A stretch of 64,000 nt of DNA from an archaeon 13_2_20CM_2_53_6 (GTDB lineage: Archaea > Thermoproteota > Bathyarchaeia > 40CM-2-53-6). The stretch is taken from contig MNDT01000061.1 of the NCBI GenBank assembly GCA_001915065.1, positions 2,954-66,953 on the forward strand, written 5' to 3'. This document shows positions 1 through 64,000 of the stretch, one piece after another. The position numbers were made by a program, and so were the translations under genes. The notes under the pieces are model-generated. The model saw only the letters and a list, made by a program, of their open reading frames with translations. It did no database searches and was not told the DNA's origin. How positions within the stretch are numbered: the first letter of the stretch is position 1; each line of letters starts with the position of its first letter.

Positions 1-1
1 A

Positions 2-892
2 TACTGCGACGAGGAGCTTCTCTTGGATCTAAGAGACCCCGGAAACTGCCTCAGAGCCACTGAAGGTATGGACATGGTGTACGATCTTGCTGCCAACATG
101 GGAGGGATCGGGTTCATCACAGCGGTAGGTGCAGAAGTAATGCGAGATAACATTTTGATTAACGCGAACATGTTGGAGGCTGCGCGGCTGAGTAAAGTCA
201 AGAGATTCCTGTTTAGTAGCTCAGCCTGCGTCTATCCAGATTTTCGTCAGATGAGCCCGAATGTCTCGGGTCTCAGAGAGGAAGACGCGTTCCCAGCTTC
301 ACCAGACACTTTCTACGGATGGGAGAAGCTGGCAACCGAGAAGATGTGCGAAGCTTACAAAAGAGATCATGACCTGGATGTGCGAATAGTCCGTTATCAC
401 AACATTTACGGGCCCAACTGCACCTACAAGGGAGGGAGAGAGAAGTCACCCGCTGCACTCTGCAGAAAGGTCTGTGAAGCTGCAGACCCCGGAATGATTA
501 CAATCTGGGGAGATGGTGAGCAAACTCGATCTTACTGTTACATTGACGATGCCGTAGCAGGCACGATAATGCTGATGGAGTCAGCATTCTCCGAGCCGAT
601 TAACATCGGTTCGGATCGTCTGGTGTCAATTAACGATATGGCAGATCTGATAATTGACAGTTCTGGGAAGAAAATTGCGAAACGATACGACCCAACGGGA
701 CCACAAGGGGTACGTGGCAGAAATGCGGACATCAGTCTCGCAAAGCGAGTGTTAGGATGGGTGCCCAAGGTCAGTCTTGAGGAAGGTCTATTGCGTACCT
801 ACGATTGGATAGCGGAAGAGATCGCTGAAGATCGGCAGGAGATCGTGGTTGTACCTAATACCGCGAGAGGAACAAGCCAAGCAGGCGCTTAA
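2..892 (+). CDS. NAD-dependent epimerase/dehydratase (SDR), GDP-mannose 3,5-epimerase-like; N-terminus lies outside the window
   Basis: The frame is open from the window start. YxxxK motif (YGWEKLATEK). The block RYHNIYGPNCTYKGGREKSPAALCRK closely matches the GDP-mannose 3,5-epimerase signature region. Confidence 0.65.
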   Translation, partial: YCDEELLLDLRDPGNCLRATEGMDMVYDLAANMGGIGFITAVGAEVMRDNILINANMLEAARLSKVKRFLFSSSACVYPDFRQMSPNVSGLREEDAFPASPDTFYGWEKLATEKMCEAYKRDHDLDVRIVRYHNIYGPNCTYKGGREKSPAALCRKVCEAADPGMITIWGDGEQTRSYCYIDDAVAGTIMLMESAFSEPINIGSDRLVSINDMADLIIDSSGKKIAKRYDPTGPQGVRGRNADISLAKRVLGWVPKVSLEEGLLRTYDWIAEEIAEDRQEIVVVPNTARGTSQAGA

Positions 893-1224
893 ACCCAGTT
901 TCAGCCAAACACTTGGATAGGCGAATATCCCACAGCAAGTAGATCGCTCTAATAAATGCGACAAGTGCCGCATGGATCGACACCACACCTCGTACGATCC
1001 GGCAACTGTTTCACCGGAAAATAGCCCGCGCTTTTTGATTTGCTTAGGCTGATTCTAAGATGGTACGGGGGTTTGACCGGGAAAAGATTATGTCAAGACT
1101 TCCGATGAACTTGAGATTCTGCCTATTATCCTATTCCTGCCCGAGAAAGGGTCCCGTTGTTCGGCAGTTATTTGGACTACAGTTGGGTCAATATGTCGGA
1201 ATTCAATTGTCACTTTACAATCGC

Positions 1225-2682
1225 CTATACAATATTCTTCAGGTTCTTGGACAGATTCATCGACTTGAGGGTCAGCGTGCCAAATCCTGCGAGGGTTAGA
1301 GCGAGGGCCCAGACTCCGTCTAGGAGCACAAAGATACTCATTGCCAGGGCAACCGCGGCAAAGGCCCCCTCGGCGATTGCAATCCTGTCGAGACGAATAT
1401 CGCGATGATATTGCTTGTTCCTATGTGTCATGAGCCCGTGTTTTGGGGTTCTGAAGAAGAAGCCTGTCTTGCCTCGGATCCCGTTCAAGAATCCGATCAT
1501 GATTGCAGTGGTCATGCAGGAGCTCGTGTAAGAGAGCAAGGGAAGGAGGGCAAGATTGTGTGGGCTCATTATTTTTTGGATATAAAGAGCATAGACGCCT
1601 GAAGCGAAAAAGGACAGCACGGGCAGGGTTACGATAATAATGTAGGTCGGGCTGGAGAATATCGAGTCAGAAGGGGCGCTCAGCCCTAATATTAGCCCGA
1701 GAGCTGACACGAACGTGACAACTACCCAGCTCAGTCCCTGGAAGGGGCCAACTAAGGTCGAAAAAAGGACAATTCTTCTCCAGATAGAGAGGTTCTTGCA
1801 CTTCAGTATCTTTGGTCCGTTGGCAATAGCGCATTTCGCCCATCCCTGGGCGACTCTGGCCGCCTGTTTCTTCCAAACCTCCAGGCTAGATGGATCCTCG
1901 CTGAATATTCGGACATTGCTCAGGTATACTCCTCTATATCCCGCACAGTAGATCTTGCAAGACAGATCGGCATCCTCGACGATCGAGTCGTTCGACCAAA
2001 AACCGACCCGTCTCAGCACGGCCATCGAGATTAGGACGAAACCGCCTTGGAAGGAGTATGGAGCGTCGATTGAATAAGCTCCCATCTTCGAAACTGTATC
2101 TCCCTGGTCAAGCTGGAGCGCAAATAGTCGGGTCGTCAGGTTCTGTTCTCGGTTGTAGTGCCCGACTCGAAATGAGACGAAGCCAATTCGAGGATCATGA
2201 CTCGTTGCGCTTAGCCCTCTCTTCAGGACGTCGGCTGAGACTGTCGAGTCGGCGTCTAATAATAAGACGTAATCACCCTTTAGAAGCGGGGCTGCACGGT
2301 TCAGCGCACCACTCTTGAAACCCGCCCGGCCTTTCCTCCTGGACACCACACTCTGAATGCCTAGGCTGTTAAGTTCCAGAAGTTTGTTGTCGATCACCTC
2401 AACCGTCTCGTCGGAAGAGTCGTCTGCTATTACAACTAGAAGCTTGTCTCGGGGGTAGTCGAGGCTCTTGATGGCCTCAAGCGTGGAGGCTATGACCAAT
2501 TTCTCGTTGAATGTCGCTATCAGAATTGAGACGAAGGGGGGATCTCCAGGGAGAGAGCCTTCCGAGAGAGATCTTGGATAGCGGAATGTGCTCAGAAAGA
2601 GAATCACGCTGTAGTAGGCAAACAATAGGCCTGGTATGCTGAAGGCGAGCGAAATCCCTGAGATGTATATCCATGACTCCAT
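1225..2682 (-). CDS. GT2-family membrane glycosyltransferase (processive-type, N-terminal GT-A domain plus C-terminal TM helices)
   Basis: DxD motif in LLLDADS, a QxxRW-like segment (QAARVAQGW), and multiple hydrophobic helices in the C-terminal half. Confidence 0.65.
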   Translation of the reverse strand: MESWIYISGISLAFSIPGLLFAYYSVILFLSTFRYPRSLSEGSLPGDPPFVSILIATFNEKLVIASTLEAIKSLDYPRDKLLVVIADDSSDETVEVIDNKLLELNSLGIQSVVSRRKGRAGFKSGALNRAAPLLKGDYVLLLDADSTVSADVLKRGLSATSHDPRIGFVSFRVGHYNREQNLTTRLFALQLDQGDTVSKMGAYSIDAPYSFQGGFVLISMAVLRRVGFWSNDSIVEDADLSCKIYCAGYRGVYLSNVRIFSEDPSSLEVWKKQAARVAQGWAKCAIANGPKILKCKNLSIWRRIVLFSTLVGPFQGLSWVVVTFVSALGLILGLSAPSDSIFSSPTYIIIVTLPVLSFFASGVYALYIQKIMSPHNLALLPLLSYTSSCMTTAIMIGFLNGIRGKTGFFFRTPKHGLMTHRNKQYHRDIRLDRIAIAEGAFAAVALAMSIFVLLDGVWALALTLAGFGTLTLKSMNLSKNLKNIV

Positions 2683-2852
2683 CTTGAGCAGTTCACGTAT
2701 TTGTTATGGGCGACTGAAGCTTCATACCGGCTGACAGCCTATTGCTTGTTGTCAAGACTTCCGGATCTGTTCGACTCTTAACCTATCCTCATCTTCTTCG
2801 CTGATAATGGCTCTGGAAAATACTATTAATTCAGATATCGAAGAGCGGGACG

Positions 2853-3377
2853 GTGGCCGGACAGTTGAGTCTCAAGGCGGTCTTCTTAGATCGGGACGGT
2901 GTGCTGACACGAGAGAGAACAGACTACGTTAAGACACCGGAAGAGCTTGAGATTCTGCCTGGTATCGGACCGCCCCTCCGTACTCTTCGAGATGGGGGAT
3001 TCCGACTGATTATTGTGACTAACCAGTCTGTAGTCGGAAGAAGACTGACTACTCACGACGAAATTGGCAGGATTCATGAGAAGTTAAAGTCCGAGCTCAA
3101 ACGAATGGGTTGTTTCGTGGATGGCATCTACTACTGTCCGCACCTGCCCGGAGAGGGATGCAGCTGTCGAAAGCCCGAGCCTGGCCTCATTCTAAGGGCC
3201 GCGGAGGACCTGGGGATCGATATCGCAGCTTCTTGGATGATTGGTGACAAGGAGATTGATCTCGAAGCGGCGAAGAGGGCTGGGTGCCGTGGTATTCGTG
3301 TCCAGACGAACCTAGGAGACTTGCAGAACGCGGTTTCTAGCATCATCAAAGCCGGAGAGAAAGGTTGGGAATGCTGA
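2853..3377 (+). CDS. gmhB: D-glycero-D-manno-heptose 1,7-bisphosphate phosphatase (HAD superfamily)
   Basis: FLDRDGV HAD motif I, zinc-binding C-x-H...C-x-C cluster (CPHLPGEGCSCRKP), GDKxxD motif; sits in an operon with hddA and gmhA. Alternative TTG start at 2865. Confidence 0.75.
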   Translation: MAGQLSLKAVFLDRDGVLTRERTDYVKTPEELEILPGIGPPLRTLRDGGFRLIIVTNQSVVGRRLTTHDEIGRIHEKLKSELKRMGCFVDGIYYCPHLPGEGCSCRKPEPGLILRAAEDLGIDIAASWMIGDKEIDLEAAKRAGCRGIRVQTNLGDLQNAVSSIIKAGEKGWEC

Positions 3378-3383
3378 GATGAT

Positions 3384-4397
3384 ATGGTGAAGATTCGGGC
3401 CAGGGCACCTCTCAGAGTCAGCTACGCAGGAGGGGGAACAGATGTCCCTCCTTATCCCGGATTGAAGGGCGGGGTGGTTCTCTCTTCTACAATTCAGAAT
3501 TACGCTTACTGTTCTATTGCGCCTCGAACTGATGGGATGGTTACTGTATTCAGGGAAGATCAAGATGTCTCCACTGGACCTCAGAGACTTGGTCAACTGG
3601 AGACTAGCGGAGAGGTGGAGTTTGTCCGAGCGGTCGCCAAGCGATTTCAGGTGGACGAAGGATTTGATGCAAATCTCAGATACGACGCGGCCCCCGGCAC
3701 AGGGCTAGGATCGTCCTCGGCACTGTGCGTCGCTCTTATTGGCGCCTTCCGCGAATGGAAGGGCGCTTCGATGACAGACTATGACATAGCAAATCTTGCC
3801 TATGATGTCGAAAGGAAGGATGTCGGAATTCCAGGAGGTCTGCAGGATCAATACGCGTCGACCTTTGGGGGCTTCAACCTGATCGAGTTCAAGAAGGGTG
3901 CAAACATCGTCAATCCTCTTCGAATAAAGCGAGAGACCTTGAACGAGCTAGAGTATAACAGCCTCCTCTGCTTCACCGGGACTACGCGACGTTCGGGCGG
4001 TATTCTTCAGAGACAGATAGAATCGTATGAAAATAGGGAGTTGAACGTCATGGACGCGCTTGAGCGTATGAAGGAATTGACGCTCGAGATGAAGGACTCA
4101 CTCCTAACCGGCAATCTCACAGAGTTCGCTAGACTGTTGAACTCTGAATGGGAGACGAAGAAGGCACTCGACTCTGCAATCTCCAATGATGAGATAGACA
4201 AGCTGCTCCAAACGGCCCGACAGAACGGGGCCATAGGCGGCAAGCTTCTAGGAGCCGGAGGCGGAGGATTCCTCTTCCTATACTGTGAGCCTGGCAAACG
4301 GGTCCATGTCGAAAAGGAGGTCGAGCGTCTCGGAGGGAAGGCCTTCCCTGTCAGATTCGATCTCGAAGGTTTGCAAACCTGGCGAAGCCCAAAGTAG
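3384..4397 (+). CDS. hddA: D-glycero-D-manno-heptose 7-phosphate kinase (GHMP kinase)
   Basis: N-terminus RAPLRVSYAGGGTD and GHMP motif PGTGLGSSSA; lies between gmhB and gmhA. Confidence 0.7.
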   Translation: MVKIRARAPLRVSYAGGGTDVPPYPGLKGGVVLSSTIQNYAYCSIAPRTDGMVTVFREDQDVSTGPQRLGQLETSGEVEFVRAVAKRFQVDEGFDANLRYDAAPGTGLGSSSALCVALIGAFREWKGASMTDYDIANLAYDVERKDVGIPGGLQDQYASTFGGFNLIEFKKGANIVNPLRIKRETLNELEYNSLLCFTGTTRRSGGILQRQIESYENRELNVMDALERMKELTLEMKDSLLTGNLTEFARLLNSEWETKKALDSAISNDEIDKLLQTARQNGAIGGKLLGAGGGGFLFLYCEPGKRVHVEKEVERLGGKAFPVRFDLEGLQTWRSPK

Positions 4398-4401
4398 GAC
4401 T

Positions 4402-5052
4402 ATGAAAACTATGCAAGATAGCCGACTAGCTCACAAACGATCAGAAGAAGAAGGCCGATCCGCCGCGGCACTGGCAGCCATTCGAAACAGCATCGAAACG
4501 AAAGAAAAAGTTGCCAAGGAGTGTCTCGATGACATCGTCGAAATGGCCAACGTAATGGCCTCAGCCCTGCAAAAGGGCCGAAAAGTTGTCTTCTTCGGGA
4601 ACGGTGGAAGTGCCGCCGACGCGCAGCACATGTCGGCGGAGCTTGTTGGAAAGTTCAAGAGAGTCCGTCCGGCCCTCCGGGCGTCTGCCCTAACGACCAA
4701 CACTTCAGTTCTGACCGCCATAGGCAACGACATCGGTTTCGATGAAATCTTTTCGCGTCAGGTCCAGGCGACATTGGAGCCCGGCGATGTCGCCGTCTGC
4801 ATCAGTACGACAGGCCGCTCAAAGAACGTTATCAGAGGCGTTCAGGAAGCGAGAAAGATCGGGGCAAAAACAATAGCCCTGACAGGCTCTGGGGGCGGTC
4901 AGCTCGCCTCGTTGTGCGATCACGAAGTGGTTGTCCCCTCGGATGATGCACAGAGGATACAGGAGTGTCATATCATGATAGGACACATCGTCTGCGAATT
5001 GATCGAGGAAATTCTCAGCGAGACTAGTTCCTGGAAAGAGAGTCTCGACTGA
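4402..5052 (+). CDS. gmhA: Phosphoheptose (sedoheptulose-7-phosphate) isomerase, SIS domain
   Basis: SIS-domain motifs GNGGSAADAQH and ISTTGRS. The ATG at 4402 follows the hddA stop at 4395-4397, so the ORF-track start at 4285 is an upstream over-extension. Confidence 0.8.
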   Translation: MKTMQDSRLAHKRSEEEGRSAAALAAIRNSIETKEKVAKECLDDIVEMANVMASALQKGRKVVFFGNGGSAADAQHMSAELVGKFKRVRPALRASALTTNTSVLTAIGNDIGFDEIFSRQVQATLEPGDVAVCISTTGRSKNVIRGVQEARKIGAKTIALTGSGGGQLASLCDHEVVVPSDDAQRIQECHIMIGHIVCELIEEILSETSSWKESLD

Positions 5053-5182
5053 AGATTCACGTTGCTGCGATTCTTCCTTTCATAACGAGTTTGTTCCAAA
5101 GCCGTAGAGCTACTTTCCGCGTAATCCTTAAGTGTGAAAATTCCAGCACCACAACCATTTCAGACGATGGGCGGCAAGGAGA

Positions 5183-7501
5183 GTGAGAAGACGTTTGTTC
5201 TTGACGAGATTACTCGGTGCACCGCAATGGGCCATTGACAAGCTTTACAATTATCTTGGACTACGCGAAGGCCTCTCCACCGCTGCAAGGTGGACTCGTG
5301 TCGGTCTGGGAGCTTCAGCAGGATTCCTGATTCTCGCAGGCGTGCTGCTACTAGCAGTCGAACCATGGGTAGTCGAAGTTTTGGGCCTATCCGCAGGGTT
5401 GATCGGGTTTGGCCTCTTCAATCTGATCTCAGCGCATGGAAAGAAGCTCACCATGCTTCGCGCGAATCAGCTCTCTTTGCTTGGTCACTTTACCGCGATG
5501 ATTGCTCTATATGTTATCGTCTCAAGAGTTCTCATCGTCAGCTACACGACGGACACGGTTGTTGGAACCTATATGGGAGTGTTGAAGGTTCTCGAGGTGC
5601 AGAGTCCATACGGTGTTTCGATCAAGCCTTTGCTCGACGCGTTTGGCTTTTCACCCTCATTCTACACGCCCGGCGTTGACGGTTCCTTCGACTTCCACCT
5701 AGCCTATCCCTCGCTAAGCTTCCTGTCGGTCCTCCCATTCTATGTCTTGGGAATCCGAGATCTGCGCGATACCGTCTTCATCTTCTTCCTTCTCTCAGTC
5801 CTAATCGTCTTCGCATTGGCCCCGGCCAAGTTCAAGAACATGAGTCTCGCACCCTTCGGCCTATTTCCAGTCGTAATCGCTGGTGGCTGGACTGATAGTG
5901 TCTGGGCCTTCTTCCTCGTCCTTACAGCATTTCTCTGGTACCGTCACCCGAAGGCCAGCTGGGCCACTCTAGGCTTGGCGATCGCAACCAAACAGATTGC
6001 CATCGTCGTCGCCCCTTTCCTTCTTATTCGACTCTGGCACGAAACCCCCCAGTCAAGAACGCGTAGTCTTCTCACAAGTTTTGCCCTGATGACCGCAGCA
6101 TTCTTCCTGCCCAATCTTCCCTTCATGATCGCCTCTCCAAATGCTTGGTGGAACGCTGTCGTGGTTCCATACCTGCCGAGTTCTCCCTCTCAGGTTCCGG
6201 GCGGCGTAGGTCTCTCGGACATCCTGCTAGACCTGGGTGTTGCGCTACCTTCCTCCTTCTATCTGATCCTGGTACTCGGCGCCTCCAGCTTCCTCCTCTA
6301 CAGCTACGCTCGACACTATCAGGGCTTGAACAGCATGGTCTTCGTCTTCCCGATATTCATCTTCTTCCTCTACTACCGCTCTTTTCCCAATTACATGGCC
6401 TACTGGGGATTCCCTCTTGTCATCGAACTAACGCGCCTCGGAGGTCCGAATCTGCGAGCGCTATTCTCAATGAGGCTACCGAACATCGCCTGGCGGCCGC
6501 CAACCGAAACACTTCTAAGAATCACCAGGAGGAGACTTACTCCCTCACTGCTGGTACTGGTTGCACTCACTTTCGCTTTCGTCGGCGCGTCTGGTGCCTA
6601 CATATCTCAAGCCGCAACGCAGCAGGCATCGATCCAGATCAACGGCGTGATGGACCCGGACAATATCGGGGCCGCGACCATGATCAACGTCACTCTGAAG
6701 AACCTATTCTCCACACCGGTGTCCCCCACCTTCTTCGTGAAATGGTGGAACCCGCTGACATACTTCTGGACCACCAATTCGACCACACTCCTAGAATCGG
6801 GAGCGCAGAACTCGTACATCATAACTGCTCCCGACGCCTTGAGCGCCGTCCCAAGAGGAGCTCAGTTCCACGTAATGATCTATGACAAGCTGACCAACCA
6901 GCTATTGGGCGAATCCTCGTCCTACAAGGCAAGCATTCCAGCCCCTCCAGTTGCGAACCCGCGCCTGAAGTGGTGGGCACTAGACGCGAGCGTCGGGAAA
7001 AAAGTGCCCTTCAGCTGGAAACTCTCCCCCATCAACACTGACCTTACTACATCCCGAATCTCTCCCTTGGGCGTAGACGGGACAGGCGGATTACAGATGA
7101 TTCTGAATTATACGAATACCGGTATCGGGATCGAACAATTGGCACTCTCGCAGAGGGTCCTTTTCAACGCCACCAGCGTAAACATCAACTTCGAGCCTCA
7201 GGGCACGAAGAGCGTTGCGGCGAATGTCATGTTCGCCGCCAGCGTGACAGACGGAACTCACATCTTGTATTTCGTTTTCTCGAACCGGACGAACCGGGAG
7301 AGCATAACCACATACTCATCCAACACTACCGTCGTCGTTCCTACAGAGGCATCTGCCTGGAACACCGTGAGGATGGACCCAGTATCGATCTGGCAAAGCC
7401 AAGGATGGAACACGCCTCAGCAAGTCACGCTAGCTATTGTCCTCAAATCAGACGCCCCCGGAGTCTACTTCGCTAGTGTTCTCAGCGTCGACCCTGCTTA
7501 G
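5183..7501 (+). CDS. Large polytopic membrane protein with a C-terminal Ser/Thr/Asn-rich extracytoplasmic domain; possible GT-C-type glycosyltransferase
   Basis: More than 10 predicted TM helices across the first ~480 aa, then a ~280-aa soluble domain rich in N-x-S/T sequons. Sits in the glycosylation cluster. No diagnostic AglB WWDYG motif, so the function is uncertain. Confidence 0.35.
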   Translation: MRRRLFLTRLLGAPQWAIDKLYNYLGLREGLSTAARWTRVGLGASAGFLILAGVLLLAVEPWVVEVLGLSAGLIGFGLFNLISAHGKKLTMLRANQLSLLGHFTAMIALYVIVSRVLIVSYTTDTVVGTYMGVLKVLEVQSPYGVSIKPLLDAFGFSPSFYTPGVDGSFDFHLAYPSLSFLSVLPFYVLGIRDLRDTVFIFFLLSVLIVFALAPAKFKNMSLAPFGLFPVVIAGGWTDSVWAFFLVLTAFLWYRHPKASWATLGLAIATKQIAIVVAPFLLIRLWHETPQSRTRSLLTSFALMTAAFFLPNLPFMIASPNAWWNAVVVPYLPSSPSQVPGGVGLSDILLDLGVALPSSFYLILVLGASSFLLYSYARHYQGLNSMVFVFPIFIFFLYYRSFPNYMAYWGFPLVIELTRLGGPNLRALFSMRLPNIAWRPPTETLLRITRRRLTPSLLVLVALTFAFVGASGAYISQAATQQASIQINGVMDPDNIGAATMINVTLKNLFSTPVSPTFFVKWWNPLTYFWTTNSTTLLESGAQNSYIITAPDALSAVPRGAQFHVMIYDKLTNQLLGESSSYKASIPAPPVANPRLKWWALDASVGKKVPFSWKLSPINTDLTTSRISPLGVDGTGGLQMILNYTNTGIGIEQLALSQRVLFNATSVNINFEPQGTKSVAANVMFAASVTDGTHILYFVFSNRTNRESITTYSSNTTVVVPTEASAWNTVRMDPVSIWQSQGWNTPQQVTLAIVLKSDAPGVYFASVLSVDPA

Positions 7502-7743
7502 CCAGCGTCTCGACACACACCCTTAGGCCTTGTAGCTTCGGTCGATGAGCGGCCTCGCCAGAGGATTGGTTCTAGGCACCCGGAGTCGAACGGAGGGTGC
7601 TTCTTGTTTTGTAATGGCAAGCCATACGTGAACATGAACTCATTTATTGAGGCGATAAATGCGCACAACTCTGGAGGCATGGCTACCTGACGAATCTAAA
7701 GGGACTACTGCTAGCCGGGGGACATGGTACCCGACTCCGTCCC

Positions 7744-8763
7744 TTGACCTATACGGGAAACAAGCACATGCTTCCCATCGCCAACAAGCCGATGCTCATG
7801 TACGGCTTCGACCAGATCAGAGTCGCAGGGATCAAAGAGATCGGAGTCATACTCGGACCCCTACAAGAAGGCATAGTGGAAGCTCTCGGAGACGGCTCGA
7901 AATATGACGTCAAGATTACCTACATCGACCAGCCTGACCCGAAAGGCATAGCCCATGCAGTCCTGATCTCACGCGGCTTTCTAGGAGACTCTCCCTTCGT
8001 GGTGCACCTTGGCGATAACTTGTTGAAGGACAGTGTTCCTGAACTAGGACAGGAATTTCTCAAGTCAGACTCTGACGCGACTGTTGTATTAACCAAGGTG
8101 AAGGATCCGAGCAGGTTCGGCGTCGTCCAGATAGAGAACGGAAGAATCGTTAAGCTAGTGGAGAAGCCGAAGGAATACATTAGCGACCTTGCTTTGGCCG
8201 GGGTCTACTTCTTCCGACCTAGCATATTCGCGGCCATTGAGAAGCTGAAGCCGAGTTGGAGGAATGAGTTGGAGATCACAGATGCGATACAAAAGCTGTT
8301 AGATATGGGGGGAAAGATTGGCTATCACGAAGTATCAGGCTGGTGGAAGGATACGGGAAGACCTGAAGATATTCTGGAGGCCAATCAGCTTGTGTTGAGA
8401 GATTTGAAACTACTCGTCGAGGGCAAGATCGAGAAGGGCGTTTCGGTTTCGGGAAATGTGGAAGTTGGCGAAGGGTCCATTGTACACACTGACACAGCAT
8501 TGCGCGGGCCCGTTATCGTAGGTGAGAATTCTGAGATCGGGGACGGGGCACGCGTGGGACCCTATACCTCCATTGGGAGCAGAGTAAAGATTCTTGGAGC
8601 TGAGATTGAGAACAGCATAGTTCTCGACGGAACCGTAGTGAATTGTAGGGAAAGGATTACGGATAGCATTATCGGGAAGAATTCACGGATTGTTTCAGAT
8701 CCCGCCCACCAGTCGGCAGGAAGAAAGTTCGTGGTGGGCGAAAGCACTTTCGTGAGCCTCTAG
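7744..8763 (+). CDS. Sugar-1-phosphate nucleotidyltransferase with C-terminal left-handed beta-helix (archaeal long-form RmlA-like glucose-1-phosphate thymidylyltransferase); true start lies upstream
   Basis: The GLLLAGGHGTRLRPLT pyrophosphorylase signature is encoded at 7699-7743, upstream of the called TTG and in the same frame. An ATG at 7679 sits in the +1 frame as ATG-GCT-ACC-TGA, so a -1 shift at ACC/CTG would give MATLTNLKGLLLAGG. The C-terminal hexapeptide repeats form an LbH domain. Co-located with rmlB/C/D. Confidence 0.7.
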   Translation: MTYTGNKHMLPIANKPMLMYGFDQIRVAGIKEIGVILGPLQEGIVEALGDGSKYDVKITYIDQPDPKGIAHAVLISRGFLGDSPFVVHLGDNLLKDSVPELGQEFLKSDSDATVVLTKVKDPSRFGVVQIENGRIVKLVEKPKEYISDLALAGVYFFRPSIFAAIEKLKPSWRNELEITDAIQKLLDMGGKIGYHEVSGWWKDTGRPEDILEANQLVLRDLKLLVEGKIEKGVSVSGNVEVGEGSIVHTDTALRGPVIVGENSEIGDGARVGPYTSIGSRVKILGAEIENSIVLDGTVVNCRERITDSIIGKNSRIVSDPAHQSAGRKFVVGESTFVSL

Positions 8764-8798
8764 TCCCATGCCCTTCGAGCGCGCGTTACTCCCGTTGA

Positions 8799-9539
8799 TC
8801 AGTGGGTGAGATATCCTATCAAGACGAAAGGACGCATTCTGAGGATCGAATGCAGGAGAGTTCGTTCTGGAGAAATACCCCGCTCCTTTCGTGCTCGACC
8901 AGCTTGTATTTGGTAGGCAATAGACCTCGCAAGTGTCATCCGTCGTCGATGCAACACAACTACTCCTTTGTCCAGCTTCACCTTGAAGCCCGCTCTCCGG
9001 AGCCGTAGGTCAAGGTCGGACTCCCACGCGTAGACGTCTCTGAATCCTCCCACCGCCTTTAGAGCCGCGATCGAGATAGCTCGTGCCCCTCCACATGACT
9101 GTTCTCCCAAAGGAGAGATTGTATATGTTAGTTCCCAGAATGAAATGAGCCTGTTCAGCACGCTTCTCGATGAATCGGTTTTAGCAATTGCGGAAACGAC
9201 TGCGAACCTATCCATCTGGGGCAATATGATCGCCAAGAAATTTGGAGAAAGGGTCATGTCCGCGTCAACGACGACTAGGGCGTCTCCAATCGCTCTGCTG
9301 AAGCCTAGTTGTAGATTTTCTGATATGCTGTTCCTCCAGTTCAAACGATCCTTCCGAAGAATCAACGATGGGCTTCGCTCCAATTGCTTCTTCGCAAGAT
9401 CCACCGTTCGATCGGTACATCGATCTGCAACGACGATGATAAGTCCGGCGGATGGTTTGTGTCTTAGAATTGATTCTAGGCAGTCGCCTATGTAGTCCTC
9501 TTCATTATGTGCACAGACGAGGACTGTAGCAGAAGTCAA
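8799..9539 (-). CDS. GT2-family glycosyltransferase (soluble GT-A)
   Basis: N-terminal LVCAHNEE fold and DxD in VVVDADM. Confidence 0.6.
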   Translation of the reverse strand: MTSATVLVCAHNEEDYIGDCLESILRHKPSAGLIIVVADRCTDRTVDLAKKQLERSPSLILRKDRLNWRNSISENLQLGFSRAIGDALVVVDADMTLSPNFLAIILPQMDRFAVVSAIAKTDSSRSVLNRLISFWELTYTISPLGEQSCGGARAISIAALKAVGGFRDVYAWESDLDLRLRRAGFKVKLDKGVVVLHRRRMTLARSIAYQIQAGRARKERGISPERTLLHSILRMRPFVLIGYLTH

Positions 9540-9545
9540 CCAAGG

Positions 9546-9911
9546 TTACTCTATGTTCGTCGCCAGAAAATACACTAATGAAATTGCGAGAGGAAAGAGG
9601 AATATCGCGTAGTAGAAGACTAGGAGGCCACTTGCGAACATTACTCCAAGGGCTGCAATGTCCCTTCTCGCCCTCGGATTGGCCAAATCAATCGTCCATA
9701 CACCTAGAGCCCAAAGACTGAATCCAATCATTGCCAACAAGGCAGCGATGTTGAAAAACAGAACAGGAAAATATGAGCCTCCGATCGGCTTATCGTTGGG
9801 AATGGTGGGGAGGCTGTTGAGTATTGGCCCTAGGAGATAGTTGACGATCACCACTACTCCGAGGCCGTATGAGCCCCAAATAATCGGTAAAAGGGCGATT
9901 CGCTTCTGCAT
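9546..9911 (-). CDS. Small integral membrane protein, hypothetical
   Basis: 121 aa with 3-4 hydrophobic helices; immediately downstream of the GT2 gene on the same strand. Confidence 0.3.
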   Translation of the reverse strand: MQKRIALLPIIWGSYGLGVVVIVNYLLGPILNSLPTIPNDKPIGGSYFPVLFFNIAALLAMIGFSLWALGVWTIDLANPRARRDIAALGVMFASGLLVFYYAIFLFPLAISLVYFLATNIE

Positions 9912-10257
9912 CGAATCTTCAATCGCAGTCCACTACGAGATATTGATATAGTATTCGGATGCCTCTAGTTGGCTCGGCGTTTGCCCTGGTTTACTTTCTG
10001 ATGTGAGCATCTCTCGAGGTTGGTCCTCGGGAGGAACATGGGTGAGAATGGATGCCTTGCCCACCGAGGGTTATCCTTAGGCATTCGGGGGCCATCCATT
10101 CGGCATTTCCAAGCTCGGTGGAAATGGGCAAGTTCCTTCAGCAATTTTCCTCTTCTACTTTTTTTCCGGAACCTCCTTGTAACCTATCCTTCGACATGGT
10201 ACTCATAGGAAAGACATTGTCTACCTCTGCTTCTGTCGCCGACTAGTCGATAGGAAT

Positions 10258-11265
10258 TCACCACTCTTCCTTCCATGGGAGCTCTGAAAGAACCTTCTCA
10301 GTCGCCAAATGCCCCCACCAAGAAGAGTGTTCACGATACCAATTCACAGTCCTCGTTAATGCGGCGTCAAATTCGATTGCGGGCTTCCATCCGAGCTGGC
10401 GACGTGCCTTTGCGGAGTTCAGGCTGTATCTGAAATCGTGCCCCGGCCTGTCATCAACTTCAACTAACTCGGCCGAGGGAATGTCAAGCAAACGAAGCAA
10501 ACGTTGCGCCAGGTCTCTATTCGACAATTCATTTCCAGCAGAAATGTTGTACACTTGCCCCGGATCTCCTTTCTGTATCGCGAGCTCTATTGCGGCACAG
10601 AAATCATCCACGTATATCCAATCTCGAATTTGTCTTCCCCCACCGTAGATGGGAATGCCCTTTCCTCGTATGGATCGAATGATGGCTTTGGGAATGAACT
10701 TCTCGGGGTGTTGCCAAGGTCCGAAGTTGTTCGTACACCTAAGAATAACTGTTTGAAGCTTGTATGTCGCGGCCCAAGCACACACGATTAGGTCGGCGGC
10801 GGCTTTGGTTGCCGAGTAAGGGCTGGACGGATTAAGGGGACTCTCTTCGTCAAAAGACCCACGGTCGATCGATCCATAGACCTCATCCGTCGAAATATGC
10901 ACCAACCTGTCAACGTTCACCTCATTAGCAGCTCTAACGAGGTTGAAGACTGCCCTAGCGTTGCTCTCAAAGAATGGCTCTGAGTTCGCAATGCTTCTAT
11001 CCACATGAGTCTGGGCTGCAAAGTTCACGATTAAGTTAGCATTCTTCACGACTCGCCGAGTGAACTCATAGTCGGCGAGGTCCCCTTTGACGAAATGGTA
11101 ACGCTTGTCTTCGCTAATGTCTTGAAGACTTGCACGGTTGCTTCCGAGACTTTCGTTATCGATGTTAGTGACCCTGAGGTTCTTACGAGAGGATCGAAGC
11201 AGACGATGAACGAAGTTGCTTCCAATGAAACCTAGACCTCCAGTTACAATGATTTGATCTGTCAA
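10258..11265 (-). CDS. rmlB: dTDP-glucose 4,6-dehydratase
   Basis: Rossmann TGGLGFIGSNF, catalytic YSATKAA (YxxxK), and other RmlB-typical blocks (ISTDEVYG). Confidence 0.85.
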   Translation of the reverse strand: MTDQIIVTGGLGFIGSNFVHRLLRSSRKNLRVTNIDNESLGSNRASLQDISEDKRYHFVKGDLADYEFTRRVVKNANLIVNFAAQTHVDRSIANSEPFFESNARAVFNLVRAANEVNVDRLVHISTDEVYGSIDRGSFDEESPLNPSSPYSATKAAADLIVCAWAATYKLQTVILRCTNNFGPWQHPEKFIPKAIIRSIRGKGIPIYGGGRQIRDWIYVDDFCAAIELAIQKGDPGQVYNISAGNELSNRDLAQRLLRLLDIPSAELVEVDDRPGHDFRYSLNSAKARRQLGWKPAIEFDAALTRTVNWYREHSSWWGHLATEKVLSELPWKEEW

Positions 11266-11364
11266 ATAACGGTGGCCTCTGTCATTCCGGTCATGGCACT
11301 TTCAGCCACTCGCTGCCTTTCACTCAAGCTTGAAAAGGCATGCATCCTGTGTTGTGTTTCGCTC

Positions 11365-12288
11365 TTGGACAAGCTTCTTGTCGTTGGTTCCACTGGGTTA
11401 GTAGGATCGAAAATTGCCTCTTTGGCTCATGGTTATGAATTTGAGACGTATAACACTCATAACTCCAGACCTTCGCCCTTTCCAAACTCGACAAAGCTCG
11501 ACATTACGGACCGAGACGCCACTATGACTTTATTGGCCAAGATCCGCCCTTATGCGATAATCAACGTTGCGGCCCTGACAAATGTGGACTATTGTGAGAC
11601 TCATAAGGAAGAAGCTGAACGGGTTAACGTTGGCGGGGCTACGAGCCTAGCTGATGCGGCGCGTCAGAACAACAGCAGATTTGTCCACGTATCAACCGAC
11701 TCGGTGTTCGATGGAACGTATGGCCACTACACTGAAGACGATATGCCCAATCCGATCAACCACTATTCGAAGACTAAGCTGGATTCCGAGACTGTTGTAG
11801 CTCAGCTCTTGAGCTACGCGATTGCTAGACCTAGCGTCGTTTATGGTTGGCATGCTCGGGTTGGTAGAACACCTTCCGGTTCGACGAAAGCGATGAACTT
11901 TGCCATGTTTGTTTTGGACAGGCTCGGCAAGAGTGAGCCGGTTAGGGTCGTTAGAGACCAGTATAGTTCTCCCACGTTTGCAGACAACTTGGCTCATTCA
12001 CTGCTCAGACTCGCAAGGCTAACCGAGAATGGCATCTTTCATACGGCAGGCAGGTCATGTCTTAGCCGCTACGAGTTTGCCCTATTGTTGGCCAAGATTT
12101 TCGGGTACCCGCCTGATTTGGTGCAACCTGTCTCTACTGGTGAATTCGATCAGGCGGCCCAAAGGCCAAAGAATTGCTGCCTCCGAGTCGAGAAGGCGGA
12201 GAAGGCCCTAAAAATGCACTTTCTAACTGCGCAAGAGGGATTGATTGAGATGAAGAAACAGGCCCGGTCCAAGCCCAATGACCGTTGA
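11365..12288 (+). CDS. rmlD: dTDP-4-dehydrorhamnose reductase
   Basis: N-terminal LLVVGSTGLVG Rossmann motif and YSKTKLDSE (YxxxK). A TTG start at 11365 is likely. The ORF-track start at 11254 would overlap the divergent rmlB by 12 nt. Confidence 0.7.
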   Translation: MDKLLVVGSTGLVGSKIASLAHGYEFETYNTHNSRPSPFPNSTKLDITDRDATMTLLAKIRPYAIINVAALTNVDYCETHKEEAERVNVGGATSLADAARQNNSRFVHVSTDSVFDGTYGHYTEDDMPNPINHYSKTKLDSETVVAQLLSYAIARPSVVYGWHARVGRTPSGSTKAMNFAMFVLDRLGKSEPVRVVRDQYSSPTFADNLAHSLLRLARLTENGIFHTAGRSCLSRYEFALLLAKIFGYPPDLVQPVSTGEFDQAAQRPKNCCLRVEKAEKALKMHFLTAQEGLIEMKKQARSKPNDR

Positions 12289-12404
12289 ATCGAATGCCTG
12301 CTGGTTCGAATAAGCGGCGTCGGAGCGGGCGATATACGTCCGCATGAATGTGCATATCCGAAGGCGAGGAGAGAGGAATTTGGTTGTTCTCGACGTTATC
12401 CTTC

Positions 12405-13415
12405 TTACACACTGATTACACCTCTGATTTGCAATGCCGAGTCCTGAAGTGACTTCCTTATCGCCACCCTAAAGTTGCGGTTCCTGATCTGCCTTACCAC
12501 CGTAGATAGAGGGAGCCCAAGAATGGCATCGACAAAGAAGAGGAACTGCAGAAGGTTCGGACGCATATTCCATTTACGAGCGAATAAGATCATACTCCTG
12601 CAGAAAAGATACCTTCTCGTTGCGCTCTCCATCTGTAGTACACCTCCATGACCCTGACGATGCTCCACTTTAACGCTAGAGAGCAGGATTCTTTTGATTC
12701 CCGCTCTTTCAGCCCTCTTGGCAAGATCTACATCGTTCCACCAGACGGGAAAGCGGGGGTCAAAGATGATCCCGAGGTTCTCAATCGCGCGACGGCTTAG
12801 AAGTAGAAAGCTTGCTCCTGGTGACTCGACAGAAACTGTTTCAGGAAAATTCTCGTCCTGATAGGTGTATCTTCTTCGGACGAGATGGTTCATCAACTTC
12901 CCATCTAGAAAAGACCCCACATAGCCGAAGTCGAAGAAGACTCGTGTGACGGTGGGAAAACGCCTCGTGACTACCCTCTGGGTCTTGCCGTTTTCGTGAA
13001 CCATCTCTGTCGTCATGATTGCATTCGTGTGAGAGGTTCCGTAACGCAATAATTCTAAGAACCCTGTGTTAAAAGCAACGTCAGGGTTGCACAGCAAGAT
13101 CCAATTTCCTCTTGCTTTCCGGTACGCCTGGTCTGTAGCCCTTGATAGACCCACATTTTTCGAATTGTACGCTACCTTCAGCCCTATACCCTTGAAGGTC
13201 AATTCGCTTTCTTGAAGGTATTCGACAGTACCATCTGTTGAGCCATTGTCAACTACCAGGGTTTCTATTTCAATAGGAAGATCCTTCAGTCTGGCCAGTG
13301 ACATGAGACAGGTCATAATCGCATTTCTGCAATTCCACGTGACGATCAATATTGAAACCATGCCTAGCTGTCGGGCGATTGGGGATTCGCTTGAGGTTTT
13401 GCGAGGTTTCGCCAT
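12405..13415 (-). CDS. GT2-family glycosyltransferase (rhamnosyltransferase-like)
   Basis: ILIVTWN...VVDNGSTDGT and a DxD-like CNPDV, typical of GT-A fold. Confidence 0.65.
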   Translation of the reverse strand: MAKPRKTSSESPIARQLGMVSILIVTWNCRNAIMTCLMSLARLKDLPIEIETLVVDNGSTDGTVEYLQESELTFKGIGLKVAYNSKNVGLSRATDQAYRKARGNWILLCNPDVAFNTGFLELLRYGTSHTNAIMTTEMVHENGKTQRVVTRRFPTVTRVFFDFGYVGSFLDGKLMNHLVRRRYTYQDENFPETVSVESPGASFLLLSRRAIENLGIIFDPRFPVWWNDVDLAKRAERAGIKRILLSSVKVEHRQGHGGVLQMESATRRYLFCRSMILFARKWNMRPNLLQFLFFVDAILGLPLSTVVRQIRNRNFRVAIRKSLQDSALQIRGVISV

Positions 13416-13592
13416 GATTTTACAGTGTCATTTTTTAGTTTGGGGCTTCCATGAACTATTGAAGCCTGTGTCGAGATCTCTCATGGTATTCACGTTATCC
13501 CATGACTTTATGATCATCGCCTGGTTAGGGCAGAATACAATTGCAAAGACTTCGCAAATTAGTCAAATTGAATTTGACTATTCATCGACTAT

Positions 13593-14135
13593 TTGCATGA
13601 AGAATCGATTTGCAGGTTCGAACTGGAGTCGTTTAGCTTGACTACCCTGAATCTGGGATGCGCAAACGACCCTTGGGGAGATGTCAAGGTTGACATTTCC
13701 TTCAGGACTCAGACCGGTGCACCCTCGCATCCTGACATGATTGCTGATGCTCACAACCTGCCCTTTCGAGATGCTTCATTTGAGTTTACTCGTTGTTGGC
13801 ATGTCTTGGAACACTTGAAGAATCCACATCAAGCTTTGAGAGAAATACGTAGGGTCTCAAGTCATGGCGAAATTAGGTTTCCGTATGATGACGGTTTCAA
13901 GAGGGAAGCGATTTGGGGAATCTCGATCCTTCAACCCATGATATTCTGGGGTGCCATAAAGACCCGCAGCGTAAGGGCCCATCTTTGGAAGATTCATCCA
14001 GACTCGCTAGCGCATGGTTGCAAAGTCAGGCTGAACCATCACTTCCTATTCGCTCCGATCAGCGGCCGGAAGGCCCACTATTTTCGAGGCTTCGCCTTTC
14101 CTAGAATAAAGCGTGAGTGGGTTCTGACATACTAA
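13593..14135 (+). CDS. Class I SAM-dependent methyltransferase domain protein
   Basis: Motif I-like LNLGCANDPWGDVKVD, an acidic loop, and HVLEHL motif (Methyltransf_11-like). The precise start is uncertain. Confidence 0.5.
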   Translation: MHEESICRFELESFSLTTLNLGCANDPWGDVKVDISFRTQTGAPSHPDMIADAHNLPFRDASFEFTRCWHVLEHLKNPHQALREIRRVSSHGEIRFPYDDGFKREAIWGISILQPMIFWGAIKTRSVRAHLWKIHPDSLAHGCKVRLNHHFLFAPISGRKAHYFRGFAFPRIKREWVLTY

Positions 14136-14267
14136 AAATGTGGCAGTGCGACCGATTATAAGAACCGAGCAGACTAGGAAACCCGCCTTCAATGCTCCCT
14201 GATTCCAGAAATTTCAGAAAGTCTGTAAGTGGAAGCCATAGACTTGATTCTACCCGAGTTTTCTTGA

Positions 14268-14759
14268 CTATTTGTGCGGCGCCGAGTTCCACTCAAAAGG
14301 TTTCGATGTCCTCGGATCGACAATCCGGGGGTCATTCCACGGCCTTCTTTGTTCGTCAGGGTTACTGGCATCATAGAGGCGAGTTACCAAGTAGAGCGTA
14401 AACGAGGCTTTTGGCCCTAGTGTCTTCGTACCGTGCCAATAATGTCCCGGCACTCGAACCATCTGAAGCTTCTCGCTACTTGCGATGATTTCCGATAATT
14501 GTTTTTGAGTTGGGGAGTCTTCCTCATCATCGTAGGCGCATATCTTCATCGTGCCCTTCAGGACAATCAGGTAGTCCACTTGGCCTTTCTCATGTCTGTG
14601 CCAAGCTCTGATTGTCCCAGGATAGGTAAAAGACAAGTTCGATTGCATGATTCTGTCTTGTCCTAATAGCATCTTCCAGTCTTCTCTCATTATTTCTGCA
14701 AAGAAGCCACGTTCGTCCACCGATTTGTTGATGTCCTGAACCTTAACGCCTGGTAGCAT
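14268..14759 (-). CDS. rmlC: dTDP-4-dehydrorhamnose 3,5-epimerase (cupin)
   Basis: DERGFF motif and the conserved His/Tyr pattern of RmlC (WHRHEKGQVDY). Confidence 0.75.
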   Translation of the reverse strand: MLPGVKVQDINKSVDERGFFAEIMREDWKMLLGQDRIMQSNLSFTYPGTIRAWHRHEKGQVDYLIVLKGTMKICAYDDEEDSPTQKQLSEIIASSEKLQMVRVPGHYWHGTKTLGPKASFTLYLVTRLYDASNPDEQRRPWNDPRIVDPRTSKPFEWNSAPHK

Positions 14760-14921
14760 GAGAACGGATCTGATCCACGTTTATTAAAAAGCATCTAACT
14801 GTATTCCAGTAAACAATTGAGAATCCTAATCTAGTAGTCTGATCAATCTTTCCAATCGATGAAATGGGTGTTTTCAAATGATCGATCCTCAAATGGTCCC
14901 GCCTTGTGAGACGGCCCAACA

Positions 14922-16163
14922 ATGATGCTTCTATCGAACCTTTCGGCGTGTAGAGCTTGCGGTAGCTCTCAACTGAGACTTGGCCTTGACCTAGGCCGGC
15001 TCCCGCTTGCGAATTCGTTTCTGTCGCGCCAGCGTGCCATGGACGCGACCCCCGACCCACTATATCCGCTAAGAGTATTTCGTTGCGAGAATTGCGGGCT
15101 CATCCAACTCCTTGACGTGGTTGACAAGAAAGAGATGTTTGACGATTACGTTTTCCTAACATCAACTGCTAGAACGACAGTGCTTCACTTCGACCGTTAT
15201 GCCGAAGAACTGACCAAGAGACTATCTCTGAACTCGGAGGATCTAGTGGTTGACATAGGGAGTAACGACGGTACCCTGCTTAAGGCCTTCAAACAACGAG
15301 GCACTCGAGTCTTGGGAATAGAGCCCGCCCACAACCTAGCCATCCGAGCTACGAAAGAGGGGATACCCACCCTTAACGAGTACCTTGGACCGGAAACGGT
15401 GGAACGAATTGGGAGAAGTCAGTCGCGACTGGTAACAGCAAACAATGTTGTATCGCATGTCAACGACTTGAACGGATTCATGAAAACAGTATCCATGCTT
15501 CTGGCCCCCCAAGGGCTCTTTGCGTTCGAGGTCCCCTGGGTGGTCGATGTCATGCACAATTACAATTTCGACATCATCTATCATGAACACCTCTCTTATT
15601 TTGGGTTCAAGCCTCTAGCACGAGTATTGGAGAGTCACAACCTGGAGCTGATCGACCTGCAACAATTCCCCGAAATACATGGAGGCACTCTACGAGGATT
15701 GGCATCACATACTGATGCCTTCGCGAAGCGATCTGACGTCCTCAAGAAAGCATTCCTCAATGAAGAAAGGGGGGCAAGCTTTCAAGCGCTTGAACAATTT
15801 GCGAACCAGGTCTACTCCATCAAGACTAGGTTATCAGAGATGCTTCACAGGCTGAAGAAAGAAGGAAAGAAGATCGTTGGTTACGGCGCCCCCGCCAAAG
15901 CCACGATCCTGCTGAACTATTGCTCCATAGACAGGTCTGTGCTCGATTTCGTTACCGATACCACCCCTTTGAAGCAGGGCAGATTCGTTCCAGGAGTACG
16001 AATCCCCATAGTTTCGCCAAACGAATTGGGAAAATCAAGGCCTGATTACGCCCTTCTCCTAGCTTGGAATTTCAAGGATGAAATTGTTCAGAAGGAGCAG
16101 GAATACCTCAAGTCGGGTGGAAAGTTCATAATTCCCTTTCCAGAACCAAGAATCTTGAATTAA
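14922..16163 (+). CDS. NDP-hexose C-methyltransferase (TylCIII/EryBIII-like): N-terminal Zn-ribbon, SAM MTase domain, C-terminal C-methyltransferase domain
   Basis: CRACGS...CENCG zinc ribbon and a VVDIGSNDG SAM motif. A ~120-aa C-terminal domain typical of sugar C3-methyltransferases. Confidence 0.65.
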   Translation: MMLLSNLSACRACGSSQLRLGLDLGRLPLANSFLSRQRAMDATPDPLYPLRVFRCENCGLIQLLDVVDKKEMFDDYVFLTSTARTTVLHFDRYAEELTKRLSLNSEDLVVDIGSNDGTLLKAFKQRGTRVLGIEPAHNLAIRATKEGIPTLNEYLGPETVERIGRSQSRLVTANNVVSHVNDLNGFMKTVSMLLAPQGLFAFEVPWVVDVMHNYNFDIIYHEHLSYFGFKPLARVLESHNLELIDLQQFPEIHGGTLRGLASHTDAFAKRSDVLKKAFLNEERGASFQALEQFANQVYSIKTRLSEMLHRLKKEGKKIVGYGAPAKATILLNYCSIDRSVLDFVTDTTPLKQGRFVPGVRIPIVSPNELGKSRPDYALLLAWNFKDEIVQKEQEYLKSGGKFIIPFPEPRILN

Positions 16164-16198
16164 GCCCACCTTCAACTCGCCAACGTAGGTCCATGTGA

Positions 16199-16858
16199 AT
16201 GACTGGGGAGATAATTGCAACGATAGCAATCGTCACGGCGGTAAGAACGTTCTGGATTGCCACCCGTCCACTCCCGCACGATGTGCAGCCGGCCATCATG
16301 GTAGGATTGCGAAGGATTCTGCGGGTTCTTAGTAGTGAGGTCAAGGTCGAAGGGAATGCGCCTTATGGCTTAGTCTGGTATGGGATCAATCTACCTTTCG
16401 CCAAACTTGCCGCTTACGACGGTCGAAGATGGATGATCGCACTCGCGCTCGTTGACAGTCTCTTTCTCTGGCTAAGCCAGACCTTGGGTCTCTTAGGATT
16501 CGCCGCTTACCTGTTCATAGGTACTTTCCAACTCCTTCGCGCTCCCTGGAATGTAACGATAGACTGGATTATTGTCTTGGGACCCATTGCCTGGTGGTTC
16601 CTAATCATTGCGCCAATCGCCAAGCTGCCGATAGGTCTGCCGTTGCACGCGTTCGGGGATACTGGCCGCGGGCTTTTCTATCAACACAACTACATCTATT
16701 ATGGCCTGCTCGGAACACTCTGGCTGATTGTCTTCTTCGATCTCTTCCTTCAAGCGATCCGTGATCTATCAATAGTCGCGTTTGGATTCGCATGGGCTCC
16801 TCTTTTGGGGTATCTATACCTGAGGAGGCGTTCAAGTGGAGCCTTACATCCGAAGTAA
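16199..16858 (+). CDS. Integral membrane protein, hypothetical (glycan cluster)
   Basis: 219 aa, about 6 TM helices, Trp-rich; no recognisable motif. Confidence 0.35.
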   Translation: MTGEIIATIAIVTAVRTFWIATRPLPHDVQPAIMVGLRRILRVLSSEVKVEGNAPYGLVWYGINLPFAKLAAYDGRRWMIALALVDSLFLWLSQTLGLLGFAAYLFIGTFQLLRAPWNVTIDWIIVLGPIAWWFLIIAPIAKLPIGLPLHAFGDTGRGLFYQHNYIYYGLLGTLWLIVFFDLFLQAIRDLSIVAFGFAWAPLLGYLYLRRRSSGALHPK

Positions 16859-16868
16859 TTGGCAACCC

Positions 16869-17978
16869 TCACACCTCATATTCTTTCAAGGTAATAGCAA
16901 GAGACGACTCGAAAGCTTTCGTGTTGAACGCTTCTGCTCGTGTCGAAGCATGGTGAGAAAGCCGAGCCCGCAACGTTTCGTTCCCCATAACCTTCGAGAT
17001 TAGTTGAGAAGCCTCGTCGGTGTTCTTCCATCTATATCCCACATCCTCGGTCACTATTTCACGTGGACCACCGCTGTCATGCACGACTGGGACACAGCCT
17101 GCGGCCATGGCCTCGACAATCGTGATTCCAAAGTGTTCGTTCTCAGCGCAGTGGACGTAGACTTTTGCCCTCGAAACAACGTCTCTTGCCTTTCTCAGGG
17201 GTGATAAGACCACCGAGAGGTTGGGGGGCGCATTCCTTTCGAGAGACTTATAGTAAGGGTCATCTGTGTTCGGTACGCTTCCGATTATCATAAATCGAGT
17301 CTTCGGAAGTTTCCGTGCTATCTCTGCGAGAAGATGAAATCGTTTCTCGGGCACTATCCGGCCGGTAGCTATCGCGATGTCTTCCCGATCGCTGTTAGAT
17401 GACTTGTAGAGCTCTATGGGGCATGGCGGATAGAGTGTAGTCGAATTCCTGCGCCAGATCTGCCTCACAAATTCTCGTGAATAATCAGAGACAGCAAGGA
17501 ACCTGTCTACGTGTTTAGCCCGGTTTCGATAAAAAAGTCTGGCTGGTGAATAATATAGCCTCCACAGGGGCGATGATGGCGCGGATTGCAGATGCCTAAA
17601 GTATTCTGGAAAATAGCAATACTGGACTATAGGGGCTCGGATACTCGGAACATATCCTACATCTTGAGTACCGAGAACAAGACTAAACTGCTTTTTCCCT
17701 GAGAGAACCTTACGAAATTGGTTCTGGTAGTAATATAGCCTCTGGTAAAGAAGAGCCCAAGATCGTATCAATGGTTTGAATTCTGGGTAAGAGAGCTGCC
17801 AGACCTTTTCAAAAAGCCCGTAGCATCCAAAGAAATCCTCAAACCGCTGAACGTCGAATTCTTCTGACAAAAGCGTGACTTCGTGTCCCATATTCATTCC
17901 AGCAAGCATTGAGTGAATGGCGACACGTTCACCGCCGCCCATAATGCTCATTCTAGGATGAACAACCAGAATCCTCAT
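16869..17978 (-). CDS. GT4-family glycosyltransferase (GT-B fold)
   Basis: C-terminal EHFGITIVEAMAAGCVPV (the E-x7-E region typical of GT4). Confidence 0.7.
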   Translation of the reverse strand: MRILVVHPRMSIMGGGERVAIHSMLAGMNMGHEVTLLSEEFDVQRFEDFFGCYGLFEKVWQLSYPEFKPLIRSWALLYQRLYYYQNQFRKVLSGKKQFSLVLGTQDVGYVPSIRAPIVQYCYFPEYFRHLQSAPSSPLWRLYYSPARLFYRNRAKHVDRFLAVSDYSREFVRQIWRRNSTTLYPPCPIELYKSSNSDREDIAIATGRIVPEKRFHLLAEIARKLPKTRFMIIGSVPNTDDPYYKSLERNAPPNLSVVLSPLRKARDVVSRAKVYVHCAENEHFGITIVEAMAAGCVPVVHDSGGPREIVTEDVGYRWKNTDEASQLISKVMGNETLRARLSHHASTRAEAFNTKAFESSLAITLKEYEV

Positions 17979-18099
17979 CTATAGATCACCTGTTCATGAA
18001 TGATATTTTCAAGAGTTCATTGCGAGGTTGCAGACAGTTCGACAGCCTAGGTCGTTAGAACTCAAGGATTAAAGCAATCTCGTGTCCTGAATCGTCAGT

Positions 18100-18891
18100 T
18101 TGAAGACAAGCATCATAATCGTCAATTATAAGGTCCCGGACCTTTTGGAAAAGTGCTTGCAAAGCATTCGCGAGCACACGAGTGATTATGAGGTCCTCGT
18201 TCACGACAATGGTCCCCCCAATCCCAACCTGGGCTTTGCAAGAGCGAATAACCTACTCATACGCAAAGCCCGAGGCGACTACATTGTTCTCTTGAATCCT
18301 GATACTTGGGTAACTGAAGGTTGGCTCGAAAAGCTCATCGAGACAGCTCAATCGGATCCCAAGATAGGTGTCGTTCAGTCAAAGACCCTTCGTCCAAACG
18401 GACTCCTCGATAGCACAGGTCATCGATACACTTTCGTGTACGGGGTCTATATCCCCGGCGATAGAGGGGCTCTAGAAGTCGACAGGGGCCAGTATGATTC
18501 TGAGACCGAACTGAAGACCTGCACATTCGCTTCGGTCCTTGTGAAGAGAAGAGTGTTTGAGACATCGGGTCTCCTGGACGAGAAGATGTTCCTCTACTGC
18601 GAGGATATGGAGTTCTGCCTTCGTGCAGCCAGACACGGATGGCGAATAGTATATTGTCCTAAGAGTGTTGTATATCACGTCAGACATGGTTCGGCGTCCA
18701 TGGTAGTGAAGATCTCGCCGTGGCAGGTCTACTTCGCATATATACAATTCAGATATTTTGGGTTCATGCCATTTCTCGCCTTCATCTTCACAACAGTTGT
18801 CCGACTTCCAGCCGGTATAAGCCGCAAAGATGCAACCTATCTGAGGAGGAAGCTCTCCATGATCCCGAAATTGAAACGTATGGTCACGTAG
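18100..18891 (+). CDS. GT2-family glycosyltransferase
   Basis: IIIVNYK...DNG and DxD-like LNPDT; a C-terminal amphipathic/TM segment. TTG start. Confidence 0.65.
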   Translation: MKTSIIIVNYKVPDLLEKCLQSIREHTSDYEVLVHDNGPPNPNLGFARANNLLIRKARGDYIVLLNPDTWVTEGWLEKLIETAQSDPKIGVVQSKTLRPNGLLDSTGHRYTFVYGVYIPGDRGALEVDRGQYDSETELKTCTFASVLVKRRVFETSGLLDEKMFLYCEDMEFCLRAARHGWRIVYCPKSVVYHVRHGSASMVVKISPWQVYFAYIQFRYFGFMPFLAFIFTTVVRLPAGISRKDATYLRRKLSMIPKLKRMVT

Positions 18892-19013
18892 AAAACCCAC
18901 AACCCTTCTCAATGCAAGGGCGAGTCAATGTTGGACTAGCTACTCGCTGTAACCAGAAGGCGACTTGCGAATGCGATATCCAGTAACTTCTCGTCTCGCC
19001 TTCCGGAAAGACA

Positions 19014-19544
19014 TTGATATACCTTGAGGCCCCCAGCAGCCCCATGAAATTATTCCACTGGTTGAGTAGGTCAATCTGGCGAAGCTGGTTCTATTTCAGG
19101 GCAGGGTATGGCACGTATATCGCTCTGCTTATGGGCTATGCTGGCAATTTGGTCGTAATCTACAAGCTCGCAGTGGTCGGCAACAAGTATCTGGAGGTCG
19201 TCTTCTACTCCTTGACAGTTTTCGCAATATTCGGTGTGCTTATTTCTGTGCCGACCGCCATTCTTCTGGGGCTATTTCACGTGAAGAGAACCGGAGCCTA
19301 TGCTGCAGATGCCTCCCTTTCAACTGAAGCTAACCCATACGTGTACAAGGTGATTCCGGGAAAGGAGCGGGAGGTCTTCTTACCGCTGATGGTTCTGACG
19401 GCCAAGGGATTGGCAAAAGTAATGCGGGAGCAGAACGCACTTACAAGGCAGGATAAGGAGGAGTTCGATCTTGTTCTCGCCAAAGCCGAGAGTCTCCTTA
19501 GAGGCCAGATGATCGGCAACCCCAGACAGAAAAATATTCCATAG
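19014..19544 (+). CDS. Membrane protein (2 TM helices) with a conserved C-terminal KVMREQNALxRQDKEEFDxxLAKA module
   Basis: The C-terminal 35-aa module recurs at 22977-23080. The differences between the two copies are mostly synonymous on the + strand, which indicates purifying selection on this frame. Confidence 0.35.
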   Translation: MIYLEAPSSPMKLFHWLSRSIWRSWFYFRAGYGTYIALLMGYAGNLVVIYKLAVVGNKYLEVVFYSLTVFAIFGVLISVPTAILLGLFHVKRTGAYAADASLSTEANPYVYKVIPGKEREVFLPLMVLTAKGLAKVMREQNALTRQDKEEFDLVLAKAESLLRGQMIGNPRQKNIP

Positions 19545-19863
19545 ACTTGATTCCTGCACCCGAATAGCGTTTGAAGCATGGCAAGAATGTGGTCGACATA
19601 TTCTTGGTAGGTTTGCTCAATCCCAACCTGCCCTTCAGCCCAGTAATCTCTTAGCTCCCAACCCACGCCCCGCTTATCGAGGGCTGGTCTTGATTAGATT
19701 CACTGATTCACCGTCCATTCCTTGCAAACTTGTCAATGCGTTCCCGACTATCAGTTTGACCCATGAAATGTTATCACCACTCGCCATTGGTGACCTACGA
19801 AAACACTCTAGATTGCGGACAGGAGAAGTGCTGATGTTTCCGATATCCGAGTAGTGGTCTCGA

Positions 19864-20334
19864 ATGGTCAGTTCAGCGGGTACTCTCGAGAATAGGCCCG
19901 TTAATCGGATAAATTTTGACCACCATACATGGTTGAGCAGAGTTGAACGTGATGCGTCTGAGGAAATCGATGAGAAGGATGTTGCCTACGTCGCGGGTAT
20001 TATTGATGGCGAGGGTTCCTTAGGAATCAAGAAGGATCTATCCTCCATCAGGATGGGTTACTCGAAGAGCCCGCTACGTCACGAGCGAGTCCAGGGAAAA
20101 GACGGCTTCAGAGAGCGTTCTAAGGTTCATCCACCGTCTGTTTCATGGCAGTTTGTATAGGAGAAGACGTACCCAAGCAAGAGTGGCATCACGCCGAACA
20201 AGCCAATGTGGTGTCTCATTCTGTCCGATGCACGTGCGCGCAAGCTCCTGGAATTGGTTCTGCCTTACCTGCGCGTGAAAAAGGCCCAAGCAGAGTTCAT
20301 TTTGCAACTGGGCAAGAGCAAATAATCACCAGAG
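19864..20334 (+). pseudogene. LAGLIDADG-family homing endonuclease, degraded (two frameshifts plus an internal stop)
   Basis: YVAGIIDGEGS is a LAGLIDADG motif. Frame 2 over roughly 20090-20175 encodes SVLRFIHRLFHGSLYRRRR. Frame 1 after the TAG at 20158 encodes KPMWCLILSDARARKLLELVLPYLRVKKAQAE, a typical endonuclease C-terminus. Confidence 0.6.
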
Positions 20335-20680
20335 GCAAGAATACGGAGTTTTCCGGCTAAACGCACAATGAAGGCTGAGATTCTCCATTTTAGGGAGAAA
20401 CTTTACGAGATGGTCAAGCTCTAAACTATTCACGTTCGACCTAGCTGTCGTGCACCCTGACTCGTTTTTATGTATTACACCTGTCCTTAAGGAATATTGA
20501 GCCTACCAAGAGCCTCACACTGAAGAAGTCTCAAATGCAGCAAGGACTTTCAACCCTGGAAAAGCGTCACTCGTATGATACGAAAGAGAGCGAGGAATTG
20601 GCAGGCCCAGGCGTAGTGGCTTTCGAAATCGAGACCGCTATCCTTCGCCTCTTTCTGCCGCTGGTAATCGGAGCGTTCAT

Positions 20681-21301
20681 ATGAAGAGAACAAGAACAAT
20701 GAAAGTCTTCAGAGTTGTTCCGAAGTTCAGGCCCCCGGAAACATACTCGGAGAGCGTCGCGAGAATCGTCAATCCGGTCCTCGACAGCTACACGCACATA
20801 GCCATAGTCGATGACGACACGTCCGTTCCTGAAGCGTTTTTCCAATTACCGGAGGAATATCCGGACGCGGACATCATAGTTCCGAGAGTTCTTCCAAGCT
20901 CCAGGATATACAGAACATGGGAAACGCTAACCTACTGGCTCCGTCTAAGCCGTGTGAGAGCCAGAGGCTGCGCTGTCATATACTCCACGAGATTTCTCAA
21001 ACGGATGGGAGGATATCCCTCCTGGACAGAACAGTATGAGGACACGTACATCCTGAGGAAGGCGAACGCCGTCGTCCAATACAAGAAGATGATAGCTTAT
21101 CACATGGAAAAGTTCAGCATTCGAAAGTCCATAGAAAGGCAGAAGAGGCAAGGCAGAGCGAGGGCGAAACTTCACGACAGTTTCTGGAGAGTCTTAGCGC
21201 ACTCCATCGTGAGGGTCAGGCCAGCGCTTTTCTTCGCCTACGTAGGTCAGAGAATTAGCAGCCCGACCCACAAAGTCGAAGGGCCGGATCACGGACAATA
21301 G
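20681..21301 (+). CDS. Hypothetical protein with a GT-A-like acidic motif (HIAIVDDDTSVP); has a decayed paralog at 22284-22695
   Basis: 206-aa ORF with no confident family assignment. A paralogous fragment lies downstream. Confidence 0.4.
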   Translation: MKRTRTMKVFRVVPKFRPPETYSESVARIVNPVLDSYTHIAIVDDDTSVPEAFFQLPEEYPDADIIVPRVLPSSRIYRTWETLTYWLRLSRVRARGCAVIYSTRFLKRMGGYPSWTEQYEDTYILRKANAVVQYKKMIAYHMEKFSIRKSIERQKRQGRARAKLHDSFWRVLAHSIVRVRPALFFAYVGQRISSPTHKVEGPDHGQ

Positions 21302-21319
21302 GCAAACGGTGGTTGAAAG

Positions 21320-22192
21320 ATGAAAGCGCTGATAACAGGTGGACTCGGGTTCTTAGGACAACATCTTACCAGAAGGCTCAAGGGCGACGGGCATGACGTA
21401 TCCGTCTTAGACGTCAAAGACAATAGTGGGGATGTAAGAGACTATGAAAGCGTAAAGTCTGCGATACGTGGCGTCGATACGGTCTTCCATCTAGCCGCCG
21501 TCGTAGGCGTGGAACAGGCCTCTGCCAACCCGATAGACGTGATGGACACGGAACTGATTGGGATACGAAACCTCGTCAGAGCGTCCGTCGAGAAAGGCGT
21601 CAAAAGAATAGTCTACGCTTCTTCCTCGGAAATCTATGGGAACCGCGCGCTACTTCCGATGAGCGAGTCCGATAGTCCTTCCCCCCTGTCTTCATACGGC
21701 GTTTCAAAGCTGGCAGTCGAACACTATCTGAAAGCCTTCGGCGATAAGATCGAGAGCGTTTCATTGCGCATATTCAATGCATACGGCCCAGGTCAGGATG
21801 AGAGATTCGTGGTAGCCAGATTCATAAACCAGGCCCTGAAAAACGAGCAGATAACAGTCTATGACGACGGACGCCAGACGAGAGATTTCACGTACATTGA
21901 CGATGTCGTCGAGGCTTTCGTCCTGGCAAGCGGGACGAAGTATTTGGGAGAAGTTTTCAACGTGGCAACAGGCATCCAAACCCGAGTCATCAGTCTCGCC
22001 AAGATTGTCAAGTCCGCGACAAGATCCGATTCTAAAATAGTTCTGGTTAGACCTTCCAAGAGATTACCCGAATTTGAAGTCAGGAAAAGGACCGCAAGCC
22101 TCCTGAACTCCAGAAAGAAACTTGGGTTCGAAGCAAAGACTGTTCTAAGAGACGGAATAGTGAAAACCATTACTCTTAGGACCAGAGCTTGA
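21320..22192 (+). CDS. NAD-dependent epimerase/dehydratase (UDP-glucose 4-epimerase-like SDR)
   Basis: TGGLGFLGQHL Rossmann motif and YGVSKLAVE (YxxxK). Confidence 0.75.
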   Translation: MKALITGGLGFLGQHLTRRLKGDGHDVSVLDVKDNSGDVRDYESVKSAIRGVDTVFHLAAVVGVEQASANPIDVMDTELIGIRNLVRASVEKGVKRIVYASSSEIYGNRALLPMSESDSPSPLSSYGVSKLAVEHYLKAFGDKIESVSLRIFNAYGPGQDERFVVARFINQALKNEQITVYDDGRQTRDFTYIDDVVEAFVLASGTKYLGEVFNVATGIQTRVISLAKIVKSATRSDSKIVLVRPSKRLPEFEVRKRTASLLNSRKKLGFEAKTVLRDGIVKTITLRTRA

Positions 22193-22283
22193 GAAATATC
22201 CCTGCGGAACAATGGTGGTGCGTGCACCCTGACTTTTCATCCAGAACTCTGTATGAGAATCTGGGAAACAGATAACCCCCGAA

Positions 22284-22695
22284 TTGTTGGGTAAATACAG
22301 CCATATCGCAATCGTTGATAACAATGTCACCGTCCCAGCAGAATTCTATTCCCTTCACGAAAAATTCGACGCCGACATCATTGAAGTCTATGTCGAACCC
22401 TCCTCACCGGTATTCAGGAGTGCGGTAGAAAGCGACGTTCTGGGTGAGACTTCGGGAAAGGGTCAGAGACTGTGCGACCATTTATCGGACTGACTTTTCC
22501 ATGCGCGTCGGGAGCATCCCAGAGGTAGAAACAGCAGGGACATGGTTCCTAATGCAGACGAAGAAAACAGCGGTCGCGGACTTGACAGTTATTCACAATC
22601 AGAACTTTAGCTTGCGGCATTCGATCAAATTCGAGCTCGAGACGGGAAGAGCAGAGCGAGCTACGCTACTCCTTCACAAAGACGATGCTTCATAG
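22284..22695 (+). pseudogene. Frameshifted paralog of the 20681-21301 gene
   Basis: YSHIAIVDNNVTVPAEFY in one frame and RVRDCATIYRTDFSMRVGSIP...SIKFELETGRAERA in a second frame align to consecutive parts of the 20681 protein. Confidence 0.5.
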
Positions 22696-22764
22696 CACTT
22701 TCAGAGTACCACGAATCGTACTGTTCTCCTCTCTCTATTACAAGCTTATGGATCTTGGTCGTGC

Positions 22765-22972
22765 CTAGGAGCTTGACGAAACCCTCGTCCAGCCCGTCCG
22801 CACCGTCACGCTCACCGCGTTTGGCAAGCGCCCGGCCGAGAACCTCCGGTTCGACCTCGCCCCAGGCGACGAGGGCCTTGACAGACCAGAGCATGCCAAG
22901 ATTCGACGGCGAATTCTCCAACAACCTAGCTTGGAAAGTCCGCTCCAGCCTCAACGACTCCATAGTCTTCCC
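22765..22972 (-). pseudogene. Truncated duplicate of ribosomal protein L30 (uL30) gene
   Basis: ~85-90% nucleotide identity to 26215-26420 (the rpl30 core). Encodes KTMESLRLERTFQARLLENSPSNLGML...GERDGADGLDEGFVKLLG but lacks the L30 N-terminus. Confidence 0.6.
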
Positions 22973-22979
22973 AAAAGTG

Positions 22980-23207
22980 ATGCGTGAACAAAACGCACTG
23001 AGCCGGCAGGACAAGGAAGAGTTCGACAGCATCCTCGCCAAAGCCGACAACCTCCTAAAAGGGCCAGATGATTGGACACCCACGAGAAAGGATTTCGTAG
23101 ACTCGAGTCCGAAAGAAAACAAAGTACACACGCTGGCGCTGACTGAAAGGGATGTACATCCCCACCGCCCATTCGCTATTTATGGAGGCAACCTCCTAGC
23201 AAACTGA
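22980..23207 (+). CDS. Small ORF carrying the conserved MREQNALSRQDKEEFDSILAKADNLLKG module (paralog of the 19014 C-terminus)
   Basis: Same module as 19420-19530, with synonymous-biased divergence. The portion of ORF 22755 upstream of it is antisense to the L30 fragment and probably non-coding. Confidence 0.3.
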   Translation: MREQNALSRQDKEEFDSILAKADNLLKGPDDWTPTRKDFVDSSPKENKVHTLALTERDVHPHRPFAIYGGNLLAN

Positions 23208-23219
23208 GCGCTTAGGATG

Positions 23220-23936
23220 TCACTTGATTGCGTCTGATCCGTGATTCTGATAGATTAGTCCTATTCCTCCCCATCCCTGATTCCAATCCTTGACCATCTC
23301 CTGATAATTGTATTTTGGCATTATCTCATTCCAGAATCTTTGAACCTCTACGGACCTATCTTTTGGGTGCTCAACTATGTCGTGGAGTGCTATCATACCG
23401 CCACTTCTGACTAGCTGAGAATAAGATTCGAAATCAGACTTTACTCCTTCGTATGTGTGGTCGCCATCTATGAACAGGAAGTCTACAGGCCTTCCTTTCA
23501 GAATGTCTTTTACTATTCTTATGGTCGATGGTTCGTGCGAATTGCTGTTTATGAGATGAATTTCTTGCTTTCCTTTCGCAAACGATTTGTAAAGTGGAAT
23601 TCTTAACCTCGAATATCCTCCCCCATAGACTCCGCCGCGGAGATCGACGCTGATTATTGATGCTCTAGGCGAAGCGGCCATGCAAAATAGATACAAACTT
23701 CCGCCATGCGAAGTTCCTATTTCCAACACTGTTCTAGGACTAAACTTTTCGAGCTTCTGCACTAGCGACATGATTTCTTCTCTAACCTGAAGCGGCCTTA
23801 TTGTTACCCCGTGAAATTCGAACTCATAGGCACAGGCAACCGCGTCTTCAAGCGTGTGAACTTGCTTCTTCCGTTCCTTGAATCTCCTGACGACGAGTAA
23901 TTTACCAGGAACATCGAGAAGTGCCGGCAAGTCCAT
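23220..23936 (-). CDS. Class I SAM-dependent methyltransferase (CmcI/TylF-like, Methyltransf_24 type)
   Basis: LEIGTSHGGS motif I and FIDGDHTYEGV, characteristic of this sugar/macrolide O-methyltransferase-like family. Confidence 0.6.
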   Translation of the reverse strand: MDLPALLDVPGKLLVVRRFKERKKQVHTLEDAVACAYEFEFHGVTIRPLQVREEIMSLVQKLEKFSPRTVLEIGTSHGGSLYLFCMAASPRASIISVDLRGGVYGGGYSRLRIPLYKSFAKGKQEIHLINSNSHEPSTIRIVKDILKGRPVDFLFIDGDHTYEGVKSDFESYSQLVRSGGMIALHDIVEHPKDRSVEVQRFWNEIMPKYNYQEMVKDWNQGWGGIGLIYQNHGSDAIK

Positions 23937-24191
23937 TAGACCGCCTTGGTTTTCATTGCCATAAATCTAACCCCGCGCTCGTTTGAATAACTTCCATAAT
24001 CATTCGACTCATGATTTGCGACGCCTCTTCGCGTCCAAGCCGTTCCAGAGCATAGCGGGACGGGGTATTCCAGTGGTGACTACAACCCTATCACTTTGCT
24101 CGTCTTTTCTGCAAAGATTATTGCAATCCTTCCAACGTAGGCTGTTATGAAACAGCGAACAGCTAGTTCTTTAATCGAGAGATTGGCGGCG

Positions 24192-24525
24192 ATGAAATGT
24201 GTCCCTTGCGAAGGTATCGATCGTCTCTCTGAAGGGCAGGTAGAGAATGCATTGTTAGATTTGCCCGGGTGGGTTCGAAGAGACGACTCGATTGAGAAGG
24301 AGTCTCGTTGGATCGTACGGGGCTTGTCTGGAATTCGCTTATGACGTTGGAATGACTGCTGACGCGCAGAATCATCATCCCGAGCTGACGATCAGATGGC
24401 GACGAGTCAGGCTCTCTTGGTCCACTCATTCGATTGGTGGCCTCAGTCAGAATGACATGATAATGGCCGCGAAGTCAGAGTCAGAATATGGAAAGTTCAA
24501 CGACCACCCACAGCATGCGCTTTAA
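24192..24525 (+). pseudogene. Pterin-4a-carbinolamine dehydratase (PCD/DCoH), interrupted by a frameshift near 24300
   Basis: Frame 1 gives MKCVPCEGIDRLSEGQVENALLDLPGWV...SIEKE, the PCD N-terminus. Frame 2 gives SYGACLEFAYDVGMTADAQNHHPEL...THSIGGLSQNDMIMAAK, the PCD core with the NHHPE motif. Confidence 0.55.
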
Positions 24526-24605
24526 CCTGGCCTCACGTTAGGACTCGCGCACAAATCCGTCCGAGCATAAGCCGAGAGAGCCATTGAGTCCGCTGTAGCC
24601 GGGGA

Positions 24606-24923
24606 CTATTTCCTGGCCTTGATTTGTTCTTCTATTGCCTTGAGCCTGTTTTCTATCAGGGTTATCTTGTCGAGTATTTCTTTCAATATTCTTCCCAGCT
24701 CCTCTTCTCGTGGTCCGATGTACTGTCCAGGTCTCAGTGGTGACGGCATCGGCCCTATGGGTCTGGGTCGCAGAGGATCTGGGAGATTTGATGGCTCCAT
24801 AACGGGTCCGATTGGTCTAACGCGCGCTGAGTTTTCAGGGTTTTCATCTGCAAGACCTGCACTTTTTAGAGTTCGAATAGTAGAATTGAAGTCCTCTCGG
24901 ATAAGAGACGAAAGGAAATACAT
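24606..24923 (-). CDS. Hypothetical small protein with Pro-rich segment and C-terminal coiled coil
   Basis: The C-terminal EEELGRILKEILDKITLIENRLKAIEEQIKARK is a heptad-repeat helix. The ORF-track N-terminus (to 24980) is encoded by the leader repeat that is non-coding at the orc1 copy, so an internal Met is preferred (24923, or alternatively 24800). Confidence 0.3.
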   Translation of the reverse strand: MYFLSSLIREDFNSTIRTLKSAGLADENPENSARVRPIGPVMEPSNLPDPLRPRPIGPMPSPLRPGQYIGPREEELGRILKEILDKITLIENRLKAIEEQIKARK

Positions 24924-24944
24924 GTGCACGAGAAAACGCCTAGA

Positions 24945-25155
24945 AAAGCCCTGATCGGCAATCAGGGAGGGGGGTCCCACTGAGCAACTTATTCACGCTT
25001 GAAGGGCCCTCACCAACACGTACTGGAAAACGCTGATCAGCCCGTTCTACGCGTCAAATCGGAAATTTCGCCCAATTCTGTTTCAGATGGCCAGACGACC
25101 CATCCAGGATTTAGAAATAAAAAAATTCCCGCGACACAAGAGTGCTCTCTGGAGT
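24945..25155 (-). repeat. Inverted copy of the orc1 upstream promoter/leader element (34-bp perfect core at 25106-25139)
   Basis: The reverse complement of 24945-25155 aligns to 36113-36330 at roughly 80% identity, including the exact 34-mer ttgtgtcgcgggaatttttttatttctaaatcct. Confidence 0.7.
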
Positions 25156-25402
25156 ACGATCCTTTGCTAGGAAATCGCCTGGAACGAGCCCAGATCGCAA
25201 ATCCAAGCATCCGATTTGAAACCGCGACTTTTCCGCGCTGAGTCATGCGGATACCTCGCACCTACGAAAACCTCCGACCGGCCTATTCCGCGCCCAGAAT
25301 CGCCGGTCTCGCCCAGATCAGTTTCAACTGGTTCGACCTCTCTCCAGAAAATTTCCAGAGCGTTGATCGTCGCGACACATGAGTGGTCTTTGTGGTCTGT
25401 AG

Positions 25403-25933
25403 CTATTCTATCTGTATGGGCCGGCTCGGCTTCTTCTCGTCGCTCTTGATGAACCGGACCTCCAGCACACCGTTCTTGTACGTGGCCTTCGCGGTACGAG
25501 GATCGACCAGATGCCCGAGGTCGAGCTCTTTCAGATAACGCCGTTTCGCCGAGTCCACGCTTATCTTCAACGACCTGTCCGTAGACTCCAACCGTATCTC
25601 GTCCCGCTCCACGCCCGGCAGTTCAGTTACGACCACGATCTCGCGCCCCTCGTCCATAACATCCACCAACGGCTCGCGCTCCTCCTTGACCAAGGGCCCA
25701 CGCGCACTGGGCGCGACATTCCCGAACTCTCTAATGACCGGCTTCCCATCAGCACCGAGAGACATGGAGAAGCCGTAGACGAACGGCGAGACACCCTCCT
25801 GCGTCTTCGGCATCTCCACCGCTTTACGCATCATATCATCCATCAAACGATCCATCCGCTCCATCTCCTCGAACACGTCGAACCACCAGCCGGACCGGCT
25901 GTGGCGACGGCGAGACTCTCTCTTAGGAGCCAA
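25403..25933 (-). CDS. hsp20: Small heat-shock protein, Hsp20/alpha-crystallin family
   Basis: Alpha-crystallin domain (VDVMDEGREIVVVTELPGVERDEI...GVLEVRF). Confidence 0.8.
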   Translation of the reverse strand: MAPKRESRRRHSRSGWWFDVFEEMERMDRLMDDMMRKAVEMPKTQEGVSPFVYGFSMSLGADGKPVIREFGNVAPSARGPLVKEEREPLVDVMDEGREIVVVTELPGVERDEIRLESTDRSLKISVDSAKRRYLKELDLGHLVDPRTAKATYKNGVLEVRFIKSDEKKPSRPIQIE

Positions 25934-26006
25934 TATTCAGCGACCCATCCTTCGAGACAAGTATTCCAGTCGTATTTGAGCTAGCAGAACAATCGATTCG
26001 ACCGGG

Positions 26007-26495
26007 CTAGATCATGCGCTTGACTAGATGGTTGATATCCGCGCCCCGGTAGCCCAGCTCACCACCATCAGTCGCAGCCCTCCTCAGACTCCGCTTAAAC
26101 CCGCCCCGCGGAGGGTGGAGACGGAAACGCGGTTTCAGACCCGCCCGGTACAACGCCTGGACCCCGACCTCGCCAGCCACAACCGCCTTGGCCAGATCCT
26201 CGAAGCTCGTCTTGCCTAGAAGCTTGACAAAACCCTCGTCCAGCCCGTCCGCACCGTCACGCTCCCCACGCTTGACCAGCAGCCGGCCGAGAATCTCCGG
26301 ATCCACCTCGCCCCACGCAACGAGCGCTTTGGCCGACCTTAGCATACCAAGATTCGACGGCGTGTTCTCCAGCAGCCGGGCCTGGAAGGTCCGCTCCAGC
26401 CTCAACGACTCCATAGTCTTCCTTACATCCGGATTATCAGCGGCCGTCCCGCGCAACCGGACCGCAAACAGCAAACCCTTGCTCGACTCTTCCAA
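26007..26495 (-). CDS. rpl30p: 50S ribosomal protein L30 (uL30)
   Basis: VRLRGTAADNPDVRKTMESLRLERTF...SNLGMLRSAKALVAWGEV; position after rps5. Confidence 0.85.
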   Translation of the reverse strand: MEESSKGLLFAVRLRGTAADNPDVRKTMESLRLERTFQARLLENTPSNLGMLRSAKALVAWGEVDPEILGRLLVKRGERDGADGLDEGFVKLLGKTSFEDLAKAVVAGEVGVQALYRAGLKPRFRLHPPRGGFKRSLRRAATDGGELGYRGADINHLVKRMI

Positions 26496-27131
26496 CTAGT
26501 TCACCCAGTCACCCTGCGTCACGACACTGTATGTCCGCGTCAGCGCGTCAAAGACCGCGAGCGCAGATGACGTCAGTGTCGAAGTCGAGCCGAACGTACG
26601 AGTCCAGCAATCCCGCACCCCAGCCAGCCGCAGTACCTGTTTCGGAATCTCACCCGCCACGAGACCCAGACCCCGAGGCCCAGGCAACACCTCCACACGG
26701 ACACTGCCAGTCTTGCCAGTCACGTTAAACGGGACGGTATGCATCGTCCCACAACGACACTCCCAACTCCCACAACCCCGACGGATAGGAATAACATTCA
26801 ACTTCGCCTGGACAGTCCCCTTGTCGATAGCCGTCCGGACCTGTCGAGCCTTCCCTTCTCCCAGCCCGATATAGCCATCCCCATTCCCGACAGCAACGAT
26901 CGCCCGGAAGCGCGATCTCTCCCCCGCGTCAGTCTGCTTCTGCACGAAGCCAATGCCCAAAACCTCCTGCTGAATATTCGGCAACAAGGTATCCACAATC
27001 TCCGGCTCCTTGATCCGTAAACCTTGCGTGAAGATCTCCTCCATCGAGACGATCTCGCCTTGCTGCACCTGCCGGCCCAGCTTCGTCTTAGGGACCCAGC
27101 CGACCTCTTGGCCCGGACGCTGACCCATCAA
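26496..27131 (-). CDS. rps5p: 30S ribosomal protein S5 (uS5)
   Basis: dsRBD plus the S5 C-terminal domain (GIGFVQKQTDAGERSRFRAIVAVGNGDGYIGLGEGKA). Confidence 0.9.
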   Translation of the reverse strand: MMGQRPGQEVGWVPKTKLGRQVQQGEIVSMEEIFTQGLRIKEPEIVDTLLPNIQQEVLGIGFVQKQTDAGERSRFRAIVAVGNGDGYIGLGEGKARQVRTAIDKGTVQAKLNVIPIRRGCGSWECRCGTMHTVPFNVTGKTGSVRVEVLPGPRGLGLVAGEIPKQVLRLAGVRDCWTRTFGSTSTLTSSALAVFDALTRTYSVVTQGDWVN

Positions 27132-27724
27132 GAAGCCCCCAACGACGTGGACAGTACGCTCTTTCTAACCTGCTCGAAATGCCCCGACAAGTCCTCCGGC
27201 TTCAACCCGCGAGCCAGATACGCGCCAAATCGCTTCCTGTACAACTCCTGCTCCCCAACCAACGACTTGGCGTAGGCCGCAATGTGCGAGCCGTTGATCC
27301 TCTCCATCGGAGGCAATGGACCATCAGAGTGTGGAACAATCAGCCCCGAGTCGGCCAATCCTTTCAAAGCCGCAAAAACTTTTGATCCCTTAGTCGGACC
27401 CCTAAGACCGATATCGAGAACTGCCTCCTTAACACCCCGATCAACCGCCCGTCGCGCAGCAAGAACACCCGTCAGATACGCCGCAGGCAGATTCCCAGCT
27501 CCGCCCTTCCAGCCAAGCTTCGCAAGCTCTCGCGAGGATGCCGATGCTCTAACAATATCCCCCCGGATGTCCGCCTCTGAGACCTGAACGATGACGTACT
27601 TGTTGGTAAGCCGGACGACGGCCCTCGGCTTTCCCGACCTGACTAGGGCGCGGCGAAGCTTATAGTCCGTCCTACCCTCCCGCCTACGCCGGTATGGGAC
27701 CGCATAACGTGGACCGTCAGCCAA
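27128..27724 (-). CDS. rpl18p: 50S ribosomal protein L18 (uL18)
   Basis: RRRREGRTDYKLRRALV...RLTNKYVIVQV. Confidence 0.85.
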   Translation of the reverse strand: MADGPRYAVPYRRRREGRTDYKLRRALVRSGKPRAVVRLTNKYVIVQVSEADIRGDIVRASASSRELAKLGWKGGAGNLPAAYLTGVLAARRAVDRGVKEAVLDIGLRGPTKGSKVFAALKGLADSGLIVPHSDGPLPPMERINGSHIAAYAKSLVGEQELYRKRFGAYLARGLKPEDLSGHFEQVRKSVLSTSLGAS

Positions 27725-27728
27725 AGTC

Positions 27729-28157
27729 CTACCGCTTCCTCACCAGGTGATGGGCCTTTACATACTCGTCGACGTGAGACCTGCTCCTAAACACGCCACC
27801 CTTGGCCAAGGCGAGCAGAGTCTTGTAGCCGCCAGGAGCTAGCTGTCTCTTGTCTCTAAGCCAGCGTAGATGGCGGCGGATCGCTCGTATTTTGAGAACC
27901 CAGGCCTCCTTGCCAGGCTTCTGGCCGCCCTTACGGCTCCCCGCCCCCTTACGCCGGCCAGACCGAGCCCTCACGCGTCCTCTGCTGACCCCTGTCTTCG
28001 GTAGCAAGCTTATGCTCCCCTCGCGGATAAGCTTCTTGACCTCGTCGCGCGTTATCGCCGACTGAACCCGATCGATATCTTCAGGGTCGATCCAGACCCT
28101 GTTCAAGCCTCCACCCAGAAGATCAGCGGCGAGTCTCCTCTGGCTCTTGAGGCTCAT
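27729..28157 (-). CDS. rpl19e: 50S ribosomal protein L19e (eL19)
   Basis: SLKSQRRLAADLLGGGLNRVWIDPEDIDRV...IRAIRRHLRWLR. Confidence 0.85.
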   Translation of the reverse strand: MSLKSQRRLAADLLGGGLNRVWIDPEDIDRVQSAITRDEVKKLIREGSISLLPKTGVSRGRVRARSGRRKGAGSRKGGQKPGKEAWVLKIRAIRRHLRWLRDKRQLAPGGYKTLLALAKGGVFRSRSHVDEYVKAHHLVRKR

Positions 28158-28642
28158 TCAGAATCCTCTCCGGTCACAGACTCCTCTTCGCCATCCTCGG
28201 CAACCTCGACTTGTTCAGTTGGCTCCTCAACTGGAGTTTCAGTAGGGACAGGTTCCCTTTCCTCGACCCTCTCAGCTACTGGTCGACTCTCTCCCTTTCC
28301 AGGGTTTGCGATATGAAAATTCTGCTCTTTCGCCTTGGCGACGATCCCTATCCGCTTTCTCTCGCCAACCCGCGCGGCGATCCTGATGATGTGTATCTTC
28401 GCATCGAGCTTCTCGAGTTCTGACTCGCGCCACACGAGATGTTCGACCAGCCCTCTGGGATGGAGGCCTCTCGCGGATGCGATGGATCCGTACCCCACCT
28501 TTACTTTCGGAGGGAACCCGCTCTCCTCCTTCCGCATCTTACTCGTGACCCCACGCGGTCGACGCCAGTTTTCCGCCACTCTCCTGTACCGCCAGCTCTC
28601 CTGGCGCTTGAATTCGGGCTTTGAACTCTTCATCATTCTCAC
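28154..28642 (-). CDS. rpl32e: 50S ribosomal protein L32e (eL32) with acidic C-terminal tail
   Basis: KPEFKRQESWRYRRV...WRRPRGVTSKMR. Confidence 0.8.
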   Translation of the reverse strand: MRMMKSSKPEFKRQESWRYRRVAENWRRPRGVTSKMRKEESGFPPKVKVGYGSIASARGLHPRGLVEHLVWRESELEKLDAKIHIIRIAARVGERKRIGIVAKAKEQNFHIANPGKGESRPVAERVEEREPVPTETPVEEPTEQVEVAEDGEEESVTGEDSE

Positions 28643-29130
28643 TTTGACGGGCTATGCGGCGAATGCGCGGGCCCTTTTGCGGAGATGTAGATTCCGTCCA
28701 GGAAGACCCGCAGATCCTTCTCCTTGATCCTGGTGCTATCCTGAATATTCGCAGCCGTCTGGCTTACAGATTTCAGGTCTACCCCTTCAACTGATATGTC
28801 ATCGCCCTTGATGGCAACTTTCACTCCTTCCAGGATCCTCGCGTATCTGGGGGTTTTCTCGCCTGTGAAGTTCTCGATCTTCAAGACCTTCGCCTTCTCG
28901 TCCACTTTGACGGTTACTGGAAAGTGGGCGTAGACCGTCCGCAGATCGTACTTGTAGCCCTGCGTGACCCCTTTGATCATGTTTCTGACATGGGCGGCGG
29001 CGGTTCCCAGCATTCCAATCTCTCGCTTCCGCGGCCACACGGTCTGTAGCCGGACCTGGTTCTGTTCGACGCTGAGTGAGACTGGCAGGTGTGAAAGGTC
29101 CTCGACGAGGGCGCCTAGTGGGCCCTTCAC
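28639..29130 (-). CDS. rpl6p: 50S ribosomal protein L6 (uL6); N-terminus probably extends upstream of the called GTG
   Basis: Two L6 repeats. The in-frame upstream sequence (to ~29215) encodes ...VPENVSVQIEGRIVKVKGPLGAL, which matches the L6 N-terminal strand, but no ATG/GTG/TTG is available there. Confidence 0.8.
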   Translation of the reverse strand: MKGPLGALVEDLSHLPVSLSVEQNQVRLQTVWPRKREIGMLGTAAAHVRNMIKGVTQGYKYDLRTVYAHFPVTVKVDEKAKVLKIENFTGEKTPRYARILEGVKVAIKGDDISVEGVDLKSVSQTAANIQDSTRIKEKDLRVFLDGIYISAKGPAHSPHSPSK

Positions 29131-29224
29131 TTTTACAATTCGGCCCTCTATTTGTACGCTGACGTTTTCTGGTACCTGAAGGGTTCTCTGAAGAGTCTCA
29201 AATCGTGCCGTGGATCCTCGCCCT

Positions 29225-29608
29225 CTAGAAGACGTATCCGAGGAGTTGTCCGCCTGAGCCCGCTTCGCGTGCCTCTTTGTGTGCCAAGACTCCTTTCGGG
29301 GTTGTCAGTATGAGGATGCCGACATCTCGCGAGGGAAGGTATCGTCTGCCCCATTTTTCGAATTCGCCTATTGTGGTGGAGAATCTTGGTCGTACGCTGC
29401 CGCAGTTGTTGACCCGTCCTAGGAGCTGGATCTTGAATTTTCCTCCTCTGCCGTCGTCCACGAACTCGAACTCTCCCACGTAGCCATATTTCTGCATGAC
29501 CCGGAGAACCTGGCCCATCAGTTTGGATGCGGGATAGACGATACACTCGTGCTTGTGTCTCCGCTCGTTGTTGAGGATGGATGAGAACATGTTTGATATT
29601 GGTTCCAT
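29225..29608 (-). CDS. rps8p: 30S ribosomal protein S8 (uS8)
   Basis: ISNMFSSILNNERRHKHECIV...GGQLLGYVF. Confidence 0.85.
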   Translation of the reverse strand: MEPISNMFSSILNNERRHKHECIVYPASKLMGQVLRVMQKYGYVGEFEFVDDGRGGKFKIQLLGRVNNCGSVRPRFSTTIGEFEKWGRRYLPSRDVGILILTTPKGVLAHKEAREAGSGGQLLGYVF

Positions 29609-29770
29609 GAGTTGTCACATGTATTTCTTGAACCCGAGGCCTACTGCTACTTCTCTGAAGCATTGTCTGCAAAAGTTGAGCCCGTATTTTCTAACGATGG
29701 GACCGTATTGGCCGCATCGTTTGCAGGGGCGAGCACCCTTCCCATACTTCCGCTGTTTCCTTGGTTTGAT
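29606..29770 (-). CDS. rps14p: 30S ribosomal protein S14 type Z (uS14, zinc-binding), 54 aa
   Basis: Not in the ORF track because it is under 60 aa. Translates to [54 protein letters not shown], with the CxxC...CxxC motif. Lies between rpl5 and rps8 as in the canonical operon. Confidence 0.8.
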
Positions 29771-29786
29771 CTTGGCCATGTCCGGT

Positions 29787-30326
29787 TCAGCTTGCTATGT
29801 TTGTGCCGAAGTTGTTCTGCATGAACGTTACTGCTTCCGCCCGCGACACGTAGTGGTTGTGCCCTATCTTGGCCGGGCGTATTCCGCGCGATCTGATCCG
29901 GTATCCCGGGCGTCCCAGAGTGACGTGAATGGTTGCTCCGAATATTCCCAGCTCGGGGACGTACCTGGTTCCGGGGATCTCGATATGCTCCTTGATTCCG
30001 AAGGAGAAGTTGCCGAACTGGTCGAAGCTGGACTCGTTGACTTTGTTGCTGACAGCGTCTAGGGCTCTTCTCAAGAATTCGCCTGCGTCTTTTCCCCTGA
30101 GCGTGACGACCGCGGCTATTGGTTCTCCCTTTCTCACTCCAAAGTCCTTGATGGCTTTTTTCGCCTTCTTTGTTGCTGGGGTCCTTGCGGTCAGCTGGTT
30201 GAGAACTTTCTTCGCCTTTTCTAAGGGTTCCCCAGATTTGCCTGTCGCTATGTTCAGGGTGACCTTCTCGATCCTTACAACGCGTAAGGGATTACTCACT
30301 TCATCGTCACCTTTGGGTTTGGACAC
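29787..30326 (-). CDS. rpl5p: 50S ribosomal protein L5 (uL5)
   Basis: [21 protein letters not shown]...[11 protein letters not shown]. Confidence 0.85.
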
Positions 30327-30327
30327 C

Positions 30328-31077
30328 CTACTGTTTTCCTAGCCCGATGAGAGGTGTTCCCATGCCAATAGGTATCACGTAGGCTGCGGGGGTCTCGAAT
30401 GCCTCGTCAGTCGTCTCGATCCTAACTCCCTTCCGACGCGCGTGGGTTCCTGGTGTTATTGAGAAGATCTTGCCGAAGTGTCCTTGGTTTCGTCCATCGA
30501 CGACGAGTCCGATAGCTCCCGTCTGGAATGGGATGTGGCCCACTATGTTTTGTTCGGGGAGTCCTAGTTGTATTGCGCCTCCAACTGCGTACTCCTCCCC
30601 AGGTCTCTGTCTTGGCTCGCGAGCTTGAAGAATTAGGTTGCGCCCGTCGTGAAAGTTGAGCTGGGTCCGGCCGCCTTCAACGGTTTTCTTTCCAACTATC
30701 TTGCAGAGCTTGAATCCGGACTCTCCCTTTTCGATGGGTACGGTGGTCAGTCCTTTGTCGGGTCTGGGTAGAACCCGGAAGCTCTGGGGGGATCCCTCGA
30801 TCTGTAGCACGTCCATTAGGCCTACTGGGAATCTATGGTCTCTTCGGACGACTCCGTCGACTTTGACTCTGCCAGTACTGATGATGTGGATCGCCTCTTT
30901 CGCGGTTCTTGCGTATCCCAGGATTTCACGTATGACGATGACGAGTGGGAGGCTTCTATCGCGACGATGCGGACCAGGTCTGGTCATGGGTGCCCAGGCC
31001 ATTTCCTTTCGGTGTATCGGCCAGAATCCTGGGGCTGGTTCTCGTTTCAGCTGTCTGGGTCCAGATTTTCTCGCCAC
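30328..31077 (-). CDS. rps4e: 30S ribosomal protein S4e (eS4)
   Basis: S4 and KOW domains; HRRDRSLPLVIVIRE...GRVKVDG. Confidence 0.85.
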   Translation of the reverse strand: MARKSGPRQLKREPAPGFWPIHRKEMAWAPMTRPGPHRRDRSLPLVIVIREILGYARTAKEAIHIISTGRVKVDGVVRRDHRFPVGLMDVLQIEGSPQSFRVLPRPDKGLTTVPIEKGESGFKLCKIVGKKTVEGGRTQLNFHDGRNLILQAREPRQRPGEEYAVGGAIQLGLPEQNIVGHIPFQTGAIGLVVDGRNQGHFGKIFSITPGTHARRKGVRIETTDEAFETPAAYVIPIGMGTPLIGLGKQ

Positions 31078-31080
31078 TTT

Positions 31081-31452
31081 CTATTCCTCCGCGCTCTTTG
31101 CCTTCTCGGACAATATTCCGCTCCGCCACTTGTCGGATAGGTTCAGTTCGGTAATGAGCACCTTGCTGGAATGTACTGGAAGCTTTGATGAGACCCCCGC
31201 GGCCTTTTCTCGTGTCATTCCTTCGACGAAGATCCTTCCGGTAGAATATTCCACTCGCTCGACTTTTCCTTCAAGTCCTGCGAATTCTCCCCGCATTATG
31301 CGTACTCTGTCGCCGGTTCTGAGTGGGACCCGTCTGATTCTGTGTCTACCGGTCAGATCGTTTGAGAGTCGAGCTGAGAGCCTTCTCCGTTGTCTGTGCT
31401 TCGGTGCCTGGAAGAGGAGTTTTCTCTGTTTTGACGGCTTTGAGCTTCTCAT
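31081..31452 (-). CDS. rpl24p: 50S ribosomal protein L24 (uL24)
   Basis: KOW motif (RTGDRVRIMRGEFAGLEGKVERV). Confidence 0.85.
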   Translation of the reverse strand: MRSSKPSKQRKLLFQAPKHRQRRRLSARLSNDLTGRHRIRRVPLRTGDRVRIMRGEFAGLEGKVERVEYSTGRIFVEGMTREKAAGVSSKLPVHSSKVLITELNLSDKWRSGILSEKAKSAEE

Positions 31453-31455
31453 TCT

Positions 31456-31854
31456 CTATATCACTGTCGAGGCTAGATTGGCTACTCTGGGCCATCTCTC
31501 TGCGGCTTCGCGCGCGACTGGTCCTCTGATCTCTGTTCCTTTCATTTCTCCCTCGGGCGTCATGATTACGGCGGCGTTGTCCTCGAAGGAGAGTCGCGTG
31601 CCGTCGGGCCTTCGCAATGCTCTTGCCTGTCTGACAACTACCGCTGGAAAGACTTGTTTCCTAAGATCGGGGGCACCCTTGGTGACTGAGACCATTATCA
31701 TATCTCCGACGCAGGCGGCCGGTACTCTGCGGAGGCGTCCGTGGTATCCTCGTACGTTTATCAGCTTCAGCTCTTTTGCTCCGGTGTTGTCCGCGCAGGT
31801 CATCCGGGAGCCGACTGGTAGGCCTCTGGCGATTCTTGGCCTGTATTCGACCAT
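31456..31854 (-). CDS. rpl14p: 50S ribosomal protein L14 (uL14)
   Basis: [20 protein letters not shown]...VVRQ. The internal Met at 31854 gives the canonical ~133-aa length; the ORF-track start at 31959 overlaps rps17. Confidence 0.85.
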
Positions 31855-31895
31855 TCCACGGGCGCTGACGGCCCTCGTCTTCGGTGCTGGCATGT

Positions 31896-32231
31896 CTACT
31901 CTGCCACTCCCTTTCTGTCGATCACTACAAAGGAGACTTCCTTGCTGAGCGGTCGGCACTCAGCGATTGTCACGTGATCGCCTGTCGTTGCGGATATGCA
32001 TGGGGGGTTGTGGGCTAGGGTCTTGCTCCTGCGCCGCTCGTACCGGTTGTATTTCGGATAATAGTGGAGATAGGCTCGTTCTACAGAGACCGTTCTTGGG
32101 GATTTTGAAGTTGAGACCGTTCCTTCGAAGACTCTTCCCCTGACGGAGACGTTCCCATGGTAGGGGCATGCAGGATCGTTGCATCCGGATTTTGGCGGTT
32201 TGACGTCTAGTCCGATGTTGCGTACTACCAT
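31896..32231 (-). CDS. rps17p: 30S ribosomal protein S17 (uS17)
   Basis: OB fold: [45 protein letters not shown]. Confidence 0.8.
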
Positions 32232-32506
32232 CTGCTCAGCCCTTTCTTTATTCTGTCTTCTGGCCGGTGCTTCAGCATACTTCCTTCAACTGTCATGGTT
32301 TCTCCTGTCGGCAGCTTGGCGATGAATACGGTGTTGGGTTTTGCGATTCTGCGAGTCCTCCCATGTGTCTCTACGACCAGTGTATTCCTTGTCTCGTCTC
32401 GAACGAGTCCGGAGAGACCCTCCAGTTTCGTATCTGGACTTTTCTTAATGGTGATTTCGAGGCCTATCCATTCGTGTGCTAGAATGTTCCGGGAAGTGAT
32501 CGGCAT
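32225..32506 (-). CDS. rnp1: RNase P protein component 1 (Rpp29/Pop4 homolog)
   Basis: Sm-like barrel motifs (IGLEITIKKS...GLVRDETRNTLVVETHGRTRRIAKPNTVF) and the conserved archaeal position between rpl29 and rps17. Confidence 0.65.
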   Translation of the reverse strand: MPITSRNILAHEWIGLEITIKKSPDTKLEGLSGLVRDETRNTLVVETHGRTRRIAKPNTVFIAKLPTGETMTVEGSMLKHRPEDRIKKGLSRW

Positions 32507-32509
32507 CTA

Positions 32510-32722
32510 CTACGCTTTCTCCGTTGGGGCTTTGAGGTTCTGGGCGGTGAGGAGTCTTGCTATGGCCCGGCGTAGTTCTCTTACTCTGGCCGGGTTGTCG
32601 ACTGTGCCGCCGGAGTTCACCTGGGTTCGGATTGTGGTGAGCTCGGCTCTCAGTTCTGAGACTTTCTTTTCCCGTTCCTCGGGAAGCATCTGTCCTATCT
32701 CACGCTTGCGTAGGATTGCCAA
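32510..32722 (-). CDS. rpl29p: 50S ribosomal protein L29 (uL29)
   Basis: 70-aa helical protein, LSELRAELTTIRTQ...ARLLT. Confidence 0.8.
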   Translation of the reverse strand: MAILRKREIGQMLPEEREKKVSELRAELTTIRTQVNSGGTVDNPARVRELRRAIARLLTAQNLKAPTEKA

Positions 32723-33407
32723 CTGTTGCCTCCTCCTTCTCTGTTTCGACTTCCGGGGCCGAGGGAGCTGGTACTGACACTTCCGTTATGACTGGTTGTG
32801 CTACCGCCGCTGCGACTATCTTCATCGTGGGCTTGTCGACAAAGTTGATGTTGGGGGGTAGGATTCGGACCTTTATCCCGAAGAGTCCTTGCTTTAGCTG
32901 GACGTCCGTTACGGCGACCTTCACGCTCTTGAGGACTGGGTCTCCGACCCGTGGGAGGTATCCGGCTCTGAACTTCTCGTATCTGGCGCGTTCGGTTGTG
33001 AGTTTTCCTCTGATAATGATCTCTACTCCTAGGGCTTGTGATTCCATGACTCTCTGTATTGCCCAGTAGGCGGATCTTCTGAAGTGGACTCCGCGCTGGA
33101 GGGCCTGGGCGACCTGGGAGGCGACTACCTTCGGGTCTTGTTCTGGGATTTCGATGGCTGCTACGGATAGCTGGGCATTCTCTATGCCGAATTTTGTCTC
33201 GAGGAGTTTTGTGAGATCTTTTATGCTCTGGCCTCTTCGGCCTATGACCATCCCGGGTTTTGCCGCGTAGATTACGACGCGGGTTCCGACGGGGCTTTTT
33301 GTGAGTTCTACGTGGCTGTATCCTGCTCGTTTGAGATCGTTCTGGAGTAGTTCGTCGATCTCGAGTCGGCGGGATACGTCTTTGATGAAGTATTTGGTTA
33401 CTGACAT
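32700..33407 (-). CDS. rps3p: 30S ribosomal protein S3 (uS3)
   Basis: KH domain (GMVIGRRGQSIKDL) plus the S3 C-terminal domain. Confidence 0.9.
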   Translation of the reverse strand: MSVTKYFIKDVSRRLEIDELLQNDLKRAGYSHVELTKSPVGTRVVIYAAKPGMVIGRRGQSIKDLTKLLETKFGIENAQLSVAAIEIPEQDPKVVASQVAQALQRGVHFRRSAYWAIQRVMESQALGVEIIIRGKLTTERARYEKFRAGYLPRVGDPVLKSVKVAVTDVQLKQGLFGIKVRILPPNINFVDKPTMKIVAAAVAQPVITEVSVPAPSAPEVETEKEEATVGNPTQA

Positions 33408-33411
33408 GGGG

Positions 33412-33879
33412 CTATTCTGCCTCGAAGCCGACCAGTTCGATGTGGGTGGTTGTTGCTTTTAGGAGGTCTGAGCGTCCGAAGGCTCTCGGGTTGCGTCTCG
33501 GGATCTTGTTTGCGCGCTGGGCGGCTGCGTGTATTATCTTGAGCCGTTCAGTATCCAAGTTACGGTATTCGGCGTTTGCTTCGAGCTCTTCTAGTAGGCG
33601 GAGGAGTCTGCCGGCTGCTTTCTGCGGGAATCTTCCGGCGAACCATGGTTCGGTGAGCTGTCTCCGGTGTGGGACTTCTTTCTTGTAGTGTCGGTATGCT
33701 ATAGCCTGTTTCTTCTCGACTACTCGTTCTAGAAGTTTTTTCGCGTCGGAGAGTTTCATTCCTCTGATTGTTCTGCAGATCTCGACTGATGCTTTGGGGG
33801 ATATTCTGAGTTGTCGGCCTGAACATTTTACCGTCCGGTCTGGGTCGAGGCCTGTTATCGAGTATCCCCGTTCAGGCAT
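33412..33879 (-). CDS. rpl22p: 50S ribosomal protein L22 (uL22)
   Basis: SPKASVEICRTIRGMKLSDAKKLLERV...IELVGFE. First gene of this truncated operon. Confidence 0.85.
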   Translation of the reverse strand: MPERGYSITGLDPDRTVKCSGRQLRISPKASVEICRTIRGMKLSDAKKLLERVVEKKQAIAYRHYKKEVPHRRQLTEPWFAGRFPQKAAGRLLRLLEELEANAEYRNLDTERLKIIHAAAQRANKIPRRNPRAFGRSDLLKATTTHIELVGFEAE

Positions 33880-34047
33880 CCACTGTCACGAAGGTTGGGA
33901 TTGCGGGTTGGCTTGCCCTAAAAAGGTTCCTTGGTCTCGAGTCGAGTATCGTGGCTTGAGGTCGTCGCGTGTCGTTGTTACTTCTACGGTTCGGGACTGG
34001 TTACTCTAGTCTTATTGTCGGTGTTTCCTGCTTTCGAGCGGGATATT

Positions 34048-34851
34048 ATGGCAGAGTCAGTTGCTATCGAAAGGGTCCACACTGGAATCCCTGGCCTGGA
34101 CCACGTGCTTGAGGGAGGTTTCCCGAAGGGCGCGAGGGTCTTATTGGCTGGGGGGGCTGGCTGTGGGAAGACCATCTGTTGCGGCCAGTATCTGTACAAG
34201 GGCGCTACGCGCTACGGTGAGCCAGGTGTCTATGTCTCGACTGAGGAGCCTCCGCAGGAGTTCAGAGCGAACATGCTCCGTTTCGGCTGGGATTTCAAGA
34301 AGCTTGAGGCGGAGCGGAAGATCGGTATGGTCGATGCTGTCTATCAGCGTGTCGAGACGGAGATCGCGGAGCAGGAGTCGTTGCAGTCGATACTGTACAA
34401 TCTCCGGTCGAAACTGTCTGAGGTGAAGATTCTCGTTGAGCAGCTTGGCGCGACGAGGCTGGTTGTGGATTCGCTTCCCGGTTTTGGTTTCCGGGTGACG
34501 GATCTCAACACGCTGCGAGAGATCTTCCTCGAGGTCGGGCTGCTGTTGAAGGATGTTGGCTGTACGACCTTGATGACGACGGAGATCGTTGAGGGCTCGG
34601 GATTGATCAGCCGCTATGGCATCGAGGAGTTCCTCGCTACCGGGGTGATGGTCCTCTCGCTGGTCCGGCAGTCCTCGGTTATCCGGAAGGTGTATGTCCG
34701 GAAGATGCGTGGGACGAGTCACAGCCTGAACGACTTTGCGTTCACCATCGGCCGTGAGGGTGTCGAGCTGAAGGGGCCGATTGGTGTTCGTAGTGTTAGC
34801 CGACAACGACGCCTCCATAGTCCGCGGAGAAAGCGTCGAAGCCGGCGCTGA
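34048..34851 (+). CDS. KaiC-like RecA-superfamily ATPase (single KaiC domain), intact Walker A
   Basis: GIPGLDHVLEGGFPKG, Walker A GGAGCGKT, Walker B RLVVDSL. The ATG at 34048 is preferred over the ORF-track TTG at 33931. Confidence 0.7.
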   Translation: MAESVAIERVHTGIPGLDHVLEGGFPKGARVLLAGGAGCGKTICCGQYLYKGATRYGEPGVYVSTEEPPQEFRANMLRFGWDFKKLEAERKIGMVDAVYQRVETEIAEQESLQSILYNLRSKLSEVKILVEQLGATRLVVDSLPGFGFRVTDLNTLREIFLEVGLLLKDVGCTTLMTTEIVEGSGLISRYGIEEFLATGVMVLSLVRQSSVIRKVYVRKMRGTSHSLNDFAFTIGREGVELKGPIGVRSVSRQRRLHSPRRKRRSRR

Positions 34852-34987
34852 CACGTACGAAGAAGCCGAGTCGGGGACTGTTCCAGTATCCGAGGTGGGG
34901 AGGGTAGTGGAACAAGGGGTTCAAGGACAAGGGACGGCTATCGACCAGCTAGGCTGGACGGGCCAGCGACGACAGGTGTGATCTAGA

Positions 34988-35701
34988 ATGGTGCAGAATT
35001 TGAAGAGCGGGATCTCAGCGTTCGACGAGTCACTGGGCGGTCTGCCCGGCGGGAGTATTATCCTGTTTCTCGGCGAGGCTGATACGGGGATGACGACGTG
35101 TGCGCAGCAGATAATGTACCAAGGCTTGCTGGATGGTCGGCCGGCTGTCTATTTCACTACGGGCCGGTCTTGGGAGGATATTGTCGGGGAGATGGGTGTG
35201 TACGGCTGGACACTGGAACGGTTCTTTGAGCAGCGGAAAATGTGGTTCATTGACAGTTTCGGGATGAAACGGGAGAAGGTGGCGGGGGAGGTTAGCTGGG
35301 ATATTGGTCCGGCGAATCTCTTGGCGAAGGAGTTTCCACGGGTTGTTGCGCCATTGGGGGCCTGTACGCTTATTGTGGATAGCTTGAGTGATGTGATTCG
35401 TAGTGCTCCTTTTCCGGCGGTCGAGCAGACCTTGAAGCTGTTACAAGCTCATGTGCGGGCTAGCGGGGGATTGTATGTTCTAATGGCGAACAAGGGGATT
35501 CACACTGATCATATCGAGAATACGGTGAAGCACTTGAGTGATGGCGTTGTTGATCTTTCTACGGAACCGTTCGGGTCTGAGGATTATGCGCGTAAGATGC
35601 GCGTGTTGAAGATGCCGGGCGCGTTCACGGACATGAAAGTCTACGCTTACCGGGTCGGCGCGGCGGGTATCGAGATGGCGGCGTTGCATAGGGTGCGATA
35701 A
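34988..35701 (+). CDS. KaiC-like RecA-fold protein with a degenerate Walker A (GEADTGMT); probably a non-catalytic partner
   Basis: KaiC-domain blocks (GISAFDESLGGLPGGSIILFLGE...LIVDSLSD), but the Walker A Lys/Ser position is replaced. Confidence 0.6.
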   Translation: MVQNLKSGISAFDESLGGLPGGSIILFLGEADTGMTTCAQQIMYQGLLDGRPAVYFTTGRSWEDIVGEMGVYGWTLERFFEQRKMWFIDSFGMKREKVAGEVSWDIGPANLLAKEFPRVVAPLGACTLIVDSLSDVIRSAPFPAVEQTLKLLQAHVRASGGLYVLMANKGIHTDHIENTVKHLSDGVVDLSTEPFGSEDYARKMRVLKMPGAFTDMKVYAYRVGAAGIEMAALHRVR

Positions 35702-35705
35702 GAAA

Positions 35706-36044
35706 ATGCTGACGGACGTTGCTGTTTTGCCGACGCAGGTGTCTGGTACGACGAGTTTTGGTTTGACGAAGCCGAGGATGTCTGAAGAGGAGATCTTCCG
35801 GATACTCACGACCACTGAGGTGAATATTCAGATTGTTCGGATTTGTGAGACTCCGCGGAGTGCGCGTGAGATTGCGCGGGGGTTGGGTGAGGTCTATCCT
35901 GGTCATAAGGAGAAGGGGTTTCCGCCGGACAAGCTGGGCGAGCATCTGGCGAATCTGGAACGGTTGGGGGCTGTCAAGTTTAACGGTGAGAAGTGGGCTG
36001 CGAGCGATGTGGGCGTGAAGATGGTCAAGAAATACTTCGGCTAG
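35706..36044 (+). CDS. Winged helix-turn-helix protein (putative regulator of the KaiC-like operon)
   Basis: IVRICETPRSAREIARGLG...LERLGAVKFNGEKW is a wHTH pattern. The start is 5 nt after the upstream stop; an internal Met at 35778 is an alternative. Confidence 0.4.
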   Translation: MLTDVAVLPTQVSGTTSFGLTKPRMSEEEIFRILTTTEVNIQIVRICETPRSAREIARGLGEVYPGHKEKGFPPDKLGEHLANLERLGAVKFNGEKWAASDVGVKMVKKYFG

Positions 36045-36082
36045 ACACGAAGACGGATTGGATTAGAAGAACCGTATCTTTC

Positions 36083-36210
36083 TATCGCGGGGATCTTTCC
36101 CAAAGAGCACGTTTGTGTCGCGGGAATTTTTTTATTTCTAAATCCTAGAGAGTGTCGTCTCGCCATCTGAAACAGAATTGCGCGAAATTCCCGGTTTGTC
36201 GCGCAGAACA
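36083..36210. promoter_or_regulatory. Candidate replication-origin / promoter region upstream of orc1: inverted cgggaattt motifs flanking an A/T-rich stretch
   Basis: tcgcggggatc (36086), tcgcgggaattt (36117) and the inverted gcgcgaaattcccgg (36181) bracket the A/T-rich 36127-36180. The sequence gggaatttttttatttctaaa also resembles an archaeal BRE/TATA element. Confidence 0.35.
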
Positions 36211-36330
36211 GGCTTATCGGCTGTTTTCAGTAGTTGCCGTGTGGCGGCCTCCAAGCGTGCGAAACCCGCCGCGTGGGACCCCACTCCCGGATCGCTGATC
36301 AGGGCTTATTCTGGGGCGATTTGCCGGATC
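36113..36330 (+). repeat. orc1 upstream promoter/leader element (copy 2; 34-bp perfect core at 36113-36146)
   Basis: See copy 1 at 24945-25155. Similarity extends ~185 bp downstream of the core (gtcgtct.gccatctgaaacagaattg.gcgaaatt... through ...gatcagggctt). Confidence 0.7.
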
Positions 36331-36467
36331 GGATATGCTATCTTTTCTACTCCGAAAAGTAGTATGGTCTCGGCTGTTTTTCTGCCCTGCTCCTCTCCCG
36401 GAGAGTTTACTTTCGCCCCTCTCTGCTCATCTTATACGTTCAACAGTACAGTTTAGGAGCTTACACG

Positions 36468-37706
36468 GTGGAAGTAATCAAAGTGCAGAAGAACAGCCTA
36501 GCCGCACCCGGCGAGATCGTCCGAGAAGCGCTCTCCAAACCAACCATATTCAAGAACGAAGAGCCGCTCAGCCTAGAGTGGCTGCCGCCCCGCCTCCCAC
36601 ACCGGGAGACCCAGCTACGCTTCCTAACAGAACTCTTCCGATCCGTCATAGACAAGCCCGGAACCACCAGCCCGAAGGTCCTGATAACCGGAGAGATCGG
36701 AACAGGAAAGACTGTTCTGACGCAACGGTTCGGGATGGACATTCAACGCACCGCCCGGACACTGAAGCAGAACCTCCAGTACATCCACGTCAACTGTCGC
36801 GAGTTCCGCGGCAGCCTCTTCATGATCCTCAAACAGGTACTGCAGAAGTTCACCCCGCAGTTTCCCCAGCGCGGATTCTCCAGCGAAGAACTCTTGCATA
36901 TACTGCTGGACCAGCTGGAGACGAAGAACCTCCACATTATTCTCACACTAGACGAGGCCGATGTCCTGATCGCCGCGGAAGGATCAACAAGCCTCTACAA
37001 CCTGACGCGTATTCAGGAGGAGCGGCCCGGTCGTCCCATACGACTGTCGCTGATAGTGGTACTGCGCGAGATAGAGAAGCTACAGGATCTCGATAGGAGT
37101 ACGCAGAGCACACTGCAGCGGAACCTGATACGGCTCGACCGGTACTCGGCCAGCCAGCTGGAATCGATCCTCAGAGAACGAGTAGAGCTGGCGTTCAAGG
37201 AAGGGACGATATCAGAACAGGTCGTGGATTTCGTGGCGGACATGGCGGCGCCGGCAGGCGATGCGAGATACGCGATCGAACTGGTCTGGCGCGCTGGAAA
37301 ATATGCTGATACTGAAGGGTCGCGGGAGGTCCGGGCGGAGCATGTCCGGGCCGCGGCCCAGAGCGTCTACCCGGTGATGAGGACAGACTACGCCCAGCAC
37401 CTGAACCTGCACGAAAAGCTGCTACTCCTGGGCCTTGCTAGGACCTTGGAGCGGACACAGGAGACGTACGCGTCGATGGGCGAGAGTGAGATAGCCTACA
37501 AGATGGCGTGCGAGGAGTACAAGGAACAGTTCAGAGCGCATACCCAGGTCTGGAAGTATGTCCAGAACCTCAGCGCCACGGGAATAGTCTCGACCCAGCC
37601 CTCGACCGCGGGGTTCAGAGGAAAGACGACGCTGCTGGGACTGCCCACAGCCCCGGCCTCGGCGATACGACGATGGCTAGAGTCGAGCCTAGTACGCAGG
37701 CCCTAA
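36468..37706 (+). CDS. orc1: Orc1/Cdc6 replication initiator (AAA+ plus C-terminal winged helix)
   Basis: Walker A GEIGTGKT, Walker B LTLDEADVL, sensor motifs, and a C-terminal wH. GTG start. Confidence 0.85.
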   Translation: MEVIKVQKNSLAAPGEIVREALSKPTIFKNEEPLSLEWLPPRLPHRETQLRFLTELFRSVIDKPGTTSPKVLITGEIGTGKTVLTQRFGMDIQRTARTLKQNLQYIHVNCREFRGSLFMILKQVLQKFTPQFPQRGFSSEELLHILLDQLETKNLHIILTLDEADVLIAAEGSTSLYNLTRIQEERPGRPIRLSLIVVLREIEKLQDLDRSTQSTLQRNLIRLDRYSASQLESILRERVELAFKEGTISEQVVDFVADMAAPAGDARYAIELVWRAGKYADTEGSREVRAEHVRAAAQSVYPVMRTDYAQHLNLHEKLLLLGLARTLERTQETYASMGESEIAYKMACEEYKEQFRAHTQVWKYVQNLSATGIVSTQPSTAGFRGKTTLLGLPTAPASAIRRWLESSLVRRP

Positions 37707-37713
37707 CAGGACC

Positions 37714-38019
37714 TTGCCCCAGAAAGCCTCGCTCGCAAATGTCCTCTCCAGCAGCGGCAGAATCAAGATACTGACCGTCCTCTCCAACGTGGGAGAGCTG
37801 CACCTTAGCGAGATTGCGAGGAAGACTGACCAGAGCTACAGCGCCACCGATCGACATTTACAAGAACTGTCGGAGGCCTCGATTGTCGAGGAGCACGATT
37901 ATGGACGGGTCCGAATGTTTAGGCTGAACTTGGAAAATCCGCGGGCGAAGATCCTGCGACAATTGATCCTCGAATGGGACAACAGTACGAATCCGAGAAT
38001 GATCGACGGACAGGTTTAA
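37714..38019 (+). CDS. ArsR-family wHTH transcriptional regulator
   Basis: RIKILTVLSNVGELHLSEIARKTDQSYSATDRHLQELSEASIV is a typical ArsR/SmtB HTH. Confidence 0.6.
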   Translation: MPQKASLANVLSSSGRIKILTVLSNVGELHLSEIARKTDQSYSATDRHLQELSEASIVEEHDYGRVRMFRLNLENPRAKILRQLILEWDNSTNPRMIDGQV

Positions 38020-38027
38020 ACTACAAT

Positions 38028-38219
38028 ATGATCGAGACTAGTTCAGACCTGGCCAGAATGACAAAGTGCGACAAGTGCGGCAAAGAGACAAAACAGAACA
38101 AACAGTGCGAATACTGCGGAAAGACGTTCTGCGAAGAACATATGCCTGACCACCAAGCATGGGAGCACCGCCACGAGACCCTGGCCCAAGACGAGTCCAG
38201 ACTCTGGAAAAGACGATAA
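38028..38219 (+). CDS. Small zinc-finger protein (AN1-like C-x2-C...C-x2-C...C-x2-H)
   Basis: CDKCGKETKQNKQCEYCGKTFCEEHMPDHQAWEH. Confidence 0.4.
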   Translation: MIETSSDLARMTKCDKCGKETKQNKQCEYCGKTFCEEHMPDHQAWEHRHETLAQDESRLWKRR

Positions 38220-38381
38220 AGACCACAGACGCGACTCGTTCGAAAGAAAGAAGCATCATTGACAGCCAGAGATCCGGCGGGTCTCTTTTGAGCATGACAA
38301 GACGCTGTGAGGAAACCTGACCTCGGGGGCCATGTTGACCCTTTTAGTAGGCTCGCCTGAAATCGCGGGCTCGTTCTCTTC

Positions 38382-38915
38382 CTAGATTACTTTGGCTGTG
38401 GCGACCGGCGTCAGAGTCATGGTCGGGTTGTTCATGATCTCGTTGTTGTTGAAAGACAAGTCCAGCTGGACTGTCATCGTTTCTCCACCATAGATGTGGA
38501 AGCCTCCGCCAGAGACTGGCACCTTGATTCCTGTCTGTGTGCCACTGGGAATTGTGTACGTGCTGTTGGTGCCGCTGATGGTGATTATCGCTTGGCTGGA
38601 GAAGAACCGGAGTTCGGTGTATCTGCCTGGTGGTAGCTGAGTTGTGCCGAGGAGTTTTGGTGTCGAGAAGGTTGTCATGAGGTTTACCGTGACATTCGTG
38701 GCCAGTGTCTGCCAGCCGCTGTTGTTGCCAGCGTTTGCGGCATGGATCTCGATGGTGGTCAGCGTGATGTAGATGGCTGTGATGTTGTTGCTGTAGGGTG
38801 TCGGGGGAGGGTCGGTTATGGACAGTGCGAGGTGTGATGGTGCATAGTAGAGGTAGGCGATGCTGCTGGAAGCGCCGAGAATGATTGTTAAAATCGCTAG
38901 TATCTTCCGGGCCAT
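38382..38915 (-). CDS. Exported/membrane-anchored protein, hypothetical (possibly DUF4382-like)
   Basis: N-terminal signal/anchor helix, then a Thr/Asn-rich beta-rich domain with N-x-T sequons. Confidence 0.4.
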   Translation of the reverse strand: MARKILAILTIILGASSSIAYLYYAPSHLALSITDPPPTPYSNNITAIYITLTTIEIHAANAGNNSGWQTLATNVTVNLMTTFSTPKLLGTTQLPPGRYTELRFFSSQAIITISGTNSTYTIPSGTQTGIKVPVSGGGFHIYGGETMTVQLDLSFNNNEIMNNPTMTLTPVATAKVI

Positions 38916-39071
38916 TGTTTGTTCAGGATACTAGCCTAGTTATCCACCGTATTCAATCGAGAGTTCTAGGTTGGTTAGTGCAACAGTACTGGTGGGCCGA
39001 GTGGAGACACGTATCCTGGATGAGCGCTAGTCTTTGTGGCCGCCGAGATTGCTAGTCATGGGCCTTGCATA

Positions 39072-39464
39072 TCATTTTGGGCTGTGAAGGCCGCCCCCTC
39101 GAACAGCCTCAGACCGAACCTTCTTCGGACGCTCAAACCTAGTCTCCTCTAGAACTATTCCATTGCGTATAGCGTCCTTCACGTAGGTGCTTCTCTGTCG
39201 AAGCTTTCGAAACTCTTCGACCGTGTAGCCGAAGGCTTCTAAGGGGATCCTGTTCTTCCATTCCTTCTGAAGATAGCGCAGTCTCTCGGGGACCGGCATG
39301 GCGGAGAAGCCGTCGGAGACGATTATCAGGTCTATGTCACTATCCTCCAGATAAGTTCCGGAGGCCCAAGAGCCGGTCAGTATCACCTTGTTGATCGTCA
39401 TGTTTCGGGCCAGCCGTTGAATGTATTGCCTGGTTATTCTCTTGATATTCTTCTCTTTAGCCAT
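39072..39464 (-). CDS. Minimal nucleotidyltransferase (MNT, Pol-beta superfamily), partner of the HEPN protein
   Basis: GSWASGTYLEDSDIDLIIV (GS...D.D catalytic motif). Confidence 0.7.
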   Translation of the reverse strand: MAKEKNIKRITRQYIQRLARNMTINKVILTGSWASGTYLEDSDIDLIIVSDGFSAMPVPERLRYLQKEWKNRIPLEAFGYTVEEFRKLRQRSTYVKDAIRNGIVLEETRFERPKKVRSEAVRGGGLHSPK

Positions 39465-39850
39465 CGGACGAGTTCTCCCACTTCTCTGAGATATCTCTGG
39501 GCCTGCTCCTTTTTGAATAGTGTCCCCGGTGCCCCGAGAGCAGCGTCTGGGTATTCGGATGGGAGATAGAGAGGGGAAAGATCGTCCAGCGTTCTGATCA
39601 GCTTCGGGGATAGTTTCGCCTGTCGAGCAACCATTGCGTGAAGCCGGACCAGGTTGTGGCCGCTGGCCCCTCTCGGGGGCCTCTTCCTCTCAGAGAGGAT
39701 TGCCGCTTTCAGCGCCTTTTCCGCAGAGTTGTGCAGGACATGGATGCATTTGCTGTACTTTCCACCCTTGAAGAGAAGCTGGGCGGACTCGTAATCATCG
39801 ATCGCAGCCTCCAGCCACCATCCCGCGTCTTCGCGGACCGCCCTAGCCAA
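39434..39850 (-). CDS. HEPN-domain protein (HEPN-MNT toxin-antitoxin-like module)
   Basis: R-x4-H motif (RGASGHN) in a helical ~130-aa protein; overlaps the downstream MNT gene by ~30 nt. Confidence 0.65.
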   Translation of the reverse strand: MARAVREDAGWWLEAAIDDYESAQLLFKGGKYSKCIHVLHNSAEKALKAAILSERKRPPRGASGHNLVRLHAMVARQAKLSPKLIRTLDDLSPLYLPSEYPDAALGAPGTLFKKEQAQRYLREVGELVRWLKRRISRE

Positions 39851-39957
39851 TATGGGTCTCTACTCAGCGACGTCCGCATCAGATTAAAAACTGACGCGAG
39901 GGTAGGCAAACGTGCTCGCAGACTGTAAAACCCCATATGTAGGCTGACTTCTGCGAC

Positions 39958-40620
39958 GTGATGTTGTCCACGCAAGAGGGAGACAGGCCGCGTCGACGGC
40001 CTCGACCTAGGTTAGAGTCGCTCTCCGATCTCATCTATGGATTGTCGCTGTCGATAGGCGCGATCAGTCTTGTCCTAACCAACGCCCAATCGTCGACAGT
40101 GAGTGACATCAACCGGAATGTTCTCGAGTTTCTCTTCGTCTTTCTTCTCTTGATTACGAGCTGGATAATCTATACCAGCGACATGTCGGTTCTCCCGATC
40201 GAGACCCGACTTGTAACATTCCTCAACGTTGTCCTCCTCATCCTTGTGGCGATATTCCCGTACCTCTTCGACCAGGTCGTCTCAACCTTCAACCCGGACA
40301 GTGTCCAGGAGTATGCGTCGATCCTTTTCACAGCTGACCTAGCGGGTACACTGGTGATCATGGCCACTTTTGCCCATATCATCGCGAGGGAAGAGGAGCA
40401 TCTGGTCGATGGAGAGATCATGATAAGGTTCCGTACGGCGCGAAACAGAATGAGCGTATTGACAGTGGTAGTGCTCTTGTCGCTTGCTACCCCCTGGGAC
40501 TGGCTGTTTCTCGGAGTGCACGTCAGGCTGTTAGTCTGGTACGTTCCGATTGTTTCGTTCTGGGTTAACAGGATGGCACGCTCCCCATTTTCATACTCAA
40601 GCTCCGCCCGGCAAGGATAG
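39958..40620 (+). CDS. Membrane protein, DUF1211/TMEM175-like
   Basis: N-terminal RLESLSDLIYGLSLSIGAI resembles the RxxxFSD motif of the DUF1211 family; 5-6 TM helices. Confidence 0.4.
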   Translation: MMLSTQEGDRPRRRPRPRLESLSDLIYGLSLSIGAISLVLTNAQSSTVSDINRNVLEFLFVFLLLITSWIIYTSDMSVLPIETRLVTFLNVVLLILVAIFPYLFDQVVSTFNPDSVQEYASILFTADLAGTLVIMATFAHIIAREEEHLVDGEIMIRFRTARNRMSVLTVVVLLSLATPWDWLFLGVHVRLLVWYVPIVSFWVNRMARSPFSYSSSARQG

Positions 40621-40724
40621 GCCGTTACGAACTTGAACTACATCGGGACACGTTCAGGGTTCACGACTGGAGTCGTGGATGATATGCCGGAACCTTCTAT
40701 AAATGTCGGAGCTGAGCGCGGCGC

Positions 40725-41411
40725 ATGAGTGACCCGGCTCTTCCTCTTGTGGAGCCAGATCTTGTCGGGATCTGGCGAAAGAATGTCTGGTGGTTTGGCC
40801 TCCGCTGGCCGTTCAGCATGGTCCTATTCTCCTGGGTCACAGTCGCGTCGACTCTTGCCCCGGAGTTTCACCTAGATCGCTATCTTCTGACGATGCTCGC
40901 AGGTTTCTTCGGTCTTGTTATCGGGGCCCACTATATCGACATAGCCGGAAGTGGGGAGAAGTATCTCCCATATTTTCCGAGGATGAACCGGGCAGCGATT
41001 AGATGGGTTGGGGTTTTGGCGGTTCTGGTCGGGGTTGCTGTTGGCGTCTACATGTCGCTCCTCTACTCTCTCTGGTTCCTGAGTTTCGTTGTACTGGGAG
41101 GATTCTTCGCGTTGTTCTATCCGGTCGAGACGCCCAAGTGGCTACACTCGTATCCCGGGTTTGGCGTGGCCTGGGGTTTCATGCCCGTGCTGGCTAGCTA
41201 CTATATCCAAGGGCTCCGGATTGATCTCGTTGGCGTTGGCTTGGCGGTCTTTCTAGGGATCACGGTGGTCGAGATGCATCACATGGCAGTCCTGACGAAT
41301 GAGAGAGAGTATGCTCCGGAGACAAGCGGGAACGCTAGGTTGTTGTTGAAGCTTCACCGGGGAGCTGCATACGCTATCGGGCTGATACTGCTCTTAGCAC
41401 GACTTGTGTAG
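40725..41411 (+). CDS. Integral membrane protein, hypothetical
   Basis: 228 aa, about 7 TM helices; no clear motif. Confidence 0.35.
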   Translation: MSDPALPLVEPDLVGIWRKNVWWFGLRWPFSMVLFSWVTVASTLAPEFHLDRYLLTMLAGFFGLVIGAHYIDIAGSGEKYLPYFPRMNRAAIRWVGVLAVLVGVAVGVYMSLLYSLWFLSFVVLGGFFALFYPVETPKWLHSYPGFGVAWGFMPVLASYYIQGLRIDLVGVGLAVFLGITVVEMHHMAVLTNEREYAPETSGNARLLLKLHRGAAYAIGLILLLARLV

Positions 41412-41463
41412 AGTCCCGACCAGCTCAGCGAAACCCCAAACCTAGATAGCCGTAATACATCGT

Positions 41464-41730
41464 GTGAGGTGTTATCTGTTGGACGATGAGCTGATCGTGC
41501 GGTATTACTCCCGTGTGACTCGGAAGGGTCAGACCACGATTCCATCCGTGCTCCGGAGGAGGTTTGGGTTCGCGGAGGGCGACAGAGTAGTGTTCGAGGA
41601 GACGAAGCATGGTCTGGTTCTGAAGCGCGCCGCCGACATTGAGGATTCTGCGGGGGTCCTCTCTCGCTTTGCGGACGCTAGCGAAGTTATCGACCACCTT
41701 CTCCGAGAGAGACGAAATAGCTTCAGATAG
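41464..41730 (+). CDS. AbrB/SpoVT/MazE-family DNA-binding protein (solo antitoxin-like)
   Basis: VTRKGQTTIPSVLRRRFGFAEGDRVVFEE is a swapped-hairpin barrel motif. No PIN/MazF partner was detected downstream. Confidence 0.5.
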   Translation: MRCYLLDDELIVRYYSRVTRKGQTTIPSVLRRRFGFAEGDRVVFEETKHGLVLKRAADIEDSAGVLSRFADASEVIDHLLRERRNSFR

Positions 41731-42117
41731 AGACTTCTCCACGAAGATCCTCACTTCAGAGACATAAGAGAGGTCAGAGCAAGGACACTGGCAGAAATCA
41801 AGATTTGAGTGGCGAGGGAGGCCTTTTGGAGCTAGTCGAAATTCTGCGTGGTGTCTGGTCCGGACGAGAGGCTCCGATACGCTTTCGATGCAATGGAACC
41901 GACTGCAGATGTAGACGTTTATCGAGTTATGCTAATTTCGTGGGCTGAGTAGGACGGGACTTGAGACTGGTACTTTTCTAGTGTGGTCTCCCACTCGATG
42001 ATGTAGCGAGTGCTGCCGCCTTTGCCAGTGGACGCGTATACTTGGGCATAACAATAGTTTCACCAAATTTTTCGGAGCTCTCTCACCTTTCTTCTTCCAG
42101 ACGATCTAACAGTTCCC

Positions 42118-42288
42118 ATGCAGAGCATGGATCTGAAGATCTTCTGTCCGCGCTGCCGAGAGCCTACATATCGCGAGGTCCGATACCGTTCCGACCCTCA
42201 GTTCATCGGCCGAGTACTAGTCTGCGAGCACTGTGGCGAAAGGATTCTAGAACCGCTCGGGTCCGGAAGGGAGTGCGAGGACTGTTGA
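42118..42288 (+). CDS. Small zinc-ribbon protein (56 aa), hypothetical
   Basis: MQSMDLKIFCPRCREPTYREV...LVCEHCGERI carries CPRC...CEHC. It is under 60 aa, so absent from the ORF track; the overlapping ORF-track entry 42042..42392 looks non-genic (Ser/Arg-rich). Confidence 0.3.
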   Translation: MQSMDLKIFCPRCREPTYREVRYRSDPQFIGRVLVCEHCGERILEPLGSGRECEDC

Positions 42289-42474
42289 CCAGCCTACAAG
42301 CGATGTGGCTGATGGACCTACGCCAGCCACGCAGAGAGAATCGACGGAGACCAAGACGCAATACCACCAAGCGTCGCTCAACAGGACCCTGATTCTGGGC
42401 CGGTTACAGTTATCGTATTACGAGCTCCGCGCGATTCTTTCACTAGTCTTCTATAGACTCGCCTGGAGTAGCTG

Positions 42475-43080
42475 GTGCTCGATTTGGCAGCTTTGCCGGT
42501 ATTCGCCTCGGGTCTCGGGCTCGTTCTCTTCGACACTGGCTACTTCGTCTGGATTGTGAGTGAGCTGTTCGGAGCGGTGCTGGTTCCAAGGCTTCGAGGG
42601 CGAGGAGCGACACGGGTGAGGAGGGATCGTGGCTCTGGGGCCTTGATCATCTTCACTGTCTTCATCTCGATCGGGCTCGCGCTAAGCTTCGGGTACGCTG
42701 GTGTAGTTGTATTGCCTGATTGGGTCTTCTATCCCGGAATTTTCCTGATGCTGCTCGGCGTTCTGGTCCGGCAGTGGGCAATCGCCGTCCTGGGACGGTT
42801 CTTCTCCTTGACTGTCCGGGTAGCCACGGACCACCAGGTTGTGACGAGGGGTCCTTATCGTCTGATCCGACACCCATCCTATACGGGCGTCCTGATCACG
42901 TTCATCGGACTGGGTCTGGCTGTGCAGTCCTTGGGAGGATTGCTGGTCTTGCTCGGAGTCTTCAGCCTCTCCTACGGCTACCGGATCAGAGTGGAAGAGA
43001 AAACCCTGCTGTCCGAGCTCGGCCAAGACTACGCCAGCTACATGAAACGGACGAAACGGCTCATACCCGACTTCGTCTAG
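42475..43080 (+). CDS. Isoprenylcysteine carboxyl methyltransferase (ICMT)/phospholipid methyltransferase family membrane protein
   Basis: RLIRHPSYTG and the EE..L...G..Y..Y motif; about 5 TM helices. Confidence 0.7.
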   Translation: MLDLAALPVFASGLGLVLFDTGYFVWIVSELFGAVLVPRLRGRGATRVRRDRGSGALIIFTVFISIGLALSFGYAGVVVLPDWVFYPGIFLMLLGVLVRQWAIAVLGRFFSLTVRVATDHQVVTRGPYRLIRHPSYTGVLITFIGLGLAVQSLGGLLVLLGVFSLSYGYRIRVEEKTLLSELGQDYASYMKRTKRLIPDFV

Positions 43081-43205
43081 CTATAGCGTTTCGCGTGAAA
43101 TTCGGGACGCCCCATCTGTGACGAGAGAGGGTTGAAGGATCTGACTCCTGGTCGGTTTGGAACCCGGCTCCCGGCATCGAATGCCCCCCGCTTGTAGGGG
43201 CTCAG

Positions 43206-43664
43206 TCATCTCTCCACATAGTCGCCCAGAACAATTATCTGCAGCTCGCTGACTCTCTTCAGTTTGTCGTCATTGGTAACGAAGCCGGTTGCGCGGTTTG
43301 AGAGTGCGGTGCCAATCTGGATAGCGTCCGGCGGTTTGAGGCCATAGGCGGCTCTTAGGTCCGAAGCCCTCTCTGCACAATTATCATCTATCGGTTTCAA
43401 CGCGAGATTTGGGAAGGTCTTTAGAAGGAATCTGTAGTCTTCGGCCGCTTGCATGTTTCCGATCTGCTTTGGCCTGACGAGCACTTCCATCAACGTGAGG
43501 GTGGAAGTGAGGGCCTTGAGGCTGCCGTTCTCAACCTCCTCGAGTAGCCGGAGTGTCAGTTTGGAATACTCCGGATCCTTCTCGAGATGGTAGATGAAGG
43601 GTGAAGTGTCGATTCCGACCAGCTTGTGCCTGGCTAGGCTTTTGAGGAGGCCTCTCTCGCCCAT
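43206..43664 (-). CDS. vapC: PIN-domain ribonuclease toxin VapC
   Basis: VGIDTSPFIY and the conserved acidic residues (D..E..D..D). Confidence 0.75.
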   Translation of the reverse strand: MGERGLLKSLARHKLVGIDTSPFIYHLEKDPEYSKLTLRLLEEVENGSLKALTSTLTLMEVLVRPKQIGNMQAAEDYRFLLKTFPNLALKPIDDNCAERASDLRAAYGLKPPDAIQIGTALSNRATGFVTNDDKLKRVSELQIIVLGDYVER

Positions 43665-43891
43665 GATTCTCGCTCCTTCCTCACGTACTCATCTGGCTTG
43701 ACGCCCTTCCAGACATCCTTGTGCAACCCTAGCATGTGCCTAGCATAACTGCGCGGCCGGGGCTTGATCATAACCTTCCCCTTCTCAACCTCGACAACCA
43801 GTTCGTCCCCAGCGCCGACTCCTAACGCTTCCCGGGCCTCTCGCGGGACCACGACCTGGTGTTTCCGGCTCACCCTTACGATGGAGCCCAT
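43634..43891 (-). CDS. vapB: AbrB/SpoVT-family antitoxin VapB
   Basis: VSRKHQVVVPREAREALGVGAGDELVVE; sits upstream of vapC and overlaps it. Confidence 0.65.
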   Translation of the reverse strand: MGSIVRVSRKHQVVVPREAREALGVGAGDELVVEVEKGKVMIKPRPRSYARHMLGLHKDVWKGVKPDEYVRKERESWAREASSKA

Positions 43892-44426
43892 GTAACAATC
43901 ACTTTACTCTTATGGGCGACGCTTTACAATAAACATTCCGCTTTACCCTTAATCCCGGCATGAGGTATCCGTTTCTCCGCGAAATCCCGAAAATAATTCG
44001 TGCGCGCTTATCGGCATGACTCGAAATAAGAGTTTAGCGAAGTAGCGGTTTACCGTAACCTTCTAGACTTATCTGAGAATGACTCGATCTTAGTCTCGAT
44101 CAAGGCGCGTCTATCTGGACTCGTTTGAGGCAGAATCCAAACGGTCACGATTCACAATCCGAGAAGTACTAAGCGCTGCGACTCATGGAGGAAGGCTGTG
44201 GACCCCGGCATCCGTCGTCCTGGGCGAGAATCGGGTCCGGGTTGTTACAAATGAAGGGTCTCTCGAACTGCGACCACGCAGGCTCGTATGGACCGAGCCT
44301 AACAGTTTTCGCATCACCGGACTCAGTAGACGCCTAGCCTTTCGACGCAGCCATCTGCGATTCAAGAGTCCCGAGGAAGCGTCTCGGGCCGCGTCGATCA
44401 TCAAGCAGAATTCCACAGTTCTGGAA

Positions 44427-44900
44427 GTGCCGTGGGTCCCGGTCGAGGAGTTCCCCGTGCAAGTCCGACTAATGATCACTGCGAGGTACGTGGTTCTCCT
44501 AGCCTATGTTGCCTTTTGGAACGTGCTTGTCGGACTATTTCTATTGCTCGTGCTAGGCGCTCTCGGGACATTCGGACTCGTAGCCGGAGTAGTAGCACTC
44601 ATGGGTTACTCAGGATTCCCGCTATGGATAGCAATCGCGCGAACGAGAAGGAAGACCCACGGCTGGCTCAGGATTCAGGGCAGATCGGTTGTCGTGCGAA
44701 GTCTAGATTGGATACCCGTCTTTCCGAAATTGATTGAATGGAAAAGCCCTCAGGTCATTGTTCTTAGAGGCCGGGGGATAAGCTATGAACTGTCCTTTCT
44801 GACCAGTGAGAGTCTAACCCGAGCGGTAGCGAGGATAAGAACCGCCTATCCCGGGGTCCAAGAAATTCTCGCTGAGACGTACATGCAAGATTCACGATGA
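44427..44900 (+). CDS. Membrane protein, hypothetical; its 3' end is duplicated 8.3 kb downstream
   Basis: Two TM helices. The C-terminal 45 codons plus ~15 bp of 3' flank recur at 53081-53253. Confidence 0.35.
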   Translation: MPWVPVEEFPVQVRLMITARYVVLLAYVAFWNVLVGLFLLLVLGALGTFGLVAGVVALMGYSGFPLWIAIARTRRKTHGWLRIQGRSVVVRSLDWIPVFPKLIEWKSPQVIVLRGRGISYELSFLTSESLTRAVARIRTAYPGVQEILAETYMQDSR

Positions 44901-44915
44901 TTTCCTGGTGGCAGA
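44741..44915 (+). repeat. Direct repeat copy A (~175 bp, ~80% identical to 53081-53253)
   Basis: ...gaactgtcctttc...agtctaacccgagcgg...ggtccaaga.attctcg.t.agacgtaca.gcaagat is shared between the two copies. Confidence 0.6.
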
Positions 44916-45302
44916 TTGAGGAACGTCTCTTCATAGACGCGTCCATGCCTCGTACAAAGAGCAGTTCTGCGTCACGAGGATCAACGTTTTTGAGATTTTT
45001 GGAGAGGGGTCCAGCTGGTTGAACAAGATCTGGGCGAGTCTCGTGATTCCGGGCGTGTTATGGGCTGGTCAGGCGCTTTGGATATCGTGGAGGTCAGCGT
45101 GCAGGTCAGCGTGAAAACTGCGCGAGGTCAAATCGTCTTCCCCGATCGTCAATCCGGGCTTGTTCTGCGCTTGTCGGGCTTGAAACGGAACAGTTTCCAA
45201 GTTTCGAATCTTCTGCGTGATGCTTGGCCTGCGTGACCTATAATCGGAAAATAGGACTCGACTGGGTCTGTCACGAGTGGGAGGGCCAAGATCAAAGGTT
45301 GG

Positions 45303-46199
45303 CTAGCAGGGTGCATGGAGATAACTCCGGACGAGACAGGCCGTAAACTTGTAACCTGCGATGTTGAGTCCGAAGGAGCCGGTGACTTGGCTTGCGGCTA
45401 GGAAGGCGATGAAGAATGCGACAACGAGATAGTCTTTGCGGGTCATTCTAATCACCCTTAGGGAAGTTCTCTTGCCGGGGTTGTAGCCGAATCCTCTTGA
45501 TGATATTGCTGCTGCGAGAAACTCAGCCCTTGTAAATGATCTTACTATAGTTGGAATAATGGCTGGGATGTAGAGCCTCAGAGCCTTCACGGGATTCCTG
45601 GTCTTAATCCTCCAGCCCCGGGCCTTCTGCGCTTCGAATATTGTAGTTGCCTGCCTAGCGGTGACCGGTAGGAATCCGAAGGCCACGCTTATGGCCGTGG
45701 TTATCTCTACAGGAACACGGAACTTGCTCCAGGCCAGAGCAACCTCCGTCGGCGAGGTGAAGGTGAGGAGAAGCCTGCCTGCGGTGGCGATTATTATGAG
45801 CCTCTCCATGGCTCCGACCGCGTAGACGAGGTTCTCGATGGTCAGCTTTCCGTAAGGGCCGAAGCTACCGATCTTGGGAATGATGTAGCCGATGATGAGG
45901 GGCTGGATAGTGGAGGAGACGCCGAGCCCAGTGGGTCCGTAGAAGAAGATGTTGAACAGAATGAGGAAGACTAGGGCGGGGGTTAGAAACACAAGTGGTT
46001 TCAGGATTGCCTTGAGGCTCTGCTTCGCGAGAAGCCCCACAGAAATTATCGCGAAAAATAGTGCCGTCAGCCATATAGGATCAGTCCATGCGACCGCGGG
46101 AAGTGTGAATGCAAAGAACCAGAGAAACTTGACTCTGGGGTCCAGACGATGGATCGGACTGTCTTCTTCCTTGTAGCTGAAGAGGTTCAGAACGCTCAT
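45303..46199 (-). CDS. ecfT: ECF transporter transmembrane (T) component, EcfT/CbiQ family
   Basis: CbiQ-like topology and the conserved coupling helix with an ARG motif (EAQKARGWR). Confidence 0.75.
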   Translation of the reverse strand: MSVLNLFSYKEEDSPIHRLDPRVKFLWFFAFTLPAVAWTDPIWLTALFFAIISVGLLAKQSLKAILKPLVFLTPALVFLILFNIFFYGPTGLGVSSTIQPLIIGYIIPKIGSFGPYGKLTIENLVYAVGAMERLIIIATAGRLLLTFTSPTEVALAWSKFRVPVEITTAISVAFGFLPVTARQATTIFEAQKARGWRIKTRNPVKALRLYIPAIIPTIVRSFTRAEFLAAAISSRGFGYNPGKRTSLRVIRMTRKDYLVVAFFIAFLAASQVTGSFGLNIAGYKFTACLVRSYLHAPC

Positions 46200-46237
46200 C
46201 GAAAATTATCCTGCCGATGGGTCAACGATGGTTCAGG

Positions 46238-48016
46238 CTATCCTGTGAGATACGCGATTGCGCTTTCAACATCGAGAATGTCGCGCGGCAGATCGAATTC
46301 TGATGAGAGAGCCTGAAAGAGTGAAGTGATTTGCGGCGGAGCGAGAGACGTCTCTATCAACTTCTCCGGTGCTGAGAAAACCTCTCTTGGACTCCCCGAC
46401 ATGAATATGGCTCCTCGTCTGAAAACGAAGATTAAGTTACAGTATTCCGCGACGAGGTTCATGTTGTGGCTTATGATGATCACTGTCTTGCCGGTGTCGT
46501 TGAATCTCTTACAGATCTCCATTACAGTCTTGGCGCGCGCGTAGTCTTGGCCAGTCGTCGGCTCGTCTACAATGAGCACTCGAGGCTCTAGGGTCATGAT
46601 CGAGCCGAAGGCGACCCTCTGACGAAGTCCCTGGCTTAGGGAGAATGGACTGTGGCTGAGATAATTCTCTATTTCCAGGTCCCTTGCGACTTCCCTGACC
46701 CGACGGCCTATCTCATCCGGAGGCAGTTTCTTGTTCTTGGGTCCGAATTCCAGTTCCTCCTTGACCGTTCGGGCAAAGAACTGGTCGTCTGGGTTCTGAA
46801 AACTGTAGCCCACGATACTGGCTAGCTCGTCTGCTTCCTTTCCCGATGAATCCTCTCCGAAGATCTTGATCCTTCCCTTCGAGGCCTTGTAGAGTCCATT
46901 CAGGAGCTTCGCCGTTGTCGTTTTGCCCGAGCCGTTCTGCCCGACGAAGCCTACAAAGTCGCCTTCTCTAAGAGTAAGATTTAGTTCGGAGATCGCCTGC
47001 GTACCGTCAGGATAGTTGTACGCTACTCCTTCGCACTGGACCGAGATGCGATCGGAAAGCATAGGTGGCTTCTTGTCACTGTTTCGAAGACTGGTCTTCG
47101 GAAGGACGATTCGATGGCTCAGAATTTTTCTGAATGCCTCGATGCCTTCATCTAGTGTTACCGGTATCTTGTCGAGATTGATCCCTTTCTCCATGAGTTT
47201 GTAGGCAAGGCGCGTAACATCGGGGACCTGGATCTCCATTCCCTCGATCAAGCTGGCTCTGGAGAGGACATTGAGGGGCTTGTCGTCGGCTACTATCCTG
47301 CCATTGGACAGAACTATCATTCTGTCTGCGAAGGGCAGGACGTCTTCCAGCTTGTGCTCAACGATGATCACAGTTCTTTTCTCAGTCTTGACAAGTTCTC
47401 TGATCCTTTCGAAAACGAGGGTGGTCCCAATCGGGTCTAGGTTTGATGTGGGCTCGTCGAGAACCAGTATCTGAGGATGCATCACTTCGATTGCAGCAAT
47501 CGCACACGCTTGCTGCTGGCCTCCGGATAGGCTATGAGGGCTCTTCTTCTCCATTCCCACAAGCCGAGAGATTTGGAGGCCTTCGTTGACACGGTTTCTT
47601 ATCTCGGTCGATGGCAGGCAGAAGTTTTCGGGGCCAAATGCCAGTTCCTCCTCGACCGTCGAGTTGAAGAGCTGGTTTGAAGGGTTGTCAAAGCATAATC
47701 CTGTTATGGCTGAGAGAACCGGAACATCATAAACCCTAATGTCCAAGTCCGCGATCGTTACGTTTCCTTGGAGATCTCCGCGAAAGAAATGAGGTATCAG
47801 ACCATTCGTTGTTCTGCAGAGTGTCGTCTTTCCTGCGCCGCTCGGCCCCGTTATTATGATAACTTCGCCTGGGGCGACTTCGAGATCTATTCCTTGGATT
47901 GCGTCTTCTGTCGACCCTTCGTACTTCCACGATAGTCCCTTCATCTTTATGATAGCTTTAGACTTGGAATCGATTTCGGAATTGACGAGTTGGGTTTGTG
48001 GCAGTCCTTCCTGCAA
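46238..48016 (-). CDS. ecfA: ECF/ABC transporter ATPase, fused tandem ATP-binding domains (EcfA1-EcfA2 fusion)
   Basis: Two Walker A motifs (GPSGAGKTT, GQNGSGKTT), two ABC signatures (LSGGQQQ, LSQGLRQ), and two Walker B motifs (LVLDEPT, LIVDEPT). Confidence 0.85.
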   Translation of the reverse strand: MQEGLPQTQLVNSEIDSKSKAIIKMKGLSWKYEGSTEDAIQGIDLEVAPGEVIIITGPSGAGKTTLCRTTNGLIPHFFRGDLQGNVTIADLDIRVYDVPVLSAITGLCFDNPSNQLFNSTVEEELAFGPENFCLPSTEIRNRVNEGLQISRLVGMEKKSPHSLSGGQQQACAIAAIEVMHPQILVLDEPTSNLDPIGTTLVFERIRELVKTEKRTVIIVEHKLEDVLPFADRMIVLSNGRIVADDKPLNVLSRASLIEGMEIQVPDVTRLAYKLMEKGINLDKIPVTLDEGIEAFRKILSHRIVLPKTSLRNSDKKPPMLSDRISVQCEGVAYNYPDGTQAISELNLTLREGDFVGFVGQNGSGKTTTAKLLNGLYKASKGRIKIFGEDSSGKEADELASIVGYSFQNPDDQFFARTVKEELEFGPKNKKLPPDEIGRRVREVARDLEIENYLSHSPFSLSQGLRQRVAFGSIMTLEPRVLIVDEPTTGQDYARAKTVMEICKRFNDTGKTVIIISHNMNLVAEYCNLIFVFRRGAIFMSGSPREVFSAPEKLIETSLAPPQITSLFQALSSEFDLPRDILDVESAIAYLTG

Positions 48017-48261
48017 AGTGTGGGACTCGGCTAGCTCTTGTAGGCTCGGAGCTTTTATACAAATCTGGAAAAGCCTCCACGCGAGCCCCGTATGTACTTA
48101 TAAACCGATTTTGCGTCCGATTTGTCCCATATCCGCCAAAGTTATATCGATCCTGAATCCCATTCTTGAATCGTATGTCGGATAGCCCAAAGAATGTTCG
48201 GGCCGTGCCAACCTCTCCGGGTGGAGTTCCTCCTGCAGTGGCATCGATTGTTCCTAGAAAG

Positions 48262-48852
48262 ATGCTCCTCAGTACTCGAGGAATCGCGATATCGGCGATT
48301 TTGGGAGGCATGGCACTTGTAACAGAAGCTCTGGGACTTTCCCTGCCTGGATATCTTCCTGGTGTAAACTTCAACCTTGTCGGAACCTACCTCTCGATAG
48401 CCACAATGGCGGCGGGACCGTTGGGTGGGATGATTGTTACAATTCTTGATTCGTTCACATCAAGCGTCGGATTCTACGGACTGCCCTTCTACTGGCCCCA
48501 CGTTTTCATTCTAGCATATTTCTGGCCTAAGATCTACAAGCTTTCGAACACGGCTTACAGACTCGGGCTGTACTGGGCTGTCAGTGCGGTAGCGCTCTTC
48601 ACCCAATACTGGGGCTGGTTCTGGCTGTATGTAGTTGTCTTCAAGTACGCTGATACCGTCGTACCGCTTGCGGTCTACAACTTCGGAGGAGGCGCCTTCT
48701 GGATATTCCTCCTCATCTACGCACTGATTCCATCAGCGATCCTAACCGCATTTCCCTCTTTCGTAAAGCCAGAGTGGAAGTTTGCGAATCTGAAGTGGTG
48801 GACCCTTGCCGTCGTAGTGATATTTCTAGCGCTCGCAGCAACGAAGGCGTAG
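48262..48852 (+). CDS. Membrane protein, putative ECF substrate-binding (S) component
   Basis: About 195 aa with about 6 TM helices, divergent from ecfA-ecfT. No family-specific motif was recognised. An alternative start lies at 48166. Confidence 0.35.
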   Translation: MLLSTRGIAISAILGGMALVTEALGLSLPGYLPGVNFNLVGTYLSIATMAAGPLGGMIVTILDSFTSSVGFYGLPFYWPHVFILAYFWPKIYKLSNTAYRLGLYWAVSAVALFTQYWGWFWLYVVVFKYADTVVPLAVYNFGGGAFWIFLLIYALIPSAILTAFPSFVKPEWKFANLKWWTLAVVVIFLALAATKA

Positions 48853-48862
48853 GTAAAGAGTA

Positions 48863-49021
48863 ATGGCAGACCCCACGGACCTTCAGATGGCGGGCGCCAT
48901 AGCGATGATCATCGTCGTCTTCATCCTCGCTGTGATATTTTCCAAGTATTGGCGTCCCAAGGCGACAGAAGAGACGAGTAGGAATCAGCCTGCGAAGATA
49001 GGAAATAAAGGGCTCGGCTGA
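48863..49021 (+). CDS. Small single-TM protein (52 aa), hypothetical
   Basis: MADPTDLQMAGAIAMIIVVFILAVIFSKYWRPK... found by manual translation. It is under 60 aa, so absent from the ORF track. Speculative. Confidence 0.2.
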   Translation: MADPTDLQMAGAIAMIIVVFILAVIFSKYWRPKATEETSRNQPAKIGNKGLG

Positions 49022-49129
49022 GAAACCGTCGCAGCTACTAGACTGCCGAACTCTTTCTATGCCTTATCGCCGCTCGCTCTGAGCCTACGAGTTACGCTAT
49101 AGTTAATCTGATTAGTCGGTCGAACGATC

Positions 49130-51178
49130 TTGGGCTACAGAGTGGCAGTAGACGTCGGTGGCACGTTCACTGACCTGTGCGCCCTTAATGAAGAAACTGG
49201 AGAACTTGTTTTCGTCAAGGACTCTACCACACCAGCAAACTTCGCGCACGGGGTCGTCCAGGTCATCCGGAAGAGCGGACTCAAAAAAGAGGACTTTACC
49301 AGTTTCCTCGGAAACGGTTCAACTATCGTCATCAATGCGATTACTGAGCGGAAAGGAGCGAAGACAGGCCTCATCACCACGAAGGGGTTCAGGGACGTCC
49401 TGGAGATCCAGAGGTCCAACAGGACTGACATGTACAATTTCAGATATGAGAAGCCGAGACCGTTTGTTCCCCGGCATCGCGTCTTCGAAGTGGATGAGCG
49501 GCTCGACTTTCAAGGGAACGTCCTCAAGGCGCTTGACGAGAAGAGCGTCCAGACCGCTCTCGAGAATTGCAAGGGATTTGGTGTGGAGTCGTTAGCGGTT
49601 TGTCTTTACAACTCTTACAGTAATCCGGAGCACGAGGAGGTGATTGGCGAGGCAGCGAGGAAAATTCTTCCTCAGGTTCCTGTGACTCTCTCACATGAGC
49701 TGACGAGAGAGTGGAGAGAGTATGAGCGGATGAACACGGCTGTGATGAACGCATTCGTCCAACCGGTAGTCGACCTGTACTTGAGCACCTTGACCTCGGA
49801 ACTTCGAAAGATGGGCGTGACGATTCCATTGCACGTGATGCAGTCGAACGGCGGCGTCTCGACCTTTGATCGAGCTCGGGAGATTCCTATCTATCAAATT
49901 GAATCAGGTCCGATCGGCGGGATAATTGGAGCCACTTTTCTCGGCAGAGTGATCGGCGAGCCCAATGTCCTCTCACTGGACGTAGGAGGCACGACGGCGA
50001 AGACATCGCTCGTGGATGATGGAGAGGTGAAGGTCAACACGGATTACAAGGTCGCTAGGTCGGCTTTCTCTTCCGGCTATCCTGTGAAGGTGCCGGTTGT
50101 CGATATAGTCGAGATCGGGGCAGGGGGAGGGAGCATAGCTTGGGCCAACGAGGTCGGGTCGTTGAACGTGGGTCCTCAATCGGCTGCAGCCGACCCTGGA
50201 CCCGCCTGCTACGACAGGGGCGGAAAGAGCCCCACAGTCACAGACGCTTTCCTCTTGACAGGAGTAATCGATCCTGACTACTTCTTGGGCGGAGAGATCA
50301 AGCTGCAAAAGTCAAGGTCAGAAGAGGCGTTCAAGGAACTGGCATCGACACTGGGCAGATCCCTCAGAGATGCGGCCATCGGCACGATACAGGTGGCCAT
50401 TGCTAACATGATCAACGCGCTCAAGCTGGTTTCGGTCCGGAGAGGCTACGATCCGAGGGATTTCGCAATGGTGGCTTTTGGTGGAGGGGGTCCCATGTTT
50501 GCAACAGCGTTGGCGAGAGAGCTGGGCGTTGAGAGAGTAATCGTGCCGCGTGTTCCAGGGGTCTTCTCTGCGCTTGGTATGCTTCTGACGGATCTTCGGC
50601 ATGACTTTCTCCAAACGAGGGTGCTTAGGCTGTCCCAAGAGGCTCTGAAAGAAGCCTTGGGTGTTGGAGAGGGATTCAGAGAGGAGGCTGTGAAGAGGTT
50701 TGAAGAAGAGCGTGTGTTGTTAGCGGATGTCTGGCACGAGCTCTCATTCGACCTTAGATACCTAGGCCAGGAGCACACGGTCAACGTTCCAATAGACTGG
50801 AAAGATTCCGTGGCCGACGTAGAGAAGAAATTCCATGATCGTCATTTCAAAGAGTACACCTTCAAGCTAACGGATCCCCTGGAGATCGTGAACATTCACG
50901 TTGCATCCTACGGCAAGGTGAAGAAACCCCGGCTCAAGAAGTACAAAGCGTCAGGCGCGGTCGGCGACGCCCTAAAGGGGAAGAGAAACGTGGTCTTCGA
51001 AAACGGGAAGCTCGTACGGATCCCCGTCTTCCAACGGGACAAGCTACCGTCAAAGAATCGTCTCAAGGGACCCGCGATCATAGAGGAGCCTACTTCTACA
51101 ACCATCTTGCGTCCCGGCGACAAGCTCATGGTCGATGATTATGGAAATCTCATGATCAGTATCCCGGGAAGCGGTTGA
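49130..51178 (+). CDS. hyuA: Hydantoinase/oxoprolinase family protein, A subunit (N-methylhydantoinase A-like)
   Basis: N-terminal VAVDVGGTFTD (ASKHA fold) and the conserved hydantoinase A blocks (LDVGGTTAK...). Confidence 0.85.
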   Translation: MGYRVAVDVGGTFTDLCALNEETGELVFVKDSTTPANFAHGVVQVIRKSGLKKEDFTSFLGNGSTIVINAITERKGAKTGLITTKGFRDVLEIQRSNRTDMYNFRYEKPRPFVPRHRVFEVDERLDFQGNVLKALDEKSVQTALENCKGFGVESLAVCLYNSYSNPEHEEVIGEAARKILPQVPVTLSHELTREWREYERMNTAVMNAFVQPVVDLYLSTLTSELRKMGVTIPLHVMQSNGGVSTFDRAREIPIYQIESGPIGGIIGATFLGRVIGEPNVLSLDVGGTTAKTSLVDDGEVKVNTDYKVARSAFSSGYPVKVPVVDIVEIGAGGGSIAWANEVGSLNVGPQSAAADPGPACYDRGGKSPTVTDAFLLTGVIDPDYFLGGEIKLQKSRSEEAFKELASTLGRSLRDAAIGTIQVAIANMINALKLVSVRRGYDPRDFAMVAFGGGGPMFATALARELGVERVIVPRVPGVFSALGMLLTDLRHDFLQTRVLRLSQEALKEALGVGEGFREEAVKRFEEERVLLADVWHELSFDLRYLGQEHTVNVPIDWKDSVADVEKKFHDRHFKEYTFKLTDPLEIVNIHVASYGKVKKPRLKKYKASGAVGDALKGKRNVVFENGKLVRIPVFQRDKLPSKNRLKGPAIIEEPTSTTILRPGDKLMVDDYGNLMISIPGSG

Positions 51179-51180
51179 GG

Positions 51181-52917
51181 ATGGTCAGGAAGGGAGTTAC
51201 CGAAAGTTTCACCTTGGACATTATCCAGAACTCGCTCATTACTGCCGCCGAAGAGATCTTCGCCGTCTTCGGCCGCACGAGCAAGAGCCCAGTCATCTAC
51301 GAAGTTCTCGATTACGCTTGCGGCTTGACCGACAACCAGGGGAGGATGATTGCGCAAGCGAACGGGGTCCCGGGGTTTCTTGGAACGCTCGACATGGCCG
51401 TCGTCCAAGCGATAAAGAAGTTCGGTCTGAACGGATTTCACAACGGAGACATAATCATAACGAACATTCCCTATACGGACGGGACGCATCTCAATGATGT
51501 TACTCTGATCATGCCCATCTACTATCGTGACGAGATCGTAGCCTTCTCTGCAAACAAAGGGCACTGGAGCGAGGTGGGAGGGATGCACTTTGGCAGCTGG
51601 ACATCAGATTCGACCGAGATCTACCAGGAAGGCCTCCAGTTCCCAACGATCAAACTGTTCAGCAAAGACAAGCCCGTCCAAGAGGTGATCGACATCATCC
51701 GGGCAAACGTAAGGACCCCGACGATGACGCTGGGCGATATGGAGGCCCAGGCCGCGTCCCTGAGAGTGGGGCGAAGACGGGTCCAGGAACTCTGCGACAA
51801 GTACGGGGGTAGGGTCGTTGAGAACGCGATGGAGAGGCTCATCGAGCAAGGAGAGGAACTGATGCTCAAGCGGCTTCGAGAACTGCCACATGGCACGTTC
51901 ATGGCAGAGGATTGGGTTGACGATGATGGGATCACAGACAATCCCGTGCAGGTGAAGGCGAAGGTTGAGATCAGCGATCAGAGCTTCACGATCGACCTTA
52001 CCGGGTCAGGGGCTCAAGCGAAGGGATCAATCAATTCTCCCTGGGTAGCCACGGTCTCGGCCGCCAGAACCATCCTCAAGGCGGTTACTGATCCGCACAT
52101 GCCGGTGACTGATGGTAGCTTCCACCCATTGAAGATCGTCGCGCCGGAGGGTACGATATTCAACCCCAAACCTCCAGCACCCACGTCCACGTACTGGGAG
52201 GCAATGGCCTTTGTGACCGACCTGGTCTGGAAGGCACTCGCGCCAGTGGTGCCTGATAGGCTGACTGCAGGTCACTTTCTGAGCGTCTGCGCGACCATCG
52301 TCGGCGGCATAGACGACAGGTCGAAGGAGCCGTTTGCCATCGTCGAGCCGCAGGCCGGTGGCTGGGGGGCCGGGAAGGGAAAGGACGGTGAGAGCGGGCT
52401 TGTCTGCAGCGGCGACGGCGAGACATACATCATGTCTAATGAGGTGATCGAGGTCCGCCATCCAATCATAGTGGAACAGTACTCGCTCAACGTAGAAGAT
52501 GGCGTGTCTCACGGAGAGTTCAGGGGTGGCTTCGGTCTCGTCAAAGACTATCGGATCAACAACTCCAACGCGACCTTCACCGCATCCTTCGGGAGATCGA
52601 AGTATCCTCCATGGGGAATGAACGGAGGAGACGGCGGAGGACCCAACTACTTCATCATCTACAAGTCAGGAAGAGAGCCTTTCAAGACAAGAAAAGTCGC
52701 AGCTGTCGAACTTGGAAAGGGAGACTTGATCAGGCTGAAGACCGGGCGTGGGGGAGCATACGGGAATCCGCTCGATAGAGACCCGAAACGCGTCGCTGAC
52801 GATGTCCGAGACGGATACTTGACGCCGGAAACTGCGAAAGAGAAGTATGAAGTCGTTCTTCCCATAGACTTGGACCCCGACCAGAGGAGAACCGAAACAA
52901 CACGAAAGAGTCGGTGA
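51181..52917 (+). CDS. hyuB: Hydantoinase B/oxoprolinase family protein, B subunit
   Basis: The hydantoinase B signature region (DYACGLTDNQGRMIAQANGVPGFLG...) follows hyuA with a 2-nt gap, typical of A/B pairs. Confidence 0.85.
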   Translation: MVRKGVTESFTLDIIQNSLITAAEEIFAVFGRTSKSPVIYEVLDYACGLTDNQGRMIAQANGVPGFLGTLDMAVVQAIKKFGLNGFHNGDIIITNIPYTDGTHLNDVTLIMPIYYRDEIVAFSANKGHWSEVGGMHFGSWTSDSTEIYQEGLQFPTIKLFSKDKPVQEVIDIIRANVRTPTMTLGDMEAQAASLRVGRRRVQELCDKYGGRVVENAMERLIEQGEELMLKRLRELPHGTFMAEDWVDDDGITDNPVQVKAKVEISDQSFTIDLTGSGAQAKGSINSPWVATVSAARTILKAVTDPHMPVTDGSFHPLKIVAPEGTIFNPKPPAPTSTYWEAMAFVTDLVWKALAPVVPDRLTAGHFLSVCATIVGGIDDRSKEPFAIVEPQAGGWGAGKGKDGESGLVCSGDGETYIMSNEVIEVRHPIIVEQYSLNVEDGVSHGEFRGGFGLVKDYRINNSNATFTASFGRSKYPPWGMNGGDGGGPNYFIIYKSGREPFKTRKVAAVELGKGDLIRLKTGRGGAYGNPLDRDPKRVADDVRDGYLTPETAKEKYEVVLPIDLDPDQRRTETTRKSR

Positions 52918-53080
52918 GGGCTCGGTTCTCAGCGGACTAGAACAATCCCCTATAGGATTCATCGATCTGAACACGATCACGGAATCCTCCGCAGATCTTG
53001 TCTCCCAGGCGAACTCGAACGAACAGGCACAGGAGAGTTCTTCGCAGAATACAGCCTCAACGTCGAACCACAAGCAGCTA

Positions 53081-53253
53081 GGAAAGCCTCGGGTCATTCC
53101 TCCTAGACGCCGCGGGACCACGTACGAACTGTCCTTTCCAACTACTGAAAGTCTAACCCGAGCGGTTACGAGAACAAGAGCCGTATACCCGGGAGTCCAA
53201 GAGATTCTCGGTTAGACGTACAGGCAAGATCCAAGGTGATTCCAGGTTGATGG
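53081..53253 (+). repeat. Direct repeat copy B: truncated, stop-containing duplicate of the 3' end of gene 44427-44900
   Basis: Encodes ...RRGTTYELSFPTTESLTRAVTRTRAVYPGVQEILG* with no upstream ORF; similarity continues past the stop. Confidence 0.6.
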
Positions 53254-54335
53254 TATCAGAGCGTAACTGGACGACCTCAACAAGATAGACCGGCTGCAGC
53301 TGCCATGAATCGAGAACGCAAAACGAAGACACGACTGGACCAGACGCCTATGGCCCATGCCGGACATGAGCGAAAGAATCCAGAACCTAACATTGGACTA
53401 ATTATCTCTCATGAGTCTCAGGAACTGAAATAACTAGAAGACGACCAAACCAGTTATCTGACACGGGTCGAAATACCAGTCCGGGCAGTTCTGCGTCGCG
53501 AGACCAGCACGCATACCCTATTTTTCGAGACGCTCTATTGCTAGTCGGATCTTTACAGGGACCCATCAAGAATCCTGTTCGCGTCTCTCTAAGGTCAAGC
53601 CGATCTTATCACTGACATAGACGGCTAGGCCGTTTTCTAGGCGTTTTCCTTTGCACCCTCAGGGTCAGCAGCGTCTCCAGCCTCGGGGGTCTGATATCCT
53701 TCCGCCACGGAGATTGGTTACAGCATGCTGAAGCATCAAGACAGCGAGGGATCCAGATCGGCAAGGATTGAGCGAGATCGTCCATGACCTGGTGCGTCAA
53801 ATGCTCAGACTGCCCTTCGACGACGCCACCATAGTCTTCCACCTCAAATCGGCCAAGATTCGCAACGCGCAACAGATCCTGGACAGCGTCCTAGCAGAGG
53901 CCAAACAAGAAGCAATAGCCCAACTATCTTCCAGAAACCGCTAGATCAACGGATAGCGTCTTAGCAGTCAAATGCCAAGCAGGTCATTGAGACAGCAGAA
54001 GCCCAAGAGATCGTCTGCCGAGAATTCCACGAACAACTCTACGAAAATACCTCGACGCAACACGCGTGAAATGAGAAACATGGATCATCGACGGCGACCC
54101 TACTGCACCCACACGATCCCATGAACCTAAGACAGGTTGAACTGCAAGAAGTCTCGGAGATTGGGCTCGGAGACCTGATTCTCTTGATGACACTATCGCG
54201 ACGATTTTGCGTTCATCACTTGTGAGGGGTGTTGTAAAGATGATGTGTCAAGCACTTTCTGCAATGAATCCACGCTCCACACTTCCAACATTTCACCCAC
54301 TGAGATTTGCCTTCTTGTGGCAATGGTTCTGAGGA

Positions 54336-54698
54336 GTGTCTCTCCGATCGTCCGGGCATCGAATCTATACTGCTTTACCGCAAGGCTATTTTCGATTTGC
54401 TTTCGACTCGGCGAGGAGGTTCGCACGGAAGAACCTCGCAACACAGATCATAATCGCGAACGAGCAGACCCGGGACACTCTTCCTCCCTCCCGGGTCCAG
54501 ACAGAGTCTCGAAAGATCACGATAACCGAGCGAGGCTTGCAAGAGATCAGAACCGGCCGCTATGGAAGGGTCCAGCTGCCCAGCCAGGAAGAGGCCCGCT
54601 ACTGGCTCCAACAATGGCGTGAAGCCGCTATGCCCAAGGAAGAGGTTGTTGTACGCAAGAACTTGGTTCGGAGAAAACCACCAGAGGTGAGAGAATGA
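54336..54698 (+). CDS. Hypothetical protein (low confidence)
   Basis: 120-aa ORF. Its stop overlaps the next ORF start (ATGA at 54695), which suggests a two-gene unit. No homology was recognised. Confidence 0.2.
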   Translation: MSLRSSGHRIYTALPQGYFRFAFDSARRFARKNLATQIIIANEQTRDTLPPSRVQTESRKITITERGLQEIRTGRYGRVQLPSQEEARYWLQQWREAAMPKEEVVVRKNLVRRKPPEVRE

Positions 54699-54949
54699 CA
54701 AAGAACAAGACCCGAGAAGGACCACTACCGCCGCCCGATAAGGGAGTCAATGATGCGAGACCTGGACTGCCAACTCCAACAGTGCGGAAACCTGTTACCT
54801 GGGTCCAACCAGAACCAACGACAGCCGACGTTACGCGACCTCAACAGCTGAGCCCAGACACGACATGGGCCGAGCCCAGCGTCGCCAAGTCGAAGCTGGC
54901 AAGAGGGTCCCCAGGGCTCTCAACCACTAGGGACCAGACAAAAGAGTAG
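54695..54949 (+). CDS. Hypothetical Pro/Thr-rich protein (low confidence)
   Basis: 84 aa; composition-biased. Confidence 0.15.
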   Translation: MTKNKTREGPLPPPDKGVNDARPGLPTPTVRKPVTWVQPEPTTADVTRPQQLSPDTTWAEPSVAKSKLARGSPGLSTTRDQTKE

Positions 54950-55386
54950 GCACCAAACGATGGTCCGGTCCAAGTACGTTATTTGGTTGTCTTGTAGTTT
55001 GATTGCTAGTTCTTGTTCCATTCGTGAGGGGTTGGCGTGTAGTCGTTCGCGCCAGTCGCTCCGCTGACTCGACATCTGCAATCTTGAGCTAGGGTTCGGC
55101 TATTGCTCAGACACGAGAGCGAAACTGCCTGTACTCTCGTCCATCTCTCCAGACTAAGAACACAGAGGCCACCATCACCACTTCCATGGAGGCTGCAAGA
55201 CCCGCACGCGACACTGGTCTGTGCTTGAAGGCGTCCTCAGCCTCCTCCTGACCATCGAGTTGGTCCCTCAACCCTCAATCGATACAGCCTTGAAAAGTGT
55301 CTTGTGGAGACTGAGCTATGCAGGTGAAGGTGTCCTGCAGAGGAAGACTTACATGTATCCTGCATGTAATTTTAGATGGATACTAA

Positions 55387-55623
55387 ATGGAGCGCAAGGT
55401 GGCTCAGACGGAGCTTGAGCCTGCTGAGTATTCTACACTCGCGGCGACGGCCCGGAAGAAGGGCTTGACCATAAAGGAGGCACTGCGCGAGGCGGCTCTG
55501 CGGTGGAGCCAGGAAGAATCGGGAATAAACCCCAGCGATCCCATCTTCCACGTGAAGGCTCGGGATTGGGGCAGAGGCACAGAGAACGCCTCTAGAGAAG
55601 TGGACGAAACAGTGTACGGATAG
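55387..55623 (+). CDS. vapB: Type II antitoxin (VapB-like, putative RHH/Phd-type)
   Basis: 78 aa, immediately upstream of the PIN gene; LTIKEALREAALRW is a helix typical of small antitoxins. Confidence 0.5.
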   Translation: MERKVAQTELEPAEYSTLAATARKKGLTIKEALREAALRWSQEESGINPSDPIFHVKARDWGRGTENASREVDETVYG

Positions 55624-55635
55624 GAACAGCCTTCT

Positions 55636-56058
55636 TTGCGGCTCTTCATCGACACTGGACCCTTCATGGCCAGGCATAACAAGAGAGACAAGCAACATTC
55701 CTATGCCGTCCAATCATTCGACAAGATCAGAGATGGAGAGACGGCATACAGGAAACTCTACACCTCTGACTATATCCTGGATGAGGCTGTAACTGGATGC
55801 CGGCAGAGAACACACAACCACGGACTCTCAGTCGAACTCGGCACCCTCATCCTCTCCTCCGAATCACTTCTCATGCTCAGAGTTGACGAGGATACTCTCT
55901 TGGAGGCCTGGGAACTCTTCAAGTCGAGGAGAGAGATACCGCTCAGTCTGACCGACTGTACTTCTGCAATACTCGCGAGAAAACATGGAATAACAGACGT
56001 CTACAGTTATGACAGCGACTTTGAAGCGCTGGGTTTCAGGGTGCTCGCGCGACTCTAG
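55636..56058 (+). CDS. vapC: PIN-domain toxin VapC
   Basis: MRLFIDTGPFMA...D.E...TDCTS...SYDSDF: the four conserved acidic PIN residues. Confidence 0.7.
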   Translation: MRLFIDTGPFMARHNKRDKQHSYAVQSFDKIRDGETAYRKLYTSDYILDEAVTGCRQRTHNHGLSVELGTLILSSESLLMLRVDEDTLLEAWELFKSRREIPLSLTDCTSAILARKHGITDVYSYDSDFEALGFRVLARL

Positions 56059-56211
56059 CTCCGTTATCAGACGTTCAACCGTATTCTCGACTACCTGGAA
56101 AGCTCCAACAAGATCCTCCTTGACATGGGAGAGATTGTCTGGACCTTCCCCAATAATCCGAGACTGCGAAGACTGCTTAGAGAAAGTGTCCGGGTCTGAT
56201 AGACAGATCGC

Positions 56212-56412
56212 TCATTTCAATCGTTTTCGGAAGCTGGGTACGGTTATGCCGATGATTCTATCGCCTTTGTAGTGTAATATTATGTCATTGTTGAGTACGA
56301 TACTATCAGAGGCAGGCTTCGGTGGGCCGAAACTGATGTAGAGCACATCAGCCTCCTTATCATAGTCGACGTCCAGCTCCTCTACTTTGGAGATGGTCAA
56401 CGCTTTGGCCAA
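56212..56412 (-). CDS. DUF2283-family small protein (antitoxin-like)
   Basis: VDYDKEADVLYISFG is the DUF2283 hallmark. Confidence 0.55.
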   Translation of the reverse strand: MAKALTISKVEELDVDYDKEADVLYISFGPPKPASDSIVLNNDIILHYKGDRIIGITVPSFRKRLK

Positions 56413-56626
56413 ACTATCCCCCTCTTGTGATTCCTAACATCGGAAGAACCGCCGTTATCATAAAAGCTACCGACTTGCTGTCTGTCGACTCGCCCAGCAA
56501 ACTAAGTCTTGGCTAGTTTTTCCAAAAGCTCTCGGTCTTCTCGAAGAGCTTCTTCCATTGCTTGGTTGAACTCTTCGTCTGCGAATGTATCAGGCTTCTT
56601 ATTCTGCCCCAACATGTTCGTATACA

Positions 56627-57028
56627 CTATTCTCCTCTGTTCTCAGCTAAATTGGTTGCTATCCATTCTTCCACGCGGTCGAGTGAGATTCTGCCGGCTG
56701 CGATATCCGCTAGAAAGACATACGTCTCTTGAGATTTGGCTTTGATCTCATATCCATTCAGTCGGAGGAATAGTTTCACGAGTTCGAATGCTGTCCTCTT
56801 GTTTCCATTCACGAATGGGTGCTGTGAGATAAGATTGTAGAGTAGGAATGATGCTTTCCTCTTGACCGCGTGACGATCACCTGCGTTCCCGCCGATCTGT
56901 TTCACCGCTTCTAACACATATTCCAAATTGGACCTGCTGAGATCCCCGTGCTCGCCACCAGTCACGTCTAGGACACGATTGTGTAAGCGCTCAACCTGTT
57001 CTAACGAGGGGTACCTGATTCCCTTCAT
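56627..57028 (-). CDS. doc: Fic/Doc-family toxin (death-on-curing)
   Basis: Fic motif HPFVNGNKRTA. Confidence 0.8.
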   Translation of the reverse strand: MKGIRYPSLEQVERLHNRVLDVTGGEHGDLSRSNLEYVLEAVKQIGGNAGDRHAVKRKASFLLYNLISQHPFVNGNKRTAFELVKLFLRLNGYEIKAKSQETYVFLADIAAGRISLDRVEEWIATNLAENRGE

Positions 57029-57031
57029 GTT

Positions 57032-57511
57032 TCATTCAACCTTTCTCTTTTTCAGATTCGTCTTCAACCAAGCATCAGATGAAACAAGTTCGAGTTTTCC
57101 ACCCCTGACTATTGCAATCCTTTTGTCGTCTCGCAGTATCACGGTCTCGGGCTTCCAATCTTTACGATCCTTCGCCATCTCCGACATCAGCAGACCCATT
57201 AGGTACCCTCTGATGTGAGTGTACAAATTCGCCGCCAAGACCCCTTTCAAAGTATACGGCTGGGAGCGCCCGACAACATCCTCCATTCTCCACCTTCCGT
57301 TTTCGTCACGGTATGCCTTATCGGGACCAAGCTTTGTCGGATACAGTTTCACCTGATAATATTGGCGAGTCTCGCCAGACAGTTCCTTGCAGAACTGGTC
57401 AATCGTGATTCCGTCGGCCTCAGTTTTCATTTGGATTGCTCTCAGTCGCATCCTATCCGAGACCGTGACTCTTGCGTGGTCCACCCTGATCTCTAACCGA
57501 CGTCTACCCAA
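57032..57511 (-). CDS. Putative cognate partner of Doc (159 aa, not Phd-like), hypothetical
   Basis: Ends 3 nt before doc on the same strand. The N-terminus RLEIRVDHARVTVSDRMRLRAI is RHH-like. The C-terminal ~100 aa could not be assigned to a family. Confidence 0.4.
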   Translation of the reverse strand: MGRRRLEIRVDHARVTVSDRMRLRAIQMKTEADGITIDQFCKELSGETRQYYQVKLYPTKLGPDKAYRDENGRWRMEDVVGRSQPYTLKGVLAANLYTHIRGYLMGLLMSEMAKDRKDWKPETVILRDDKRIAIVRGGKLELVSSDAWLKTNLKKRKVE

Positions 57512-57789
57512 GGTTCACCCGAAGAGTCCAAGACCGACCAAGATACCGTATTTAGGAATCGTCATCTGCAACCTTCATTATTGCTTCCTCGGACTGCCGA
57601 CTAATTCCCGAAAGATTCCTCGAATCTGCCTGAAATGATGCTTGTCTGTGGAGAGGATTATCCAGAGCTAGGCCCTCCTCAAAACCGCTCCGTCCGCGGA
57701 ATCCTACGTGCTAACCACAGTTGAAAAAGGTACATACGAATACGCTCAGCCATCCGGCCTCACTGCTGGAGCACACGTGAAGCCTGACC

Positions 57790-58668
57790 ATGATTCGCCC
57801 AAAGAGACCGGAATCTAATCGTGTCAAGATTCGGAAGGCAACTGCGGTCGACAAGGCTCCGATTCTAGAGATTTGTAAGAACATCTGGAACGGCCACGAC
57901 TATCTCCCGGGGGTCTGGGATGACTGGCTCGCCGACAAAGACGGTAGACTCATAGTCGCGACTGTCAAGGGAAGAACTGTAGGCGTTGCCCATGCCAGCC
58001 TCCAGACCCCTGACGTTGCCTGGCTCGAAGGCGTCAGGGTCCACGAGCAATACCGGGGCCTCGGAATCGCTGGTAAGCTGAACAGAGCACTCGTAGAATG
58101 GGCGAGAAAGAGACGAGCACGTGTTGCACGCCTTTGCACAGGCAGCTCAAACATAGCCTCCAAGAAACATCTAGCGAAGATAGAATTCCCTTTGCTGCAG
58201 ACCTTCCACCGGCTAGACGCGACCAGAGGACTCCACGCCAAACCTGCGAATGTCACCAGACCAAGACGTTCGACAAAAGCTCTCTGGGAGTGGTTGAGCG
58301 CTCGCCCCGAGTTTGCAGACAACCGTGCGATGTATTCTGACGGGTGGACATGGCATCCTCTTACAGCTCAAGCTTTCAGAAAACATGCGGCCCACGGCTG
58401 CGTCCTCCTCACATCAAGAAGCAAACAGACGAGAGCCTGCTGCATCCTCCTAGCCGAGGACGAAGTCTTGACAGTGGGATTTGTTGCGGGAGAGCCGAGT
58501 GAGGTTGGAAGGCTGATGCGAATGTCACGATTCTTGATGCTTCAGAAGAGGCGCAGAAAGCTCCGGGTCCTCCTCCCCGCGAAATCGCCCTTGATTCGAG
58601 CCCTGCAACGTTCGAGCTTTGAGAAGACCGGAAAGATCCTGGTCTACGAGAAATTCCTGGAAGAATGA
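57790..58668 (+). CDS. GNAT-family N-acetyltransferase with an additional C-terminal domain
   Basis: Acetyl-CoA binding motif VRVHEQYRGLGIAGKL in the N-terminal 150 aa. The C-terminal 140 aa is unassigned. Confidence 0.65.
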   Translation: MIRPKRPESNRVKIRKATAVDKAPILEICKNIWNGHDYLPGVWDDWLADKDGRLIVATVKGRTVGVAHASLQTPDVAWLEGVRVHEQYRGLGIAGKLNRALVEWARKRRARVARLCTGSSNIASKKHLAKIEFPLLQTFHRLDATRGLHAKPANVTRPRRSTKALWEWLSARPEFADNRAMYSDGWTWHPLTAQAFRKHAAHGCVLLTSRSKQTRACCILLAEDEVLTVGFVAGEPSEVGRLMRMSRFLMLQKRRRKLRVLLPAKSPLIRALQRSSFEKTGKILVYEKFLEE

Positions 58669-58946
58669 CGGTACGGTCTAACCCGACCGCCCTTCATGTC
58701 TCTCAACCCTTCCCTCGAAGCCTTTGATGTGCGAGAATCGCTCGACACCTCGAGGGTCTCCAGAATCTCGTCTAGCAACTCCCGCGTATGAACCAAGAGT
58801 TCGACATCCTGCTTCCTTAGTATGGCGGTGGCCAATTCAGGTATCAAGGGGGAGACTCGACATATTACGGCTTTGACCCAGAAATCGCGTTCGCCGTCCT
58901 GGTCGCTATTTGATAAATACCTGTTCTGTTGTAGTCTGGGGCTGCC

Positions 58947-60776
58947 TTGACAGAGCCTCTGCTTGTCTCGCCTAGGGTGTCCTATGTTGAACGCGTTATC
59001 GGGATTCCAGACATTGAGCTGTTCGACCTTTCAAAGGATGGAAAGACGGCGCTCGTACTCTCTAACAGGACCGGCTCATACCAGCTGGCCGCTCTGGACA
59101 CGAGAGGCGGCCAGCTACGCCCCGTTTCCCATGGAAAGGAGCGGGTGGCATGTGCCCGCATCTCCAACGACTCGGAGACAGTCTGCTTCTCAAGAGACTT
59201 TGGCGGAAGAGAAGAACACCAGCTCTTCACAATACCTCTAGAAGAGGGCGAAGAAGAGGAACAACTTACACAACTACCCTCGACTAGGGTATTCGACTTC
59301 AACTGGTCCAACGGCGACGACCGGCTGACGCTCGCAGGCGCGACAAATGAGGCGAACGGGCTCTGGATCGTCGACTCGAGCAACGGCACTCACGCCCAGA
59401 TCTTTCAGAATCGGCACTGGGTCTTCAGCCCCGAATGGTCACGGGACGATTCCCGGATCTGTGTCTCAGCCAAGACGACAGAACATCCCACAGCCGCGGA
59501 ACTTGGCTTCCTCTCCCCCGAAGGAGGACAAGAGCCACTGGTCTACACTCCAAAGCCTGGCTCGGAGAATACGAACGGCGGATGGCACCCCTCACAGCCC
59601 ACTGTCCTGTTCAAGACAGACGCTAGAGGCAGATACGAACTCGCACTCTACAAGACAGAGACCCAAGAGCTAAGCTATCTCAAAGGCAACGATCTCGGCC
59701 TCGACTTTCCAGTCTTCTCCTGGATGCCTGACGGAGGATCAATCTACTACCTCGCCGCGAACAAGGGACGGACCCGTCTGTACATCGAATCCGTCGACAC
59801 CTCCGAACCCCCAAGAGAGGTTCCCCTTCCCGACGGCTACCATGCTGGCTTCTTCGGCAGCTCGGTAAAGGCTGCTCGGTCCGGCGATCATTTCGTCTTC
59901 TCCTGGTCCTCGCTCTCCACGCCGCCCACCCTGTCCAGATTGAATACGGCTACCGGAAGAGTCGAGACGCTCCACGAGCACTACACAGACCTACCACTAG
60001 GACGCGCCGAGCCTGTAGTCTACGGCTCGTTCGACGGTCGCCCGATACACGGATGGTTCCTCCGACCCGCACAAATGGAAGGCCGCCGTCCCTGCGTCCT
60101 CTGGATACACGGCGGACCCGCCTGGGAGGTGGCAGACGCTTGGAACCCGGCCATCCAGTCGTTCCTAGTTGCGGGCTACACGCTCTTCGCTCCGAACATC
60201 CGCGGCAGCACCGGCTACGGCGTCGAGTTCCAGAACCTCAACATACACGACTGCGGAGGCGCGGACCTCAAGGACGTCGAAGAAGCCGCCAAGTATCTCC
60301 AAACACGGCACGACGTGGACCCTTCTAGGATCGCGCTCGTCGGCGCAAGCTACGGCGGCTTCATGACATTCCTCGCAACCACAAAACTCCCCGACTACTG
60401 GGCCGCAGCCGCAGCAATCGTCGGAATCACAGACTGGAGAGAAATGTACGACCTATCAGACGCGGCCTTCCGCAGCTTCATCGAACGATACTTCGGAAAA
60501 CCAGAAGACAACCCCCAGCTCTACGCAGACCGCTCACCCATCAACTTCGTCGACAATATCAAAGCCCCGCTCCTCATCTGGCACAGGGGAAACGACAGCC
60601 GCTGCCCACTACAGCCAGTCCAGAAGTTCGCCGACCGGCTCAACGTTCTAGGCAAGGAGTACGAGATGAACGTGGTCTGGGACGAAGGCCACGGATTCCA
60701 GAAGACCGAAAACCTGGCCCGCCAATACAAATCAGTCGTCGAGTTCCTAGACAAGAAACTAGTGCAGCCCAGCTAG
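58947..60776 (+). CDS. S9-family serine peptidase (prolyl oligopeptidase/acylaminoacyl-peptidase type): N-terminal beta-propeller plus alpha/beta-hydrolase
   Basis: Nucleophile elbow GASYGG, catalytic Asp/His region (WHRGNDSRCP...EGHGF), and a propeller-like N-terminal half. Confidence 0.8.
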   Translation: MTEPLLVSPRVSYVERVIGIPDIELFDLSKDGKTALVLSNRTGSYQLAALDTRGGQLRPVSHGKERVACARISNDSETVCFSRDFGGREEHQLFTIPLEEGEEEEQLTQLPSTRVFDFNWSNGDDRLTLAGATNEANGLWIVDSSNGTHAQIFQNRHWVFSPEWSRDDSRICVSAKTTEHPTAAELGFLSPEGGQEPLVYTPKPGSENTNGGWHPSQPTVLFKTDARGRYELALYKTETQELSYLKGNDLGLDFPVFSWMPDGGSIYYLAANKGRTRLYIESVDTSEPPREVPLPDGYHAGFFGSSVKAARSGDHFVFSWSSLSTPPTLSRLNTATGRVETLHEHYTDLPLGRAEPVVYGSFDGRPIHGWFLRPAQMEGRRPCVLWIHGGPAWEVADAWNPAIQSFLVAGYTLFAPNIRGSTGYGVEFQNLNIHDCGGADLKDVEEAAKYLQTRHDVDPSRIALVGASYGGFMTFLATTKLPDYWAAAAAIVGITDWREMYDLSDAAFRSFIERYFGKPEDNPQLYADRSPINFVDNIKAPLLIWHRGNDSRCPLQPVQKFADRLNVLGKEYEMNVVWDEGHGFQKTENLARQYKSVVEFLDKKLVQPS

Positions 60777-60849
60777 GCCCGAAACGCATCGAACAATGCG
60801 AAACGCTTAACTGCATGGTACCGCCTCCGTTCACATGGTGGGCTGATTT

Positions 60850-61089
60850 TTGGGCCAGGTCGCGACGGTCACCAGCAAGAGCATGATAACCATCCCTGCA
60901 AAGATACGGCAGAAGTACGGCTTCAAGCAGGGGTCCAAGCTCGAGTTCATCGACACCGAGGAAGGCATACTCCTAGTCCCCGTCAAGACCCTGCGCGAGC
61001 TGAGGGGCGCGTTCAAGTCGCATGAGAAGATCATCCGGCAAGCCATCAAAGAAATGGAACGGGAGCACAGAGAGGAAGCCCGGACCTGA
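60850..61089 (+). CDS. vapB: AbrB/SpoVT-family antitoxin VapB
   Basis: SKSMITIPAKIRQKYGFKQGSKLEF. Confidence 0.65.
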   Translation: MGQVATVTSKSMITIPAKIRQKYGFKQGSKLEFIDTEEGILLVPVKTLRELRGAFKSHEKIIRQAIKEMEREHREEART

Positions 61090-61484
61090 AAGAAAACCTA
61101 GTCCTGGACGCCGGGGTCCTCGCCCTACACTTCATCTCAAACCCCAAAGTCAAAAGGTTCTTCGACGAGATAGATGACGAAGAGAAGCAAGGCTTCGTCT
61201 CCTCCGTCAACCTCTCCGAATTCCACTACAAGACATGCCAGAAACTGGGCAAACCGGTCGCAGACATCCGCTACTACCAGCTCAGAAGAACAAGCCTCAG
61301 AATAGTCGAGACAGACGAGGAACTCTCAAGAATAGCAGGGCATGAAAAATGCCGGCAGCAGAAGCTCTCCCTCGCAGACTGCTACGCCCTCGGCCTCGCC
61401 AAACGCGTGAAGGCCACACTCCTCACTACAGACAGTGAACTCGCCAAGGTCAGAGAGATCCGCTCCCTACTATTCACTCCCTAG
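61086..61484 (+). CDS. vapC: PIN-domain toxin VapC lacking any canonical start codon (begins at a CTG overlapping the vapB TGA)
   Basis: LVLDAGVLALHF...NLSEF...SLADCYALG...LTTDSEL gives the four PIN acidic positions. 132 codons with no Met anywhere, so the ORF track missed it. The reading frame opens only at 61026. Confidence 0.55.
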   Translation: MKENLVLDAGVLALHFISNPKVKRFFDEIDDEEKQGFVSSVNLSEFHYKTCQKLGKPVADIRYYQLRRTSLRIVETDEELSRIAGHEKCRQQKLSLADCYALGLAKRVKATLLTTDSELAKVREIRSLLFTP

Positions 61485-61531
61485 CATCCTGGAAACGCCA
61501 ACAACCCAACCCTCACAGCCGAAACCTCATG

Positions 61532-61951
61532 TCAGAGTCTTGCTCCGCAACTGGGACACTTCAGCGTCCCTCCCGGGATGCTGTTACCACAGTTCGGGCA
61601 GTACTTCCTCAGCACGGGAGCCGCCGTCAACGTCGGCTGCGACCCCATCGAGTATGAGGATCTCGCCGACAGCCCAGACCTCTCCAGCTGCGAGATAGCT
61701 CCATCAACAGTCACCTTCACGATGCTGGCGTATAGGCCGATAGTAGCGATTAGGACGCTAAGAAAGATTCCGACGAAGAACGCGGCCAGAAAGGCCGCAG
61801 GATTCGACGCTACAGCCGCCGGGTTAGAAACAACCCCAGCAAGAGTGCCACCAGTGATCAATACTGCGACTATTCCAGCGACGATCGCCCAGACAATGCT
61901 CCAGAGAAATATGACGATGCCCCTACCGAACGCAAAACCCCACCCGACCAT
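61532..61951 (-). CDS. Membrane protein with C-terminal zinc-ribbon (CPNCG...CPSCG), hypothetical
   Basis: Three TM helices plus C-x2-C...C-x2-C. The overlapping + strand ORF 61578..61982 is judged antisense. Confidence 0.35.
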   Translation of the reverse strand: MVGWGFAFGRGIVIFLWSIVWAIVAGIVAVLITGGTLAGVVSNPAAVASNPAAFLAAFFVGIFLSVLIATIGLYASIVKVTVDGAISQLERSGLSARSSYSMGSQPTLTAAPVLRKYCPNCGNSIPGGTLKCPSCGARL

Positions 61952-62039
61952 GACGCTTGCCCGAACCCTCGTCGATACTTAAGACACCCGGAAAAAATTC
62001 TCGACCACAAGTGGTTCCTGTCGATCCTGGATCTTCATC

Positions 62040-62075
62040 GGGATTTTTTTTCTACGTGTTGACGGCCAGTTTTTA
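62040..62075 (+). promoter_or_regulatory. Putative promoter (partial copy of the cgggaWttttttt..cta core, followed by the TATA-like tttttattc)
   Basis: cgggattttttttcta resembles the 34-bp core at 36113. Lies 20-50 nt upstream of the 62093 ATG. Confidence 0.3.
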
Positions 62076-62092
62076 TTCTCACCAACATAATC

Positions 62093-62335
62093 ATGGCGAG
62101 TCCGGGAAGCTTGAGAATGTCCCATCGCAAGCGGAAGGTAGAGACTGTCAATTCGACGGGTCGGACACTTCGAACGTTGAGTGGTGAAGCCCGCGTCAAA
62201 CTCGCCGCCGAGATGAGCTCGGCCGTATCAGCCATCATGCTTGACTCGATTCTGGACCGCAACCCTGGAATATCAAAAACGAGACTCGTGAAGCTGGCTC
62301 ACAAGAGACTCGAGCCGGGACGTAGGATCCGCTGA
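62093..62335 (+). CDS. Hypothetical small basic protein (possible antitoxin/regulator of the downstream NTase-like gene)
   Basis: 80-aa ORF. Its TGA overlaps the CTG that opens the next conserved frame. Confidence 0.25.
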   Translation: MASPGSLRMSHRKRKVETVNSTGRTLRTLSGEARVKLAAEMSSAVSAIMLDSILDRNPGISKTRLVKLAHKRLEPGRRIR

Positions 62336-62886
62336 AGACCCGGTCTTTCACCGAGTTTTTCAAAGCCCTCGTCTCCCTCCTCAACAAATCCGGCTACGAA
62401 TACGCGATAACGGGTGCCATGGCAGCCAGCTACTATGGTCTGCCCCGAACGACGCTGGATGTGGACTTCATCGTCCAACTCTCCAATGAGCAGCTTGACC
62501 CTTTCCTGGACAAGCTCGCCGGGTTCGGGCTCGAGGTGGACAGGACTAGGATCAAGAGACGATTGAGAGCAGGATACAACATCGTAACTCTCAGAGACAA
62601 GGCCTCTCAGAACAGAGTTGACTTCATCATCCAGACAACAGGGAAGATCCATCGACGCCCCGGAAGAGCCCTTGGACTAAAGTCCTTCTATCAATCTCCC
62701 GAAGCGCTCATTCTCGCAAAGCTGCGGATGATCAAGGCAACCCACCCGCCGGAGAGAAGCTTCAAAGATCGAGACGACATTAGACAGATACTCGCAAACA
62801 TCAAGACCAGCAGACGAAAGCTCTTCCGACTTGCAGAAGAACAACACACCGGCGCGTTTCTCAAGGAGATCCTCGAACTATCATAG
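62332..62886 (+). CDS. Nucleotidyltransferase-fold protein (toxin-like), N-terminus lacks a canonical start
   Basis: The conserved-looking N-terminal region EFFKALVSLLNKSGYEYAITGAMAASYYGLPRTTLDVDFIV precedes the first ATG (62419). The frame opens at 62326 with CTG at 62332. The family assignment is tentative. Confidence 0.4.
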   Translation: MKTRSFTEFFKALVSLLNKSGYEYAITGAMAASYYGLPRTTLDVDFIVQLSNEQLDPFLDKLAGFGLEVDRTRIKRRLRAGYNIVTLRDKASQNRVDFIIQTTGKIHRRPGRALGLKSFYQSPEALILAKLRMIKATHPPERSFKDRDDIRQILANIKTSRRKLFRLAEEQHTGAFLKEILELS

Positions 62887-63209
62887 CTGGCCACCAAAGG
62901 GGCCTCACATTTTTCAGCACAGTCATCATAATCCACCAGCTTTGAAGCTGGACCAGCCAGTTGCGAGATTTGCAATGCCCTGACGCTCCGAGACAAAATC
63001 GCGAATCAAGTCTAAGAAAACCGAAATCGAGAACGGTCGACTTGCATATCCCGGCCGGGAAGTCTCGAACGTTCCAGAGAAAGACATGGATATACCCCTT
63101 CGCCCGGCAATCGTGGGATAGCCGGCATGAGGGAATCTCTTCAAATGTGGCAGAATGTAACCGTCACCTTTAAACATCAACCGAAACAGGGGTTCTCGGT
63201 CATTATTTC

Positions 63210-64000
63210 ATGAGAAGTCACGCGCGACCGATCATATTGTTCGCTCTGACCCTTGCCAGCCTCTTGCTGGCCCCCGCCATTCAGGGGGCGCACGCGGCCC
63301 CTACCTATACTCCCGGAGTCAAACCCGGTGATATGGCCGTCTACGCCCGCGCCTCTGGGTCGTGGGGCCTGGGGGGCCCCCCGCAGCCGCCCTTTTCGCA
63401 GTTCATCGACCTCAACTACACAACGCTTCAAGTCACCAGCGTGACCGGAGAGAATGTGACTGCCGCCCAGACATTCGTCTATGCCAACAAGACAAGCGTA
63501 TCCGACACGATTCTCGGTAGCGTGGCCACAGACTCGGGCAACATTACGTTCTGGTTCATAGCCGCGAACTTGACGGCGGGTGATCCGATCTATACAACCC
63601 CGAACCCACCGGTCATTAATCAGACGTTTACACAAACCTTCGCGGGCGCACCTAGAACCGTCGACGCGCTTAACATAACACAGACTCCATCTCCCGGCGT
63701 CGTGCTGTTTGTCAACGTCTGGTGGGACCAGGCAACAGGCATCCTACTCCTCATCGACTACATAGTAACAACGCCCACAGGATCCGCATCGCTCTTCGCG
63801 AGTCTGGTCGAGACGAACATTTGGAGCCCAGTCCCGCAACCTGGATTTGGGATCGGCACGGACCCCAACTTCCTGACAATTCAGGAAGGCGGCTCAAACA
63901 GTAGCACCATTAGACTGGTCAGCGAACTGGGTTTCTCAGGAAGCATCACCATCACGCCCGTTGCCTTCCTATGCAACTTCAACAGCACCATCGGCTTCTG
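63210..64000 (+). CDS. Secreted/surface protein with signal peptide and 11 N-glycosylation sequons (partial, runs off the window end)
   Basis: MRSHARPIILFALTLASLLLAPAIQGAHA is a signal peptide, followed by a Thr/Ser-rich domain with NYT, NVT, NKT, NIT, NLT, NQT, NIT, NSS, NST, NFN... No stop before 64000, so it is absent from the ORF track. Confidence 0.5.
   Translation, partial: MRSHARPIILFALTLASLLLAPAIQGAHAAPTYTPGVKPGDMAVYARASGSWGLGGPPQPPFSQFIDLNYTTLQVTSVTGENVTAAQTFVYANKTSVSDTILGSVATDSGNITFWFIAANLTAGDPIYTTPNPPVINQTFTQTFAGAPRTVDALNITQTPSPGVVLFVNVWWDQATGILLLIDYIVTTPTGSASLFASLVETNIWSPVPQPGFGIGTDPNFLTIQEGGSNSSTIRLVSELGFSGSITITPVAFLCNFNSTIGF

Follow-up and report, generated by a model that had tools for sequence, protein, structure and literature searches.

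A probable cell-surface glycan biosynthesis island with heptose and dTDP-6-deoxyhexose branches in a soil Bathyarchaeia archaeon

Gene content and extent

The analyzed window, a 64,000-nucleotide stretch of contig MNDT01000061.1, begins with a run of nucleotide-sugar and glycosyltransferase genes (Table 1). Its first gene, for an SDR, is truncated at the window's left edge, so the run extends from before base 1 to roughly position 24000. The limits drawn in a first-pass annotation of the same DNA, 2853-18891, are too narrow, as the island continues past both ends. Enzyme identities were assigned with Pfam and NCBIfam profile searches and PDB sequence searches; annotated in this way, most genes keep the names first given to them, and the overall picture of a glycan island, in which branches for heptose and dTDP-6-deoxyhexose are combined with a sugar C-methyltransferase, is supported by sequence-level assignments.

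Table 1. Features of the island and of the distal end of the window.
Feature	Position	Strand	Basis and remarks
SDR epimerase/reductase, 3' part	23..892	+	Pfam Epimerase 131 bits; gene begins upstream of window
GT2, membrane-embedded, 485 aa, PgaC/CelA synthase-like	1225..2682	-	Pfam Glyco_trans_2_3 85 bits
GmhB-like HAD-IIIA heptose 1,7-bisphosphate 7-phosphatase	2853..3377	+	NCBIfam, PDB, motifs
HddA-type GHMP kinase (D-glycero-D-manno-heptose 7-phosphate 1-kinase)	3384..4397	+	NCBIfam, PDB
GmhA sedoheptulose-7-phosphate isomerase (SIS)	4411..5052	+	NCBIfam, PDB, motifs
Putative GT-C-fold membrane glycosyltransferase, unannotated family, 772 aa	5183..7501	+	Remote profiles, AF2, Foldseek
RmlA_long glucose-1-phosphate thymidylyltransferase, LbH tail	7687..8763	+	TIGR01208; start uncertain
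GT2, 246 aa	8799..9539	-	Pfam Glycos_transf_2 67.5 bits
Small membrane protein, 121 aa, 3-4 hydrophobic segments	9546..9911	-	Hydrophobicity scan
RmlB dTDP-glucose 4,6-dehydratase	10258..11265	-	TIGR01181
RmlD-type dTDP-4-dehydrorhamnose reductase	11365..12288	+	Pfam, TIGR01214; start uncertain
GT2, 336 aa, one C-terminal hydrophobic segment	12405..13415	-	Pfam Glycos_transf_2 67 bits
Small class I SAM methyltransferase	13593..14135	+	Pfam Methyltransf_11 39.5 bits
RmlC-like cupin, divergent (NDP-4-keto-6-deoxyhexose epimerase family)	14268..14759	-	Pfam, PDB
NDP-hexose 3-C-methyltransferase (TylC3/MtmC/TcaB9 type)	14922..16163	+	Pfam, PDB
Polytopic membrane protein, 219 aa	16199..16858	+	Hydrophobicity scan
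GT4	16869..17978	-	Pfam Glycos_transf_1 85 bits
GT2, 263 aa	18100..18891	+	Pfam Glycos_transf_2 63.7 bits
Two-TM membrane protein	19014..19544	+	Homologue in L091, 49% identical
Second SDR epimerase/dehydratase-family enzyme, past 18891	21320..22192	+	Pfam Epimerase 182 bits
CmcI/rhamnosyl-O-methyltransferase-family SAM methyltransferase	23220..23936	-	Pfam
Secreted sequon-rich protein, not part of island	63210..64000	+	Runs off window end

Profile searches recover four GT2 enzymes rather than the five first counted: three inside 2853-18891 and a fourth (485 aa) outside it, with no fifth detectable. The single GT4 was correctly named. The 485-aa GT2, with hydrophobic segments at its N-terminus and in its C-terminal third, matches PgaC (89 bits) and CelA (85 bits) far under both NCBIfam cut-offs, and the 263-aa enzyme gives a weak rhamnosyltransferase-subfamily match (34 bits). 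The truncated SDR is 338 aa long in the identical contig L002, where it comes closest to GDP-L-fucose synthase (151 bits; cut-off 500); the best NCBIfam match of the second SDR is LegB-like (147 bits against 475). The 121-aa membrane protein, encoded directly upstream of the 246-aa GT2, has a 57% identical homologue in the related locus L091 and no family match at E ≤ 1; the 219-aa and two-TM proteins likewise returned no family match.

Enzymes of the two sugar branches

The genes gmhB, hddA, and gmhA form a tight triad on one strand, with spacers of 6 and 13 bp. GmhB scores 159.5 bits on NF006506 (cut-off 178), matches PDB 3l8h at 7e-30 and the GmhB entries 4pnh, 3l8e, and 2gmw at about 1e-26, and displays DxDG, TNQS, and CPHxPxxxCxCRKP motifs. 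HddA reaches 262 bits on NF049969 (cut-off 600), followed by fucokinase (130) and mevalonate kinase (94); its PDB matches, at 255 bits, are 3k85 (1e-74), 4n3o (4e-65), and WcbL 4usk (5e-65), and its relatives are labelled heptose-7-phosphate kinase by JGI. GmhA, whose reading frame is open from 4285 with a likely start at 4411 (213 aa, as called in identical contigs), scores 190 bits on NF010546 (cut-off 276) and 179 bits on TIGR00441 (cut-off 209), matches PDB 1tk9 at 8e-50, and conserves GNGGSAADAQH, TAIGND, and RIQExH. The first-pass reading of the triad as a heptose pathway, for which reassignment to mevalonate kinase or another SIS protein had been set beforehand as refutation, stands: no reassignment was seen, because HddA and GmhA score far higher as heptose-pathway enzymes. 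Mevalonate kinase was rejected for HddA on the bit scores above, and other SIS families for GmhA (at most 42 bits against 173-190). Since all three enzymes lie below their NCBI equivalog cut-offs, we infer the exact substrate and anomer. GmhA would convert sedoheptulose-7-P to D-glycero-D-manno-heptose-7-P, HddA would phosphorylate C1 to give the α-anomer, by analogy with characterized HddA, and GmhB would take off the 7-phosphate, leaving heptose-1-phosphate.

The claim of a full dTDP-rhamnose set holds for two enzymes above cut-off, RmlA-long (TIGR01208, 402 bits against 320) and RmlB (TIGR01181, 389.8 against 365.1; an identical protein is named dTDP-glucose 4,6-dehydratase in GenBank), and for RmlD, which falls just short (TIGR01214, 214 against 224; Pfam RmlD_sub_bind, 219 bits); the rmlD frame is open from 11254 and is called as 307 aa in L002. 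RmlC is represented by a weak cupin match (Pfam dTDP_sugar_isom, 63.7 bits; TIGR01221, 49 against 155; PDB RmlC 3ryk, 1e-10; Cap5F cupin domain, 1.5e-4) that is 71% identical in L091. Together these four enzymes would carry glucose-1-P to a dTDP-6-deoxyhexose. When the N-terminus of RmlA is aligned with those from L091 and L007, no in-frame ATG, GTG, or TTG precedes the GxGTRL loop: CTG 7687 is an uncertain start, the first canonical one (TTG 7744) lies past the loop, and the region is identical across four assemblies. RmlA in this strain is without a canonical start and may be impaired.

The NDP-hexose C-methyltransferase proposed at first reading is borne out by its Pfam domains (Methyltransf_13, 70 bits; SAM domain; Methyltransf_14, 174.5 bits) and by full-length PDB matches to MtmC (4rv9, 7e-89), TcaB9 (3ndi, 2e-72), and a sugar 3-C-methyl transferase (5t64, 9e-72). 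It would methylate a dTDP-4-keto-6-deoxyhexose intermediate and, with the cupin and RmlD, could yield a 3-C-methyl-6-deoxyhexose, as in nogalose and mycarose biosynthesis. The C-methyl sugar is a prediction from these genes; no archaeal precedent for one was found in the literature searched. Both additional methyltransferases announced for 2853-18891 exist, although the second, of the CmcI family (Methyltransf_24, 59.8 bits; RMNT_CmcI, 50.9 bits), lies outside that range; NCBIfam matches of the small one are all weak.

Between gmhA and rmlA lies the gene for the 772-aa polytopic membrane protein, present as first described and matched by no Pfam or NCBIfam model. An exhaustive profile search gathers 875 cluster representatives of its family, distant members of which match Pfam ALG3 (36 bits) and GT87 (25 bits), and D124 is invariant in 42 diverse members. 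Foldseek with the AF2 model (pLDDT 88.6, pTM 0.87) retrieves yeast ALG3 (9s6r_A, TM 0.56 on target) and EmbB (6x0o), and with the C-terminus CBM/GH11, where the model places a C-terminal β-sandwich (CBM-like) ectodomain. On this modelling the protein is a putative GT-C-fold glycosyltransferase of a previously unannotated, ALG3/GT87-like family; a dolichyl-phosphate-sugar would serve as its donor at the outward-facing side of the membrane.

Nucleotide activation of the heptose and competing readings

The long LbH-containing RmlA is the only NTP_transferase in the 64-kb window, which is therefore without HddC; a phmmer search of every six-frame ORF with the catalytic domain of RmlA (E ≤ 10) recovers no second one, confirming the earlier remark that a short HddC is missing, and no linked gene in the window covers the nucleotide activation of heptose-1-P. 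In bacteria, a gene for an HddC/ManC-like protein of 235-260 aa usually stands ahead of hddA, and the enzymes adjoining bacterial hddA give 176-224 bits on the HddC model. Here the step would most likely fall to an unlinked ManC/HddC-type guanylyltransferase. The first-pass annotation had instead let RmlA activate both sugars: a promiscuous RmlA-long would make dTDP-glucose from glucose-1-P and also activate heptose-1-P, rendering a dedicated HddC superfluous. Marked promiscuity is a feature of archaeal long sugar-1-P nucleotidyltransferases such as Sulfolobus ST0452, and, besides RmlA being alone in the window, its gene lies two genes downstream of gmhA on the same strand, with the order triad, GT-C, rmlA kept in L091 and an rmlA-long less than 8 kb away in L007. 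This suggestion is nevertheless unlikely and finds no support in the profiles, RmlA exceeding the rmlA_long equivalog cut-off while giving just 34 bits on the HddC model (Man-1-P guanylyltransferase, 128). The neighboring rmlB, rmlD, and rmlC fully account for rmlA, which itself has no canonical start ahead of the catalytic loop. Among other archaeal triad loci, no NTP_transferase match lies within 10 kb in L008, L039, and L061, L079 shows two weak matches alone (28-41 bits, in ~590-aa ORFs), and L009 has a GalU-like enzyme as its only nucleotidyltransferase; archaeal triads without a nearby NTP_transferase indicate that the triad does not need RmlA beside it. In the Methanomassiliicoccales locus L083, a long nucleotidyltransferase of ManC-like type is encoded 4 kb away from the triad (229 bits Man-1-P guanylyltransferase, 104 HddC).

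Triads lacking HddC turn up repeatedly, across several archaeal orders and at some loci of Chloroflexota, Actinomycetota, and Bacillota, which would also suit a triad that feeds no nucleotide sugar, with heptose-1-phosphate or the bisphosphate as end product, as direct glycosyl donor for a neighboring transferase, or on the route to a small-molecule product. Sugar-1-phosphates do serve as substrates for some GT4 enzymes, trehalose phosphorylase among them, and a GT4 gene directly follows the triad in L007 and L008. We judge this improbable: the gene that comes after the triad here is the GT-C one rather than a GT4, every characterized use of the triad ends in NDP-heptose, HddC absence covers 10 kb around the triads rather than whole genomes, and a heptose-bearing archaeal N-glycan (PMC11407970) implies an activated donor. 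Even a glycan built on NDP-heptose could contain one sugar type in place of two if NDP-heptose, not dTDP-glucose, is the substrate of the SDRs and the "rhamnose" enzymes, yielding a 6-deoxy or epimerized heptose as in Campylobacter capsule pathways. There, an RmlC-like cupin and GFS-like reductases act on GDP-heptose; here, the cupin matches RmlC poorly, and the GDP-fucose-synthase-like SDR adjoins the triad and is kept there in relatives (76% identity in L091). Such a single modified heptose is nonetheless very improbable, given that RmlB and RmlA-long exceed the dTDP-glucose equivalog cut-offs and RmlD nearly does, that the best sequence relatives of solved structure for the cupin are genuine RmlC enzymes, and that the nearest solved relatives of the C-methyltransferase, MtmC and TcaB9, act on dTDP-4-keto-6-deoxyhexoses.

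Lineage conservation and archaeal setting

Among Bathyarchaeia, the closer relatives L090, L091, L009, and L007 keep both the triad and the linked GT-C gene (HddA 71-86% identical), and L091 also keeps rmlA, rmlB, rmlD, and rmlC. The C-methyltransferase (also without a counterpart in L007 and L009), the small and CmcI methyltransferases, the GT4, and the GT2 genes, including those for the 485-, 246-, and 336-aa enzymes, have no counterparts in L091; of the 246-aa GT2, only a remnant (16% of length) is found in L006, an otherwise identical contig. GC content is mostly 0.45-0.50 in the variable genes versus 0.53-0.545 in the triad and GT-C gene. The lineage keeps the core; the C-methyltransferase, like most of the transferases, is specific to the strain. 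The periphery of this strain comprises the 3-C-methyltransferase, two more methyltransferases, four GT2, and one GT4. The bacterial origin raised for hddA and gmhA is unsupported: the best bacterial identity is 51-52%, equal to that with Thermoplasmata, and the relatives that are 71-86% identical carry the core in synteny, which argues against a recent bacterial donor.

An L19e/L32e/S4e ribosomal operon and Cdc6, 2-13 kb downstream of the island, provide archaeal chromosomal context, and identical proteins have been deposited from soil MAGs of Bathyarchaeota or "Crenarchaeota archaeon 13_1_20CM". We therefore read the stretch, with a probability of roughly 0.75, as part of a soil Bathyarchaeia chromosome that holds an island for cell-surface glycan biosynthesis, its core conserved in the lineage and its periphery varying between strains. 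The island is real yet fairly ordinary, with three of the four heptose-activation enzymes present. That heptose would be unusual in an archaeal glycan was overstated, as the Thermoplasma acidophilum N-glycan contains D-glycero-D-galacto-heptose (PMC11407970, PMC12448462) and the triad occurs in Thermoplasmata, Methanomassiliicoccales, Halobacteriales, and Bathyarchaeia.

No priming transferase, flippase, or AglB gene was found in the island, whose product may accordingly be an N-glycan, an O-glycan, a glycolipid, or an exopolysaccharide; carrier lipid, flippase, oligosaccharyltransferase, and acceptor proteins would be encoded outside it. The protein put forward as acceptor lies at least 39 kb away, past the ribosomal-protein operon, and has no tie to the island beyond being a likely glycoprotein. 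Its description as secreted and sequon-rich holds: the N-terminus is signal-peptide-like, and 263 aa contain 9 N-x-S/T sequons versus about 2.9 expected from its own composition.

Heptose triad and the activation step

In the bacterial pathway to GDP-D-glycero-alpha-D-manno-heptose, known from the S-layer glycan of Aneurinibacillus thermoaerophilus, the capsule of Campylobacter jejuni and Burkholderia WcbL, GmhA, HddA and GmhB are co-encoded, as they are in the surface-glycan island, which runs from before the first base of the window to about 24000. The three island genes lie on the same strand with spacers of 6 and 13 bp, and their products have strong matches among solved enzymes from C. 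jejuni, Bacteroides and Burkholderia. Unlike the bacterial pathway, the island has no linked HddC, its triad proteins score under the equivalog cut-offs, and its host is an archaeon.

Principal features of the island and its surroundings (window positions)
Feature	Position	Strand	Evidence or remark
GmhB-like HAD-IIIA phosphatase	2853-3377	+	Best NCBIfam: heptose-1,7-bisphosphate 7-phosphatase
HddA-like GHMP kinase	3384-4397	+	GHMP N and C domains, not PfkB-type HldA/HldE
GmhA, SIS-fold sedoheptulose-7-P isomerase	4411-5052	+	PDB 1tk9, 8e-50
772-aa GT-C-fold protein	5183-7501	+	
RmlA-long	7687-8763	+	
Small GT2	8799-9539	-	
121-aa membrane protein	9546-9911	-	3-4 hydrophobic segments
RmlB	10258-11265	-	TIGR01181, 390 bits (cut-off 365), equivalog level
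RmlD	~11365-12288		214 bits (cut-off 224), just under equivalog level
Small Methyltransf_11 protein	13593-14135		
RmlC-like cupin, 163 aa	14268-14759	-	RmlC Pfam family, 64 bits
NDP-hexose C-methyltransferase	14922-16163		PF08421 70, PF13489 57, PF08484 174.5 bits
CmcI/rhamnosyl-O-methyltransferase-family protein	23220-23936		
Archaeal ribosomal-protein operon	26007-33879	-	L22, S3, S4e, L6, L32e, L19e, L18, S5, L30; starts 2 kb beyond island
Orc1/Cdc6 gene	36468-37706	+	After ribosomal-protein operon
Hydantoinase/oxoprolinase A + B subunits	49130-52917	+	
Secreted sequon-rich ORF	from 63210		Signal peptide, threefold sequon excess

The GmhB-like phosphatase scores 159.5 bits on NF006506 (cut-off 178), carries DxDG, TNQS and CPHxPxxxCxCRKP motifs and has PDB GmhB enzymes as its closest solved structures (E 7e-30 to 2e-26). 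The kinase aligns end to end with all three solved heptose-7-P kinases (3k85, 4n3o and WcbL 4usk; 1e-74 to 5e-65), and the isomerase shares the GNGGSAADAQH, TAIGND and QExH active-site segments of 1tk9. The first-pass annotation had placed the GHMP kinase and the SIS protein in the heptose pathway while naming mevalonate kinase and GlmS-like SIS proteins as possible reassignments. Their scores uphold the placement and rule out the reassignments: the kinase reaches 262 bits on the HddA model (cut-off 600), whereas the fucokinase and mevalonate kinase models give it 130 and 94 bits, and the isomerase has GmhA models as its best NCBIfam matches (179-190 bits; cut-offs 209-276), with other SIS families at 42 bits or less. 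Since all three fall under the NCBI equivalog cut-offs, they are divergent members of their families, and the substrate given for HddA is putative.

The earlier observation that HddC is lacking was borne out within the window, where a phmmer search of all six-frame ORFs with the RmlA catalytic domain (E<=10) returned only RmlA itself, and where the single NTP_transferase is of the rmlA_long type (TIGR01208, 402 bits versus a cut-off of 320, equivalog level). To place this arrangement, at least 80 HddA-relative loci from species-representative genomes were compared together with five archaeal/metagenomic loci retrieved by exact look-up; the closest Bathyarchaeia were absent among the matches listed in the HddA-alignment scan of the genome collection, and the taxonomic picture is that of a sample. 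The iterated GmhA and GmhB HMMs were cross-contaminated by GmhA-GmhB fusions, and only the higher-scoring assignment was used for each ORF. Most sampled bacterial loci encode a nucleotidyltransferase of 235-260 aa upstream of hddA, at a distance of up to about 100 bp; in the two bacterial loci where it was scanned, it was HddC/ManC-like (176-224 bits on HddC). Three archaeal loci, from Thermoplasmata (L008), Methanomassiliicoccus (L039) and Bathyarchaeia (L061), hold the triad without an NTP_transferase match within 10 kb, and another from Thermoplasmata (L079) has nothing beyond two weak matches, of 28-41 bits, in ORFs of ~590 aa. The only nucleotidyltransferase near the triad of a closer Bathyarchaeia relative (L009) is a GalU-like enzyme, and at locus L083 a long ManC-like enzyme is encoded 4 kb from the triad. 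HddC is also missing at some of the sampled Chloroflexota, Actinomycetota and Bacillota loci. Across the archaeal and bacterial loci, the triad without HddC is thus a recurrent architecture, independent of a linked RmlA.

These comparisons bear on how heptose-1-phosphate might be activated. The proposal that RmlA-long serves both sugars is possible but unsupported: this sole NTP_transferase of the window scores 128 bits on mannose-1-P guanylyltransferase and 34 bits on the HddC model (cut-off 300) versus 402 on its own, and three archaeal loci elsewhere keep the triad with no NTP_transferase match within 10 kb. Activation by an unlinked ManC-type enzyme would be the simplest reading.

The triad also varies in other ways. 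GmhA and GmhB are fused in one ORF (~10900-12400 in each locus) at L008, L039, L049, L070 and L079, the hosts being archaeal (Methanomassiliicoccus, Thermoplasmata) and clostridial. A GT4 gene directly follows the triad in L007 and L008, and in the HddC-less Dehalococcoidia/Chloroflexota loci L017, L021 and L027 two SIS (GmhA-like) genes flank gmhB-hddA, which constitutes another module variant.

A GT-C-fold protein linked to the triad

The gene after the triad encodes a 772-aa protein, previously described as a polytopic membrane protein. Neither this protein nor 24 close homologues matched a Pfam or NCBIfam family, or any GT-C family at E<=1, and the family profile found nothing significant among PDB sequences. 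An exhaustive profile search with the family gave 875 cluster representatives, and several distant relatives hit one of two Pfam families, ALG3 at 36 bits (which is above threshold) or GT87 at 25 bits, in the region homologous to the 772-aa protein; a protein search with the diverse alignment listed almost exclusively the close clade again. That alignment comprises 42 sequences of 23% mean identity. Eight of its residues are invariant; one of them, D124, which belongs to a YxTD motif following the fourth predicted helix, is a candidate for the conserved acidic residue of the first extracytoplasmic loop in GT-C enzymes. D238 is nearly invariant. A first AF2 model built from 25 close homologues (>=57% identity) reached a pLDDT of 50 and was discarded, and the AlphaFold model from the 42-sequence alignment has a pLDDT of 88.6 and a pTM of 0.87. 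It consists of a helical membrane domain (~1-477), bearing out the polytopic description, and a beta-sandwich ectodomain (~482-771). Foldseek against the PDB matched the membrane part to yeast ALG3 (359 columns, with a TM of 0.56 on target) and to EmbB, an arabinosyltransferase, and the C-terminal part to carbohydrate-binding modules and jelly-roll glycosidases.

The modeled membrane domain thus has a predicted GT-C fold, and the protein is probably a GT-C-fold glycosyltransferase of a new family within the fold. ALG3 (GT58), PimE (GT87) and EmbB are GT-Cs that use polyprenyl-phosphate sugars, and by analogy the donor would be such a sugar, used on the outer membrane face. EmbB shares an extracytoplasmic carbohydrate-binding-like domain with the 772-aa protein, which in function would resemble AglS of Haloferax and GtrC of GtrABC systems. 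Unlike ALG3, PimE and EmbB, the protein itself has no Pfam, NCBIfam or PDB sequence match. An identity as AglB was rejected, as its translation contains no WWDxG motif and matches no family.

Each of the four closer Bathyarchaeia relatives examined (L007, L009, L090 and L091) has a homologue of this protein 0.1-5 kb from its triad; none lies near the triad in L061, a more distant Bathyarchaeia locus, or in the other archaeal loci examined. The 121-aa membrane protein is encoded directly upstream of the small GT2, near the GT-C gene, and this trio follows a three-part logic as in GtrA/GtrB/GtrC or ArnC/ArnEF/ArnT; in GtrABC systems, too, a small multi-TM protein and a GT2 are paired near a GT-C. 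The 121-aa protein was not assigned as GtrA, having no Pfam or NCBIfam match at E<=1. Directly upstream of the island and just before the window start, a polytopic membrane protein of 1034-1049 aa is conserved (680-3829, -, in the identical contig L002; 4930-8034, -, in L091), with a large sequon-containing extracellular part, a C-terminal anchor and no Pfam/NCBIfam match; it may be another uncharacterised membrane transferase or surface protein. In L006, from an otherwise identical soil assembly, two ORFs (540 and 208 aa; 5624-7862) take the place of an intact GT-C gene and the counterpart of the small GT2 is mostly deleted (~9124-9311), changes that represent population-level decay or variation of island genes.

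The deoxyhexose branch and C-methylation

The dTDP-L-rhamnose pathway has archaeal examples in Haloferax volcanii (Agl11-14) and Sulfolobus. Rhamnose is part of a Haloferax N-glycan (PMC11407970). The island follows this RmlABCD scheme in having RmlA-long, RmlB and RmlD at or near equivalog level; unlike the plain pathway, it has a divergent RmlC, an anomalous RmlA start and an inserted C-methyltransferase, because of which the end product in this strain is possibly not plain rhamnose. The presence of rmlB, rmlC and rmlD, asserted earlier, accordingly stands for RmlB and nearly so for RmlD, with RmlC a weak match: the cupin scores 49 bits as an RmlC equivalog (cut-off 155), its best PDB RmlC hit is 1e-10, and it matches the Cap5F cupin domain more weakly. 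Cupin and RmlD appear to be in the right families, and their exact reactions are uncertain.

From 7651 onward the RmlA frame is open, and the conserved KGLLLAGGHGTRLRPLT loop (GxGTRL) lies within it. No ATG, GTG or TTG occurs in this frame ahead of the loop (window 7651-7770), and the first listed start, TTG 7744, lies downstream of it. Four assemblies agree exactly in the DNA of the start region. Among relatives, the protein of L007 starts with M immediately ahead of KG, and that of L091 has an ATG-led extension. One annotation pipeline uses CTG 7687, an in-frame codon that overlaps the TGA of an out-of-frame 3-codon mini-ORF (ATG-GCT-ACC-TGA, ATG at 7679). Either the gene uses a non-canonical or reinitiation start, or it is frameshifted and impaired.

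The assignment of a TylCIII-type C-methyltransferase held up well. Its protein has an N-terminal Cys4 zinc domain, a class I SAM domain and a C-terminal Methyltransf_14 domain, with four zinc cysteines (CxxC...CxxC), a DIGSNDG motif and an HEH segment, and aligns over its full length with MtmC (D-mycarose 3-C-methyltransferase, 7e-89), TcaB9 (2e-72) and the sugar 3-C-methyl transferase 5t64 (9e-72), which we take to be KijD1. The three domains, zinc cysteines and HEH segment are those of the TylC3/MtmC/TcaB9/KijD1 enzymes (mycarose, nogalose). The TylC3/TcaB9 family also includes C5-methylating enzymes, NovU among them; the closest solved relatives are all 3-C-methyltransferases, and the putative methylation site is C3 or C5 of an NDP-4-keto-6-deoxyhexose. 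Actinomycete 3-C-methyl-6-deoxyhexose pathways of the nogalose type (RmlA, RmlB, epimerase, C-methyltransferase, ketoreductase and O-methyltransferases) are mirrored by the island's RmlA, RmlB, cupin, RmlD and C-methyltransferase. Unlike these antibiotic pathways, the island is an archaeal surface-glycan setting and not a secondary-metabolite cluster, and because it has no 2,3-dehydratase, its substrate would keep the 2-OH. Both further methyltransferases noted earlier exist, the CmcI-family one lying beyond the range then given. No report of C-methyl sugars in archaeal glycans was found in the literature searched, mostly outside subscription journals.

Conservation, setting and implications

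Conservation of the island was judged from a tblastn matrix and gene maps. Gene order in L091, with an HddA of 74% identity, is preserved as follows: 1034-aa membrane protein, GFS-like SDR, gmhB, hddA, gmhA, GT-C, rmlA, rmlB, rmlD and rmlC. Neither the C-methyltransferase nor the small methyltransferase has a counterpart in L091, and the same holds for the GT2 genes at 1225, 8799 and 12405, the GT4, a 219-aa membrane protein and the CmcI methyltransferase. The GC content of the variable genes is mostly 0.45-0.50 versus 0.53-0.545 for the triad and GT-C gene. Because L091 lacks the C-methyltransferase, C-methyl decoration appears to be a strain-level embellishment, typical of surface-glycan hypervariability.

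The nearest HddA relatives (66-94% identity) are Bathyarchaeia where named, and the next tier (~52%) includes, among the matches listed, both Thermoplasmata and Chloroflexota. In a neighbor-joining HddA tree without support values, used solely for the interleaving of archaeal and bacterial sequences and the absence of a close bacterial donor, archaeal sequences lie dispersed between bacterial ones, with the window clade on a long branch of its own. The suggested phylogenetic check for bacterial origin thus found no close donor, and a recent bacterial transfer of the island was rejected on this ground and on its tblastn conservation in relatives; an old history of repeated inter-domain transfer would fit.

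Heptose together with a C-methylated deoxysugar had been called unusual for an archaeal glycan, a view that is overstated as regards heptose in light of the Thermoplasma acidophilum N-glycan, which contains D-glycero-D-galacto-heptose, also modeled on a Thermoplasmatales pilin (PMC11407970, PMC12448462). Thermoplasmata genomes hold HddA homologues ~50% identical, and the link from triad to glycan is putative for T. acidophilum and the window archaeon alike. Reports exist of archaeal HldE-type heptose nucleotidyltransferases (PMC11573728); no report tying HddA-type genes or GDP-heptose to archaeal glycans was found in the literature searched, again mostly outside subscription journals. The broadest reading, to which we assign a probability of about 0.15, is that the HddC-less GmhB-HddA-GmhA module, scattered over Bathyarchaeia, Thermoplasmata, Methanomassiliicoccales and Halobacteriales, is the hitherto unrecognised genetic basis of archaeal glycoprotein heptose, such as that of T. 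acidophilum, via a non-HddC activator, and that the linked GT-C family of the window's lineage acts on the outer face as a transferase specific for heptose or for the heptose glycan, perhaps with dolichyl-phosphate-heptose as its donor. We know of no described donor of this kind.

Overall, the first-pass observation was largely right, with corrected boundaries and counts, and its interpretation partly right. The island belongs to a well-known kind of system and shows a familiar pathway logic in a new lineage without overturning current understanding; its modestly new sides are an archaeal heptose module lacking HddC and a GT-C family without annotation. Bathyarchaeia are abundant in soils and sediments, and to our knowledge archaeal glycan biosynthesis is described in detail for a handful of cultured species only, with nothing for Bathyarchaeia. 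For them the island predicts surface heptose and possibly a C-methylated 6-deoxyhexose, a recurring heptose module without the usual guanylyltransferase, and a confidently modeled GT-C transferase family left as 'hypothetical protein' in current databases. For the heptose of Thermoplasmatales N-glycans, so far unexplained, the island supplies gene candidates as well.

Proteins identical to those of the window occur in soil (grassland) MAGs named 'Crenarchaeota archaeon 13_1_20CM_2_53_14', 'archaeon 13_2_20CM_2_53_6' and 'Candidatus Bathyarchaeota archaeon', and the locus recurs on six or more independent contigs, among them GCA_001920575.1 MNKC01000023.1; GenBank labels the HddA and C-methyltransferase proteins 'hypothetical protein'. 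The ribosomal-protein operon, whose L19e, L32e and S4e are of archaeal/eukaryotic types, and the Cdc6 gene downstream of the island mark the window as archaeal core chromosome, neither plasmid nor virus. A replication origin may lie near the Orc1/Cdc6 gene, and the strong AT skew at 28-34 kb is due to the ribosomal-protein operon. No tRNA or Rfam element was found within the 64-kb window. The sequon-rich ORF, once suggested as the glycan acceptor, is a plausible glycoprotein; it lies at least 39 kb from the island, with no tie to the pathway. The hydantoinase/oxoprolinase subunit pair bears no relation to the island.

Follow-up and report, generated by a model that had tools for sequence, protein, structure and literature searches.

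NCBI translation table 11 lists CUG, AUU, AUC and AUA as initiators, all of them rare in bacteria, and CUG and ACG belong to the near-cognate codons that the eukaryotic-type machinery tolerates best. In plant organelles, AUG start codons are created from ACG by C-to-U RNA editing. In E. coli, the output relative to AUG is 1-2% for CUG and 0.1-1% for ACG (10.1101/063800). A review of archaeal translation initiation names AUG, GUG and UUG only (PMC7531240), and the text of Huber and others on coupling at 4-nt overlaps does not mention CUG (Huber et al., 2019; PMC6728339). Ribosome profiling of Haloferax volcanii assigned about 30% of the putative alternative initiation sites to near-cognate codons, and these were put aside as potentially false positives (PMC7261190). 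The literature on archaea and Bathyarchaeota was searched for CUG and ACG starts and yielded no case such as the one presented here.

Four conserved genes and their initiator columns

The window analysed here is a 64,000-nt stretch of DNA from a soil Bathyarchaeia archaeon. Contig L148 (MNKC01000023.1, GCA_001920575.1) shares 99.9% identity with its final 5.9 kb and probably belongs to the source MAG. A sequence-only reading had reported four conserved ORFs without a canonical start in this stretch, and ORF scans bore this situation out at all four sites, namely rmlA, vapC, an NTase-like candidate toxin gene and rpl6 (Table 1). On the alignments, these genes probably start at near-cognate codons, CUG in three of them and ACG in the fourth, which is a known mechanism, near-cognate initiation, in a not previously described variant.

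The observations made around the four sites concern the positions of the codons, their conservation, the selection pattern and the agreement between assemblies. Stop-to-stop ORF scans, ortholog scans and domain boundaries showed that, in all four genes, the frame is free of ATG, GTG and TTG from the upstream stop to the conserved domain. In the alignments, the Met1 column of the homologues holds CTG or ACG in all four families, and the full-length profile models start 5-13 residues past these codons. Judged from these alignments, the agreement between near-cognate codon and initiator column in four of four genes is more than chance. The junctions are unchanged across 5 to about 15 independent assemblies, according to the site, and strong purifying selection acts on the codons that follow the start, with the upstream 30 nt essentially randomised. 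The predicted N-terminal peptides are (M/L)TNLKGLLLAGGHGTR for RmlA, (M/T)ARFETLQR for L6, (M/L)KENLVLDAGVLALHFISNPK for VapC and (M/L)KTR or SFTEFFK for the NTase-like protein.

About 4 of the 40 confidently placed genes of the window have a near-cognate codon as their predicted start; the census gave 21 ATG, 10 TTG, 5 GTG, 3 CTG and 1 ACG, some of the canonical assignments being provisional. Other window ORFs checked for non-canonical starts, including those at 44094-44900, 56212-56433, 41425-31, 39072-689 and 20579-21301, had canonical starts or an N-terminal extension that was unsupported. The genes of S14 and L24, which looked uncalled or truncated in relatives, were considered as further cases and rejected, as both have canonical starts and the appearance reflects gene-caller behaviour. 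Scans of the window for tRNAs and Rfam families found nothing, and there is no rRNA in it.

Table 1. Positions of the four predicted near-cognate starts in the window and of the elements that surround them
Feature	Position	Strand	Basis
Putative BRE/TATA box AACTCATTTATT, promoter-like, upstream of rmlA	7637..7648	+	near-identical element in relatives
Shine-Dalgarno-like GGAGG, 9 nt before the rmlA CTG	7673..7677	+	sequence reading
Mini-ORF ATG-GCT-ACC-TGA, incidental, not conserved	7679..7690	+	ATG missing in relatives
rmlA, glucose-1-phosphate thymidylyltransferase, long form; predicted start CTG 7687-89	7687..8763	+	TIGR01208, homologue column, conservation
rpl6 (L6); predicted start ACG 29211-29209	28639..29211	-	homologue column, conservation
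SD-like GAGGATCC directly before the L6 ACG	29212..29219	-	sequence reading; duplex -8.8 kcal/mol against an assumed anti-SD
rps8 (S8); stop TAG 29227-25, 13 nt 5' of the L6 start	29225..29608	-	translation and gene calls in L137-146
vapB, AbrB/MazE-type antitoxin; TTG start, stop TGA 61087-89	60850..61089	+	PF04014, TIGR01439
vapC, PIN toxin; predicted start CTG 61086-88, 4-nt CTGA overlap with vapB	61086..61484	+	PF01850, Met1 column
orf80, 80-aa upstream ORF, putative antitoxin; ATG start, stop TGA 62333-35	62093..62335	+	exact protein on seven contigs
NTase-like gene, AbiEii/MenT-like toxin candidate; predicted start CTG 62332-34, 4-nt CTGA overlap	62332..62886	+	homologue column, overlap conservation

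The frame of rmlA opens at 7651 after a TGA (7648-50), and its first ATG, GTG or TTG is TTG 7744; the conserved GLLLAGGHGTRLRPLT is encoded in this frame 5' of that codon. When started at the CTG, RmlA scores 434 bits against TIGR01208 (cut-off 320), profile positions 1-352 matching residues 5-357, and the homologues that begin with MTSLKG or MSNVKG align with L-TNLKG in the window. An identical CTG-only context was found in at least 15 contigs. Taken together, the CTG-only starts of rmlA represent at least four distinct sequence contexts and no fewer than five places on a tree. Downstream of the CTG, dN is about 0.02 and dS above 1.2. In the 30 nt upstream, 16-25 positions differ between CTG-only contexts and 1-8 within one context, and in the RmlA segment 5' of the next canonical start, 13-31 nucleotide changes translate into 1-3 amino-acid changes. 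Nearly all relatives have a near-identical AAC(T/C)CATTTAT element some 40 nt 5' of the start; given the usual archaeal TATA-to-TSS distance, transcription would start near 7671-7675.

The vapC gene is part of a VapBC pair, in which an AbrB/MazE-type antitoxin gene lies directly 5' of the PIN gene and both PF04014 and PF01850 score above their cut-offs. The TTG-started VapB is matched by PF04014 with E=6e-12 over residues 4-47, as well as by TIGR01439, and VapC by PF01850 with E=2e-12, position 2 of the profile falling on residue 6. The stop-to-stop ORF (61026-61484) contains no ATG at all, and the 132-codon PIN ORF is intact, with the first canonical start at codon 127 when counted from the upstream stop, or at about residue 107 when counted from the CTG. 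A homologue reads MKTTLVLDAG where the window has L-KENLVLDAG. The vapB/vapC junction is identical in five assemblies, and a relative with 54% identity has a TTGA overlap at the orthologous junction. In a 61% relative, the CTG is kept and the ORF is intact, vapB and vapC lying in the same frame with a TAG between them; the CTG need not be the start there, because a GTG and a TTG follow 5-6 codons 3' of it. VapC relatives were taken from a representative search, a chimeric VapC+NTase query having given, at E<=1e-5, only NTase relatives.

Upstream of the NTase-like gene, the ATG of orf80 closely follows a TATA-like TTTTTATT, and the counterpart of orf80 in relatives L154 and L156 has a weak match to Rv0078B (PF18993). 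The NTase-like protein has no Pfam or NCBIfam match, and 143 positions of its family profile match PDB 8an4 (E=1.2e-5). Homologues begin with MKTLTF, MSPRSF or VKTRSF, and the window with L-KTRSF. The CTGA overlap is kept in L154-157, three lineages with 63-65% protein identity, and a 47% relative has a GTGA overlap at the orthologous junction. Over codons 2-29, dN is 0.19-0.27 with dS above 1.7, that is, a dN/dS of about 0.1. Both toxin junctions were recovered in five to seven assemblies, two NCBI MAGs among them.

As for rpl6, the sequence-only reading had found no start available. This was correct in that ATG, GTG, TTG and CTG are all absent between the S8 stop and VPENVSV, the first GTG lying at 29130, but it passed over the ACG, which sits in the Met column: homologues read MARFETLQRT and the window T-ARFETLQRT. 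In relative L160 this column holds ATG, after the same 13-nt spacer behind S8. The ACG is identical in ten assemblies with 94-96.6% nucleotide identity to the window, and it was seen in one species-level cluster only. The gene has a dN/dS of about 0.07, and the Pfam L6 domain starts at residue 13. Read-through of the S8 stop into L6 was also considered and ruled out, as L6 lies in the +1 frame relative to S8.

Alternative explanations

Translation from the next canonical codon downstream would yield truncated proteins (a 331-aa RmlA and a 163-aa L6) and leave vapC dead. Public gene calls match this picture (P0001, P0056, P0172), and vapC is uncalled in 7 of 7 related contigs. It is nevertheless a very unlikely explanation: RmlA would lose its GxGTR nucleotide-binding loop and L6 would lose 15 residues of its first domain, the supposedly untranslated segments of RmlA and the NTase-like protein are under strong purifying selection, and the PIN ORF of vapC is intact both in the window and in the 61% relative. 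Editing of the mRNA from C to U, as in plant organelles, would convert CUG to UUG and ACG to AUG at the four sites. Each of the four codons is indeed a canonical start used by the lineage with a single C in place of U, and editing would resolve the presence of an ACG start on the gene of a stoichiometric ribosomal protein. We consider it very unlikely, given that C-to-U editing of mRNA is, to our knowledge, not known in archaea, that no common sequence or structure motif was noticed around the four sites, and that a T-to-C transition is the commonest way for UUG or AUG to become near-cognate. Furthermore, the GHMP kinase gene of relative L001 has CTG and ATT as its only start options, and ATT is not repairable by C-to-U conversion.

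The position of the three CTG codons over an upstream TGA, at 7687-90, 61086-89 and 62332-35, agrees with the sequence-only reading, and at all three sites the upstream ORF ends in this TGA one base out of frame, as expected of a programmed -1 frameshift at C-TGA. Such a frameshift from the mini-ORF, vapB or orf80 would produce MAT-LTNLK... or antitoxin-toxin fusions, and it must be regarded as highly improbable. The junctions (GCT ACC TGA, CGG ACC TGA and ATC CGC TGA) lack an X-XXY-YYZ slippery heptamer, and the codon before the stop varies by lineage, being CGC, CAC and CGC in the NTase-like gene and ACC against GGT in vapC. At rmlA, CAC-GG replaces the mini-ORF ATG (7679) in L058 and L066, with the CTG and the remaining region kept, and the alternative upstream ATG (7659, frame 0) is missing from L061, where the CTG is again kept. 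Other CTG-only rmlA lineages have no comparable upstream ORF, whereas the toxin genes do have conserved ones, and in the 61% vapC relative the TAG separates two genes that share one frame. Sequencing or assembly errors, in the form of single-base C deletions or substitutions hiding canonical genes or fused ones (vapB-vapC, orf80-NTase), have an almost negligible probability. ACCTGA is derivable from ACCCTGA, and indel artefacts exist in the data, as exemplified by the short NCBI contig P0121, in which a frameshift in S8 led to an S8-L6 fusion call. However, the junctions are identical across studies and assemblers, in at least 15 independent assemblies at rmlA, ten at L6 and five to seven at the toxin genes, and the VapC and NTase homologues are stand-alone proteins that start at the CTG column. 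L6 would need a substitution rather than an indel, and its ACG persists over about 5% nucleotide divergence. The comparison of orthologous junctions, which the earlier reading had proposed, was carried out: diverged relatives hold separate overlapping ORFs with TTGA for vapC and GTGA or CTGA for the NTase-like gene, so that the C-homopolymer deletions and fusion proteins it had envisaged do not stand. For rmlA, vapC and the NTase-like gene, the reading with the best support is CUG initiation, which it had also listed.

Start context and possible route of initiation

Complementarity to the Shine-Dalgarno sequence is stronger at the four near-cognate sites, with a median of -8.35 against -5.05 kcal/mol (p=0.02, 40 genes), the energies being scored against an assumed anti-SD and not one read from the source genome. 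With the same anti-SD, the GGAGG duplex of rmlA reaches -9.3 kcal/mol, among the strongest of the 40 genes; several canonical-start genes of the window have weak SD motifs. The initiator tRNA most likely reads CUG and ACG with one mismatch, the context would offset the weak codon, and the SD-like motif probably assists. Because UUG and GUG are in heavy use in the lineage and start codons are freely exchanged between relatives, CUG would extend a relaxed first-position (NUG) rule; L24, for instance, starts with ATG, TTG or GTG depending on the close relative. On the decoding tRNA, the decoding efficiency and the operation of coupling, we can only infer.

At vapC and the candidate NTase toxin gene, the CUG overlapping the antitoxin UGA (CUGA) may be viewed as the C variant of the common AUGA, GUGA and UUGA overlaps. 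After terminating on the antitoxin gene, a ribosome could restart at the overlapping toxin CUG, and a weak, strictly coupled CUG would hold toxin output under antitoxin output. The earlier proposal of frameshifting or reinitiation thus survives in its second half and in part: a NUGA overlap within a co-directional pair is present at vapB/vapC and orf80/NTase, where termination-reinitiation is plausible from the arrangement of the sequence, and it is not plausible at rmlA. The overlap of rmlA is with a mini-ORF that is not conserved, and L6 follows its neighbour after a 13-nt spacer. For rmlA, the strong GGAGG on a short leader would favour de novo initiation at the CUG. For rpl6, the ACG lies behind a GAGG motif and reinitiation after S8 may help. 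An ACG on a stoichiometric ribosomal protein is hard to square with demand because ACG output is low in E. coli, unless coupling or a lineage-specific tolerance intervenes.

The recurrence of CTGA, stressed in the sequence-only reading, has to be divided. At the toxins it is an ordinary NTGA stop/start overlap, comparable to the ATGA (L32e/L19e), GTGA (the L6 stop TGA over the L32e GTG start) and TTGA (hyuA/hyuB) overlaps elsewhere in the window; at rmlA it is a consequence of Thr being the second codon. The base after the start codon is an A in 15 of the 40 window genes, which gives a chance of about 0.05 for three CTGA in three. This recurrence is weaker than the near-cognate pattern, and CTGA is not required, because CTG-only starts in relatives also precede G, as in rmlA of L111 and in rmlB of L109 and L136.

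Significance and comparison with known systems

Gene callers limited to ATG, GTG and TTG cut off the catalytic loop of RmlA and the first strand of L6 and overlook vapC in all of the related contigs, and many 331-aa RmlA entries are probably truncated calls. A wider reading, which is possible although rather doubtful, is that this Bathyarchaeia lineage has a genuinely relaxed start-codon fidelity, with some 5-10% of its genes on CUG, ACG or AUU and systematically mis-annotated. If 5-10% of genes were affected in these abundant soil archaea, the metabolic and toxin-antitoxin inventories drawn from MAGs would be biased. Selected CUG and ACG starts would serve the study of archaeal start-codon fidelity and reinitiation, and as regards mechanism, one CUG start is conserved over about 35% protein divergence and the ACG lies on an essential ribosomal gene. 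That vapC and the candidate NTase toxin gene, two of the three CUG genes, each overlap the stop of an antitoxin or putative antitoxin gene suggests a simple means to keep toxin synthesis below antitoxin synthesis.

The likeness to plant-organelle editing is one of resemblance only: a genomic ACG stands where homologues have ATG, in a conserved essential gene (rpl6), and we know of no mRNA-editing machinery or precedent in archaea. The bacterial starts other than AUG, GUG and UUG, which are rare relative to these three, share the single-mismatch codon at the Met position and the SD-like motif before it. The present sites differ in that the host is an archaeon with eukaryotic-type initiation factors, that they are much more frequent, at about 4 of the 40 genes of the window, and that they recur or are conserved in several lineages and include an ACG on a ribosomal protein gene. 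Another example is the AUGA coupling described by Huber and others, which has in common with the toxin genes the co-directional pairs, the NUGA overlap and the SD-like motif inside the upstream gene. In the window, however, the overlapping start is CUG, rmlA has no conserved upstream ORF, L6 is set apart by its 13-nt spacer, and coupling is putative (Huber et al., 2019; PMC6728339). Finally, near-cognate initiation in eukaryotes relies on scanning and a Kozak context and mostly generates alternative isoforms, whereas in the window, and in distinction from the Haloferax sites as well, the near-cognate codon is the sole available start of conserved genes, one of them essential.

Position of the odd codons that probably start four conserved genes

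The window belongs to a soil archaeon of the Bathyarchaeia; the best homologues of its proteins carry the names Candidatus Bathyarchaeota or Bathyarchaeia, and the NCBI contig MNKC01000023.1 is 99.9% identical to the last 6 kb of the window. The sequence-only reading had described four conserved genes that open without a canonical start (ATG, GTG or TTG), and on re-reading of the sequence all four descriptions were correct. Frame scans confirmed that rmlA has no canonical start and that its CTG (7687) shares bases with the TGA ending a mini-ORF of three codons, that the vapC frame lacks a Met codon and opens with CTG inside the vapB stop, and that the N-terminal strand of L6 has no available start, the frame holding no ATG, GTG, TTG or CTG from the S8 stop to the conserved VPENVSV strand; the NTase-like CTG overlaps an upstream TGA as reported.

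At each site the odd codon occupies the initiator-Met column of the homologues. RmlA homologues (358 aa) begin MTSLKGLLLAGG or MSNVKGLLLAGG, and the window protein reads [CTG]TNLKGLLLAGG; VapC homologues begin MKTTLVLDAG or MNERLVLDAG against [CTG]KENLVLDAG; NTase-like homologues begin MKTLTF, MSPRSF or VKTRSF against [CTG]KTRSF; and those of L6 begin MARFETLQRT against [ACG]ARFETLQRT. The CTG-started RmlA scores 434 bits with TIGR01208 (rmlA_long), profile position 1 falling at residue 5, while position 2 of the PIN profile falls at residue 6 of the CTG-started VapC. For the NTase-like protein, the family profile matches the AbiEii/MenT-type toxin structure 8an4 (E=1.2e-5).

Features of the window that bear on start-codon choice, with neighbouring observations
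Feature	Position	Strand	Observation
AAC(T/C)CATTTAT element	7637-7648 and equivalent position in ~90 loci		~40 nt upstream of rmlA; kept in diverged relatives, rest of leader not
rmlA frame	opens 7651	+	no ATG, GTG or TTG before 7744
rmlB	10258-11301	minus	335-aa dTDP-glucose 4,6-dehydratase; TTG start, no ATG in ORF, no internal Met
rmlD	11365-12288		of 47 distinct contexts among orthologues, 40 keep the TTG start and six have ATG
L24 start	31450-31452	minus	ATG in window and related loci L137 and L142; TTG in L141; GTG in L160
Minimal nucleotidyltransferase (PF01909, E=2e-9) adjoining small overlapping ORF	39072-39464 and 39434-39850	minus	may be an MNT/HEPN-type toxin-antitoxin pair
Second AbrB/PIN pair	43206-43903		
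Hydantoinase/oxoprolinase A and B (hyuA, hyuB)	49130-51178 and 51175-52917		possible TTGA overlap 51175-51178
Gene-poor stretch	53000-57000		no Pfam match among ORFs tested there; confident genes few
vapC	CTG 61086	+	frame without any ATG; CTG overlaps vapB TGA
NTase-like gene	CTG 62332	+	overlaps TGA of ORF 62093-62335

Conservation of the sites and rival explanations

Across about 90 related loci, the rmlA start column holds GTG, TTG or CTG, and three codons further on stands a second possible start (ATG, TTG, GTG, CTG, CTA or CTC). CTG is the sole NTG codon in at least four sequence contexts, which were placed at no fewer than five positions on the protein tree. Among these CTG-only lineages, codons 2-39 carry 13-31 nucleotide changes against 0-3 amino-acid changes (dN ~0.02-0.06; dS >0.6, mostly saturated), and between contexts the 30-nt stretch ahead of the CTG shows 15-25 differences (4-8 within the L091/L109/L111 group). 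For NTase codons 2-29 dN/dS is ~0.1, and for L6, between the window and sister strains, dN is 0.013 and dS 0.19. Purifying selection shows that these three segments are translated, with translation probably beginning at or beside the odd codons. CUG initiation, one of the options put forward for rmlA, vapC and the NTase-like gene, is favoured by the CTG in the Met column and by the constraint on codons downstream of it in rmlA and NTase.

Two other options had been offered for these junctions, C-homopolymer deletion hiding fused genes, and -1 frameshifting or termination-reinitiation. A sequencing or assembly artefact is excluded by recurrence: at least 15 contigs, drawn from different samples and built with different assemblers, carry an identical or near-identical rmlA start region, CTG included; ten assemblies that differ from the window by 3.4-6% elsewhere match its L6 ACG region exactly; and the two toxin junctions recur unchanged in five to seven assemblies. 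Deletion is further contradicted by relatives, with TTGA matching the CTGA junction in a vapC relative (54% identity), GTGA in an NTase relative (47%), and the NTase CTGA retained in two further lineages (63-65% protein identity); the bases flanking this CTG vary by lineage (gat ccg CTG AAG, ggt tca CTG AAG, aac ccg CTG AAA). Frameshifting is ruled out, since no junction has a slippery sequence, the codon preceding the stop varies by lineage, and rmlA retains its CTG where upstream ATGs are lost, that of the mini-ORF being replaced by CAC-GG in L058 and L066 and the other (7659) missing in L061. In other lineages with a CTG-only rmlA, a feeder ORF is absent, and an in-frame stop stands just four to seven codons ahead of the CTG.

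The recurrence of CTGA holds for the three CTG sites; the motif is not required, as G can also come after a CTG start (rmlA in L111, rmlB in L109 and L136), and in 15 of the 40 window genes the base after the start codon is A in any case. At the toxin genes CTGA is the NTGA stop/start overlap, and at rmlA it reflects a Thr or Ser codon 2 (compare homologues beginning MT or MS).

For L6, the relative L160 reads ...AAGGTGAACCATC ATG GCT AGG TTT GAG after the same 13-nt S8-to-L6 spacer as the window, so that the L6 case is one of ACG standing in the place of ATG. In L160 (3001-4061), L6 is called at 225 aa, ~35 aa overlong, and L32e lacks a canonical start, probably through an indel at the L6/L32e junction. 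A public gene call, P0121 (1.9-kb NCBI contig, 98% identity to the window), is a 323-aa S8-L6 fusion caused by a frameshift near the S8 3' end, probably an assembly indel, with ...STARFETLQ still present. Related loci L052 and L068 are 95-97% identical to the window up to 8386, then diverge (L052 to ~84%; L068 with no further alignment listed), so that their RmlA is just 83-85% identical despite a near-identical upstream region; rmlA probably contains the boundary of a recombination event or variable region.

Start-codon usage in the lineage

Among 40 window genes, some with provisional assignments, starts are ATG (21), TTG (10), GTG (5), CTG (3) and ACG (1), and TTG and GTG are heavily used in this lineage. 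Start codons turn over fast between close relatives, as L24 shows, and rmlD shows that TTG is a stable rather than transient start in this lineage. Orthologues of the 40 genes were scanned for further starts without a canonical codon, and further cases were found in genes that start with TTG and ATG in the window: rmlB in L109 and L136 has a CTG-only start (gat CTG gaa gat ct[ag] atc gt[ct] ac[tc] ggc ggt), and the GHMP kinase gene in L001 has only CTG and ATT (aggagg ttc CTG ATT CTG gag gtc cgt). Beside the two CTGA overlaps, the window holds ATGA (L32e/L19e), GTGA (L6/L32e) and possibly TTGA (hyuA/hyuB); an ATG two codons downstream of the hyuB TTG is an alternative start. Measured against an assumed anti-SD, the four odd sites show stronger Shine-Dalgarno (SD) complementarity than the 36 canonical starts (median -8.35 vs -5.05 kcal/mol, one-sided p=0.02).

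Proposed initiation and comparison with known systems

All four genes would be read by near-cognate initiation. For rmlA, a de novo, SD-assisted CUG start is proposed; GGAGG lies 9 nt upstream, and the AAC(T/C)CATTTAT element, likely a BRE/TATA promoter, would give a leader of ~12-16 nt from the predicted transcription start. In the toxin gene vapC and the NTase-like candidate toxin gene, CUG overlaps the UGA of the antitoxin gene, an arrangement for which experiments in Haloferax and E. coli have shown translational coupling through termination-reinitiation (PMC6728339). A weak coupled CUG start is a plausible way to hold toxin below antitoxin, which would explain conservation of the C. L6 is harder to explain. 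In E. coli, ACG performs very poorly as a start codon, reaching 0.1-1% of AUG (10.1101/063800), yet L6 has to be made stoichiometrically. Codon identity may matter less with reinitiation after S8; alternatively, near-cognate codons may be better tolerated in this lineage or, improbably, the C may be edited to U.

A review of archaeal initiation lists only AUG, GUG and UUG (PMC7531240), and ribosome profiling in Haloferax detected near-cognate sites, which were then set aside (PMC7261190). Literature searches for such starts in Bathyarchaeota found nothing. Comparative genomics gives good support to near-cognate starts in this lineage. Bacteria are known to use CUG as a rare initiator; in contrast to that known bacterial initiation, the probable CUG and ACG starts described here occur in an archaeon.

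What the first reader, a model, noticed from the sequence alone, without database searches (positions are those of the whole stretch)
19014..24600. Mosaic decay zone between the glycan cluster and the r-protein operon: gene fragments, paralog remnants and a dead homing endonuclease
Within 5.5 kb there are six separate oddities. Item 1 is a LAGLIDADG endonuclease with two frameshifts and an internal stop. Item 2 is a ~210-bp truncated copy of rpl30, 3.3 kb from the real rpl30. Item 3 is two copies of a 35-aa module, KVMREQNALxRQDKEEFD..LAKA. Item 4 is an intact 206-aa gene at 20681 and a frameshifted paralog at 22284 flanking an epimerase gene. Item 5 is a frameshifted PCD gene. Item 6 is an intact TylF/CmcI-like methyltransferase.

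The pattern suggests repeated insertion and recombination events. A mobile element carrying the homing endonuclease may be responsible, with pieces of neighbouring genes copied in.
Basis: seen in the sequence. Interest (0 to 1): 0.55.

Follow-up and report, generated by a model that had tools for sequence, protein, structure and literature searches.

The report
Recombination scars beside archaeal glycan island
This is the variable edge of a cell-surface sugar gene cluster in a soil Bathyarchaeia archaeon, where DNA swapped in from related lineages left real gene fragments and decaying passenger genes; it is a clear example of a known process, not a new kind of element.

Summary
All six oddities are real, and I found a seventh: a truncated DNA methyltransferase at 19559-19769 on the minus strand.

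- **Not an artefact.** Ten independent assemblies are 99.6-99.97% identical across the region. Two diverged lineages (about 87% and 89% nt identity) share parts of the mosaic, including the exact rpl30'|TM176' joint.
- **Variable position.** Gene content between the last glycan genes and orf124-Hsp20-rpl30 differs in every related Bathyarchaeia lineage examined.
- **Patchwork ancestry.** 18101-22351 matches a sister species (L019). 22972-23936 matches a different arrangement (L031: full TM176 directly followed by the CmcI-like methyltransferase). The PCD pseudogene resembles only a more distant clade.
- **Fragments are not copies of neighbours.** The rpl30 fragment diverged from the resident gene mostly by synonymous changes (dN/dS about 0.11), so it came from another lineage's working rpl30. 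The second "module" is the 3' end of an L031-type TM176 allele.
- **Resident rpl30 is chimeric**, with a crossover near 26400-26500.
- **The LAGLIDADG gene is a passenger.** It is I-CreI-like and free-standing, and it decays independently in two lineages. Nothing links it to the rearrangements.

Best model: repeated island replacement by inter-lineage recombination, with one blunt illegitimate joint. This is a new member of a known kind, of modest interest.

The parts
18100..18891 (+). GT2 glycosyltransferase. It starts the block that is colinear with sister species L019 (18101-22351).
   Evidence: Pfam Glycos_transf_2 precomputed for the called gene. It is 82-85% aa identical in L019, L026, L027 and L031. 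The order GT1(-)-GT2-TM176 is conserved in L019, L026 and L027; L024/L025 carry an extra Methyltransf_11 gene between GT2 and TM176.
19014..19544 (+). TM176: intact 176-aa membrane protein of a large uncharacterised family. Its last ~43 codons (19414-19544) are 'module copy 1'.
   Evidence: 394 homolog clusters, none of the 120 listed with a precomputed Pfam domain and no Pfam hit for TM176 itself. 91% aa identity to L019. Copy 1 is 96.2% nt identical to L019 and 69.5% to L031.
19559..19769 (-). Truncated, frameshifted N-terminus of a DNA (N4/N6-type) methyltransferase. New item.
   Evidence: Two reading-frame pieces at 19677-19769 and 19559-19669. tblastn gives 170 phage records; the ten listed are annotated methyltransferase/methylase at 40-41% identity over 92% of the query, best E 2e-3. 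The only PDB hit is M.PvuII at E 0.9, aligned on the SPPF motif region. No Pfam hit. Also present in L019.
19864..20424 (+). Pseudogene of a free-standing, single-motif (I-CreI-like) LAGLIDADG endonuclease.
   Evidence: The +G at 20094 is polymorphic: present in the window, L002 and L010, and absent in seven other assemblies. L019 has different disabling indels and no stop at 20323.
20681..21301 (+). p206: intact short GT-A-like glycosyltransferase.
   Evidence: No direct Pfam hit. The family has 39 clusters at 50% identity. 18 of 28 aligned homologs hit Pfam GT2. The AlphaFold model has pLDDT 89.7, and nearly all listed Foldseek PDB hits are GT-A glycosyltransferases, mostly GT2, with TM 0.4-0.55. 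96.6% aa identity to L019.
21320..22192 (+). Intact NAD-dependent sugar epimerase/dehydratase.
   Evidence: Pfam Epimerase 1.8e-53. 96% aa identity to L019 and 98% to L035.
22257..22695 (+). p206': pseudogene paralog of p206.
   Evidence: tblastn gives 46% identity over 56 aa, E 2e-12. The second frame continues the homology. There are upstream stops, and DDD is changed to DNN. Homology with L019 stops at 22351. Many non-triplet indels against L035.
22758..22971 (-). rpl30': internal fragment (codons ~25-96) of an rpl30 allele from another lineage.
   Evidence: 86% nt identity to the resident gene, 85.5% to L019, 75% to L031. dN/dS about 0.11. The branch test rejects neutral decay, P=0.0003. 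The identical joint is present in L034 and L035.
22972..23100 (+). TM176': leftover 3' end (last ~43 codons plus stop) of an L031-type TM176 allele, with a +1 G frameshift. This is 'module copy 2'.
   Evidence: 85.2% nt identity to the L031 TM176 3' end. After removing one G it has the same tail...LLKGQMIGHPRERIS*. It is colinear with the CmcI-like gene, as in L029-L033. The joint with rpl30' is blunt, with at most 1 nt of microhomology.
23220..23936 (-). Intact CmcI/TylF-like (rhamnosyl O-) methyltransferase.
   Evidence: Pfam RMNT_CmcI 2e-13 and Methyltransf_24 5.5e-16. Orthologs at 80-83% aa identity in L029-L036.
24147..24525 (+). PCD': pterin-4a-carbinolamine dehydratase pseudogene with a single frameshift near 24306.
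   Evidence: Intact orthologs in L012, L014 and L015 are 47-50% aa identical and lie next to orf124. The frameshift is present in all population assemblies that cover it (L001-L009). The nearer relatives carry an MG2-like surface-protein gene at this position instead.
24606..24980 (-). orf124: the first gene of the backbone shared with all relatives, marking the right limit of the variable zone.
   Evidence: Homologs in L012-L015, L019, L024, L031 and L036. No Pfam hit.
26007..26495 (-). Resident rpl30, intact but chimeric. The interior (~26100-26400) is L019-like; the 5' end and everything upstream in the operon are L031-like.
   Evidence: Identity profile. Against L031: 78-82% at 26100-26400 and 96-100% in S5 through L6. 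Against L019: 90-93% in rpl30 and 77-92% in S5.

Best explanation
The stretch is the variable right-hand edge of a cell-surface glycan gene island. The island abuts orf124-Hsp20-rpl30 at the end of the ribosomal-protein operon in a soil Bathyarchaeia population.

Shown:
- The region is a patchwork of at least four segments with different nearest relatives.
- The arrangement differs in every related lineage examined.

Inferred sequence of events:
1. An ancestor had the L031-like order GT2-TM176-CmcI.
2. It took up DNA from a lineage with an L019-like order: GT2-TM176-MTase'-LAGLIDADG'-p206-epimerase-p206'...rpl30.
3. The left side recombined by homology.
4. The right end, lying inside the donor's rpl30, was joined illegitimately and bluntly into the recipient's TM176 at codon ~134.
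5. This left a donor rpl30 piece fused to the recipient's orphaned TM176 3' end.
6. Redundant donor DNA between p206' and rpl30' was later deleted.
7. Further exchanges made the resident rpl30 chimeric and put a PCD gene where relatives have an MG2-like surface protein.

The LAGLIDADG endonuclease, the DNA methyltransferase, p206' and PCD are non-essential passengers now decaying by frameshifts and stops. The endonuclease did not cause the rearrangements.
For: Reality of the sequence: ten independent assemblies at 99.6-99.97% identity.

Variable position: L012, L014 and L015 have L30-Hsp20-orf124-PCD-GT1. L019 shares 18101-22351 and 24604-29265 at 88-89%, but has a different middle containing Methyltransf_11 and an MG2-like gene. 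L029-L033 have a full TM176 directly followed by the CmcI-like gene (L030-L032 also show GT2 on the other side of TM176), colinear with window 22969-23930. L034 and L035 share epimerase-p206'-rpl30'-TM176'-CmcI with an identical joint.

Allele assignment: copy 1 is 96% identical to L019 and 70% to L031. Copy 2 is 85% identical to L031 and 73% to L019.

rpl30' diverged under purifying selection: dN/dS 0.11, and 19 of 30 mismatches at third codon positions. On its branch there are 13 synonymous and 7 non-synonymous changes against 14.2 non-synonymous expected, P=0.0003. Changes shared with L035 are 11:3, and private changes are 2:4. In an NJ tree it is sister to resident plus L019.

Neutral decay of the remnants: at least 12 indels, mostly not multiples of three, between the window and L035. 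The LAGLIDADG remnant carries independent lesions in the window and in L019.

Boundary signature: the backbone is 96-100% identical to L031, but the rpl30 interior is 78-82%. This matches the substitution peaks described at the borders of replacement flexible genomic islands (PMC4033161, abstract).

Joint: blunt, with at most 1 nt of microhomology.
Against: No donor lineage with an rpl30 allele matching rpl30' was found.

The island block is no closer to L019 (89%) than the backbone is (88%). The donor was therefore not the L019 lineage itself, or the event is old.

The model needs an extra deletion between p206' and rpl30'.

The left crossover was not located, because L031 is still divergent at the edge of the fetched locus.

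Counts on 70 codons are small. The order and number of events are inferred, not observed.

The flanking direct repeat (copy 1 and copy 2) could also be read as the ends of an insertion.
Confidence: 0.7

Rival explanations
1. A site-specific integrative element of about 3.45 kb (19545-22971) inserted into the 3' end of TM176. It brought its own replacement 3' end, so copy 1 and copy 2 would be attL and attR. The methyltransferase and LAGLIDADG remnants would be what is left of its mobile core.
For: Direct repeats of the TM176 3' end bracket the segment. L029-L033 show an 'empty site' with TM176 directly followed by the CmcI-like gene. The first genes inside the segment are selfish-element types, and the LAGLIDADG family is common in viral contigs.
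Against: No integrase, transposase or recombinase was found in the Pfam scans of the candidate genes and remnants in the segment. The repeats are only 76% identical and belong to different allele types. The right end of the segment is an rpl30 fragment, not element DNA. L019 carries the left part without copy 2. Most of the segment consists of ordinary, conserved glycan genes.
Confidence: 0.12
2. Local duplication. Pieces of the resident neighbours rpl30, TM176 and p206 were copied into the zone, perhaps through repair of breaks made by the homing endonuclease, and then decayed in place.
For: The fragments are closest to genes that lie within 4 kb of them. A LAGLIDADG gene is present.
Against: rpl30' has too few non-synonymous changes for in-place neutral decay (P=0.0003). 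Its pre-split changes are 79% synonymous. Copy 2 is closer to the L031 and L024 alleles than to the resident TM176. p206' is only 37-46% aa identical to p206. The endonuclease remnant is not at any joint.
Confidence: 0.08
3. Assembly or binning chimera, or sequencing-error frameshifts, in a metagenome-assembled genome.
For: The source is a metagenome assembly. One frameshift (G at 20094) differs between assemblies.
Against: Ten assemblies from different samples and assemblers agree at 99.6-99.97% and share every joint and every other frameshift. Two diverged lineages share joints.
Confidence: 0.02
4. Some of the 'remnants' are functional. Examples would be PCD expressed through programmed frameshifting, or the chimeric ORFs 22661-23131 (-) and 22755-23207 (+) acting as new genes.
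For: PCD' has a single frameshift, and all conserved residues downstream are intact. The two ORFs are 150-156 aa long.
Against: The chimeric ORFs are broken by many non-triplet indels in L035 and have no Pfam hit. PCD appears fragmentary or stop-interrupted in L013 and L027, gave no tblastn hit in L019, L024 or L031, and is replaced by an MG2-like gene in L019, L024 and L031. No frameshift-stimulating signal was examined.
Confidence: 0.05

Closest known systems
Replacement flexible genomic islands for surface glycans, exchanged by homologous recombination in flanking core genes (Lopez-Perez, Martin-Cuadrado and Rodriguez-Valera 2014, PMC4033161)
   Same: The chromosomal position is the same in related genomes but the gene content differs. 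The content is glycosyltransferases, sugar epimerases and methyltransferases. There is a sharp peak of substitutions in the flanking core gene: the rpl30 interior is 78-82% identical against 96-100% for the rest of the operon.
   Different: Here the organisms are uncultured soil Bathyarchaeia. One joint is illegitimate and left a ribosomal-protein gene fragment. The comparison is between metagenome contigs, not complete strain genomes.
Homology-facilitated illegitimate recombination, described for naturally transformable bacteria such as Acinetobacter and Streptococcus pneumoniae (my own knowledge, not checked in the paper library)
   Same: One side of the incoming DNA is anchored by homology and the other is joined without homology. 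The result is foreign DNA plus a truncated recipient gene at the joint.
   Different: This is inferred from sequence only. The homologous crossover was not mapped. No DNA-uptake mechanism is known for this archaeon. Published joints often show 3-10 nt of microhomology, whereas here it is at most 1 nt.
I-CreI / I-MsoI / I-CvuI family of homodimeric single-motif LAGLIDADG homing endonucleases
   Same: There is one LAGLIDADG motif (VAGIIDGEG), the size is ~150-185 aa, and the family profile matches I-CreI over ~115 positions at E about 4e-11.
   Different: It is free-standing rather than intron-encoded, is only 25-39% identical to its nearest intact relatives (many of them in viral contigs), and is inactivated by two frameshifts and a stop.
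O-antigen and capsule locus switching between conserved flanking genes in bacteria (my own knowledge)
   Same: A glycan cassette bounded by conserved housekeeping genes is replaced wholesale, and remnants and pseudogenes accumulate at the edges.
   Different: The flanking anchor here is the end of the ribosomal-protein operon, and the host is an archaeon.

Membership tests
LAGLIDADG homing endonuclease (I-CreI-like, single motif) | LAGLIDADG motif with a conserved acidic residue, and family-wide sequence similarity | tested here: met
   The motif AYVAGIIDGEG is invariant in alignment A2. The profile hits I-CreI, I-MsoI and I-CvuI at E 1e-7 to 1e-21. Pfam LAGLIDADG_1 alone is below its cut-off at E 0.015.
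LAGLIDADG homing endonuclease (I-CreI-like, single motif) | Intact reading frame, as needed for an active enzyme | tested here: not met
   Frameshifts at 20094 and 20159/20160, and a stop at 20323-20325.
LAGLIDADG homing endonuclease (I-CreI-like, single motif) | Residence in a group I intron, archaeal intron or intein, or next to a recognisable homing site | tested here: not met
   No tRNA genes or Rfam families in the window. The gene is free-standing, between a methyltransferase remnant and p206. No target site could be identified.
Ribosomal protein uL30 gene (rpl30) | Full-length coding sequence within the ribosomal-protein operon | tested here: not met
   The fragment 22758-22971 covers only codons ~25-96 of 162 and lies outside the operon. 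The resident gene at 26007-26495 is full length.
Pterin-4a-carbinolamine dehydratase (Pfam PF01329) | Domain match and intact frame | tested here: inconclusive
The frame is broken once in every assembly that covers it (L001-L009). It is therefore a family member by descent and probably non-functional.
Replacement flexible genomic island | Same locus with different gene content in close relatives | tested here: met
   At least five arrangements at this position: L012/14/15, L019, L024, L027, L031, and the window with L035.
Replacement flexible genomic island | Peak of (mostly synonymous) divergence in the flanking core gene at the island border | tested here: met
   The rpl30 interior is 78-82% identical to L031, against 96-100% for S5 through L6. 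L30 is 88.9% aa identical while S5 is 100%. The synonymous fraction for this particular pair was not computed.
Homology-facilitated illegitimate recombination | An illegitimate joint next to foreign DNA, with a homologous anchor on the other side | tested here: inconclusive
   The blunt joint is mapped at 22971/22972, and foreign ancestry is shown on both sides. The homologous crossover on the left was not located.
Integrative mobile element | Integrase or recombinase gene, and near-identical att repeats | tested here: not met
   No recombinase was found in the Pfam scans of the candidate genes and remnants in 19014-24600. The repeats are 76% identical.
GT-A fold glycosyltransferase family 2 (for p206) | GT-A fold and DxD motif | tested here: met
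   Model pLDDT 89.7, and nearly all listed Foldseek hits are GT-A glycosyltransferases, mostly GT2. 18 of 28 homologs hit Pfam GT2. VDDD lies at residues 43-46. p206 itself is below Pfam detection.
N4/N6 DNA methyltransferase (Pfam PF01555-like) | Full catalytic domain with the (S/D)PP(Y/F) motif | tested here: not met
   Only ~75 N-terminal residues remain. The motif reads SPR-stop in the window and SPQY in L019. Similarity to phage methyltransferases reaches E 2e-3. No Pfam hit.

The most novel reading that the evidence does not exclude
The 5' part of rpl30 may be a recurrent recombination anchor for exchange of whole surface-glycan islands between soil Bathyarchaeia lineages. On this reading, the rpl30'|TM176' joint is a fossil of DNA uptake followed by one-sided homologous and illegitimate integration. 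That would be direct genomic evidence for frequent inter-lineage gene exchange in an uncultured archaeal class with no known transfer mechanism.
Probability: 0.45. Interest if true: 0.45.

Novelty: new member of a known kind. Interest (0 to 1): 0.3.

Why it matters
The region documents, with several independent lineages as controls, that uncultured soil Bathyarchaeia exchange cell-surface glycan gene cassettes by recombination. The crossovers reach into a ribosomal-protein gene.

It gives a datable set of pseudogenes (LAGLIDADG, DNA methyltransferase, PCD, p206') for estimating neutral decay rates in this group.

For annotation, the ORFs called across 22661-23207 and the split PCD and LAGLIDADG ORFs are pseudogene artefacts. 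The resident rpl30 is chimeric, which matters when it is used as a phylogenetic marker.

It does not reveal a new molecular system.

Tried and rejected
- **RNA genes.** The tRNA scan and the Rfam gathering scan of the whole window found nothing, so there is no intron host or RNA gene in the gaps.
- **Donor of rpl30'.** The last protein search returned the fragment ORF itself (P0136, 100%). The other hits retrieved were resident-type or more distant L30 sequences, mostly cut at contig ends, with a best identity of 86%. No donor was found.
- **Exact look-up of the resident L30.** Not on record.
- **Microhomology at the rpl30'|TM176' joint.** None beyond 1 nt.
- **Methyltransferase-endonuclease cassette.** None of the 35 viral-contig homologs of the LAGLIDADG protein has a match to the methyltransferase remnant within 3 kb. 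Contexts of two intact homologs are one possibly viral contig of small unannotated genes, with no Pfam hallmark, and one next to a UDP-glucose dehydrogenase.
- **Pfam on unassigned ORFs.** TM176, p206, orf124, the 150-aa chimeric ORF and the methyltransferase remnant gave no hits.
- **Base composition.** GC is 0.46-0.52 across the zone, similar to the rest of the glycan cluster, so it gives no foreign-DNA signal.
- **Assembly artefact and local duplication.** Both considered and rejected, as set out under the rival explanations.

Full report
**What is in the sequence**

The window comes from an archaeon with a ribosomal-protein operon on the minus strand (L30, S5, L18, L19e, L32e, L6 and onward from 26495). 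A long cluster of sugar-nucleotide, glycosyltransferase and methyltransferase genes lies to its left. Records that hold near-identical or related DNA are titled 'archaeon 13_1_40CM...', 'Candidatus Bathyarchaeota' or 'Bathyarchaeia', and come from soil metagenomes.

- The LAGLIDADG remnant spans 19864-20424 with two frameshifts and a stop.
- A 214-nt piece at 22758-22971 is 86% identical to the interior of the resident rpl30.
- A module of ~110-130 nt occurs at 19414-19544 and again at 22972-23100.
- An intact 206-aa gene (20681-21301) has a broken paralog at 22257-22695.
- PCD (24147-24525) carries one frameshift. The repaired protein scores 7.8e-23 against Pfam Pterin_4a.
- A CmcI-like methyltransferase (23220-23936, minus strand) is intact.

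I found one more remnant. On the minus strand at 19559-19769 lie the first ~75 residues of a DNA methyltransferase, split by a frameshift and cut off next to the TM176 stop codon. tblastn finds 170 phage records. The ten listed are annotated methyltransferase/methylase, at about 40% identity over 92% of the query. Its only PDB match is M.PvuII at E 0.9, which is not significant on its own, and Pfam does not detect it.

**Is it real?**

The 206-aa protein is encoded, residue for residue, in at least 33 blocks of the public collection. Ten loci from different samples and assemblers (NCBI MAGs, ENA and JGI soil metagenomes) align to window 18001-26500 at 99.6-99.97% identity, with all joints and all frameshifts present. 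Apart from a scaffold gap (run of N) in L008, the only indel difference inside the finding is the G at 20094. It is present in the window, L002 and L010 and absent in seven others, so the first LAGLIDADG frameshift is a population polymorphism and the remaining lesions are fixed. Mis-assembly and reading errors are excluded.

**What the individual genes are**
- *LAGLIDADG.* The repaired protein aligns end to end with intact 140-210 aa proteins (invariant AYxAGIIDGE and VxPYL). A profile of that family matches I-CreI, I-MsoI and I-CvuI at E 1e-7 to 1e-21. It is therefore a free-standing single-motif LAGLIDADG gene. Thirty-five relatives sit in viral contigs.
- *TM176.* The 'module' is the C-terminus of TM176 (19014-19544), a member of a large family of ~165-aa membrane proteins with no Pfam model.
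- *p206.* It is a short GT-A-type glycosyltransferase. 18 of 28 homologs hit Pfam GT2. The model has pLDDT 89.7, and nearly all its listed structural matches are GT-A glycosyltransferases, mostly GT2.

**Comparison with relatives**

Five kinds of neighbourhood were recovered.
- *L012, L014 and L015 (more distant Bathyarchaeia):* L18-S5-L30-Hsp20-orf124-PCD (intact)-GT1.
- *L019 (sister species, 88-89% nt):* it shares window 18101-22351 colinearly. This block is GT2, TM176, methyltransferase remnant, LAGLIDADG remnant, p206, epimerase and the first 18 codons of p206'. It also shares 24604-29265. Between the two it carries a Methyltransf_11 gene and an 830-aa MG2-like protein.
- *L029-L033, best seen in the 46-kb contig L031:* a full-length TM176 is followed directly by the convergent CmcI-like gene, then an MG2-like gene, orf124, Hsp20 and L30. 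None of the material at window 19545-22971 is present.
- *L034 and L035 (about 87% nt):* the same mosaic as the window, epimerase-p206'-rpl30'-TM176'-CmcI, with the identical joint sequence ...CCATAGTCTTCC|CAAAAGTGATGC....
- *L024 and L027:* these show further variants downstream of TM176.

The space between TM176 and orf124 is thus a hypervariable position at the border of the glycan island.

**Ancestry of the pieces**
- *Backbone.* The window's r-protein genes are 96-100% identical to L031 but only 77-96% identical to L019.
- *Left block.* In contrast, 18101-22351 is 89% identical to L019, while its genes are only 72-79% identical at nt level to those of L031.
- *TM176 copies.* Copy 1 of the TM176 3' end is 96% identical to L019 and 70% to L031. 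Copy 2 is 85% identical to L031 and 73% to L019. After removal of one inserted G it ends in the same ...LLKGQMIGHPRERIS-stop as L031. Copy 2 together with the CmcI-like gene is therefore what remains of an L031-type arrangement. TM176 with copy 1 and the genes after it belong to an L019-type arrangement.
- *rpl30'.* It is 86% identical to the resident gene, 85.5% to L019 and 75% to L031, and in an NJ tree it branches outside resident plus L019. Its differences from the resident gene are mainly synonymous: dN/dS about 0.11, with 19 of 30 mismatches at third positions. On its own branch there are 13 synonymous and 7 non-synonymous changes, where neutral decay predicts about 14 non-synonymous (P=0.0003). 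Changes shared by the window and L035 copies, which predate their split, are 11 synonymous to 3 non-synonymous. Changes private to either copy are 2 to 4, accompanied by indels. The numbers are small but the direction is consistent. The piece was part of a working rpl30 in another lineage for most of its divergence, and has decayed neutrally only since it was captured.
- *Resident rpl30.* It is itself chimeric. Its interior is L019-like (90-93%, against 78-82% to L031). From about 26400-26500 onward the operon is L031-like. The switch lies close to the position where rpl30' is cut (equivalent to 26422).
- *PCD'.* It resembles only the PCD of the distant clade (66-68% nt) and occupies the place of the MG2-like gene of all nearer relatives. 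No MG2-like gene exists anywhere in the window.

**Decay**

Between the window and L035 the stretch 22190-23150 has at least 12 indels, most of them not multiples of three. Between the window and L019 the LAGLIDADG remnant has different disabling lesions. The window has the deletion at 20159/20160 and the stop at 20323. L019 has a lost ATG, a 2-nt deletion after the motif and other indels. These sequences are evolving without coding constraint. By contrast p206, the epimerase and the CmcI-like gene are 80-98% aa identical across lineages and intact.

**Mechanism**

*Shown:* the zone is a patchwork of segments with discordant nearest relatives, at a position whose content differs in every lineage. 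It is bounded by a core gene with a local divergence peak. This is the pattern described for replacement flexible genomic islands that encode surface structures and are exchanged by homologous recombination (PMC4033161).

*Inferred:* the central joint arose when an L031-type genome incorporated L019-type DNA. A homologous crossover occurred somewhere to the left. The right end, inside the donor's rpl30, made a blunt illegitimate join into the recipient's TM176 at codon ~134 (no microhomology). A later deletion then removed donor DNA between p206' and rpl30'. At least two more exchanges are needed to explain the chimeric resident rpl30 and the PCD' segment.

**Role of the endonuclease**

The LAGLIDADG and methyltransferase remnants lie in the interior of the L019-type block, not at a joint, and predate the window/L019 split. 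Nothing ties them to the rearrangements. No integrase, transposase, intron or intein host is present. An integrative-element reading, with the TM176 repeats as att sites, remains possible but is weakly supported.

**Verdict**

The phenomenon belongs to a known kind, island replacement with recombination scars, and is documented here in uncultured soil Bathyarchaeia. Interest is modest.

Noticed in passing
window 26007-26495 (resident rpl30), compared with L031 and L019: The resident rpl30 is a chimera. Its interior at ~26100-26400 is 78-82% identical to L031, whereas the rest of the operon is 96-100%. The same interior is 90-93% identical to L019. This matters if uL30 is used as a marker gene.
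   Followed up: partly
window 25403-26495, and L011-L015, L019, L031: In this clade rpl30 is followed by an Hsp20 gene and a conserved 124-aa Pro-rich/coiled-coil ORF (24606-24980, no Pfam hit). I expected rpl15-secY there from my own knowledge of other archaea, and no L15 or SecY homolog was found in the ORFs I scanned downstream.
   Followed up: no
L019 13111-15603; L024 10900-13077; L031 5251-7863; L029-L036: A large (725-870 aa) surface protein with a weak MG2 domain (32.2 bits, just below the 32.8 gathering cut-off) and a C-terminal hydrophobic stretch sits between the glycan island and orf124 in the nearer relatives. It is absent from the entire 64-kb window.
   Followed up: partly
window 52918-57028: This is the stretch with the lowest ORF coverage in the window (0.43). 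It has a 1.3-kb gap with no ORF of at least 100 aa at 52918-54244 and no Rfam hit. It also holds a cluster of toxin-antitoxin-like genes: PIN 55636-56058 with a small upstream ORF, DUF2283 56212-56412, and Fic/Doc 56627-57028.
   Followed up: partly
window 5183-7501: A 772-aa ORF inside the glycan cluster has no Pfam hit.
   Followed up: no
window 11254-14135, compared with L001-L010: Gene callers give different lengths in different assemblies of the same population for the epimerase at 11254-12288 (254-331 aa) and the GT2 at 12405-13415 (299-336 aa). This suggests further polymorphic start sites or lesions elsewhere in the glycan cluster.
   Followed up: no
L013 3428-3767; L027 7638-7862: The PCD genes of two other lineages also look broken (split tblastn matches, and in-frame stops in L027). 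PCD gave no tblastn hit in the fetched L019, L024 and L031 loci. PCD seems to be lost repeatedly in this group.
   Followed up: partly
L021 4823-6185: One intact homolog of the LAGLIDADG protein (P0004) lies next to a UDP-glucose dehydrogenase gene, which is again a sugar-metabolism context.
   Followed up: no
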